A stretch of DNA of 63,801 bases, the filler included, from Perkinsus chesapeaki ATCC PRA-425 (taxonomy: Eukaryota; Protista; Perkinsozoa), in NCBI GenBank assembly GCA_013115145.1. It is 8 parts of 8 records of this genome, joined end to end, with 100 filler letters (N's around TTAATTAATTAA, not from the genome) between each part and the next. Parts side by side here need not be neighbours in the genome. Positions count along the whole stretch, not along the records: positions 1 to 23,540 come from JAAPAO010000562.1; positions 23,641 to 47,755 come from JAAPAO010000554.1; positions 47,856 to 49,238 come from JAAPAO010001996.1; positions 49,339 to 53,516 come from JAAPAO010001302.1; positions 53,617 to 55,044 come from JAAPAO010001965.1; positions 55,145 to 56,519 come from JAAPAO010002004.1; positions 56,620 to 59,562 come from JAAPAO010001489.1; positions 59,663 to 63,801 come from JAAPAO010001315.1. One strand, 5' to 3'. The notes under the pieces are model-generated. The model saw only the letters and a program-made list of their open reading frames with translations, had not been told where the DNA came from and searched no databases. This document shows, piece by piece, positions 1 to 63,801 of the stretch (position 1 is its first letter; every line of letters starts with the position of its first letter). Both the position numbers and the translations under genes were made by a program.

Positions 1-70
<70 letters not shown>

Positions 71-192
71 TTGGTTTTTAACGTCTGTAGAGAAAAGGAC
101 GGTATGATAATACTAACACTCATCAGTCGTATCAAGATAGTACAGCTACCGCCTCGACGGCGGTCGACAAACTGACGAAGGTGGTGACACGC

Positions 193-3027
193 CTATTCCG
201 CGAGGCCGCGGGCTGTCACCACTCTGAAGGCCTCCATCAGACCCGGAGACACTTCACAGCTCATTAAGCCACCGAAGCTTTCCGGGAAGATGCTCCCAGA
301 AGCGGAATCAGGATCGACACCGAGGGACTTGAGGACAGCCAGACGACCATTTTCAGGACAAGTTAGGACCGAACAGGCCAACGATTTCATGGCAGAGTCA
401 GCAGACACCAGAAGGAGGCTTGCGACCAGCCATGGATCGAAATTGGCTTGGTCAAATTGATGGCCTCCTCGTCGGCCAGAACACTCCTGTTCGAGTATGG
501 CATCGAGGCACATCTTGAATGTTGGAGGATCACCTCTCGCTGTTAAGAGGGCTAGTTGCCAGTCGCCAGCTCCCCTAAGTAAGCAATCATAGGCAGCAGC
601 TCGGATGTCGCCTGCCCAATAGAAAAGGGCCGCGGCCGTCCTGTGCATTGCTGCGCTTCTGTGAGCAAGGGCCACTCGAGTGATCCAGGGATTGCCTTTG
701 AACTTCCCACCGAGCATCTCCTTTTGCTTGTCGCTATACCAAACTTCCTTCCCCTGCCACACCAGGGTCGCCTTGGGGCTGTAACCGGCCAACGCGTCCC
801 ACAGCAGCAGCGGTTCCCTCAGCCGCTCGACCGTGTGATCGCCGGTGAAGCTAATCCCTTGATTATATTTCTGAATCCTCTTGTAGCACAGCAAGGACAA
901 ACTGGCGAACATCGCCTTGGCAACTTCCGGCTCGGCCCCGAGCATCCAGACACCGACCCCTGAGGGCTTCCAGATTTCCTCCCAGGCATCCCGATACACG
1001 TCGACCGACAGCGAATCTTGTGACCCGGAGTTCTTAACCATCTCCAGCATACTCATGCCGATCGAAGTCGAGCTGGTCGTCTCCCTCGGCGAGAGGCAGC
1101 CGACCAGGCCCCAGAAGCAATCGGCCGTGCTGAGCCTCGCGTCAAGCTTCACCGGCTCACCGACAAGGAGCTTAAACTCGCCCTCTGTCGCACAAGCATC
1201 CTTCAACACCTTCAAAGTCGCCGCCCCCGGGTCGACTGAGTCGCCCTCGCCTGCCTCCTCGGAGTGATCGGCAGATGATGACGAAGAGGAGGAGCTTCGT
1301 CGAACGTTGTGGAATATGATGCCCGGATGGTTATTAGCGTAATCACCGCGCAGACTTCTACGCAGTTCGATTGCCAACTCAAACCTCCAGTGAGCCAGAT
1401 CTTTCTGGCCAGTGCTCAGACACTTACCAAACGACTCTCCTCTATTCCTAACCGCCGCCTCCAACTCCCTCAACGCCATCAAGCTCAGTCTTGTCGGTGA
1501 GGAATTCACCAGTACTTGCTTCAAAGATTCAGCGAATCCCTCGGTGCTGAGGAACATGCCCGGGACGCTACCAGCTGCCGCAGTCCTAGATGACGGAACC
1601 CGGACTATTTTCGGCCGAGGCCGCTCCTCCTCAGACTCGTCGGTCGTCTCTTCCTCTTCCTCCCAGCAGGAATCACTGTCGCCACTCTCCGGGCGAGTCT
1701 GCTCTCGATGAGCTAGCAATGCCCGCAGTTGCTCGGAAGTGTCGCTAGAGGTGTCAGAATCATCCGCCCCGAACTTGACCGACATCTGCCGCGCAAAAGG
1801 ATCTCCTTTCCGATCGCCAAACAGATCCTCAGCTCGACCGCCACCCCCGATAGGAGGGGCCGGCGGCCGCTCCGTTGGCATGAGCTCTCTCGATTGCGAC
1901 ATTCGACCGAGGAAACTGGTCAGAGGCGGCAGAATCAATGCGCCATTCCCAGGCTTCACAGACCGGGCCCCGGGGGAAGCTGCTCGCTTGACAGGCGTAT
2001 CTTTCGCACTCGGAAGATTTTCCTCTTCAGACCCGCTGTGCTGCGTTGATACCGTCGACGGGCTCTGTTGCATCTTTCGAGAGATATCTTTTGCAGGAAA
2101 ATCTTCACAGTGCGTATCCTCGACCGGAGCTGTCAGAACATAGGGTTGGTCATCGAATAGATCCGCTGCTCTGTCGCCTCTTCCCTTCGACTGCGGGGAA
2201 GGCTCGTCGCTTACGGAAACATTTGAGCTTCTATCAGCAAACAAATCTTCAGCTCGATCCGTGCTTCTATCAGCAAACAAATCTTCAGCTCGATCCGTGC
2301 TTCTGTCGGCAAACAAATCCTCCGCTCGGTCCGTGCTTCTGTCGGCAAACAAATCCTCCGCTCGGTCCGTGCTTCTATCAGCAAACAAATCTTCTGCCCT
2401 CTCCTGTCTACCCACAGTCCTGGTCGAGCTCGCCACAGTGCTTTCGTTCGCCATTTCCTCGCCATTTCCCTTCTCCGGCTTCACCATCACCGACCCTCTC
2501 CGTCTCATCCTTCCTCCCAGCTCCTCCTCACTCGCAAACAGCAGCCCCAAAGGCAAGTGATTCGGGCTCCGGACCAGATCGCCAGCTTCTCGCTCTTCCA
2601 GCAACTTCGGCAAAAACCGTACAAAAATTGCTCCCATCACCCGACTGCTCGCCACACCCCCGATCCTGAACTCGCTTCTAGCATCACCATCGCCCACCAT
2701 TTTCGCCAACTCCTGCGCCGCTGACGACGCATAAGTCTCCCGGAGCTTCCTCAGCGTCTTGCCTTTAGCCTTGCCAGCCTCCTTCACATTGAGAGCGTGC
2801 AAATCATCTTTCCTATCCAAAAACCTTAAAGCTTCCGCCTCCATCACAGCCGCGTCTTCGTGCAAGAGGCTCTCCAACGCGCCGAATTGAGCCACATTAG
2901 GAGAGCTCAATCGACGCTCGCTCCTCGGAGTGTCCATCGAACTCGTCCGCGGGGTTGTTACGTCATCCATGACAGGACGGCGGTTAGCCAACTTTTTACG
3001 GCGCAACTTCGAGGGGGATATGCCCAT
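193..3027 (-). CDS. 944-aa low-complexity protein with a C-terminal Rav1p_C-like (RAVE/rabconnectin-3/DMXL) domain
   Basis: Long single ORF. The C-terminal segment (W-KPSGVGVW ... KFKGNPWITRVALAHRSAAMHRTAAALFYWAGDIRAAAYDCLLRGAGDWQLALLTAR) resembles the Rav1 C-terminal pattern F-x-x-x-x-W-x-x-A...R...AAA-F-x-LA-x-x-x-x-DA-x-x-VC...D-x-QLA-x-x-x-AR. Recognised by eye; no HMM was run. Confidence 0.6.
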   Translation of the reverse strand: MGISPSKLRRKKLANRRPVMDDVTTPRTSSMDTPRSERRLSSPNVAQFGALESLLHEDAAVMEAEALRFLDRKDDLHALNVKEAGKAKGKTLRKLRETYASSAAQELAKMVGDGDARSEFRIGGVASSRVMGAIFVRFLPKLLEEREAGDLVRSPNHLPLGLLFASEEELGGRMRRRGSVMVKPEKGNGEEMANESTVASSTRTVGRQERAEDLFADRSTDRAEDLFADRSTDRAEDLFADRSTDRAEDLFADRSTDRAEDLFADRSSNVSVSDEPSPQSKGRGDRAADLFDDQPYVLTAPVEDTHCEDFPAKDISRKMQQSPSTVSTQHSGSEEENLPSAKDTPVKRAASPGARSVKPGNGALILPPLTSFLGRMSQSRELMPTERPPAPPIGGGGRAEDLFGDRKGDPFARQMSVKFGADDSDTSSDTSEQLRALLAHREQTRPESGDSDSCWEEEEETTDESEEERPRPKIVRVPSSRTAAAGSVPGMFLSTEGFAESLKQVLVNSSPTRLSLMALRELEAAVRNRGESFGKCLSTGQKDLAHWRFELAIELRRSLRGDYANNHPGIIFHNVRRSSSSSSSSADHSEEAGEGDSVDPGAATLKVLKDACATEGEFKLLVGEPVKLDARLSTADCFWGLVGCLSPRETTSSTSIGMSMLEMVKNSGSQDSLSVDVYRDAWEEIWKPSGVGVWMLGAEPEVAKAMFASLSLLCYKRIQKYNQGISFTGDHTVERLREPLLLWDALAGYSPKATLVWQGKEVWYSDKQKEMLGGKFKGNPWITRVALAHRSAAMHRTAAALFYWAGDIRAAAYDCLLRGAGDWQLALLTARGDPPTFKMCLDAILEQECSGRRGGHQFDQANFDPWLVASLLLVSADSAMKSLACSVLTCPENGRLAVLKSLGVDPDSASGSIFPESFGGLMSCEVSPGLMEAFRVVTARGLAE
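2230..2395 (-). repeat. 36-bp coding tandem repeat, about 4.6 units (RAEDLFADRSTD)
   Basis: Two nucleotide variants (ctatcagcaaacaaatcttcagctcgatccgtgctt / ctgtcggcaaacaaatcctccgctcggtccgtgctt) differ only at synonymous positions in the minus-strand ORF frame. Confidence 0.9.
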
Positions 3028-4135
3028 GAGACAATGGTTTAATGGAGAATGATGTCAGAAGGTGACACACTGATCGCCTTCGACTAAGCGTAAGATAACT
3101 GAAGATGATGATAATACGTATCACAAAAGCTAACGCAAATCGATCACGTGATCGATAGAAACATCTCGTAGAAATAAACATCCTTTCTGAACAACTAGTG
3201 CGGTATCTGAAATATTAACATTTTAAATCTCATCACCGAAACCGCCTGCAAGCTCCAGTTTCCAGATCCAACGGTGGAAGGCAGCGCCGGCCTCATTTGC
3301 AGTATTATTACAATCATCACAAAAGTAAGATGCATCCGAAGATAGACGCACTGACAGATACACTGACACAGTCCACGAGTAGTACAGCAATCTTTGCGAT
3401 ACAGGAACAGCAAAATGGGAAAAAATACGTCTTAAGTCCGGAAATAAATGTAAATTGCACACACCACAACGAAACCGTTAGTAAATACATCACCCTGCTC
3501 TGCTCCTTCCCCTATCGACCCCCATTCCACCTCCTCCCTACTACTACTACCATATAAGCTTCCTTAACTTCGTCTCTGTTATCATGACACCATTGCCTCA
3601 ACGTGTCTCCTGCGACTCGAGCAGTTAAGGGAATCTCCTTGAACTTTTGCAGAGTCCATTTCATTTCGGGTTTGCCTTCACCATTGAGATGGACCTAAGA
3701 TATGCCAGGCTCACATGGGTTGATATGATATAAGAAAGAGATATGATTTTATATAAAGGAAAGTTAAAACCTCGGGTGGACCTAAGATACGCCAGACTCG
3801 TGGGAGTTGAATAAAATAAAAAATTGAATTCCCGGGCATCCTTCCACATCTGTCTTGAAGTTAAGGAGCATTCAATACCCTTCCGTTTGGTAAACATTTT
3901 CATTGTTATATCGGTAAAAGCCTTCCGCATACATTTTAGCGCCATTGGGGAGCTGAGTGGCCGCCGGCCCCCCGGTCGGAGACTCAACCGAGAATGATGA
4001 GAGCCGGAGAGCAGCAGCGGAAAATTGTCACAGTAAAACTCGCCGAGAGCCTTTACTACGTAAGATTATAAAAAATCCATACACCTCCCATATCTCAATT
4101 CCAAAACCATTACTCCCTGCCTCTCCCCATATCGA

Positions 4136-5436
4136 TCACGCGATCGATATTGATTTCCCAGTCCTTATTACCGTAGCGCCGCCATGCCAGCTAAGCGGGT
4201 CGATTTCCCCCTTGTCTCCTCTGCTATAAAACAATGCTAACGATCCCTTCTTCGGCCGAACACATAAGGCGTCAGGCGATGACGTGGCTGTCTCCAACAT
4301 ATCTGAGAGTTGATATCCAAAAATCTTCACAGTGCGAAAGATACTACCTGCGACCACTCGGATACCCTCCGGACTTTGCTCGTCCACTTTATCCAGATGA
4401 TCGATGCCATTCTTCAGCAACATTTGCGCCCCCATTATCAGCTCAGGACTAGTCGACTTGATCTGTTAAAAGATACGTACAAGGTTGATTCATGAACGGC
4501 CCAGCAGGACAGGAACTTGGCCAAGCTACCTAGTGTCAAGTGCCAAAGCGCCCTCATATATTTCATCGTTGCTCCGGCCCTTCCCAGAACCACCGCCGAT
4601 AGGCTTGCTCTTTCTAGACACTTCCTCCCACTAACTCGTCACTAACGCATTTTACAACGCTCCAAGTCCTCCATGAATGCAGCCTCCCCTTCACTTATCT
4701 CCGCCAGTGTCAACTTCCCCCGATATTACCGGGAAAACCGTTTCCCCGCCATCCGTGACATCAGTGAGATAAATAATAGCCGTGCAGAACCGAAAAGGTC
4801 GATTGCCATTAGTATCTGGAATACAGCAGTTGATTAAGCCTACTAATATCCCAATCGACATTGATGTAATAAAACATTTCCTTTACGGACGACATCCAGT
4901 TCAGCGGGCGAAGCCCTGGGCTGAGGACATATCCCGTTCAATACCTCATCGTTTGAAACAATCCGATACGACAGCAGCTTGGCCTACATATCTATCGCTA
5001 TATCTTATATAACCTAAAATGGCTGCATGCAACAAGCGATGCTACAACCTTAAAGCTAAGGTTCGTGAGCTCGCACACAGCCATGTGCCAGATAAGTCAG
5101 ACACCGGCTCCCCCCGGCCCCCCCCTTAATTGTGCCTCCGAGCAATTTCCAAGTGCTTCCAGCGAAAGGCCCAATTGTGAAAAGTTTCCCAACTAACGAG
5201 AAAATACCGTTCGCCAAAAAAGTCGGAAACTCAACGGCTCTTAATATTTTACCCCTCCCCCGCCTCTCCCCCATACTACCAACATGAAGCCCCAAATGCA
5301 GCCGCCTTTCACCATCACTGCTCCTCGATTGCTTCACCGGCGGCGTCAACATGGCCACCAGAGGCACCTCACCCTCATGAGGCGGACAGTGACAGAGATC
5401 TCCTATGCGCTCCTCAACCTGTAAAAGCGACTGCAA
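4136..5436 (-). CDS. Prolyl 4-hydroxylase alpha-like 2OG-Fe(II) oxygenase, multi-exon, boundaries approximate
   Basis: Exon 4730-4792 encodes RFCTAIIYLTDVTDGGETVFP. The 4136-4300 segment encodes VRPKKGSLALFYS...GEIDPLSWHGG. Both are hallmark P4H motifs. Confidence 0.7.
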
Positions 5437-7275
5437 TTAATTTCGTGGCGCAGTGACGCTACATCCTTAAGGAACTGAGCATCCACCTCGAGAATCTTCT
5501 CCTCCGCTTTTGCTGGGAGAGGTATCCTCAATTTACTGCTGAACATCGTACCTGCACAAGACGAGCTATCGGAAAGAACCGGTCCCCTACATGTCCACGC
5601 TCCACTGGAGCCAGTTAACCTACGACGACTTCGACCGTACTTCTTAACGCCTCAAATTTGGAAAGAACCGTTATGGGTTTACCCATCTGAATTAGGCCAA
5701 CTAGTCCCCCATTTCGACTAGAGCAACACTTGTTACCCACTTGGAGCCTCTGGTGAGTGTGCACGCACGCTCATGCCTACTTCTGGGGGAAGGACATCGA
5801 ACGCTCCCAAAGATTGACTTTAAAATTAAACCAAGATATTTTACTATGAAGATTTGAGAATTTCGGCGAAAGTTTCACTACAAGCTAAAAATATGTTATC
5901 GAACGACGCCCTTGACTCGCACCTTCTATTGCACGGTCATCAGGTAAGATGCTCGCAAAGCTAAGCAGTATCACAGTCTGAGCCGACCAAACTATTCATC
6001 ACCAGTACCAGAATCTAACCCTCTTGTTCGGCTAACTACCTTCCGCTTGCCTCAACGACAACTTAACAATCCTATCACACTCCTCCGCGGTAAGGAAATC
6101 GTCGAAAACCATCAACAGCGGCTCAGTCGATCGAACATCAGCCTTCATCATGGGAATGCCGTTTACCATTAGACGGGAAAACAGAGGAAATGACAATCCT
6201 CAACCTGAACCTCGCTTCATCTTTATTGTAACGATACGACCGGACAAATCCTGGAAACATCTCAACGACATGCTAAGAAAAATTAAACTTAATTATTTTA
6301 ATGAAAATAAAGAAATCGCATCAATAGCTCATCAGCTGCGGATGTGAGCTACACCGGCGACAAGTTCAAAAAACACTACAGCAGGTCCATGTCATGCACG
6401 GTAGGTAAAATTAGGATCAAACGGCAAACAGGAAGTGACGATCATAAACACCCGTCAGAGTTATTATTTATTATTCCAAAATGCTCAACACAATCCTATA
6501 CAAGATCCACAGTTATACCACATATACCAGTTGCTTACTCTTACTATTAACATTTCGTACAAGAGTCTATACGATACTATTAGTTACTCATTCCTACTAC
6601 CAAGTAAATAGCAAAATAGGAGAAACAAGTGCATCTCAAAAATACTCTACCAACACAATAAACAACATCTACTGCTGGGAGCTGCTATCAATTCCCAATT
6701 GAGGATCCAAGCCTCTACACATTGGAAACGACCAACCCGACCACGACTCGAAATTCCTTCTCAAATGCAAACAGAAAATATTTCCACGCGGAAAAGAACA
6801 GAACGAAAAACACATCACGCCTCAGAAAGCTCAGAAACTCTTCCATGTCTCAAACACCAAATCCCTAACAAAAAACAAGTTACCACAACAACTGTGGTAA
6901 ACCTCCTCCAGAGCAAGTATACAAACTCAACACCCAGGCAAGGGAAAATGTCCTTTTCCTGTATCATCATGCACTACTCATGCATCCTGCTACCACTACC
7001 ACTCAAAGCAGCATTTACAACTAATTAAACCGAGGAACCGCCAAAGGGACGACCAAGCCAACCACCAATAGAGCGGCGGCGACGGAGGTGTCAGCAATAT
7101 ACCAATAATGACATTTGAGCAATAGCAGCAGCTCCTCGGTTAGAATGCTTCATTTATCAAACGACGATATCAGCCCTTCTTTTCTCGACCGACGACGAAG
7201 ACGATGACCAAGTTGGTGATAATAGACAATTTCTTGTGTGATAAATCTTTATTATAAACAAGGGATTGCATCCCC

Positions 7276-8904
7276 TTAACCAAGCACCATACGAGATACA
7301 CTGCGGAACCTACAAACACACAATACATACAACAACCCTACCACCAGACCAATCACTGGACACGCGGATCGACTTTCGAAAACAAGCATGTCCTCAAAAA
7401 GAGCACGCACGGCGCTAATGAATACCCACAGCCAACATTAAGACAAAGCTGCACTAGTCACACGAGCCCTAACCGAGCTACACGCAAACAGAACCCATCC
7501 CAGTCACCTACTTTGAGAGCTGGAACTTCTTCTTTACCGCCCTCAACTGCGTACCAGAATGATCATCGTTGGTTGTAGCTTGCAATAGTGCGCACAGTTC
7601 CTTAGCAACTGCTTTAACCTCCTGCTCAGAGTTGGGGCAGTGCACGGCCACATGAGGTGGCCACGCCGTTGGCTTCCGAACCAACTTATTAGATAAATAC
7701 AAAGCGCCTGCTGCCAGCTGACTCGCCGAGTACTTCAGCATGCTATACCTGACCAACAGCGAATATCTCACCAAATAGTAGGAACAGTCTCACTCAGGCA
7801 AGGCCAACTCCAGGCAATACTGAGCCAAAAAGAAGTGTTTCTCGTCGCACTCCATCACCTTCGCATACCGCAACAAAAACATCATGGCCGACGGGGTCGT
7901 CAAACAGAACCTGCCACACACAGTAAAACCCGAAACCCGAAAACCCGCTTCGCTCACCCAAGGGTGTTGAGAATGTCGACCTCCATTTGCATCACTTCAT
8001 GACGTTGATACGTTCTATCGCATATACTTACGATGTCCTTCATTTCAGGAGCATATATATCCTCATACCTATCAAGAAAAAATACCACAAAAAATACCAA
8101 GGCAAAGTAGCCGCCCACTTTGACGCAATCAAAAGGCACGTCACACCAACCAGCTGCAACCTCGTCCGAGGCAGATTCGGGCACTGCTCGAGGTAACGAT
8201 CGATCAAGTTGACCTGCACTGCGGAATGTGACGGAAACAACACGAATTACTTACCGTCAAGTAGAGCGTCTCCGGCACAAGCTTGAACTTCCAGTGGACC
8301 TCAACCAACCAGTCAATCAACACAGCACGCATTCGTTCCGTGATGTCCGTCTGCGTTCGGGCCATGTAGTCCCAAGACTGACGGTATCTGAAGCAGGTGG
8401 TGAGCGCCGATGAGGGGGACCGAGCCTGACGTACTTCTGCTCGACTTTGTTCATGTGAACGAAGATCGTGTTGACGTACTCAGAAACGAATTGCGGGTTG
8501 GCCAGATCCTGAGGGAAGCTGCCGAGACGAAAAGGCAAATGAAACTCACTTGACGATCCTCGGGAGGAATGGTGTCCTTCCAATCAACGTACTGGTGCAG
8601 CTCGATCCTGGCCGGAGTCGTCCCCTGCATCACAGTGTCATCCAAGTCCTCGAGCTTATTCGCCGACAACCGGGCCACCGCAGCCGCCTTGCTTCTTGTC
8701 AACACCCCTGAGGTCAGAATAGTAATTAAACGATTAATAGTCGAGCTTACCTGTGTGAGACGGGCCCACATTGACCGTGTTGCTGATGTCGAGGAAAGCT
8801 CCTCTCTTGCGTGGCTCCATGACAACACTGCCGACCTTTCCGGGCATGAAGTTCTCAGAGGGTTGTTGATGTTGATGAAGTTGCGCCCGATTGCCAGATA
8901 TCAT
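7276..8904 (-). CDS. CYCB: B-type mitotic cyclin, multi-exon
   Basis: Exons assemble to MISGNRAQ...RGAFLDISN (D-box-like)...[13 protein letters not shown]...[36 protein letters not shown]...[22 protein letters not shown]...[21 protein letters not shown] introns are present, e.g. 8708-8750 (43 nt). Confidence 0.95.
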
Positions 8905-11460
8905 AATAAGTCAAGCAGCAACTGAGTTCAATTTGACAAGAGACGATGTTCAAGGCTTCCACAAACCCGAATTGGAATAGCGCACGCCCGAAGTGAGAAA
9001 CGTTCTTTTCGTGCAAAGTGCAAGTAAGAATCTTTTATAGTGCGGCGGGGGCGGCGACGATTTAGCTCCTTCCGCCTTCGCGCATTTGGCAACGAAATAG
9101 GGTGTTTTTATGGGCCAGTGAGTTGTCGAGGACAAGCCGATGTCTGCTGTGCCATGTAGTGGAAAACCATTCGATAAGGAAAGCTTCAAGCTGGCTAGAG
9201 AAGTTAACGCTTGGCGGTTTCAGATGATTGTCATTGTGTGAAGATGTATAGAAAATCTTAAATCGTATTACTACATCACGTTTCAAGTCTGTGAAACTTT
9301 CCTCCGTCCATCATGGTATCATGAAGGATACTTCTCCCGATTATAATCAACGCACCTTCGTTGATTACTCACATTACCCCACAGTAGATGCCGCTAAGGC
9401 ACATAAGCCAACATTGTGCACCCAGAAACACAACAGCCTTCTCCAGCCCTTATTGATAAAGTCGTTGAGGTCATAGAATCGGAAGTACTTTCCTCAATGC
9501 CGGTGCAAACATCGGAGTGCTACATTTCCCTTTCCTCGGCAACCGGGGTGTACAGTATATATTTTCGAGAAGTTGTACAGTAGAACCTCTCAGGCACACA
9601 GGAAGTAGCGGAACCGTGAGCAGTTCGATCAGTCGATCCCTCAAAGAGCGACAATAGGAAGAATAACAAGGCGTCCAAACCTCGGGTCCATCTTTTTGAT
9701 GAACGCTGCATTCAAGGTTGCCTGATCTCGCTATTGGATCAAGGCAAGAAAAAATACTGTTGCCATTACATAATGAAATGGGTAGCAATGAGATAGTATA
9801 GATGAGATTCTAATACCAGCTCCACTCAGAATCGGGCCAATGCCCTTCACTTATGATGAGCAAAGATACGCATAAGTTCAAGCAGCCGACATCACGTGTG
9901 TGTGCAGGGAATCATAGGGAAACATCAGGCCACCCAAAGGGAATGCATTCGATGTTTCCTCTTAGCTAGAAACATATTTCCCATCAACATTCCCATTGAA
10001 TCTCCTCCGTATTAGGAAGACATTTCTGTGGGGTTGCAGATGGCCCCATGTGCATGTGGACGCACAGCAAGGGCTGTACACAACTAAGGACAATTAGCTC
10101 CAGGCGAAAATAATCATCCACACTCATAGCTCATCATTGGGAGTATAAAGACTCAGACTGGGCCCACCAGGCATCGACCACCACGGAATCTAAGCGATGT
10201 TCCCTCGGAATCTCAAGTTAGAAGAGTAGTGGATGCTAAGAAGTATCCGTCTACCGACAGTCCAGCCATTAGCTTCACGGTGATGAACAAAACTTATTCC
10301 ACTTCTTACGACCCAAAAAATACGACTACTTGCCCTCCTCGCAGAGAACTCGTGGAACCTGAACTCGCTGTGGCCGAAAATATGATAGACGTTTGTGTTA
10401 TAAGCATAAAGTATACGACAACGATGGTACGCACCCACGGTACCGCGAAGGAAGCAAATATGTGCTGATCAACCTCACATGAAGTAAAGCACCCATCTTC
10501 TAGAGACGGTTCAACTCCCAACGAACACGGGTACTGTAAGTCGGCTCTAGAGTGGACTCGCTCTGTTTGGTCAGTATCTCAATGGCACAGCGGTGATATG
10601 TTATCACGTGTTAAATTCGGATGGAGCATTTACGATGTTAGATAATAATAACATCCATAAGCTCGTCGCATAGGATCAAGAACTTTTTGTTTCATTGTTG
10701 AGCCTACAGAAGTCGTTATCGTAAGTGTTGCCGTTTTTCGGTGGTCAATTGCCATATTGCTCTTGAAAAGATACAGACGATGTGATATGAACAGTAAGGT
10801 GTCTCTCGGGGAGGGGCCACGTGATAGTCGTTAGATCTGATCTGACGATCATCGGATTATAGTCGCTTGCATGACGACCACCTCGTCAGTCGCATCTTAA
10901 CGACTTTGCTCTTCTCTCGGTTCAGTGACGCTTAAAATCGGCAATTTGAATTCCTGTGTACCACTGAAGGGAAGCACTAGTGGAGGTGTGAGCGTCAACG
11001 AAAGAAGACCGGTGTTCAAGCAATACTGCCTTTCTGAAAGCACTAAAAGACCCTTTCAGGACAGAAATGCGATTACTTCACTTCATAGTGTCCCACTGCG
11101 AATGAACCATCCTATCTCGTAGGGAGTAAAGATGAGGCACTCGGAACGACCACACCCATAATGGAGAATTCCTAAAGACGCCTCCACCTTGCTAATTACG
11201 ATATACCAGGCGTATCAATAACTGGCGGTCTTTGATATAGTAAGGGAAGGCTAGCTATCTATTACCCAAGCTAAAGTACTCCTTTGGATTGCAGTTTGAT
11301 GGATAATAGTCTAACTGAAGATTGAAACTCTCAATTGAAGGGCTCAGCCACGGGCTCCCCCGGAGTCCGCGAGAGCCATGAGCCGTACTTGCGTGTACTT
11401 GCGTCTAAGCTTAGCTCTTGATAACCCCTCAGCGATAATTTATTTTTTCATCCCTTACCA

Positions 11461-12221
11461 ATGAGATACAACTTCATGTGGCTTGTAGCAGCTACCCGTG
11501 CTATTACTACTGCACTAGCGCAGAGGGTTGGTAGATACGTCTACGCTGAGAAAACGGGCTCTACACACTCTTCTTCGATATCAACGAGAACAGGCGTGTG
11601 AGTGTCGGATTCTCCACCCCTACAGGCCACTTCGCCGATGGTCCGTAGCCCTTCTATGAGAATGAATACCCCTTCACCATTGACTTTACTGGGGTGCCTG
11701 GGGGCGTCAACTCTTTGTTCACGAGGATAAAGTCTGTCTATAACGATTTTGTCCCCCAGACTGGTGATCTGACGACTTTGACCACCGCGAGCGATGATTC
11801 CTTTCACGTCATGTTCGGTGGTGAGAGGCTCGAGCTTGAGAGGCAGAGCTTCAGCTTACAACGAGGGAAGTTTGTGTTCCCGAGCAAGCAATACGATGAT
11901 GAGACGGGGAGCGACCGGATGTATATTGAGTATAAGGTTCAACTCTTCAACCTACTATCCGTCGAAGTACAATGTGGTGACCTCAGATCAAGCCTTGTAC
12001 CCTTCATCCTCGTTGAGAATGGCACAGCTCTGCCCTACAAGTCCTACGATCTGTTTCCACCGGCCAACGTTCAGGTCCTGCTTGACGAAGTTTCATTGGT
12101 TTGCTTCGGCGGCGAACCACTCCTACCAACTGACCTAAGTAGGATTGTCTTCGGCACCCACCGTACTGCCTTCATAAGATTGCTAGGCTTCCGCTTTGAG
12201 CTTGGCCTGCAGAAAGTCTGA
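11461..12221 (+). pseudogene. Putative secreted protein gene disrupted by a frameshift and an in-frame TAG (or by sequencing errors)
   Basis: ATG 11461 gives the signal-peptide-like MRYNFMWLVAATRAITTALAQRVGRYVYAE. A -1 shift at the A4 run near 11550 joins the frame of the 175-aa ORF, which has a TAG at 11646-11648. Confidence 0.5.
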
Positions 12222-13355
12222 TTGAACCGTCAGCTAAGCCTCTGTGTTGGAGGCTCTAAGCCTTGTGTTTGGCACATTGCCGAGACTATGGCTCATCTAT
12301 AGTCTACAGCCCGCAAGGCTACTTTGTTAAATACAAAATGATGAACTTCTGGCTCAGAAAAGGCAGCTTGCATTATTCACTGTCAGCTGCTTGAAATCTT
12401 GCTTCTATTATTTTTGCACCGTGTGATTTCGGGGCGCTCGTGTCAACTCGCCTGCACTGAGTTTGCCGACAGGTGAGGCTGGTTCCGCGATGCGCTTTCG
12501 TTCCGTACCCGTGCTCCTACATTGTATCCGCGTTATAAAACAGAAAACGATACGATCAGTATCATAATGTCTTATCGGCTCAAGCCATTGGAAGCATTTT
12601 CCAGTTGCTCGATGGATGGTGTTTCAAGTAACTATCGCACTGCTGCTTGCCGTTCGCTCGCCACGGTCGGTCAATGCTAGGAAGACTGTTACCCGGCCAT
12701 GCGGCTCGCACTAGGTAAACGAGGTCTCAGCGTAGTCGGACGAAGATACTCTGAGAAGTTCTTTGAAAGGTTCTCTGAAAAAACCTCTCGTTGCATATTG
12801 ACAAGCAGGCAGTTCGATATTCACGCTTCAAAGAATGCCGACGCACGTGCCAACGAGCGGTTAATCTCCGCTTGTAAGACTTCACAAATTAGCGCGATGA
12901 GTGCACGTCGTCTACTTATCTTGTGTAGCACAAGATATTGTGTGTGTAGCGTAAAATAGCGTGCTTGTAGGGAGCGCACGTTGTGTGTTGGTTGCACCAC
13001 CCATGGCAGTTTCGGGGTCACCCGGGGTTGAGTTAGTCAGTTGAACTCGCAAAGCTAAGAGATCTCTATGGTCGAGTCTTTTATGGTATCTTCGCAGTTA
13101 CGGAAGGTTCCAAACCTCATCTTTTTTTTGTTTCCTCTTTGAGAGGCGCCAGTCTTGCTCCTCTGAAGGCGATTTGTCTAGGGAAGACTCTCGCCACTCT
13201 TAGGAGCATCCTGGCCCTGCGATACCTTATCGGAGCGTTCTAGCAGAACTTACTCCTGATCCAGGTATCGCCTCTTCCCAAACTATCTTCGTGTCGTTTG
13301 GTGTCCTAAATCTAGTAACTCGACAGGTCGCGAAGATTGGACAAGTGAAATTAAT

Positions 13356-14082
13356 TTATGCCCTTCCTCCAGACAAGCGCATCATATGCGGCAGAACTCC
13401 ATCGTTATTCTTCTTTGTCTCGTCGGCACCGTTCGCAATCAAGAACTCGGCCAGAGATGTGTGATTGAATCTACTAAGCACACTCAGCTGAATGAGAGAG
13501 TGAAGATCGTGGAAGCCAACTGCACAGCTCATTCTTGAATATCGTCCTGGACCAAGTCTCTAGCGCCGATCCTTAACATAGCAAAATGCAGACAGAAACG
13601 CGTACTGATAGCAAATGTGTAGGGCGGTGTTGCCCTTTTGATTTTGTGCATCGATATTGACACCGCATCCCAGCAGATGCTTCGCGATCCTTCTGTTGTT
13701 ATTCTGGCAGGCTATCATCAGTAACGTGTTTGCTTGCTGCGAATCGACCTCTGAAATGGGCAAGTATTTGAGAGGAAATGAACTCCTGAGTTTGAGACAG
13801 GATTGACTCATACATAAAAACAATGCATGCGTTTATCTGACCGACGTTAAGAAAATTTGTTGCAAGGTTATGATCAGTTCTCGCAAAAAATCTTAGAGCG
13901 GTCGAGGAGCCTTCAAAGGTTCCTCGCGGAGATTCGACAGAAGCAATGATTCTCACGATCCTATGACATTCTGACTCTATTCTCATTATCTCACTTTCAA
14001 TAAGACTCCGGTCCTCTTCAATCAACGATTCTACGGCCTCGAAACGATTGTGGCGCACCTGATCGGATAACCGATAGCACAA
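13356..14082 (-). CDS. Ankyrin-repeat protein (3' exons; 5' end probably further upstream)
   Basis: Exons encode VRHNRFEAVESLIEED, NTLLMIACQNNNRRIAKHLLGCGVNIDAQNQKGNTALHICYQY and SLAEFLIANGADETKKNNDG; stop at 13356-13358. Confidence 0.85.
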
Positions 14083-15312
14083 CCATAACTTGCACTAACA
14101 CGGAGCAACTGTTTCTAAGAAGTGCTCGAACCTCCAAGAGAGTCGAAAACGACTCGCACGCTCAGCGCTCTCTACCATATATCGGTTTTCATGAGCAGTA
14201 CTGAGGAGAGAGGAGGAGCCGTAAACTCGTCAATGCGTACTGTACTTCTTCAAGGATTTTTTATTGGAAAAGTAAATATGTATTCTTATAAGCTACTTCA
14301 CATACTAGACCGTCTTTGAGTTAAATTAGTTACTCATTTGCATTGACGACTTTATTACAAATGGGCAGCAACGACTACGAGACACTAAGCAGTGCACTTC
14401 AACAGTTATACTTTCGTCACCAAGCCATAGAACGCTTTTCATCTTCCCTTTTGCCTCAAGGACATATTTTATCAAGTAATCCCTATCGTATCTACATACT
14501 AGCGATACTTCTTAAGCTTCGAGAATACATTTTCGTGAAACTAAACAAGTTCTTGTGAAGAACTAGTATTAACCTCGTAGCGTAGGCTACGCTGTATTAC
14601 GCTTATCTAACCTGAAGAGCCGAGATGCCCGAGATAATTGTCTTACACATGAAATAAGAACCTCGATGCCGCGCTCTTCCTCTCCAGTGTTGTCAAGCGA
14701 CAATCCGGATTCGGTTTCTCCTCCAGTCTGAGGAAATCTAGATGTCCACGCAAGTTGCACTCACCGGTGCCGGGGTCTCTTCCGCAGCCTCTTGGAGCCT
14801 TTGCGCATTGAGGCGCGAGTCTAGTATTAGTGAAGGTTCGGGGTCGACAACTTGGCCTTTATTCGGGCGGATGTGACGTGACAAGTCAGGCCGAGAGTAG
14901 GCCGCTGTTGGCAATCTTATATAGGCGTCACCGACACCTACCGAAGCTCACTTAGAACGTTTCTGGAGATTCTTAAAGTGTCTTTCCTGGGCAGTAGAAC
15001 TGAGATCTATATGTCTTTCGACATATCGAACCGCTCACAGTTGGAACATCTGTCGGTCTTCCACAGTTGAGATCTGCAGCTTTCTCATCCGTTCGAAAAA
15101 GGTATTACACAACAGCATATGAAAAACTCTCTGTAGCATTTCCGCTATATTTTTCCTCGCCAGATGATCGTAGATGACCACATATATTTCAGCGGAAACA
15201 ATGCGTGTGTTGTAATTGAGACTAGAAAACCAGAATCTGCTTGTTTAGGTGGATTCTTCCTCATTTTCCCTGCCTGGCCGTTTCATTCTAACAAAGTATA
15301 ACAACTATACAA

Positions 15313-15410
15313 AGGCGACCATCTGCCAGGAAGCTATATAGCTTCCTGGCAGATGGTCGCCTACACTACTATATTACTGATACGCTATAGCTTAGCTATA
15401 GCGCATCAGT
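15313..15410. repeat. 50-bp perfect palindrome (15313-15362) plus 35-bp near-perfect hairpin (15376-15410)
   Basis: aggcgaccatctgccaggaagctat|atagcttcctggcagatggtcgcct and actgatacgctatagct-t-agctatagcgcatcagt, read directly. Confidence 0.95.
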
Positions 15411-17105
15411 TAGCTGCTGCCCCACAGTAAACCCTTACGTCGCTCAACTGTGTAATTGTCGATGTCGTTAAAGAAAGTTGCATCTTCGGGAGACTTACCA
15501 GAACCTGTCAGAAGGCCCGGGATCTTCCGTGATTACCCCGACAACGCTTTTCACTCTAAACCTCAGCAAAACCGTCAACATCTTCCCAACCCGTAGTCCT
15601 CCAGTGGCAAACACAAGCTTGTCCAATCTCGCCAATTTACACGCTCTCTTTTCCGAGAGCGTACACAGAGCCGTTAAGGGAAACATGGAATCCTCGGGAA
15701 GTCTTTCGAGCGTCAAGTGGCCTGCACCGAGCTCACCATCATCAATATTGTTATCATCTCTCGGTAGTGTCGCGGATTCACCCGATATACCCTCAATGAC
15801 CGGAGCATCAGGAGCTACTATTTTCGAACCTGAACTCGTCCCTTACGAGAACACTCTATTGGCTTCCGAACTTTGCTGAGTAGGTGCTCTTTGTGACGCG
15901 ACATAGCTCCCCACCATTTCATCTGCACGAGGGTTCTTACTCGCCGATACAGGGATTAGACTAAGAGACAAGAGCGATGCTATGTAGTTGTGTTATGATG
16001 GAAAGTAAGGGGATCGAGTAGATGTACTAATATTATTAACATACACTATAATATTATGTTAACTTCACCGGTAAAATAATCCCTAAGAAGTGGTTAGTAT
16101 ATTGTTACCTACTGGCTATAGTTAAACTCAGTCTATAGGAGCGACAGTGGAGCTGGAAGACTACTCTGGTCGTAACCATAAATGCACCCCCTGGAATCGG
16201 ATCAACTCACTTTCGACCTAGCTGAGCTCCTCGTGGCAGCAGCCCCGGTGGTGGAGCAGGCAGGCCTCCTAGGGTCGTCTGTGTTGGAACCTGCAAAATC
16301 TAATAAGAAGCACAGCATAATTAAGAGATGTACTCTGTCTTTAATTCTATTTGCGATCTCGGTGATAATGTCATCGTTATTCATGAAGAGTTCATTAAAT
16401 GCTTCCTTAACGGCCATCGCTATATTCGACCGGGTATCTAAGAGTGCATCACGCACTAGGAAGGACGAGGAGCATGCCGAGCACGACAAATAGTTCTTCT
16501 GGGAGTTTAACGAAATTGTATAATTATGCCTGAAACACCCATGTGGCCCTGTTTGTTTTTTTTCAGGTCACACAACTCTATAGAATCCATAGTATAGATT
16601 GAGAACTTTCCTGTGGAGGTTGCCACAAAACTTTTTTGTGCTCCCCTTAAGTGTTGAAGTGGTGCTCTCGACAGCGTTGTATAAGCTCTCACCTGCATCG
16701 ACTGTTGATCTTCTGACGGAGTGCCGAGAGCTTGCCTGCCAAAAGACACGTATCTCGCTCGATTCTCACACTTCCTAGATATTATTCTGGTAAGCTAGAC
16801 CAAAGCTGCCTCGCGTACAATAGCTATTTCTGCGACACTATACCCTCTCTATACCCAGTATCAGGATAATTGTTGTAGTGTTACGAGATTCAATGATTTA
16901 ATTAAAACGGGTAGATTCAGGGATACCGGGGCTCCATAGGTGCGAAAACAAATGCCATAAGCTGCGAGTCATGATTGGCGGATAATAAATAGATATAACA
17001 TATAATAGGTGAATAAATCATGCTCTGACGTATAGTTTTAATCGGAGTTCGCGTTCCACCTAATCCTAATCAATGCTGGCAGTGGTCCTGCCCACCCCTT
17101 CAAGT

Positions 17106-19900
17106 TCATACTCTCTCGGATGTAGATGGCTGATGGCTGCCGTCATCAGGTTGCTCTTCCTCTGAGATATCACTCCTCCCTTCGGACTCGGCGCCAGTAG
17201 TTTTTAATTCTTCGTCACTGGTTTGCGTGACTTCTGCGTGGACAGGCAAACCGGCTTCATCGGGAGTTTCATCTGGACAAAATATTATTCGCAGAAGTTA
17301 CGTCTGCGAAAAGTAGTCGAAACTGTCGCGGCACCCATGTTCGCTTGTTCTTCCTGTAGCTTTAAGTTCTTCTTGTACTCGCACACTATCTGGATCGGAC
17401 GGATGTTTCAAAAGGGAAGCTGCTCTGAGCCGCTGTTATTTACTTCATGTCTTTGGCTGATAACTTGGGAAGCACTTTCGCACCGGAAGCTTTCCCTTAG
17501 TAATGAGACAAGGAAAGGAGGATAGCCTTCCAGAGGTGGAGCCGGCCATTCGAACTTTGCGAACGACTTCTCCTGAGAACACTCAATAGTGCAGGTCGGG
17601 ACAGCACGAAGGACGCAATCTTCAACAGCATTGATAACTTGTGGTGCGGTGAGGGGCTTCTGATGGTGCTGCTTCATGATCTGTTACGCGTCAGATTCGC
17701 AGGCGCCTCGCATGCTTTGCTGAGTTGGACCATCTTCTCAAAGATGTATCCTTTCGCCGTTGACGACAATCGCTAGGGGCTTTTGCAACTAATAATCTTC
17801 GCGCCACTCACGCTTCTAGGTTGAAGTCGTTTCTCAATCTGCTCGCTAAGTCTAGCGCGTATACCGTTATCCATCTTCACAGGTTCAGATTTACCGTATC
17901 TATCAGCGCCCTTCCAAAGGTAGCAGCAACCGTCCGAGTCACCCACAGTATCGCCGCGTCGATATTCGGCAGTAGCTCCTCGTGCACCAACTTGTTCACA
18001 TCGATTCCTCTATCCTTTTCCCAAATTCTTGAAGGTGTTGGAGTGAGCGTCACTTCCAGTTTCTTCGGTGGAACTACTTAGACACGTTCGTATCAACTTT
18101 CTTTCTCCATCACACCATAGTCATGCGGGTCTTGTTCGAATTGGCGCGGTAAGGGCCTCGTTACGCTTAACGTCGCGGGAGGCTGGAGAGGCACCTAACC
18201 GCCGTGGAGTGCGCCTAGATCTCGAGTTGTTTTTCCGAAAAGCCCGATTTGAGTTCTTTCGCTACAGGAAGTAGTAAAAGACTTCCCAGGTCTATAATAG
18301 ACCGTCTATTAGACACTGCTTCTATGATACACTGTTACCTCTCGCCCCACTAGTAGACCGTCGATTAGTGGGGCGAAAGGTAACAGTGTATCAGGAGAAG
18401 CTTCCATTCCGGGAACTTGGAAGGAATGTGGAAGACTCCTTGCTATTCGACCGTTTACATCGAACTGAGGCAGTTCCCTCTCTTCCATGTGCTCAAGTGT
18501 ATAGGCTTTCGGCGGCCCTATTATATCAGGGAAAAACTCTGGCGGTGGCATGCTAACGGGAACGATGTCGATCTAAAAGGTTTCGCCTCGCTATTGTTGA
18601 GCTGCGTGAATGTGTCACCATTTTCTGGGGAGGAACCTTAGGAAGGTCTTCGTCAACCTTCAGAGCTTCTGGAGGCTCGGGGTGGACCTGGGGTCGGGCA
18701 AAGTAGGAGTAAGTCAGCGACTATTGGCAATACGGTGCATCCGGCACGAGGCTCCTCATCGAACCTTATAGGAATGTCCATAGAAGGGACACCTGATGAG
18801 GTGATGTGGCGTAGCATCACTCGCCTATCCCCTCACCGCCGCGTTGACCAGCGACTTGAAGTTCCTCATCGAGCCCATCTAGAGGAGGTTCGTAGTCTAC
18901 CGATAGTGTTATAGGAGGCAATTCGATATCCGAGGAATCTGGAAACGAAATCGATCACCCGATCGATTCCTTCTAGACCTTTCTTTTCTCCCCGCTCTTG
19001 TTTGTCGATCAGCATCAAGTCTGGCGGACGTGCAGAAAGTACCTCAAACGCCATCGGCTCACATCAACAAACCGCCGCGACGACTGGAGCGATTCGTTGA
19101 ACGCGCGAAAGAATAAAAACTATTCAGACGAACACAGACAGACTCAATTCTTATCAGTAGTACTCTTTAACACTCACTAATACGCATTTTCATACATATC
19201 AAACGTATACGCGAAAAATACCTTACCATGGCGTCAAATTCTTCACAGTGCTCCTCGACTTCTTTCTTTTCCTCCTCAGTAAGAGCGTTCATCTCTTCGA
19301 CCATATCCCATGCTTGCGAAGCCATCTCTGGGTTCGACACACCTACCGTGGAGCACTTTCTAGCTGGTCAAATCTCCACAAATATAGTCAAGTTGGAAGC
19401 TGAAATTCTCTTCGTGAGTTTCTCATACCGTCGACTGCTAAAAAGTCACCTCTACATCAGACTATATACCGCCAAGTTATATTCCATATTTATACTGCCT
19501 GATAGTTTCCCAACAAGACCAGTCTATAAAAACTCACTGTCTAGCTTTATATCGTCCTTGAGAGCAGCAGCGACATCATGTCCTATCGCCGAGGTGTACA
19601 CAGTGTCCAAACATTCTTCGATTAGCTTGGCTGGTATGTTCCTATATTAGAAGTTTTCGGCAAGTACAAGTGGATTCTGGTGCTCACTCCTTCTCGAAAT
19701 CCGCCTTCTGTCGAAATATCTTTGGTGCTCTTTCTGTTTCCGAAGACTGACAGTAATTTGTATTTGGTAGTGCATACTAACTTCAAGTCAGTATTGTTAT
19801 GTTACTTGGTAAGTATGTTAGTAAAAAAATCAGTAGCAGTTATACTATCCATTATGAGTGAACCACGTTACCACAGTACCCGCTTTACCAGTATTCCTGG
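17106..19900 (-). CDS. Hypothetical multi-exon protein; product not recognised, boundaries approximate
   Basis: Chain of protein-like open segments on the minus strand (e.g. NIPAKLIEECLDTVYTSAIG, MPPPEFFPDIIGPPKAY, DVNKLVHEELLPNIDAAILW, acidic C-terminal tail) separated by short GT-AG gaps. Confidence 0.4.
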
Positions 19901-22900
19901 ACTGTTGTATTCGTAGTTTGCACACACAGTATAGAAAACCTTGGACCACAACTGCGACGCAACGGAATCCAAGGCTTGTATATATGGGAAGATGGTACTC
20001 ATTCCTTTGAGTGAGCCATACAGTGACAAGAACAGTATAAGTATAAAACTCTCGTAGAGATAGTCTAACTAAGCCTTCTACGGCGTTGGACTATCAACTC
20101 ACACACACGGTAGTCTGCCACTTGCAGTGTGCAAGGCGAACGTCGCCTACCTGATCCGTGTCGCTCTCATTTGACATTCGTTGGTGTGCCTCTGTGGCGA
20201 CGCTGTGCACTAAATATCTGTTATGGAAGAAGGCATTGGTCCACGGTTCCTCGAAATGCTCGAACCCGCGATCGCAGAGCTCCTCGAATGTTGGTCCTTG
20301 CTGTTCGTTATCACTCTCTCCCTGTTCCGAAGAGGATCCGGCCTAAGCACGCTCATAAAAGGCGTCCTTTTTTAATGCTCGCTGACTAGTCCGAACGCGT
20401 ATGTGTTGCCCAACAACTTCGCGATTAAACAGTATGGCCCAATTTCGGTTGACGTATCGATGCGAGATTCTGCTCTCTTCAAAACACCACTTACCCTCTC
20501 TCCTGCTTCTGGACGTTTGCCATATAAGCACATGCAGCAATATTGAGCATGTAATGGATTACTGTGGGCATGGGGCTTCCAGACCGGCAGAGTAGACGGG
20601 ACAGAAGTTGTGTTGCCTGACGGCTAAAAGATTCGTCCAATTTCCTTAATCGAGCGAGCAAGGTCTTGATACGGATCCTCCACAACATATGGGACGCTAC
20701 CCAGTGTCCGACGGTACAAAGCTCAACCGGGTAACCCGGTCCGGGTTCACGCCCGACAAATTCTCTTATTAGCGTATTTGAACACTGTCTCTTACTTGGA
20801 CTACTCTGTCCCACTTGAACTGTCATTGCTGTATCGGGACGTTCCGTACTGTTCTGAGACTACAGCAAACGATAGGACCAGCCATGACTTCATGAGTTAT
20901 TTTGCTCACCCCAGGATTTTCATCGGCGTTTCGGTCGGACATTGCTGAGTTGGAAACGGCAGCTAAGTAGTACCGAAATCAAACCTCGAAGGCTTTGAAG
21001 AACTCGGGAGTATCAACAACAAGATGAACAATCGGTGAACGTATAGTTGGATTAAGTACTCAAGCGTCCAGGTCGCGGATAGAGGAAAGGAAACGTCACG
21101 TTTGTGATAGAATAAAAGGACCGACATGTCGAAGGTTGCTCGTAGAGTGGATAGTCCAGCTAAGCCATCTCCCTGGGCGGACTGTGCACTAATACAACAG
21201 GCGATCCACAAAGCGGCACAGAGAGAATGGGTAGAGCTTTGCTGAGAAAAACTCTTCAAAAAGAAGGTATAAGCTCCACAATGAGCCGAAGCCGATAAGT
21301 GTGAGGTGGTCTTTGCTGGTTGGTACTATGAACTAGTCCAAAACCGTTACAGGCTCATAAGGAAGTGAGCGTCATTTTCTTAGCTTAATAGGTGCCACCC
21401 AATAAGCTAACGATATAAGCCCTGACCGTAGGCATTCTAATTCAGTCTCGGATCATCCAGTGACTGGGTTACAGTCCGTACGCAACCATTAGAAACCTCG
21501 CATCGTGGAAGGGCGAGCGAAATCCCTGTAGGGTCGGCAACCTGCCGACGTGGCCCGAGTAGCTTTCATCGAAGTGTCGCTATTTTGCACTACAGTGACT
21601 TGTGCAACGGCAGACACTATGGGGGTTCTTGCTGAGTAGTGCCACGGTGTACTACATGCTACAGCATAGCTCAGCATGTTAGAACTGACTAGCTGAACCA
21701 CATATCGCGTATCTGAGAATCTTTCCCATGGAGCGCATGCGTAATCCTTGAACATAACCTTTGAAAGCACAATGAAGATACCTCGATAGCAGTATGGTGG
21801 CGTCTTTCATTGAAAACTATGTAACGTTGAAATTGAGTGATGAGAGTGCGAGGAAACTATTCAAACCAGAAGCACGACGCAGGCCAGACTCAGAGTCCCT
21901 GCGAGTCGGGTAAGAGTAGTTCGAGTAGGGATGTCGGGATGAATCTACTGGAACACCTCCAGCTCACATTATTCAAGCTACATATAGGCAAGCCGTTAGT
22001 AATAACTCAATTTTGGTGGGCAGTGCAGTCAAATCAGCTATACCGGGCTGGTTGCATCCCTGCCGTGCGTGCCCAAGTTCCTGCGCGGGGATACGTAACG
22101 GAAGAGACTCCCTATTAGGCTGCTAAATAGTGTATACTATACACTGTATAGCTTGCGCGATCACAGTCTTAGAGTTGCACAAGTACGGTCGTTCTATGAT
22201 TGAGCAGTCTAGGCGAACTGCTTAGCCAATATTGTGGCCAAAACAGTTCTGAATTCGGAGCCGGCGGCTCCGAGCCGTCTTGAGCAATCCTCGCTACCGA
22301 GTCACTGGCGAAGATAGTCAGTAGTAATGAGTAATCCTAGACCGAGCCTTACGAAAATGTGTTCACCGAAACTTATAAGTGTTCCTAGCACGCCGTGCTA
22401 AGCACAGAGGCGCGATGGGAAAGAGAAATCTTCCTAGCTCCAAACAGAGTATAAAATGAAGCCTCCTGAGCGAGCTTTATGTTTCTGTGGGACCTTCAAG
22501 GACCCGTAGTTTAGATCGGGAGAACAAAAACATCCTTTCTGTATTGTATTATCCGAATGCACTCCGAGAATGCCCAAATGCAGATGCTAAGTCACCTAGC
22601 CTCTCCTCGAAGACGACGCCTTTGGCGCGTCACATTTCAAGGGGGCTAAGCAAGAGCCCAGATCGTGAAGCAACACTAAAGGTAGGCTAAATCTTACTAG
22701 TAATGCGGCTGTAGAGTCTATAGTATAGACTAGAGGGCCTCTAGTAAGCGGGCTTATTGAGAAAGGTTATAACTGCTCGTACCGACTCTCCTGCAACTAA
22801 TTTCGAGGCTACGCCGATTAACACGTATGTACGAATGTATGAACTCGAGCTGGGGAAAGCTGTTGTTGCTCCCCATCCCTGCTTCGCCAGTATGATCAGA

Positions 22901-23254
22901 AGCGCCTATGTTAGAGCACTTGTTGAAGGAGTGTTGGCCTTTGTGGATCCTGGAGCCTTCAGGCTGGACTCCACCCACTGGAAAAAGCCTTCATGCTGAA
23001 GATATGATATATCACACATGAGTTATAAATACACGCAGATTTGAGGGTTGCGGTAGGAGTATACGTGTAATGCCTTAGCTGGAAATCCGGTTCAATAGCT
23101 CAGCTAAAGGGGCTCAACACACTGCGCCCTAACGCGTAGTTGTCAGGTATATAAAATGATCTGTCCAAGTCTACCGTAGCAAAGCGACAGCTTTCTGGAT
23201 CTTGAACTTGTAGTATGAGTACACTTTGGTATGTCAGTTGTAACCATTTCCTCA

Positions 23255-23540
23255 ATGCGCGCCTCTCGTTACATCTTGGCTCTCATTGGTATGTTGTTCT
23301 CTACAACAAGTGCTCAACAGATCTGTACCCAAGTGCCCTGTATCGTTAATGGTGGACGAGAGACCTGTGATCCACAAACTGGGTACTGTAGTGATACTCC
23401 TTATTGGAGTAGAGTACAATGCTGTGGTGAGCCGATAAACCCTGTCCACACGCCCGAGCCCGAGCCTGATCATGATAAGCGGATTGAGCTTGCGAATGTA
23501 GCGGCTGTGAAATCTCCAGAGATTAAGGGAGTACCGCACG
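23255..23540 (+). CDS. Small secreted cysteine-rich protein, truncated by assembly gap
   Basis: MRASRYILALIGMLFSTTSA signal-peptide-like N-terminus, followed by 6 Cys (ICTQVPC...TCD...YCS...QCC) and a PEPEP linker. Confidence 0.6.
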
Positions 23541-24142
23541 NNNNNNNNNNNNNNNNNNNNNNNNNNNNNNNNNNNNNNNNNNNNTTAATTAATTAANNNN
23601 NNNNNNNNNNNNNNNNNNNNNNNNNNNNNNNNNNNNNNNNTATTCGCTGCCCGGTCTAGCTCATGCAGGCCGAAACTTTGATATGGGCATGAATGCATCT
23701 GTACATAACAGTTTCGGTAATACTCGAAGCTACTGGGTAAATGCGACATTGGTTGTCACTGTCAATACAATAGGAAACTCTCTCTTCGACTGGCACCTCT
23801 TTGTCGGCCTCACAACTAGTGGCTCGATTTACCCTTGGCCGTCGCTTCATAACAACTTCTCCATTGTTGACAAAGCACTACATCTGAAAGTATAGCGAAC
23901 TTTCATCTCTATGGATTCGGACTGTGTTACACAGTGTACTATAGATCGTCTTCATATCTTTCCAGTCACTTTTGAATTCCCTATTATGTGTTCTAGTTTG
24001 ATGATTCCTCGTGATCCGCCTAAGCTTTGTTCGTAAGCTTTCGACCATGCCCAGGTTCCCTCCACACTGCCTGAAACAGTGCTTTGTGGTCTTCGGAGAG
24101 GGATGCTTGAGAGCGCTGTACCACCAGTCGGCTAGACATACC

Positions 24143-24554
24143 TCAACTCGGCAACATGATGGAGCAATACGACGAATTTATTGGCTTAACATTATTTTTT
24201 AGCCTGACCCAGGGTCCCATCGCATTGTCTTGACATTGGAAGCTTGTCCTCGACACGCTAGTCAACTCAACGTGATCCAAGTGCAAAGCTTGGATCGTCT
24301 CCAAATAACACTCGCAACCTGAATCATGTTCGGTCAGGCTTAGTGTCGCCCAGGCGTCCTTGATTTTCTCCAGGGAGTCCTTCACCTCTTTTGTTGCTTC
24401 ATGATAGCCTAGTCAACCTCATTCTACAGGGTCATGACGTATTGCAGGGATCCAAGGTGACCTCAGACCCGACGACCAGATTTTGGATCACGTTGGCGAT
24501 AGCAGCGAGGGAGGCTTGGTCTAAGGCGACGGGCTGAGGGTATTCGTCGGCCAT
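24143..24554 (-). mobile_element. Possible degenerate gag-like retroelement remnant
   Basis: MADEYPQPVALDQASLAAIANVIQNLVVG followed by stops and frameshifts. Weak resemblance only. Confidence 0.15.
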
Positions 24555-24709
24555 GTTATGTTGACACCCTTCAGCTCGCCGGCTCGATACGTGCGATCAC
24601 AAATACTGCCTAGCATTAGGGCTGCCAGACGCGGGCACTGATCACGACGTACCGATGAGTTATCGGCGAGAACTCAAGGTGATGCAAGCCGGAAATTAAT
24701 TCAAGCATG

Positions 24710-26141
24710 CTAAAGGGTCAGGCGGCTTCGTTTCGGGAGGCTTCCAAGAGATCCATCGTCACTCAGCAACCTTTTTCGAATATTTGCATCAACGGCTTTG
24801 ACGTCTGGCGGGAGTATGTGTATCACAACTGCTGTAAGGTTGTCATCAGAGAGCTTTTCATAAGCTCGTCGAACGACTTTCCGTGCACATACGTCTGGTC
24901 TGATTACCGATGACACCACAACAGGAGCAAAAAGACCGGCCACCTGGAAATGGAAAAGTTAAGGGAACAACGTTGCGGTTACCTGTTCATCAGTCTGCAC
25001 ATCAAACACTCCATCGGACGCTAGAATCACGCAACGGTCCTCAGCAGGATTGAGATCGTGGATCTTCACGTCAGGTTCGCTGTTGATAACTTCCCGTGGA
25101 ACTTTGAGGCGTAGATCCCCTAGGGACCGAGAAACCGCTAATCCCCATTGCATCACCTAAAATATAACGAGTGTAGTTCAGATTGTGTGAATCTTACCCT
25201 ATTCCCGACTAAAACCGTTTCTGGTGTGAACACTCTCCACGTTCCTTGTATTTCAACGACAATTCCACCTCGAGCTTAAATCCATTGCTTTTCATCGTCT
25301 CTATTTGGTTTATGGTCTTCGGTTAGCCTAACACACTCATTGCCATCCCCTCGGCATAGGACAGCTCGAGAGTCTCCTGCATGCGCCACAAGCATCTTCA
25401 AATTTCGCTTTGCTTCATCTTCCCATAGAATGACAATCAAGGCTGTTGTGCCTGTGTAGCGCTGAACGAAGCCCCCCACTCAAATTCTTGTGTTACCGTC
25501 GGGCATATCCCTAGCTGCTGCAATGTCAAGAAAACTCTTATCAATTTCAGCGAATGCTTCACGAACGCTGCGCTCAAGCCGGTCATCAAAACTATTCGCC
25601 GCTCCTTGTGATGCGAGGCAATCGGATATCTTTTCACCAATATGCGAGACCTACAGATAAACGAACCCGCAATGCGAGTGAGAAATACAGTCGGTTCTTA
25701 CGACATAGTCCACGCATGCCGCGCCACTATGGCCATCAAACACGGCTACACCATGGAGCGGAGGATCCGTTCCTGACGTCTTGAGGGATAAATCTACAGC
25801 AAACCTACAAAAATGCGAGAAAAGGAAACGAGCTTCCAAATCGAAAGTATCAACAACCAGCTTTGTAGGGTATCGTCGGCCGACCTGTCTTCATTCGTTT
25901 TCTTATTTCCTTTCCAAGACTCGGCCCCGATCCACAACTTTACTCCGGAGGTGCCAAGCCGTATCAACGCAGAATTTTTCTCTCTGTCCACTTTCCCGAT
26001 AAGCTTCAATTGCTCTGCTTCTCCGTGGATCATGGCACCTTGATCGATATGAGTTGTGGTAAGGGCTCCACAACGCTCTTCGTAATTCTCTTGTAACATC
26101 CCTGAATCACTTATGCCACCAGCACGGCCGAGCGATGCCAC
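24710..26141 (-). CDS. PP2C/PPM-family protein phosphatase domain, multi-exon
   Basis: Motifs KKTNEDR, AVFDGHSG, GTTAL, AHAGDSRAVLCR, LTEDHKPNRDDE, LAVSRSLGD, VILASDGVFDV and SDDNLTAVVI occur in order; stop at 24710-24712. Confidence 0.95.
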
Positions 26142-26678
26142 CCAGTGCAGTTTCCGCAGCTAAGATTGTACTCTGGAGCTCTTCCTTGGCTTGGATTGCC
26201 CGCCTCCCGGACCCGGCCGCGGTGTGCTCGCTGCTCTCGTTGCGGTGAAGCGCTGCTCGCAATTGAACAATAGTGCGTCTCAGCTCCGATCGGTGAGTCG
26301 CGACGTCTTGGTCCAGTTTCTGAGACCCAAGAGTCGCAATCGAAGCTATTCATTGTCCCGGTGGCCACTATAATTTATAGACCACCTATCTGTCGAAGTA
26401 CATCGATGTACATCGCATGTCGATGTATGTTAAACATCGGAGTCATCAATCAATATCCAGCAGAATTTCGTCACTTATTTACAGAGCGGCGGCTACTTTA
26501 GCTTCGAGAGATTCCCCCCGAAGAGCTTCCACACCTCTAGATTAGCCCTGTGGAGATCTGAGAGCTCCTCGTGTTTCAGCAGCTGGTCCAATGCGGTGAA
26601 GCGTCGGCGACATAGGTAGCATATCAATCTCTGTGGGGCATCTGCAGGAGCCTGTGGTGGCGTAGATTGGGCTACCAA
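26142..26678 (-). CDS. Upstream exons with an RBM5/RBM10-type C2H2 zinc finger and a helical segment, probably part of the PP2C gene
   Basis: LICYLCRRRFTALDQLLKHEELSDLHRANLE matches the RBM5/10 finger pattern C-x2-C-RR-x-F...H-x-x-LS-x-LH-x-x-NL. A 40-nt GT-AG intron (26102-26141) joins ...ILAAETALG in frame to MLQENYEE of the PP2C exon. Confidence 0.6.
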
Positions 26679-27735
26679 CAGATGCAGTTGGCGTTCACCT
26701 CTATCGGCTTTACTGAAGGCGCTCCTTCAGTAATAGGCATTCCTGGCACGGGAATGATAGGCGCTGCAAATAATAACACCATAAGAACACAACTACGCCT
26801 GTTTGAAGCAACTGAAAATTATTATGGACAAATTTATCTCATACATGAGAGAACAGCGGCTCTGAAAAGGCCCCGAAAACACGGGAAGAGGTACTGCCCG
26901 GATTGAACGCGCGCGCAAGCACAAACAAATACGATTATCACCTCCACCGTGGAGCCTCCAAGAGTGCATGGATCCTTCACTCGAGGTCCTTCGTCAGCTT
27001 CCGTACACGTATGGAAGATCAAGAGAGCCTTGCCAAGAGCAAAACGAGGGCCGCTCGAAATATGAGCTCGGGATGTCAGTTTCTGTTATCGAGTAGTAAT
27101 TATTCATTCTGCGTAACTGGATCCATTGTACATGCGTGCAAAGCTAATTCCTCTCATGAGAGTAACTTAGAAGAGTAAGTAAAAAGAATCATCTGTTGAC
27201 TCCTTCCTCGTCTTGCATTCGTCCTTGTGAACGGAGAACAATCAACAACTTCGGAAACCTCGCTCCACGGGGCGCGTCGTGTCAGCGCTCCTTCGGAAAG
27301 CAGTGGCACAAGCTTTCTCGAGCATGTTGGGAACTGCCATTTGAAACTCTGGATTATCGCAGTTATAGGAGAGTAGCTTCCCGCATAAAATTTAGAAGCA
27401 ACGATGGATTGATGGTCTATGTGAATGATAATCTCAGATTGTTCACATCCATCAAACGTAGGATGTAGACAGTTCTACGCCTTCTCAGTGCAACATGTGC
27501 ACGCATGCGCAGCGTGGTAGCACAAAAAGTTGTACTGCTTTTAAGCATTTAGAACCCTCATTTAGTTGGTTTTGACCCATTGTCTCAGTATAGAGTGAGT
27601 CCTGCTAAGCTCTCTTGAAAACTCTCACAAGTTAGTTACAGTCTTGACTAGGCTAGTATGCCTTGGCTTATTCCAGTGGAGGGAGTCTAGGGAGCTTCTC
27701 TTAACCTTTATAAGCTCAGTCCAACATCATTTGCT

Positions 27736-28566
27736 ATGATGTTTGTCATGATGTTTCTCTTCCCCATCTGCTTCACGGTTATCTCCGCGGGTATGGTTGA
27801 TGAGCCTTTCGACATGGGTAAGTATAAATCATTGTTCACGATCACAGAGCACACGAAAGTGGTCGACATCACAATGAAGCATAACCGCAGACTCCAGTCG
27901 TCCCCGGGAGATACGCAGTCCTTCACTTACCCGGTGGGTTGTTCACCTTCTCAAAGGAGGTTCCTGGAGCAGTATTGTGTAGTCGGTACTTATACTATCA
28001 GTGGTACTGTTAATATCTCCCTCGACTTGCACATTTACGATGCGAACGACAACACTAAAACTGTTCTTCTCGGGATGTCCGCTTCGTTCAAGGATGGTAA
28101 TCCAACCGCTTTGAGCAGCCGTGCCAGTGGCTGTGCTGACTTGGTCGATCAGACGTTGTCCTATGGTAGCCTACGTGCTATTGTTCATGCCTGTATGTCA
28201 GGCGGTGGCACAGGGAAATATAATCCGGTAACTAAGCAGTTCACCATACCATCAAACATTTCGACAAATGTGATACTTCGTGGCTTTGGTCGCGATCTAA
28301 TAAATGATAAGTACACACTGACGGGATATTATTACTCCGGAGGTGACTTCGGTTTGGGAATGAACGCCTCCGTAGGGAGCCAAATGAAGAAAGAGGGTAT
28401 TTATGCTGGTAACCTCAGCTTCGGTGCGAGCTTCAGTACAGTTGCTAACAACCTCTTTGCTTGGCATACATTCGCTGGTGTAAGCTCTTCCGCGCAGCTT
28501 TTGGACTTCAGGCCGGCTTATGCATCCTACCCATTTGTCGACGTTATATTGAATGTGAAGCCCTAA
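27736..28566 (+). CDS. Secreted family protein, copy 1 (276 aa, intronless)
   Basis: Hydrophobic N-terminus, HNRRLQ motif, and high visible identity to the ORFs at 31227, 34261, 36832 and 43944. Confidence 0.9.
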   Translation: MMFVMMFLFPICFTVISAGMVDEPFDMGKYKSLFTITEHTKVVDITMKHNRRLQSSPGDTQSFTYPVGCSPSQRRFLEQYCVVGTYTISGTVNISLDLHIYDANDNTKTVLLGMSASFKDGNPTALSSRASGCADLVDQTLSYGSLRAIVHACMSGGGTGKYNPVTKQFTIPSNISTNVILRGFGRDLINDKYTLTGYYYSGGDFGLGMNASVGSQMKKEGIYAGNLSFGASFSTVANNLFAWHTFAGVSSSAQLLDFRPAYASYPFVDVILNVKP

Positions 28567-30332
28567 TCAGCCAACGAATGCCTGATACTCTCTACGATCA
28601 CATCAATCCCAGGCCCGAAGAGGCTCATATGAGAATGTAAATGCTTTGTTGTGGGGTGCTGCATCACAACCCCGTTCTAGAACAGATTGCTATGAACGAA
28701 GCCTTCAATGCGGCTTATCATTAGTCTTGACATTTTATGTGTTATACTTGCTTGATCGTCAGCCAAACGACTTAGCCCCACCCTCAGAATACTTGCGACT
28801 TGGAGGCAATTGTGAAGTTTACGAGCTTATTCCCAAGGGTGAGCTCTGAGCTCGGTCGAGAAGTTCGTTCCAGATTAACTCTCGCGCCTCGTATTTGCTC
28901 CATTCCGCGCGAATAACTCCTGCTTTGTTGAATATGATTTTTCGTCAATTCCGTAGGGCCGATGTCACATCAGCTTCTTCTCTTCTTCTGTTGAGTTACA
29001 TGTAGGCGAGTGCATTCAGGAGACATATAGCCTCACGGAAATGTGGTCCTCGGGGGTCAAAAGGTGTTCTTAGTGCGGAGATATTATAGAAATTTTGCTA
29101 GAAAATATGTTCGTGGGTCGACAGGAAATATCAAATACATTCCTTCTGGGCATAATATGTAATGTTCCTTCATGGCAGTCATGCACAGTGCATCGCGACG
29201 TTCCCGTCGGGTCGTATACTAGAACGCTCACAGCATCAGGTCCCTGGGCCTGCTCGAGGTGCGATAGTTCTGAAATTCTGCTGTGGCCTCGCCAGTGGCC
29301 AGCATAGGGGCCCAACCGCTTGGACACCCAGAGGTCGCAAACACTCGGGGGGCAGGGAAAAATTAGCCTGCCATGTACTCTCGCTTTCGCAACTTGAAGG
29401 AAAAAAACTTCATTCGTAAGCAAAACTTGATCTTCCTTTGAGCTATATCTCAACCTCTGAAGGTAGGGTATGCCTTCCCCTACCTCCTAATCCAAATGTC
29501 ATTATATTTCGTAGAGTTCCGAAAGTTCCGGAAGGTTTCGGATCGAAACTGTCGGGATATAGTTGAGCAAACAACTATAAATGACTTATAAACTAGTATC
29601 CATCAAGAGTTCATCATTTATCATTTATTAAGAGTTCATCAGCTGGTCGCAACCAAATAGAACGTTGCGACATCTCTTCACTCAATGTGGCCACTGGATG
29701 GAGATCGCGAAGTTACGCGACCGTGAAGCGAACAGCGACGAGTCGTAGATCCACTACTGCCACCGTCAACACAGCACGATGGACACTACCGCCACAGCTT
29801 GAACTTTGGGGATTTAGAAGCATGAAGTACAGTGGAGAGAAATGGAGACACAATGACACAATTTGCCATTGGGTCAACAGCGCACAATGCCAGTCTGGCA
29901 TTGCCAGAACACCCAATAGGTGCCCAGTAGGCTCTGTATTGATATCCGGACCCACGACAGGCACTGACTGACACAACTTTTCCGCGGCGCTGCGCAATAT
30001 TTGGTCACAATACTCTTTGTGCTGTAAGTGTGCACAAAGTGTTTCTATAACGTTAAGCTTGTAACCGTTTCGTGGCTATTACACTTATGAGTAAATTAAA
30101 TATGTCGTCATCTCTCTTTTATTTTCCTAATTATTTATGTCTTCCGGTATTTCTGCACAGGAAAAGCGCAGCTTCTCCGAGGTTGAAACCGTGCCAGAGA
30201 GTTGCACGGCTGTCGACGCGTGCGGAGACCGCGAGCAACACAAGGTGGTGCAGCACTGCGGGGGACTATGGCCTCGAAACCTGGACATGAAATGAGTTGG
30301 GCTGGGGGCTCAGCCTGAGCCTGAGCCGCTCA

Positions 30333-30455
30333 GGTTTGGCTACCCATGTGAACTATGAACTTCGCAGAGTCAAAGGCTTGTCAGGTATTTGTCCTAGCTT
30401 CGCTGCGAGGCCTTCGCAGAGAATCATCTCTTTTAACGATGTTTCTCTTTGCCGT
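30333..30455 (+). pseudogene. Remnant of the 5' flank and start of a family copy
   Basis: ggtttggct...cagagtcaaa...cttcgc...cgcagagaatcat...aacgatgtttctcttt aligns with 36301-36393, which precedes the truncated copy at 36376. Confidence 0.55.
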
Positions 30456-31226
30456 CAGCAGCCCTACACAAGTGGTAAGATGATCAAGTAACCCTTGCCG
30501 AGGCCACAACGTGGGGCCACCGAAAAGGTAAGTTTGTCAGTTCCTGTCATCGAATAACAATAAGTCATTATGCGCCCCGCTCCACTGTACATGCGTACAC
30601 ACCTAATTCTCTTGCGAGCGAAACGTGAGTTATAAGAAGCATCTGTTGACAACCTTCTTACCTTGCATCTGTTCTCCTGAATGAAGAGCAACCAACAACT
30701 TCGGAAGCCTCGCTCCCTGGGGCGCGTCGTGTCAACGCTCCTCTGGAAAGCGATGATACAAGTTTCCGCGAGTATGTTGGATACTGTCGTTATAAACTCT
30801 GAATAAGATTGCTGTTAGGACAAGAATTGTTCGTATAAAGATTTGCAAGCAATGATTGATTGATGGTCTATGTGAATGTTAATCTCAGATGGTTCACATC
30901 CATCAAACGTAGGATGTAGACAGTTCTACGCCTTCTCAGTGCAACATGTGCACGCATGCGCAACATGGTAGCACAATAAATTGTATTGTTTTTGAGCATT
31001 TACAAACCTCCTCCAGTTTGTATTGACCCATTGCCTCAGTAGATAGTGAGTCCTGCTGAGCTCTCAGGGATGTTCACTGACGTAGCTCTCCTGAGAGTCT
31101 CTCAGGAGTCTCAGTTAGTCTTGACTAGTCTAGTATGCCTTGGCAGCCAAGGCTTGGCTTATTCCAGTGGAGGAAGTCTAGGGAGCTTCTCTTAACCTTT
31201 GTAAGCTCAGTCCAACATCGTTCGCC

Positions 31227-32092
31227 ATGATGTTTGTCATGATGTTTCTCTTCCCTATCTGCTTCACGGTTATCTCCGCGGGTATGGTTGATGAGCCTTT
31301 CGACATTGATAAGTATAAATCATTGTTCACGATCACAGAGCACACGAAAGTGGTCGACATCACAATGAAGCATAACCGCAGACTCCAGTCGTCCACGGGA
31401 GATACGCAGTCCTTCACTTACCCGGAGGGTTGTTCACCAACTCGAAGGAGGTTCCTGGAGCAGTATTGTGTGGTCGGCACCTACACCACCAGTGATGCTG
31501 TTGATATCTCCCTCGACTTGCACATTTACGATGCGAACGACAACACTAAAACTGTTGTCCTCGGAATGTCCGCTTCGTTCAAGGACGGTAATCCAACCGC
31601 TATGACTCATAGCGGCATGGCTGCTCATAGCCTATGAGCAGCCATGCCAGTGGCTGTGCTGACTTGGTCGATGAGACGTTGTCCTATGGTAGCCTACGTG
31701 GTATCGTCAATGCCTGTATGGCGGCCGGGGGAGAAGGGCAATATGATCCGGCAACTAAGCAGTTCACTGCGCCAGCAAGCATCACCAGCAATGTGATTAT
31801 GCGCGGTTTCGGTCGCGATCTGATTAACGAGGATTATACTTTGACTGGATATTACCTTGCTGGCAATGAGTTTGGTATGGGTATGAATGCTACTATTAGG
31901 AGTCGAAGAAAGAGAGATGGTATCTATGATGGGACCCTTGGCTTCGATGTGAGCTTTGGTACAGTGGCCAACAACCTTTTTGCTTGGCATGCATTTGCTG
32001 GTGTACGCTCCTCCGCGCAGCTCCTGGACTTCAGACCAGCTTTCGCAAGCTACCCATTCCTCGACCTCATATTGAATGTGAATCCCCAATAG
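31227..32092 (+). pseudogene. Secreted family copy 2, frameshifted by a 32-nt palindromic insertion
   Basis: The ORFs 31227-31637 and 31634-32092 together span the full paralog. The extra 32 nt (31600-31631) are absent from the other copies. Confidence 0.9.
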
Positions 32093-34260
32093 GGCAGGGC
32101 GCAAGCACGTTTCAGTACATCAGTATTGTGGACAGTCGGCCTCTTCTTCTGAAGTATGATTTGAGGGTCTCTAGGCTGCTGCCTTGCGTGCCATATCCGA
32201 AGTCTTATTCCTATATGGAAAACATGATAAGAATGCCACCTCCAAGTATAGCCCTCGGTAGGAATACAAAACGGCATGTCATTTATTTTCTCTTTCTTGA
32301 AAAAGTTGTTCGGACCAGGTATCAATAAGCCAGATGTCAGTCATTATCATTATACCTTTCGAAAATCCTTAAAGGGCTCATGGGAGTTAGTGATCGCTTG
32401 TCTCTACCCCATTACTGATTCGCGTTTGGATACTCAATGCTAACTGCCGTCCGCTGATCCCATGGCGATACCTCCAATTGACTTCAGTGTGAATGACCAT
32501 CGCTAATATAAACAGTTAAGCAGCGTTTCACGAGACCAAGAAGCGCGGTGAGCGTGTTTGTCCATTTAGATAACTTCAGTTAGTCACGTGTCTCCACAAG
32601 GCATTCATTATTATTGCGCTTGAGTAAGCTGAGATGTAACGTCTGTTGGGAGGCTCAGACTGCACTCGCAAGGATTTCACCATTGTGAACGGAAAAGATA
32701 TTTGCCATTGGCATTTGACATTCGTATAAGTCATCTTTCGGCTCAGCCTAAGAAGATCCACTCCACAGCCGGCGTGCGGATGTGTCGTACATTGGGCGCA
32801 ATTACAGTGAGTGTAACGTGATTGAGTACTTATAATTAATCCAGATGCCGGTTCATTCAGGAGTCCTGAGTCAGGACTATTTGAGGACCGTCAAGATCCG
32901 ACTATGCTCAGTTTCGTTACTTAAAAATCTTAACAGTGGTGGGAGTTGGGAATCCCAAATTGGGGCTGAGTCGCCTGTCGGCTCTTCGCCAACAAGAGCG
33001 TCACCTTATCCCCGCATCACATGCAGAGTACTCCGTGTCTATTGCAACACAATATCTTTCTTCCAACAACATACCGGCGATCGAGACTTACATACCAACT
33101 GGCGTCGCCAGTCTGGCGAGCGACAAAGACACGTCACCCAGCGCACAATGCGGCACGGAGGTGTTGTGCTGTAAGCACTTATAGCACAATCAAGTGCTTG
33201 TAAGTAGAGCTTATCCCGCCTAGTATCCACCACAGACTGTCGTTCGAGACGGCCGACCTAAGCTCACAGGTTGCTTGTGGCAGGCTCTTCCAGACAGCTG
33301 AGCGTAAATGAGAGCATTGCTAAACAATGTCCGTACGGCGTGGAAGTCCGTTGCAACTTGTGAGCGCAGTAACTAGCCTGATCCTGAAGGCTACAGTGTA
33401 GCCGCTATACCTAGATTGTCCCGGAGTCCCGGACAATTTGTCCGCCTCGTGAATCTGGCAAATTGCCCATTGGAGTTCGGCAACTACTTTACTCCCCTGA
33501 CACCAAGATATGCTACGAAACGAAGACACCAGCAGCTGGCCCTGACGCTCGGGCTCAGAGCAGGGCAACCACTTGCGTTGGGACGGCGCGATGTATCAGA
33601 CGCACGTGCGCGCCCTGTACACATAAGCTGAAATATCTACAGACTACACGGCTTAACGGATACTATTATCCTATCATAGGATTCCTATGCGACCGATTAC
33701 TAACGGTGTTTTCATCGTTTGCAATGCAAGATCACCAAGATTGCATTCAGTTGACGATCAGCTTCAAGTTCAGAACTTGGCGAAGTACCCTCTGGAACGG
33801 AGGCGCCAGGGGGTCTGGTGTTCTTGACTCGAACACTGAAGAATGAGCTTCTAGTATTCGACGTTTACCGTTCATTCCAACTAAGTCTTCACATAAGATT
33901 GTCAACACCATTAAATGAGGAGCGACTCTGGATAATCATTAATGGGCTCGTCCATGATGGACGGTCCATCAGTCAGTCTTTGTCTCCATGTGTCTGCGTG
34001 CCGAGGCGCATGCGTGTTTTCGCGCGGGCCGAGCTTTGGTCGTTGTTTATCAAGTGTTAGAGCTGTAGGTAGGCTCTCGTGAATAGGTTAAGGGGCTTTA
34101 CTTTGTTGAATCCCGTAACCTATTGATACCTCCTCACTAATTTCAAGACCTTTATCCATCAGAGTTCAGTCCAGGCTGGCAATGCAACAACAGAGATGTT
34201 ATCATTGATGTGCATGTATTGCTATATTCCGAACTAGTTTCATTATTATTTCCCCTTATA

Positions 34261-35079
34261 ATGCGTCAACTTTTCCCCTTCTGCTTCGTGGTGAACTCCT
34301 TGGGCGTGGCTGGTGAGCCTCTCGACACTAATAAGTTCAAAACATTGTACACAATCACAGAACACACAAAAGTGGTCGACATCTCGATGAACCATAACCG
34401 CAGACTCCAACCCTCCTTGAGAGAGACGAAATCTTTCACTTACCCTGTGGGTTGTTTACCTGCTAGACGAAGGTTCCTGGAGCAGTATTGTGTGGTCGGC
34501 ACCTACACCACCAGTGATACTGTTAATATCTCCCTCGACTTGCACATTTACGATGCGAACGACAACACTAAAACTGTTCTTATCGGGATGTCCGCTTCGT
34601 TCAAGGATGGTAATCCAACCGCTATGAGCAGCCGTGCTAGTGGCTGTGCTGACTTGGTCGATCAGACGTTGTCCTATGGTAGCCTACGTGCTATCGTCAA
34701 TGCCTGTATGTCAGACGGTGGACCAGGGAAATATAATCCGGCAACTAAGGAGTTCACTGCCCCAGTGATCATCAGTAGCAATGTGGTTGTCCGCGGTTTC
34801 GGTCGCGATCTGATTAACGATAGATATAATTTGACGGGACATTACCATGCTGGCAATGAGTTTGATATGGGTATGAATGCGACAATTGGGACTCAAAGGA
34901 AGAGGGATGGTATCTATGATGGGACCCTTGGCTTCGATGTGAGCTTTGGTACAGTTGCCAACAACCTTTTTGCTTGGCATACATTTTCTGGTGTACGCTC
35001 CTCCGCGCAGCTTTTGGACTTCAGACCAGCTTTCGCATCCTATCCGTTCCTTGACCTCATCTTGAATGTGAAACCCTAG
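34261..35079 (+). CDS. Secreted family copy 3 (272 aa from ATG 34261)
   Basis: Paralog of copies 1 and 5; starts MRQLFPFCFVVNSLGVAG; the flanks are homologous to those of copy 5. Confidence 0.9.
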   Translation: MRQLFPFCFVVNSLGVAGEPLDTNKFKTLYTITEHTKVVDISMNHNRRLQPSLRETKSFTYPVGCLPARRRFLEQYCVVGTYTTSDTVNISLDLHIYDANDNTKTVLIGMSASFKDGNPTAMSSRASGCADLVDQTLSYGSLRAIVNACMSDGGPGKYNPATKEFTAPVIISSNVVVRGFGRDLINDRYNLTGHYHAGNEFDMGMNATIGTQRKRDGIYDGTLGFDVSFGTVANNLFAWHTFSGVRSSAQLLDFRPAFASYPFLDLILNVKP

Positions 35080-35699
35080 TAAAGGAGAGCACGAGTGTGG
35101 TTTTATTTGTTGTTTTTGCTCGGCAGTACTGCGACCCGCAATTTCCGGGCAATGACTTCCCTCAAGTACGAGACTCGTACTACGAGTGTACAGTCTTTAC
35201 ATCGCATCTCTGTCATTGTTTCCATATCGTAAGTCTTATTCAGACCGAATAAATGCGATAAGGTACTCGATGCCGCCTCAAAGTAAAACCCCTGCAGAAC
35301 TTGGCAAAATACGGCATGTCAGTTTTTTTCTTTTTGGCCAAGTTCTTTGTAACTGTTACAGTCGTTATTGAGTCTCGGTATATTCTTTGAAAAGATGTCA
35401 GTCACTTATCGTGAGTCGCTTGAGGCGGTACATTCAGCGACCACTGGTCTCGACCTCATCACTGATTTGCGTTTGAATGCTGAGTGCTAGCTGCGGAACC
35501 TGGGGATCTAAGCTTACTAACCAAGACTTGTTCAAATAAAAAACGTTGCGCCATCTCTTTACTTAGTGGGGCCCACTGAATGGGAATCGAATCGTTACGC
35601 GATCGTGGAGCGAGCAGCAACGGAGTATAAATACACTACTCCCATCGTCAACACAGTACGGTGGACAGCACTCAGCCTACTCCGCTCACTCTGAGTCAA

Positions 35700-36030
35700 G
35701 CAACGCCGCTGGAATATCGTCGAGTACACCACGTGGCGCCGCTCACTACTAGATGGCTCCTAATGACATAACCGCAGCCTTGGTGGGTAGACTTCTCAGC
35801 TGTCTTGTTTGATGGGAAGAGCTCGTGGGGTTAGGAAGGGCACGGATGCAGCCGCTTATCCCATTACTAATGCGAGTGGAAACTGTGCAATTCACCAGAT
35901 TACCGAGACTACTAAATAATCTCTTACTAATGGTCACTGACCATTGGTCAGTATTCGGCCAGGTTTTCCGCTGTCCCGAGGAGGAGAGATCAGGCATTGT
36001 ACATCGCCGTCCTCGCAGGGGCTTCACTGG
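35700..36030 (-). mobile_element. Possible decayed APE-type endonuclease of a non-LTR retrotransposon
   Basis: Stop-riddled frame MYNA*SLLLGTAENLAEY...EII...GCGYVIRSHLVV resembles the N-A-x-SL...II-x-x-SET...G-V-x-x-x-IR-x-x-L pattern of APE domains. Confidence 0.25.
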
Positions 36031-36375
36031 CGGTAGGCATGTGATGTTACCTCGAGGAGACATGGATGCTCCTAATATTTCCGCAATTTGTTAGTACTGG
36101 TGAAGCATCTGAGACATGAGTATCAGACTGACCTGTGAAGGGCACGGACTATGGAGCGTCTACAGGAGACTGCGGGCGTGAAAAATGGCAATACGCTTGA
36201 ACTTCGAACTTTAGAGATTTAGGAGCAGCCTGTTGTCGGTAGTAAAGTACTGATCCATAGCATTAAGGTCTGGTCGTGAAATAAGTTGACCTGGGTGCTA
36301 AGGTTTGGCTCACAGAGTCAAAAGCTGACCCTAACTTCGCTTCGAAGCCCTCGCAGAGAATCATTTCTTAGAACG

Positions 36376-36490
36376 ATGTTCCTCTTCCCCATCTGCTTCA
36401 TGGTTATCTCTGCGGGTGATGCTGATGAGTCTTTCGACATTGATAAGTATAAAGCATTGTACACGATCACAGAACACACGCAAGTGGTCA
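36376..36490 (+). pseudogene. Secreted family copy 4, 3'-truncated after about 38 codons
   Basis: MFLFPICFMVISAGDADESFDIDKYKALYTITEHTQVV, then an abrupt switch to sequence homologous to the upstream region of copy 3. Confidence 0.85.
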
Positions 36491-36831
36491 TATACAGTGA
36501 GGAGCTTATTGGGTGATCATTAGTGGGCTCGTGCATCAATCAGTCTTTGTCTCCGTGGCACTTTATGTGTCTGCGTGCTGAGGCGCACGCGTGTTTTGCT
36601 CGGGCCGAGCTTTGGTCGTTGTTTATCAACATAAGTATTAGGGTCGTAGGTAGGCTCTCATGGATAGTTTAAGGGGCTTTGGTTTGTTGAATCCCGTAAC
36701 CTATTGATAAGTCCTCCTCACTTTCAAGACCTTAGTGCTTCAGAGTTCAGTCCATGGTGACAATGCAACAACAGAGATGTTATCATTGATGTGCATGTAT
36801 TGCTATACTAGTTTCATTATTATTTCCCCTT

Positions 36832-37650
36832 ATGCGTCAACTTTTCCCCTTCTGCTTCGTGATCAACTTCTCGGGCGTGGCTGGTGATTCTCTCGACACT
36901 AATAAGTTCAAAACATTGTACACAATCACAGAACACACAAAAGTGGTCGACATCTCGATGAACCATAACCGCAGACTCCAACCTTCCTTGAGAGAGACGA
37001 AATCTTTCACTTACCCGGTGGGTTGTTCACCTGCCCAAAGGAGGTTCCTGGAGCAGTATTGTGTGGTCGGCACCTACACCACCAGTGATACTATTAACAT
37101 CTCCCTCGACTTGCACATTTACGATGCGAACGACAACACTAAAACTGTTCTTATCGGGATGTCCGCTCTGTTCAAGGACGGGAACCCAACCGCTTTGACC
37201 AGCCGAGGGCGTGGCTGTGCTGACTTGGTCGACCAGACGTTGTCCTATGGTAGCCTACGTGCTATCGTCAATGCCTGTATATCAGACGGTCAACCAGGGA
37301 AATATAATCCGGTAACTAAGGAGTTCACTGCCCCAGTGCTCATCACCAGCAATGTGGTTGTGCGCGGTTTCGGTCGCGATCTGATCAACGATGATTATAC
37401 TTTGACGGGACTTTACCATGCTGGCAATGAGTTTGATATGGGTATGAATGCGACAATTGGGACTCAAAGCAAGAGGGATGGTATCTATGATGGGACCCTT
37501 GGCTTCGATGTGAGCTTTGGTACAGTTGCCAACAACCTTTTTGCTTGGCATGCATTCGCTGGTGTACGCTCCTCCGCGCAGCTTTTGGACTTCAGACCAG
37601 CTTTCGCATCCTACCCGTTTCTTGACCTCATATTGAATGTGAAACCCTAG
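36832..37650 (+). CDS. Secreted family copy 5 (272 aa)
   Basis: Intact paralog, closest to copy 3, with about 300 bp upstream and about 400 bp downstream shared. Confidence 0.9.
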   Translation: MRQLFPFCFVINFSGVAGDSLDTNKFKTLYTITEHTKVVDISMNHNRRLQPSLRETKSFTYPVGCSPAQRRFLEQYCVVGTYTTSDTINISLDLHIYDANDNTKTVLIGMSALFKDGNPTALTSRGRGCADLVDQTLSYGSLRAIVNACISDGQPGKYNPVTKEFTAPVLITSNVVVRGFGRDLINDDYTLTGLYHAGNEFDMGMNATIGTQSKRDGIYDGTLGFDVSFGTVANNLFAWHAFAGVRSSAQLLDFRPAFASYPFLDLILNVKP

Positions 37651-49238: not shown

Positions 49239-52200
49239 NNNNNNNNNNNNNNNNNNNNNNNNNNNNNNNNNNNNNNNNNNNNTTAATTAATTAANNNNNN
49301 NNNNNNNNNNNNNNNNNNNNNNNNNNNNNNNNNNNNNNTGGGTAGTAAGCGATCGTGATGAAGGGGATGATGAATGCGACAGTGCATCAACTTGATACTA
49401 TCAAGTGCCACCATTACACGGCTGCAATGATGATCAGATAGGTGAAAGAGTCATTTATACAAAAGTGGAAAAATATACCATGAAACAAGGAAATAATAAT
49501 GCAACAGTCAGTTACACTATTCAGCTGAAGCAACGTGAATAAACACACAGTGATTATCAACAAGGGCAAACCTTACCCCGGTATTCCGGTAAGTAAGACC
49601 AGTACGACTCCGCTTCACTTGTCGAGATGGGCCATGTCTCATCGATGCTGCTTGACTAGCTGCAGGGGCAGCACCAGAGCGACTGAAAGGAATGATGTGA
49701 AGAGAACACACGTTCCAACGGCAATATTAAGTACACGAATTCAGAAACTTTAAAATAAAACTTCATCCGCTCTAACAAGTGCAGGAGAACTCGATGACGT
49801 GAAGTCGCAATGGGAAGACGTCCAGGAGTAAGAAGAAGCTCACCTAGTTTGAGATGGCTCCAGAGTGGCTAAAGTAGCCGAACGCTTCAATCGTATTTTC
49901 ACGGACTCTACTCTATAGTGGAGTATCTAACAAACTGAACCTCCAGCACATCCGAGCGGACAGGAAGGCTCCCACTGAGGGTTACCTCCCAACCATCCAC
50001 AGTCACCCCTGCTTCGGCCAGATGGTCTAACCAGTCCGCATGGACTTTCAGGGGCAACAGGTGTGAGCTTTCGGAAGGGAGTGTTGACTCTGAACTCGAT
50101 GAGACCTGGAAAGATAGAACCTATATTAGCAGTAGCAGTAGTGCAATCCGAAATTTCGTGCTTGAAGAAAAGAGAATATGGCCAATGGCTTAGCCATACT
50201 TCGTAATGCAGCCATTGTGGCTGCATCCCCATAGTGGTAGCGACCTCCACAACACTCAAGAGTAAATATGGGTGACTATATGGGTACGGGGCTGCTCATA
50301 ATAGACGGAATGGGCCTTCCCATTTGGAGGTAAAAAATTGCGCCCAGTTTTGCTGAAATTCCTCGAAGTGTCACGCGCCTAATCAATGAATAAAACTGTT
50401 GATACGTTGATATAAAAGCAAGAACCTTCGGAACATCCACTCTCACCTTGACAAGCTCATATTCTCTAAATCGGTCATTGGGGAATAGAACTATACGAGC
50501 AGATGGCTCTGGGTTTCCAGCAGAGGTACCCTCAAAGAGATCATCACACGTCAACATACCACAGCTCCAACACAACCGACGATATCTGAGGAAACCCGCG
50601 TTCGAATCCCAGGAGAGGTATTTCCACATGTTCATGCGTGCAAATCTCATACCGCTCTCGCCACAAATCGCCTAACATTTTATCATGGTACTTTCGTAAT
50701 TTGCAATATAATTGAGTTCTCCTGAAGAATTTTCCTTCATTGAAAATTCTGCTTGGAACTCGGAACCTTTTAATTAATATTATAGAGGTTAATGTATACG
50801 ATGTAATACTAATCACTGAAGGTTTGATAGATTGGAGACTTTTGTTTACATTGTAATAAAGATTAACTTAACGACACAGTGGAGCTGATCTAACTTACAG
50901 CACGCTTATTAACATTATTCATTTGCCTGATATAACACTCATTACAGAATGCTACTTTACATCATAATCAAACATCAGGTTAAAATCTCAAAGCAGTTCC
51001 AGTGCAGAATGCCTGCCATCCAGCCGAGTGGGAATGTGTTCCACTGGGATCGAAAAACGCTCCGAATGTGGAGGAGATAAAAGGGGAAAATTGTCACAAA
51101 AATGTGTCCCCAGCCAAATAAAGAAACATCAAGTGCAATTTTTCTGGGCCTAACAGCTTGTGTTTCTCTCTGACTCCTCGGACATGATTCAAACAAGGCC
51201 GCCTAAAATCCGTACACCTCCCAAACCCGACCATCGTCATTCGTTTGCTTCGGCTAATTCACATAGCAATATGCTTACTTCTCATAACTTCCATCTTTCT
51301 CTTTCTTCAACGGTTCTAAACACACCAGTTCACCTTCAAAGCGAGGACATGCTGGGAGGCAAGTGGAATCTGGCACCACCTGAAAGATGAAACCGGCATT
51401 TGGAGAAGATACACCATCATTTCGCGCTTAAAATAGGCCTAAGATTCGATTCCGTATAATGTGGTACCGCCGAACTCAACGTCGACATCATCAATACTTG
51501 CTATTACCGCTGCTGTGTTTCAATACTAGTACCATAAAGAATTCTGTGGCACACTATAACATACAAATAAGCAAGAAATGGCAAGAAAAACCGAATTTCG
51601 CCTCGAGAATAACGATCGCTGTTCCTTTTTTTCACTATAAGCTTTCCTCCTAGAAATCTTTTTAGTACGTAGTGCACGCTTCAAGCTCACCTTCGTTTCC
51701 TTCAAAATCTCCCTCATCGATTTCGGTTTGAACTCTCCCTCTACCGGAACCGTTCGGCCCTCTCCAACGCATTTCTCAATCCACGCAGTCGGCGCAATGA
51801 GCACACCTCGTCTGGTAGCCTCCTAACGTTAAGGAAGTGTAAGATTCTCCAAGACATGCAAGATTTCCTACCTCTAGGGCAGTCTCATCAAAAGCATCGT
51901 CAATAACTGCAACATCGCATCTTTCCAATGAGGACTCAACGCTTGCCGCTCCGTTGGCCATCGCCAAACTTTTGAAACTGCCAGAAGATACCTTTGAGGT
52001 TGTCTTGGAATTTTCCTACTGCGCAAGAGATCCTGTGGATGTTCCAAGAAAGCAGAAGCGAATCCCTTGAAAAACCTGAGCGAGAAAAATCCGAAATTTT
52101 CCAGAAATTTTCCCACCTTTAAATCATATTTGTTCTCATCGTGTGGAATCCCTTTCAGTTTCCAACATTCTTCGATGAATCCCGGCCTGACACATCGGAA

Positions 52201-53616
52201 ATTTTTTGGGAAAAATCGGGAAATTTTCTGCCCTACAGTTTCAAGGAGCTTTTCAGTTCGTGTGCAGCCATCCGATACTTTGCATTCTTGAGATCGGCGC
52301 TGGAGCAGATTAACATATCCAACTGAATAACTGCATCAACAAGGATCGATTAACGAGTGATAGGGCAAGAATTAGGACCATCTTTCCGACTGCCTCAGAT
52401 GAACTTTGACGTCGGCTCACCAAAAGCTACCAGTGAGCTCTGAGCCCAATGGACAGGTTACGCGTTTCGGCTAGTAAGAGAAAGAGATATGGGTCGATTC
52501 TTGGTTACGGTATTCGGGAATTGGACTTATCGCGCCTGGAACTCTCAACAATGACTCAACGTCGAATTCCTGCGCGCCTGGATATTACGGGAATACAAAT
52601 GACAAAAGGAAAAATAGCTCCTAGAGTTGGCAACCAAATAATACTCCTAACTCTATTTAGTTTTATACACTTCACAAGAAAAATCTCAAATTGATTCCAT
52701 TTTTCATCACCGAGCAACACTACAATTGTTACCAGACAAAAAAACCCCACGATTTACAAAACTTCAGACAAGGACCGCAATCATCGTAATAAATTTTCTT
52801 CAATGATTTTAAATCTATTATTATTCTAAATCCAAAACTTCTCACATTTTCAGGCAGCTCTCGTCGGTCATACGCTCCCATCCAACCAATCAACTTGGTT
52901 ATATTCTCACGTTGCGCCAACACCAGACCTGTACACGACACCTGAAGACGAGCAACAAAGTATCTGGTCACTCTCATCCGAGGCGGAGAGTCATCACTGG
53001 GCAGCGCTTACCGTCATTCCCTGCAAAATGTCATCATAAATAACATCAATATTTGGTCGTGGCTCGCCTACTGACTCCGAAGATGGATTGAGAAACTGAA
53101 AATAATAATACGTGGTAAACGGCAAGACAAAAGAACACATTAAAATTCATTATTAAGATCCTAGTGGTTTTTAAACTGACCTTTTAGGTTCACTAATGTC
53201 TGCAATAATATTGCTGCTACATGTTCGTTCAATTTTGGTAAATTCAAGTGATTCGCCCAACTTAGGTGACAAATCCTCCCCCCCCACCCCCCCGAACTGT
53301 CCCGTTCAAGATAATCCAGTCCAGTCAAATACAATTTGGCAAAGAGCCCTCATTAGACAATTTGAATAATTTTTGAACATCATAATGATCGCAGATTCTT
53401 CCACCTTAGCATTTTCTGAACAGACGCATTTCCGTGACATTACAGAAATGCCCGAACTGTCCCGTTCAAGATACCCCAACTGCTTGTCTCTCACCTTCTC
53501 CCAATAAGGCTTTCCGNNNNNNNNNNNNNNNNNNNNNNNNNNNNNNNNNNNNNNNNNNNNTTAATTAATTAANNNNNNNNNNNNNNNNNNNNNNNNNNNN
53601 NNNNNNNNNNNNNNNN

Positions 53617-53734
53617 CAATGAACTTGAGGGCCTCTTGGCGTTGTTCCAAAGGAAGTGACTCGTCGACGACTCTTCTCGAATAGTTCTTAAATCCACCAG
53701 CAACACATACGTCGTTCTTACAATCTCTGGCACA
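53617..53734 (-). pseudogene. Fragment of a second S1/P1 nuclease copy (or misplaced contig end)
   Basis: Encodes CARDCKNDVCVAGGFKNYSRRVVDESLPLEQRQEALKFI. Bases 53617-53664 are identical to 54997-55044. There is a TGA just upstream in frame and no N-terminal WG-x-x-GH is visible. Confidence 0.7.
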
Positions 53735-54367
53735 TCTCCGTCAATCTAGTGGCTGAGACTCACAGTGCTAAAACTGGTACAATAAATCGGACCATACAGT
53801 AAAAGACCTACACGATTATCAAATACAAACAATGAATTCCTTACAGCTGGCATACCGCTGTACTTGGGGACCTTGGCCTGAGAACTGAATGAGCGCGCGC
53901 TTCTTTTACGCGGAAACACTTGTAGTGTCACACCACCAAAGTAATGCGAGTAGTCGACGTATGGTACTCACTACACAACTGCAGATCATTAGAAAGAAAA
54001 TTGAACCGCGTTGGCGGGATAGCTTTACATATAGAATACACAGTCAGAGAGAGAGTCACTGGCTTACAGTATAAGATACCATAGATAGATACAATCATTG
54101 CAAAAAAAGCAACATACATAAAGCCGCGCACAAGGAAGCATTTAACCTGCAAAACGCTTCACCTCAGAGCCGGCAAAAATGATAAAACATGAAGTGTATG
54201 CACAATGTACACAGATTAGTCGCTACAATTTCAATAGGATACACGAACATATTCTTCGAATGGCGCATCTGGCAAGTAATAAAGGAAGTAAACGAGCGCC
54301 AGTCAACATCATGGAGGGCAAGAGAGGGATACGGTAGAACGACAGAGGCAGGCAGGCTGTTTTTCAC

Positions 54368-55044
54368 TTAGCAAGAGCAAGGAACATTGCTGCCATGGCA
54401 AACAGGCTCGGTCTGCCAGTACTTGCAATAGGAGCCAGGATAGGTTACCTCACACTCCTTATCAGCCTCACTACAGTCACTTGGGGAAGGACTGGTAGTG
54501 GCTTCTTTATCGGCGAACAAATAGTTCAATAGCCAAGTGAGGCGAATACCACCTTTTGCTAACTGTTCCTTGGCCACCTCGATTCGGTCGTTATAATACT
54601 CCATGGGGAGATAGTCATGATCCATAACCAAAGATCCATTAATATGCTTATAGCTATAATCACAGGCAGCTTTGGCAGTCTCATCGAGCCAGTTATCGAT
54701 ACACGCATCAAGTCCATACTTCTCGCAGTCCTCGATCCACTCGTCAACATCACTGGCGTATCTTCCACCTTTATCAAGCTCGTCGCTCACAGCTTCCTCA
54801 GTAATAGCCCAGTAAGGCTCACCGTCAACATGCTCACCACGACCTTGAAGTTCATATAGTAACTTTGAGTCCCAAGTGGAATGAAGGTTAGTATGTTTAT
54901 TATGGGCGAAGCCGAGGTCAACTTTGATCTTGTTACCGCCAAGGTCCGCAGGAGCTCCGATATGAAGAGGTTGATGAGCATCTCCCACGAAGTGTACAAT
55001 GAACTTGAGGGCCTCTTGGCGTTGTTCCAAAGGAAGTGACTCGT
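54368..55044 (-). CDS. S1/P1 nuclease (3'-nucleotidase/nuclease family), 5' part lost in gap
   Basis: EALKFIVHFVGDAHQPLH, GGN, NLHSTWDS and EQLAKGGIRLTWLLN are the S1/P1 zinc-binding and structural motifs. Confidence 0.95.
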
Positions 55045-55192
55045 NNNNNNNNNNNNNNNNNNNNNNNNNNNNNNNNNNNNNNNNNNNNTTAATTAATTAA
55101 NNNNNNNNNNNNNNNNNNNNNNNNNNNNNNNNNNNNNNNNNNNNAGTTAAAAGTCAAAAATTCCGTGTACGAGTTTCATGTGTACGTAATTT

Positions 55193-56519
55193 ATGTGTAC
55201 CAATCGTTATACACCCCAACGCACTTCTATAGGTCGTCTTCTTGTTCTTGCATGTGATGTTCGTGCACGCCTACTCCTACCTATTACAGTCTGTCATATT
55301 GCTGCCGCTCTCAACACCGAGGCTGATGTTCTGTCCCGTCTGGCAAGTACTTGGAATCTTTGCTTGGATGACCTCTACGATAGCCAGAGGTCAGGGCTTT
55401 GTTTCGCGCTGCGTTTCTATTCTCATTCCTTCTTTGCCTGCGCTAGCTGCTTCACAGCGTGACTTCGGTGAAACTTTGGCAATCATTTTAAACTGTGAAG
55501 CGAACAAGCATGTTGGGTACTATGAGTGTCCATTAGGCCGATTTAGCTTAGAAGAGCGAGATGGTCAAGATGTCCTGGTAAGAGTGATTATGACAACTGG
55601 TACCCCGCATACAGAAGGTCGTTCCGTACAGGTGCATCCATGGAATGACCGAGATGCCACTGACTCGTTGATACGTAAGTGCCATGATGAGATTGGTCAC
55701 TTATCTACTGTGATAGCATTTTATTAATCGATAAAATAAGTATCATGTTATATCTTGCTATCTTGTATATCCTTAAATCTGTCTGTAACACAAAGCTGTT
55801 ACGCTAGTTAGTTTGTTATAATACGTAAATAATAAGTGAGAGCCACTACTACTATTTTCCATTTGTTATTATGAGTTTACCATCATCAAGTCCCGAGTTG
55901 AACAATGGGAGGTCTACCGCTGACATCTACCCCTATGACGTTATGGCACCTTCGGAGACTATGGTGGTGGAAAGGTATACGAGCTGATACTAAGCGTGTA
56001 TGCATGTCTTGTGGCCATTGTATTTCAGCTATTATAAAGGGGTCTACACATGTCTGGAAGGGTAACCATTTGGACCATACTGTGAAAGCTCCATGGCAGA
56101 CAGTTTCGGCTGACCTAGCAGGTCCATTCGTAGCCGATTCGTTTGGATGCACTTATTGTCTTTTGCTCTGTGACCACTTCTCCGGGAGAAGTGGTCACGG
56201 ACGGACGAAGTACACAGAACCGGGAGAAGTTCTCCCGGTTCTGTGTACTTCGTCCGTTACGTAGTGCAACGAGCAAAGAAGTTGTTCGAGTAATGACAGA
56301 GGTTTGTAGCATTTTTGGTGGCATGTGTGTCCTTCGTTCAGACCAGGGAACATGTTTTGCCTCTAAGTTGACTCGGTCAGCTATGACAGCTCTAGGGGTA
56401 ACTGTTCGTCTCTTACCCCCTAGAAGTCCTTGGTCTAATGGTTTGGTAGAACGACGAGTACAAGAACTAAAAGTCTGTTTGCGAGGGTATGGCTTGACTA
56501 AGTCACGTTTGTGGAGCTC
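55193..56519 (+). mobile_element. Ty3/gypsy-type LTR retrotransposon pol fragment (RNase H end, integrase H2C2 and DDE core), inactivated
   Basis: HIAAALNTEADVLSR (RNase H end); CHDEIGHLST|PMTLWHLRRLWWWKGIRADTKRVCMSCGHC (H2C2); PWQTVSADLAGP, CDHFSRF, LRSDQGTCF and SPWSNGLVERRVQELK (rve core). The RH-before-INT order is gypsy-like. Confidence 0.92.
55709..55925. mobile_element. 217-bp solo-LTR-like insertion (TG...CA) with 5-bp TSD tctac
   Basis: tctac at 55704-55708 and 55926-55930; the insert begins TGTGA and ends TGACA. Removing it and one TSD restores the integrase reading GHLSTPMTLW. Confidence 0.85.
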
Positions 56520-57742
56520 NNNNNNNNNNNNNNNNNNNNNNNNNNNNNNNNNNNNNNNNNNNNTTAATTAATTAANNNNNNNNNNNNNNNNNNNNNNNNN
56601 NNNNNNNNNNNNNNNNNNNAGCTATGAATTGACTCCAACACAATAGATGTCGCTCAGTTAAGGTACATTACATGCATATACCTGAAGTATATATACTATT
56701 CATAGGCCTCTGGTGCAATCTGGGCAAAACCTGCAAAGACAAACGTGAGGCAGAACATTGCCTCAGTGCCAGGCCCCGAGGGCCTCCGAGTCCCAACTCA
56801 CCACTCGCCTTCCGGTGCTGACTCTAAGCTCAAACAACTTAGGTGAAACCAGCCGTCACACTGAGAGAAAAGAATCGATCTTTTTTAATGTTTCATGTGA
56901 CGTGAGCAGTGCTCACTGAGCACTGCTTCGCCCCATGTCTCACCCCGTCGCATCCAAGGAGGATTCTGCCCGGAAGACTCCATGGCTCATGACATATAGG
57001 GCAGGTCCCCGTCCAGTCCTCGCGTCTCGCGATATTATCTACAACTTGTAGATGACAAGCCACGCAAGCTGGTCTATGATTATTTCAGCTCGTACACTCA
57101 ATACTCATACATCGAACAGTATTGGGACATGTAATAACACCATAGTAACATAGTGTTACTAACATAACAACATAGTGTTTGGCTTTGCCCAACACTTTAA
57201 ATCGATGTTCGAATTTAATGTTTTTATTTGGTTTCCTCACGGTGAGGGTTGAACTCACGACCTTTCGTGAAGTAGCACCACCAACAAAGTGAAAGTGTAC
57301 GAGTTTTCTGTGTACGAGACATGATACACCTCCTCATTACCTGCTGGTAATGAGTCTGAAGTCTGCCCTATTCGCTGGCAGCGTTGTTTGGCTTTGCCCC
57401 TGATATCATCGCGTCTTCTGGAACAGGCAGGCAGTTTTCGGCCCTGATGAACTTCTCGTACAATCAAACAGAATCTCAGCCTACCTTAGGATTAGCGGAT
57501 TGACTGGGCCCGCCAGAACGTTTTCTGAGATGCATCCTGTGCGTTCCGCGATGAGCCTGGAGAACCAAATCTGAAGAATAAGAACTAACTACGATTCTAC
57601 CAGCTTGGAAACTTCAGCCTCTTGGCGAGCTATGTCCAGATGAGTCCTCATCGAAGCGAGGACCAGGGTGGCAAGGCTGATGGTGATTGTTCAGGAGAAG
57701 AGGAGCCGATTTCGTCACCGCGTTGGGGCTGAAAGGCTTCGT

Positions 57743-58330
57743 TTAGGTCGGAGTGATTTGCTGAATCAGCGGCGCTGATAACTCCACCTCCGGCGAGCCT
57801 CCAAAGTACGCCTGCATATGAGATAGCGATGCTGACCAGTCCACATGTTCGATCGGGGATAAATCCAAGGCTTCGCTCTGACCGAACACACCCACTGCCG
57901 GCGAACGGCAAATTCTCCGCCTTGAATCTTCGTCCGCTGATCCCCAAATGTCACCTGAAAAAATCCATAGTCCCGTGACATAGTCCAGACTCTGGGGCCC
58001 AGAGTCTGGGCCCCAGAGTAAGCCCAATACACTGCGTTGAACATAGCGTACCCTCTTCATCCAGCTCTCCGCCAGATATTCCATCTTCCTCATCACTACT
58101 TGAAGAACTCTGCTCAGTGGTCTCAGTATCTGTTCATCTCGATGAATAAGACAGTAACCCCAACGCAACGTACCCTCTTCACTTGACGACTTATCACTCG
58201 ATCCATCTCCCCTAACACGGTGGGCACCACCGCTAGACGACATTTGCTCGGGGTCGGACTGCTCGTCATTGCCTACAATGTAGGCCCTACATTGAGATCT
58301 CAATGCGTCGAGCTCAATGCTGCGAACCAC
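57743..58330 (-). mobile_element. Possible IS630/Tc1/mariner transposase remnant
   Basis: LDLSPIEHVDW resembles the SPDL-S/N-PIE-H/N-x-W signature. The rest of the ORF is not convincingly alignable by eye. Confidence 0.3.
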
Positions 58331-58929
58331 AGACCGTGGTCTACGGTGTATGAACTAGAGGAATATTTCAAAACTGTAGAGCTAAATAAATCACGTACAG
58401 TACAAAAAATGAATTCCAGAAGTTCAAGTTTTCGCATTCTTTCCCACCTGCGTTTGGGGAGGTTCGGACGTTTTCGGACCGTACGCTTTCCGCCTGTAGC
58501 TCCTTTTCCACCTCATCTTCTGCCTCCCTAATCCAGCTATCCTCAATCGCTCGGAGAGGATCTACATGCAGAGTATGCCATCATGGCATTAGTGTACATC
58601 CACTAGTATATCATTCTACTGAAATTCAGTACACGAGCGCAAGCTCATATGAAGCTCGTACTATTAACGAAAAGCATGCTCGTCACCTGCCCTTACCAGC
58701 CTCGTCACCGCTGGACTCTATGTCTTCTTCATCGATTCCCTCAACCAAAGAATGTGACATATCCAATACGAGCCGTGGTAGCTGGCGGGCACGCGAAGGG
58801 AGTAACGGTTCCTGTCGAGTAGGCTGCGACATCTGTTGTAAAAGCTGGGCGTGACGGTTGGTATCTGCAAGGCCGCGCCGCCGTCGTATCTGACGTGGTT
58901 TCCGAGTCAGCCGAGTCAAGTCCACTAGC

Positions 58930-59562
58930 TAAGAATGACAAAAAAGACTCAAGATGTCGGAATTACCTCACACATCCTTGAGCCGATCTACCCGGTACTA
59001 TCAGGCCAGAAAAGAGCTCCTCATATGGCGCCTTGTTATCTTCCAGTATCATAAGGCCGGTGCAGTGTCGACAAAAAGTGTACTTGACTCCATCCGGACA
59101 GCTACACCGGTACCCCCGGTACAATCCGTCGTCTGTAACCTTCACAACTCGAACCATCTGGTTAGATTTATCGAAGTCACTGGCGTCACGCCAAGTTTGC
59201 CAGTCCCGGGAGTCGTAATAACACTTGAACTGGGCGAGCACATCACCGAGTTGAGTACCGTACAACCTCGCGCAAGCTTCAGATGGAATGAAATATCTCG
59301 CCACTGTTCCAGGCTCCGATGTCGTAGGTTCCGAATCCAAGAATATCAGCCCCTTACGCACAACCTTTGACCGGGTCCATCTGAACAGAGATGATACCAT
59401 TAACACTGTTAACTTAAGAGTCAGCTAAATTTCACTGCGAGCTAACTCCCCGATAAGTATAATCCAGATTCAATTATTACCGAAATCCTTGCATAACCTG
59501 ATCGCGAGATGGCTTGAACTCCTCTGGTTCCTCAATCGAGCCAAGTGTGGAGTAATCGGATA
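58930..59562 (-). mobile_element. Mutator-like (MULE) transposase C-terminal remnant with SWIM zinc finger
   Basis: YRCSCPDGVKYTFCRHC fits the SWIM pattern C-x-C-x(n)-C-x-H; the upstream frame is broken and runs into a gap. Confidence 0.6.
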
Positions 59563-61873
59563 NNNNNNNNNNNNNNNNNNNNNNNNNNNNNNNNNNNNNN
59601 NNNNNNTTAATTAATTAANNNNNNNNNNNNNNNNNNNNNNNNNNNNNNNNNNNNNNNNNNNNGGCACACCATCGTCTGCCAGGTACACCGCCGGCGCGTC
59701 CCTACCTCCCAGTCCCCGCAGTCAGAGGTTTCAATTGGTATTATGGAAGTTCGAAAGCAGTTGGATTGAATCTTTGCCTGATTACATTGCTCTTCAACAT
59801 CTCAAGAGGAGAAGCCACAAGAGTTACGAGTGGTCTTATCGTGGCTCACTTTTATTAGCGAAACGGGCGGTGACCGTGACAAGACAGGAGTGTTGCCTAC
59901 TGCGAATCCAGAAAGTTCTGTTTGATAGGCAATGCTCATCAAACTGGATCCATTAGAGAATCATTCTCTAATCTTCTCTGAGAATGAGAGGATTATCGTT
60001 ACCAATTTCGACATCAATGCTTGTCAAGCATTGCTTGAGCTCTATTTCTTTCGACTGGCTCTTGATACTAGGGAACCAATGCCGGTGTCTCTGTGAATAG
60101 CGACAGGCCATGTTAGGCTGTCTAACTTAGACAGAACATCCACGTCACGCCGTCACGGCCCGCGACGTGTCGGATTATAAGGGCCCGATGACTCTGGGCT
60201 TTACTTCGAGAGGAGACTATCGAAGCTCTTCGAGCATAGAGAGGCATAATGTCATTATGATAATGATCGTAGATTACATAGCAGAATAATATTTCGTGCA
60301 ACTTGTGGCTTCTGGTCCAAGGAAGACTTCGTTGGTTGAAAAGCGAAGTGGTCGTCACACAAAGTCTGTCCCGTTAAGAGAGGGGGGGGGACGAGAGAGG
60401 CATGTGTGAGGCAGTATAGAAGATATCATGGTTAAGCATAGATCAATCTTTATTGAGGTGCACGCTCAGCCGATCGAAGCAGAACTGCCTTGATACTCGT
60501 CCATTAAAGGGGTCAGTTACTCTACGGTGGAGAGCAGTGAGGTTAGCGTAGATCCAGATGCTAGATCGTTAAATAATGTTGATGCAGTTGAGGAATGTAT
60601 CAGTTGTGTTAGATAGATTAAGGGAGTCTCAAGGATATAAGGTCGGATGAGCCTTAACAATCTCTGAAACTCGATGCACTGAACTTGGTCATCTCTTATG
60701 CACTGTATAAACAACGATTATTATTAAACGGTGAGAATTTCACTACTGTATGTGGCCGATTCATCTTAAGAGCGCGCACACGAGGCTAATGTTACAGGAA
60801 GGGACTCATTAAAGAACTACCGACGACGAGCAGTGTCTGATGGTTGAATGAGACTAGGAACGAGACTGTCACGCGACGTAGCACACTCTTGGACGCCACT
60901 ACACCTGGGCCCCCACAGTATAAGGCGAGTTTGACAAAATAAGTGTGTCGTGCCTGGAGTACGGGAACCGTGTTGCAGAGGGTTCATGCCCTACTGTGGA
61001 CGTCACTTTGGCTTGAAGCCTTTTGTTACTTACAACTAAATATATTATTTGACAAGGAGACGGTTATAGTAATAAAAATGATAGCTGTTGCTAGTACGTT
61101 GTCAAGTATAACGAAGAGTAGAAAGGATATCGGTCTATTGGTCAGAAATCGAGATCGCACACCGACTCTGCAGTTGAGTCGGCATACGTGCTACAGTCGG
61201 AAATCTCTCGTTCAATGCCGAAGAACTCTTCGGCGCGCTTGAAGGAATTGCCGCGGAATCTGACAAAAATATCTGACTTATGTTTGAAAGGAGAATCTTA
61301 CCTTATCATCAAGGCGAACAGCGCAATAACGATTACGAGGAACACTGTTGACACTGCTTTTTCGAGCTCCTCGAAAATCGCAAAATCCGCGACGGAGGAC
61401 GGCAGGAAATCAAACATTAATTGAGTCAACTGAGATAGCAAAATCGTCTCATTTCAAAATGAAGTCTGATTTGCAATACTAACTGTTGATCCGCGCACCC
61501 GCACAACAACAGAATCGGGAGCTTCAATAACGGAATAACGACAATTCGCTCGGACCTACTGTATGTGAAATACTGACTGCTCCGAAACAACCAGTTTAAC
61601 ACTACAATAACGGAACAACGAGGAAGATTGGCTCCGTACTAGTGAGCTAAAAGCGCATGAACATCGAGCGCACCAACCATAATACACCCATCTGGCTTTC
61701 GCAGGGCTCACGGAGACCCGATCAACTGTAACTGTTGAAAGATACGCTCCTCTCCGACCGCATCTGCTGCTGCTTAAAGAAATTCGACAAGTTACTGAGA
61801 GCAAATCATTGATATTGTACTTAGATTAAAAAAGTATATGTACTGTAATGTATGTTGATGTAGGAAGCTGTAC

Positions 61874-61936
61874 TTGGGATTCCCAAATGATTTAAGAATC
61901 TTAAATCATTTGGGAATCCCAATCTTAAATTAAGAT
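61874..61936. repeat. 49-bp palindrome with 1-nt loop (61874-61922) followed by a 15-bp hairpin (61922-61936)
   Basis: ttgggattcccaaatgatttaaga-a-tcttaaatcatttgggaatcccaa and atcttaa-a-ttaagat. Confidence 0.95.
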
Positions 61937-62825
61937 CCTTAAGTTAAATGCGGCACACTGTGTGGCTCCTCGGCACCAAGTACAGCGGTACTAGCCTCAC
62001 AGAAACGTGTGGCTTCAAAATCAACAAGAGTTCTTGATGACAAGGTGCAAATAAAATTTAGCTAGGAAATATGTTTCTAGTCATACGAGTCCAGGAGCAT
62101 ACCCGGTCTAACCTAGGAATCAGATCAGGAGGAAGCATCAAATACATTCCATCTAGTAGAATCTAGTACACCTCCAAAGATCCGCCGAGCAACACAAGTG
62201 AGTTTGAAAGATCATTTTAGATGACAACGAAGCTGTGTGTACGCATGCATGGCTTTAGTCTCTTCGCCGATGATCTTGTAAAACTTCGCACGGACCAACA
62301 ACGCCTAAAAGAAGCAATGAACCTCTACACTGCGAGTGAAAACTATGCAAAAAGTTTCGGTCTCTTTCTGATCTCATTCTTCAATGAGACTCAAAGGCTA
62401 AGCTCAGACACCGAAACCGAGTGGGACAGCTCACTTTCGCAATGGCAGCTTTACTGGCTCCTTCTTGGATGGGCGGCAAATCACCTTCCATCGATTTAAG
62501 CTCGTCTAATACATCGGGAACTAGAAACCGTGACAGTCGTGTAGAAACATCAACTAAGAACGAAATGACGGGACGATGACCGAATTCCCGGAAGGACTGA
62601 GTTTCATGTTTCTTCTTTCACTAGAAAACATTCGACCGTAACTCTCAATCATGGATACTTGGCAAATATGAAGAAGCATTCGGATAGTGGCAATTGCGTC
62701 GGAAGTAGCCGGCAGGTTTGCCTACTTTCTGTCGTATCCTTTTCGTTCATCCCGTCTTGTAGTTCTCCCAATGCAGAAATCCAGGCCTGGAGTATCTCGT
62801 CGTACTGGATGTCCAAGTTACTTCG

Positions 62826-62958
62826 AAAAGGCGGATTACTAAAGTGAAGAAGAGGATTACTGAATTGAAGAAAAGGGCTACTAAAGTGAAGAAGAGGGTT
62901 GCTAAAGTAAAGAAGAGGATTACTTAAGTGAAGAAGAGGATTACCAAATTGAAGAGGC
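62826..62958. repeat. Degenerate 21-bp tandem repeat, about 6 units
   Basis: Consensus aagaagaggattactaaagtg; reads KKRITKV on the plus strand or SNPLLHF on the minus strand. Confidence 0.8.
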
Positions 62959-63728
62959 GCTTCATTGAATCGATCACTATACCTCATTTTAAGTTGTTCC
63001 TATGTTATAGCATCCACTTCACAAGAAAGCCTTAAATAAAGAGACCCCGTAAATTAAAAAGACCTAGCAACATCTCGGTGCCAGCGAGTTCATTCATTAG
63101 AATATGATGATATAAATTTTCCAAGCGATCGCCTTTGAACATATCCACGATTAGGTATGTCACATTAGTTCTAGTGGTCTCGCCCAAGAAGGACGGTCTT
63201 GCCATTTCAGTAAAGATACACACGGATGAGTAGGGAGCGATTGATCAAACACGTCGATGACGTCATCCCAGGAGTTCCCGACTGTGAGTTATTCGGGAGT
63301 CCCGAATCGGGACTAAGCAACTTGGGATTTTTGAACGTCCCTTTTATTGCGCTCGATTCGAATGACTCGCACATGAATCATCCATTTCCGTTCTTCCTCA
63401 CTTGCAAGTTCCACCCTGCAATGCACGGTTCTCCCAATCCTCAAGAAGATCCTCGACCAACACTTTCCCATCGGACTTCCGGCGGAGTGGCCCCATAGGA
63501 ACTACACAGTGCTAACTGCGGCGGCCGGAATCATTTTAGGTAACTTCCTCCAGAAGATACGAGAATATGACCGCTAGTCCTTAATAGGTACTAGTTCGAG
63601 ACTCGAACTTCGAGTATCTTTTACGTGCCGCGCTGGTATGCCTACACCTTTTCAACGCCTATTGCGACAATAGTAACTTCATTTTCGACGGACGGGCAAA
63701 GTTTACGTTAAGATTCTCGTTTAGTAAG

Positions 63729-63801
63729 TTCAATATACCCTGGGAGGTGGTAGTGGTGGTTTAGTATCGGCCACTTCAATATACCCTGGGAGGTGGTAGT
63801 G
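63729..63801. repeat. Direct repeat with 46-bp period, cut by the window end
   Basis: ttcaatataccctgggaggtggtagtg at 63729-63755 and 63775-63801. Confidence 0.8.

What the first reader, a model, noticed from the sequence alone, without database searches (positions are those of the whole stretch)
15313..63615. Window-wide family of scars with one grammar: hAT-type hairpin excision footprints with an 8-bp TSD
Seen: seven exact 22-nt strings of the form W(1-7) + revcomp(W) + W(2-8), where W is an 8-mer: ccttggct 31138-31159, cgtccatc 33949-33970, tctagcag 38136-38157, gtccgaat 45807-45828, gtgagcac 56902-56923, ttcgggac 63292-63313, gttcgagt 63594-63615. Two more have one mismatch (22257, 22386). 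Seven longer versions have extended inverted copies or filler in the middle (15313, 30307, 31599, 33415, 56177, 59955, 61891). Each hairpin has a 1-nt loop equal to the complement of the missing W base; the one exception is the left hairpin at 15313, which lacks the loop base. With uniform base frequencies an exact 22-mer of this form is expected about 64,000/4^14 = 2e-4 times per window. Four scars are provably insertions (paralog or reading-frame evidence). Known: hAT transposases (Ac, Hermes) make 8-bp TSDs, nick one base into the flank and leave hairpins on the flanking DNA; hairpin opening and end joining give inverted, P-nucleotide-like footprints with a complemented base. Inference: very frequent hAT-type insertion and excision (or a domesticated hairpin-forming nuclease) has scarred this genome at roughly one site per 4 kb. 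Weak target bias: T at position 2 in 7/16 and A at position 7 in 6/16 words.
Basis: partly seen in the sequence, partly recalled or inferred. Interest (0 to 1): 0.92.

Follow-up and report, generated by a model that had tools for sequence, protein, structure and literature searches.

The report
Uniform 14-base transposon scars in Perkinsus
This DNA of the shellfish parasite Perkinsus chesapeaki carries, about once per 1.5 kb, a 22-base forward-inverted-forward copy of an unrelated 8-base word that adds 14 bases, likely the healed wound left where a cut-and-paste jumping gene of the hAT type landed and left again.

Summary
There are 19 exact 22-mers at word length 8, none at 7 or 9-14 and none in 30 shuffles, and 42 non-overlapping sites with up to 2 mismatches. 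Both loop bases are the complement in 19 of 23 cores. Paralogs show +14-base insertions, and contigs of four public runs carry the scars unchanged. The words lean to T2/A7 (37 of 78, p=4e-5), like Hermes targets. The DNA is Perkinsus chesapeaki. Best reading: excision scars of an 8-bp-duplicating, flank-hairpin transposase, with hairpins opened 7 or more bases from the tip and joined through the duplicated target. The element was not found: no filled site or hAT domain is in the window and no genome was held. A MULE transposase fragment is present, so hAT membership is inferred, not shown. P. marinus keeps Ku70/Ku80/Lig4, so loss of classical end joining is not supported. The chemistry is known; the uniformity and density were not found in my paper searches. 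This scan noted the same scars before in other Perkinsus windows.

The parts
20726..20747 (.). exact scar (missed)
22130..22151 (.). exact scar (missed)
22257..22278 (.). scar, 1 mismatch
22386..22407 (.). scar, 1 mismatch
22709..22730 (.). scar, 1 mismatch
29887..29908 (.). exact scar (missed); contigs of two runs suggest an unscarred copy elsewhere
   Evidence: loose end behind 29893, 2 contigs each in X1 and X3, agreement 0.68
31138..31159 (.). exact scar, +14 against paralog
27661..27668 (.). empty paralogous target of the 31138 scar (one copy of the word)
31599..31638 (.). long scar, +32 against paralogs, arms 9 and 17, joined at a 2-base overlap; shifts the frame of a DUF6740-like gene copy
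34621..34628 (.). empty paralogous target of the 31599 scar
32856..32877 (.). scar, 1 mismatch
33098..33119 (.). exact scar (missed)
33389..33410 (.). scar, 1 mismatch
33415..33444 (.). long scar with 4-base filler
33668..33689 (.). exact scar (missed)
33949..33970 (.). exact scar, +14 against paralog
36530..36537 (.). empty paralogous target of the 33949 scar (1 mismatch)
35166..35187 (.). exact scar shared with the paralogous copy at 37737-37758, so older than that duplication (91% identical segments)
35930..35951 (.). exact scar (missed)
38136..38157 (.). exact scar
45053..45074 (.). scar, 1 mismatch
45807..45828 (.). exact scar, adjoining a 2-mismatch scar at 45785
46661..46690 (.). long scar with 4-base filler (new)
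49384..49405 (.). scar, 1 mismatch
56177..56236 (.). long scar (arms 14 and 28, 2-base filler) inside an LTR-retrotransposon integrase whose H2C2 and core domains are in different frames
56902..56923 (.). exact scar
57983..58019 (.). compound scar with exact core at 57990
58271..58292 (.). exact scar (missed)
59955..59986 (.). long scar
60017..60038 (.). exact scar (missed)
60112..60133 (.). scar, 1 mismatch
60245..60266 (.). exact scar (missed)
61891..61936 (.). long scar, left arm 24, joined at a 1-base overlap
63292..63313 (.). exact scar
63594..63615 (.). exact scar
30307..30334 (.). long scar (+6 over the common form), joined at a 2-base overlap
15313..15403 (.). long scar with filler; left hairpin lacks the loop base
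29373..29380 (.). empty target in the window; another genomic copy carries the full 22-base scar here in all four runs
   Evidence: tables 5 and 5c (joint 29379 to 29437)
58963..59424 (-). SWIM-bearing C-terminal fragment of a MULE-type transposase; a 2-mismatch scar (59399-59420) lies at the start of its open frame

Best explanation
The 22-mers are 14-base insertions at 8-base targets and are likely excision scars of a cut-and-paste transposon, most likely of the hAT type, that duplicates 8 bases on landing and leaves hairpins on the host DNA on leaving. Inferred steps: (1) insertion duplicates W; (2) on excision the transposase nicks one base into each flank and seals each host end as a hairpin, left W1-7 turning into rc(W) with the complement of W8 at the tip, right likewise with the complement of W1; (3) a host nuclease opens both hairpins 7 or more bases from the tip, giving long 3' tails; (4) because both tails carry the duplicated target in opposite sense, they anneal over the full 8 bases, flaps are trimmed and gaps filled, which gives W(1-7)+rc(W)+W(2-8) wherever the hairpins were opened; (5) less often the tails join by 1-2-base overlaps or filler, giving the long forms. 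Scars pile up where selection tolerates a +14 frameshift.
For: Length peak 19 at 8, 0 at 7 and 9-14, 0 in shuffles. Both tips complemented in 19 of 23, the published hallmark of Ac/Ds footprints (PMC5873905, passages). +14 against unscarred paralogs at 31138 and 33949, +32 at 31599, and a scarred copy of an empty window site in four runs. T2/A7 in 37 of 78 word-strands, p=4e-5, matching Hermes nTnnnnAn (PMC2803484, passages). Long forms have arms of up to 28 bases running into the flanks with 1-2-base overlaps or 1-4-base filler. The no-offset geometry W rc(W) W is absent for lengths 6-10. Among spacings 0-30 of two complemented tips only 7 is strongly enriched, 22 against 1.3. Scars are in read-derived contigs with 0 differences.
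Against: No filled site with inverted ends and an 8-bp duplication in the window. No hAT domain in 176 window reading frames. No paper in my searches lists hAT elements for Perkinsus, while MULE and Merlin proteins are reported and a MULE fragment is in the window. Published hAT footprints are shorter and more varied. P. marinus has Ku70, Ku80 and Lig4 (PMC6635534 Table S1), so the long, uniform product is not explained by loss of classical end joining. Precise excisions and very short scars would be invisible, so the dominance of the 22-mer holds only among detectable scars.
Confidence: 0.7

Rival explanations
1. Same scars and same repair, but the maker is a Mutator-like (MULE) or other non-hAT transposase with an 8-bp duplication.
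For: Muta1 forms hairpins on flanking DNA (PMC5499845, passages). P. marinus has 21 MULE-domain proteins (PMC3558436, passage). The window holds a MULE-type fragment, 30% identical to P. olseni P0005, whose nearest Atlas clusters are MULE at 0.96. Merlin ORFs occur in P. marinus and Merlin families make 8-bp duplications.
Against: More than 90% of Muta1 excisions in yeast are precise. The T2/A7 bias is that of Hermes. No 9- or 10-base class is seen, though MULE duplications often vary from 8 to 10 (recalled). The window's MULE fragment is itself scarred, so it is a victim at that site.
Confidence: 0.14
2. No transposon ever sat at these sites: a staggered-cutting nuclease (domesticated or abortive transposase) makes breaks with 8-base overhangs, each end is filled to one base short and sealed as a hairpin, and the same annealing follows.
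For: This geometry gives the identical 22-mer (inference). Dozens of scars but no filled site in 63 kb, and no loose end among those shown that reads as a shared element end next to a scarred word.
Against: The window is under 0.2% of a genome of tens of Mb (run sizes), so absence of a filled site is weak. Hairpin sealing of filled overhangs is not an established route (recalled), whereas transposase-made flank hairpins are.
Confidence: 0.11
3. Generic template switching or snap-back synthesis during replication or break repair.
For: A two-switch path can write forward-inverted-forward sequence (inference); filler in some long forms looks templated.
Against: It predicts a spread of lengths and no target bias; observed 19 at 8, 0 at 7 and 9, fixed one-base offset and T2/A7 bias.
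Confidence: 0.03
4. Assembly or library artefact.
For: The window is a concatenation of 8 contigs with a poly-C start; one of the two read samples may be its source.
Against: 10 of the 19 exact scars lie inside listed contigs with 0 differences, from runs of 2 samples and 2 studies (the other 9 lay outside the laid stretches or the records shown). Scars show a range of decay and one is shared by diverged paralogs.
Confidence: 0.01

Closest known systems
Ac/Ds (hAT) excision footprints in S. cerevisiae, Arabidopsis and Candida albicans (PMC5873905 and PMC1978519, passages read; Yu et al. 2004 not held, known only through those passages)
   Same: Palindromic additions centred on the complement of the base next to the element; hairpin opening followed by microhomology joining; arms up to 20 bases in yeast.
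   Different: There footprints are heterogeneous and mostly short (longest 3 bases in Candida; 47% with arms of 3 or more in yeast). Here one +14 product that uses the whole duplicated target dominates, the short form is at chance level, and the scars are fixed natural genome features about every 1.5 kb.
Hermes / hobo (insect hAT elements; PMC2803484, passages read)
   Same: 8-bp duplication with nTnnnnAn preference; hairpins on donor ends.
   Different: The bias here is weaker (T2/A7 about 47-50%, against near-invariant in the Hermes table); no element or transposase was seen here.
Muta1 MULE of Aedes aegypti (PMC5499845, passages read)
   Same: Hairpins on flanking DNA; the superfamily is present in Perkinsus and in this window.
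   Different: Excision mostly precise in yeast; no such +14 footprint in the passages read.
V(D)J coding joints / Transib (P nucleotides; partly recalled)
   Same: Hairpinned host ends opened off-centre give palindromic additions.
   Different: 5-bp duplication class, and the no-offset geometry W rc(W) W is absent here.

Membership tests
hAT excision footprint | 8-bp duplicated target | tested here: met
   Peak at 8 only; empty paralogs hold one copy of the word. Read from scars, not from a filled site.
hAT excision footprint | Palindromes centred on the complement of the base next to the element | tested here: met
   19 of 23 cores have both tips complemented.
hAT (Hermes/hobo type) | nTnnnnAn target preference | tested here: met
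   T2/A7 18 of 38 (exact), 27 of 54, 37 of 78; p 0.004 to 4e-5; central TA only 4 of 39.
hAT | Element with short inverted ends flanked by the 8-bp duplication (filled site) | tested here: inconclusive
   16 weak candidates at chance-level settings, none convincing; window only, no genome held.
hAT | hAT transposase (BED, DDE, hATC) in the same genome | tested here: inconclusive
   No hAT Pfam hit in 176 window frames (19 chosen frames; 157 of the 179 frames of 75-149 aa past base 9000); rest of genome not searchable.
hAT footprints as published in plants and yeasts | Short, heterogeneous joints as the main product | tested here: not met
   Two-base form 2 against 1.2 by chance; spacings 0-6 at or near chance.
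MULE | MULE transposase present in the genome | tested here: met
   Window fragment related to P. olseni MULE/SWIM proteins; this does not tie it to the scars.
MULE | Duplication length and nick position of Perkinsus MULEs match the scars | not testable with these tools
   No complete copy with ends was reachable.
Dada | 6-7-bp duplication at specific small-RNA genes | tested here: not met
   Words are 8 bases and unrelated to each other.
Transib / RAG-type | 5-bp duplication, hairpin without one-base offset | tested here: not met
   Length 5 at chance (2 against 1.2); W rc(W) W absent.

The most novel reading that the evidence does not exclude
Perkinsus has a dedicated scar-writing process: a domesticated or hit-and-run transposase-type nuclease makes 8-base-staggered, hairpinned breaks across the genome without leaving elements behind, and a hairpin-opening route that cuts far from the tip, despite intact Ku and Lig4, turns nearly every break into the same +14-base frameshifting scar. 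It would be a major source of indels and pseudogenes in this lineage.
Probability: 0.12. Interest if true: 0.87.

Novelty: new variant of a known kind. Interest (0 to 1): 0.6.

Why it matters
Excision footprints are normally too short and varied to recognise in a genome. Here each scar spells out its own target word and can be found by pattern alone, so past landing sites can be mapped, dated by decay and used for a target logo without the element. Scars are also polarised insertion markers for strains and species of a shellfish pathogen. They point to an unusual way of opening and joining hairpinned breaks in an organism whose relative keeps the classical joining genes, and a +14 frameshift can kill gene copies, as at 31599.

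Tried and rejected
Whole genome: none held. Filled-site search for duplications of 2-10 bases with inverted ends: only chance-level pairs and the scars themselves. Pfam scan of 176 window frames: no hAT domain; frames under 75 aa, most frames before base 9000 and 22 listed frames (mostly other frames over known genes) were not scanned. Metagenome collection: neither the end of the high-copy element nor the DUF6740-like family was found, so no further Perkinsus DNA could be fetched. Reads of four runs on two stretches showed no filled allele among the rows shown (238 and 272 loose ends were not shown). Loss of classical end joining as the cause of uniformity: not supported, P. marinus scores Ku70, Ku80 and Lig4 present; Artemis is not in that table. 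A 13-base stretch at 31065 that recalled an Ac end (recalled): 4 window matches against 1.5 by chance, 8 of 100 shuffles reach 4, dropped. Short two-base footprints and the no-offset geometry: absent or at chance. Dada, Transib: wrong duplication length. Paper searches for such scars in Perkinsus gave nothing that describes them; the Perkinsus chesapeaki/olseni genome paper (Bogema et al.) was seen only as a reference, and subscription papers are not searched.
Full report
Setting. The window is eight contigs joined by artificial spacers of N with a stop-codon linker. A reading frame at 58966-59424 is 99% identical to a protein labelled Perkinsus chesapeaki, an alveolate and shellfish parasite (recalled). 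No whole genome was held, so all genome-scale claims below are limited to 63.8 kb plus contigs of four public runs.

The observation. All stated exact and one-mismatch sites are present. A scan for W(1..k-1)+rc(W)+W(2..k) gives 2, 1, 0, 19, 0, 0, 0, 0, 0, 0 exact hits for k = 5 to 14, against 1.2, 0.13 and then 0 in 30 block shuffles. With up to 2 mismatches there are 45 hits at 42 non-overlapping sites against about 0.1-0.2 per shuffle, about one per 1.5 kb. Leaving both loop bases free gives 23 cores at k = 8; both loops are the complement in 19, one loop in 4. One-base-loop hairpins with arms of 7 or more number 71 in 49 clusters (1-5 clusters in 5 shuffles), while even hairpins are at chance. 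The scars are uneven: none by the 2-mismatch scan before 16578, between 38160 and 45050 or between 49410 and 56900, and 8 in 32-36 kb. That they avoid intact genes is my inference from where cyclin-like, ankyrin and redoxin frames lie; I did not test it formally.

They are real insertions. Against paralogs in the window, 31138 and 33949 are +14 bases and 31599 is +32, with one copy of the word at each empty site; the last breaks the frame of one copy of a DUF6740-like family. The reverse case exists: the window has a single word at 29373-29380, and contigs of all four runs show another copy with the full 22-mer there (joint 29379 to 29437). A loose end behind 29893 suggests an unscarred copy of that scar (weaker, agreement 0.68). 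Contigs with no differences span 31936-34209, 35379-36790, 37954-42186, 44663-46053 and 59706-63751, covering 10 of the 19 exact scars. The runs are at most two samples and one may be the window's source. The scar at 35166 is shared with its paralog at 37737 in segments 91% alike, and hits with 1-4 mismatches exceed chance, so scars have accumulated over a long time.

Target words. After dropping overlapping hits, the paralogous copy at 37737 and two compound sites (39 sites kept of 45 hits), T at position 2 or A at position 7 occurs in 37 of 78 word-strands (p = 4e-5); 18 of 38 for exact scars only; central TA in 4 of 39; flanks show no strong bias. Hermes targets are nTnnnnAn (PMC2803484, passages).

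Mechanism. Shown: fixed length 8, one-base offset with complemented tips, net +14, target bias, and long variants. Inferred: a transposase that duplicates 8 bases and, on leaving, nicks one base into each flank and seals hairpins. Ac/Ds footprints are centred on the complement of the base next to the element and are explained by hairpin opening and microhomology joining (PMC5873905, PMC1978519, passages). If both hairpins are opened to long 3' tails, one tail carries rc(W) and the other W, so they can anneal over all 8 bases; trimming and fill-in then give exactly the 22-mer wherever the opening occurred. Opening on the other strands would give uncomplemented tips, which occur in 0 of 23 cores as a pair. 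The long forms fit the same path: arms of up to 28 bases run into the flanks and are joined at 1-2-base overlaps (30307, 31599, 61891) or through 1-4 bases of filler (33415, 46661, 56177, 59955). The short two-base footprint is at chance (2 against 1.2), spacings below 7 are at or near chance, and the no-offset form W rc(W) W is absent for k = 6-10. Precise excisions cannot be seen, so dominance is among detectable scars only.

Results against my reading. I expected loss of classical end joining, but P. marinus scores Ku70, Ku80 and Lig4 present in PMC6635534 Table S1 (supplement rows); Artemis was not surveyed there, and P. chesapeaki itself was not checked. No filled site was found in the window, no hAT domain in 176 frames, and no paper lists hATs for Perkinsus. 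A MULE-type transposase fragment lies at 58963-59424: HMMER links it to P. olseni proteins labelled SWIM or MULE, BLAST gives 30% over 140 residues and the Atlas places the P. olseni protein among MULE clusters at 0.96. MULEs also hairpin their flanks, though Muta1 excises mostly precisely (PMC5499845, passages), and P. marinus has 21 MULE-domain proteins (PMC3558436, passage). So the scars work like hAT footprints; membership of the maker in hAT is likely but not shown.

A lead. Reads laid on the last contig show a high-copy element beginning at 63642/63643, with 44, 14, 42 and 35 contigs leaving into different flanks in runs X1-X4, an opposite-strand joint between 63690 and 63736 that suggests inverted ends of about 48 bases, and very high depth in a subterminal repeat. 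Its duplication length could not be read because the window ends at 63801; its first two bases could be a TA target of a Tc1/mariner-type element (inference). It was not found in the metagenome collection.

Novelty. The chemistry is known. A genome-wide, near-uniform +14 scar at this density was not found in my searches (open-access library only). Papers on Perkinsus transfection mention non-homologous integration and plasmid fragmentation only (passages). Earlier notes of this scan report the same scars in other Perkinsus windows, including P. olseni; these are unchecked AI notes and not independent support. Verdict: real, a new variant of a known kind, interest 0.6.

Noticed in passing
window 63642-63801: End of a high-copy element with many different flanks in four runs, probable inverted ends of about 48 bases and a subterminal repeat at several hundred times single-copy depth. 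Duplication length and superfamily unknown; flank counts differ between the two samples (42-44 against 14).
   Followed up: partly
window 58963-59424 (-): C-terminal SWIM fragment of a MULE-type transposase; the public gene model P0001 starts just after a scar and joins it to downstream scarred sequence, so the model is probably an artefact of a broken element.
   Followed up: partly
window 55902-56519 (+) and 46833-47755 (+): LTR-retrotransposon pieces: integrase H2C2 and core domains split by a long scar; a repeat start near 46833 with 8-10 different flanks per run.
   Followed up: partly
window 27691-44768: Five near-full tandem intronless paralogs and one fragment of a DUF6740-like, probably secreted protein family (71-76% identical); one copy is frameshifted by a scar.
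   Followed up: partly
window 18318-18401: An 85-base imperfect inverted repeat right after the 18289 scar; may be an older long scar.
   Followed up: no
window 193-3054 (-): 953-codon open frame without Pfam match, containing a 12-residue tandem repeat, at a contig end that starts with about 70 C (probably a sequencing artefact).
   Followed up: no
window 45991-46432: 24- and 36-base tandem repeats encoding a low-complexity PDDKPSQ-type frame.
   Followed up: no
window 42128-42316: Short dispersed repeat of about 190 bases with high depth and a 177-base back-joint in run contigs.
   Followed up: no
window 53617-55044: S1/P1 nuclease gene on a contig whose two ends share 48 identical bases, probably one unit of a tandem array.
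   Followed up: no
window 31065-31108: About 25 bases inserted against the paralog, with a one-sided hairpin and filler, 30 bases from the 31138 scar.
   Followed up: partly
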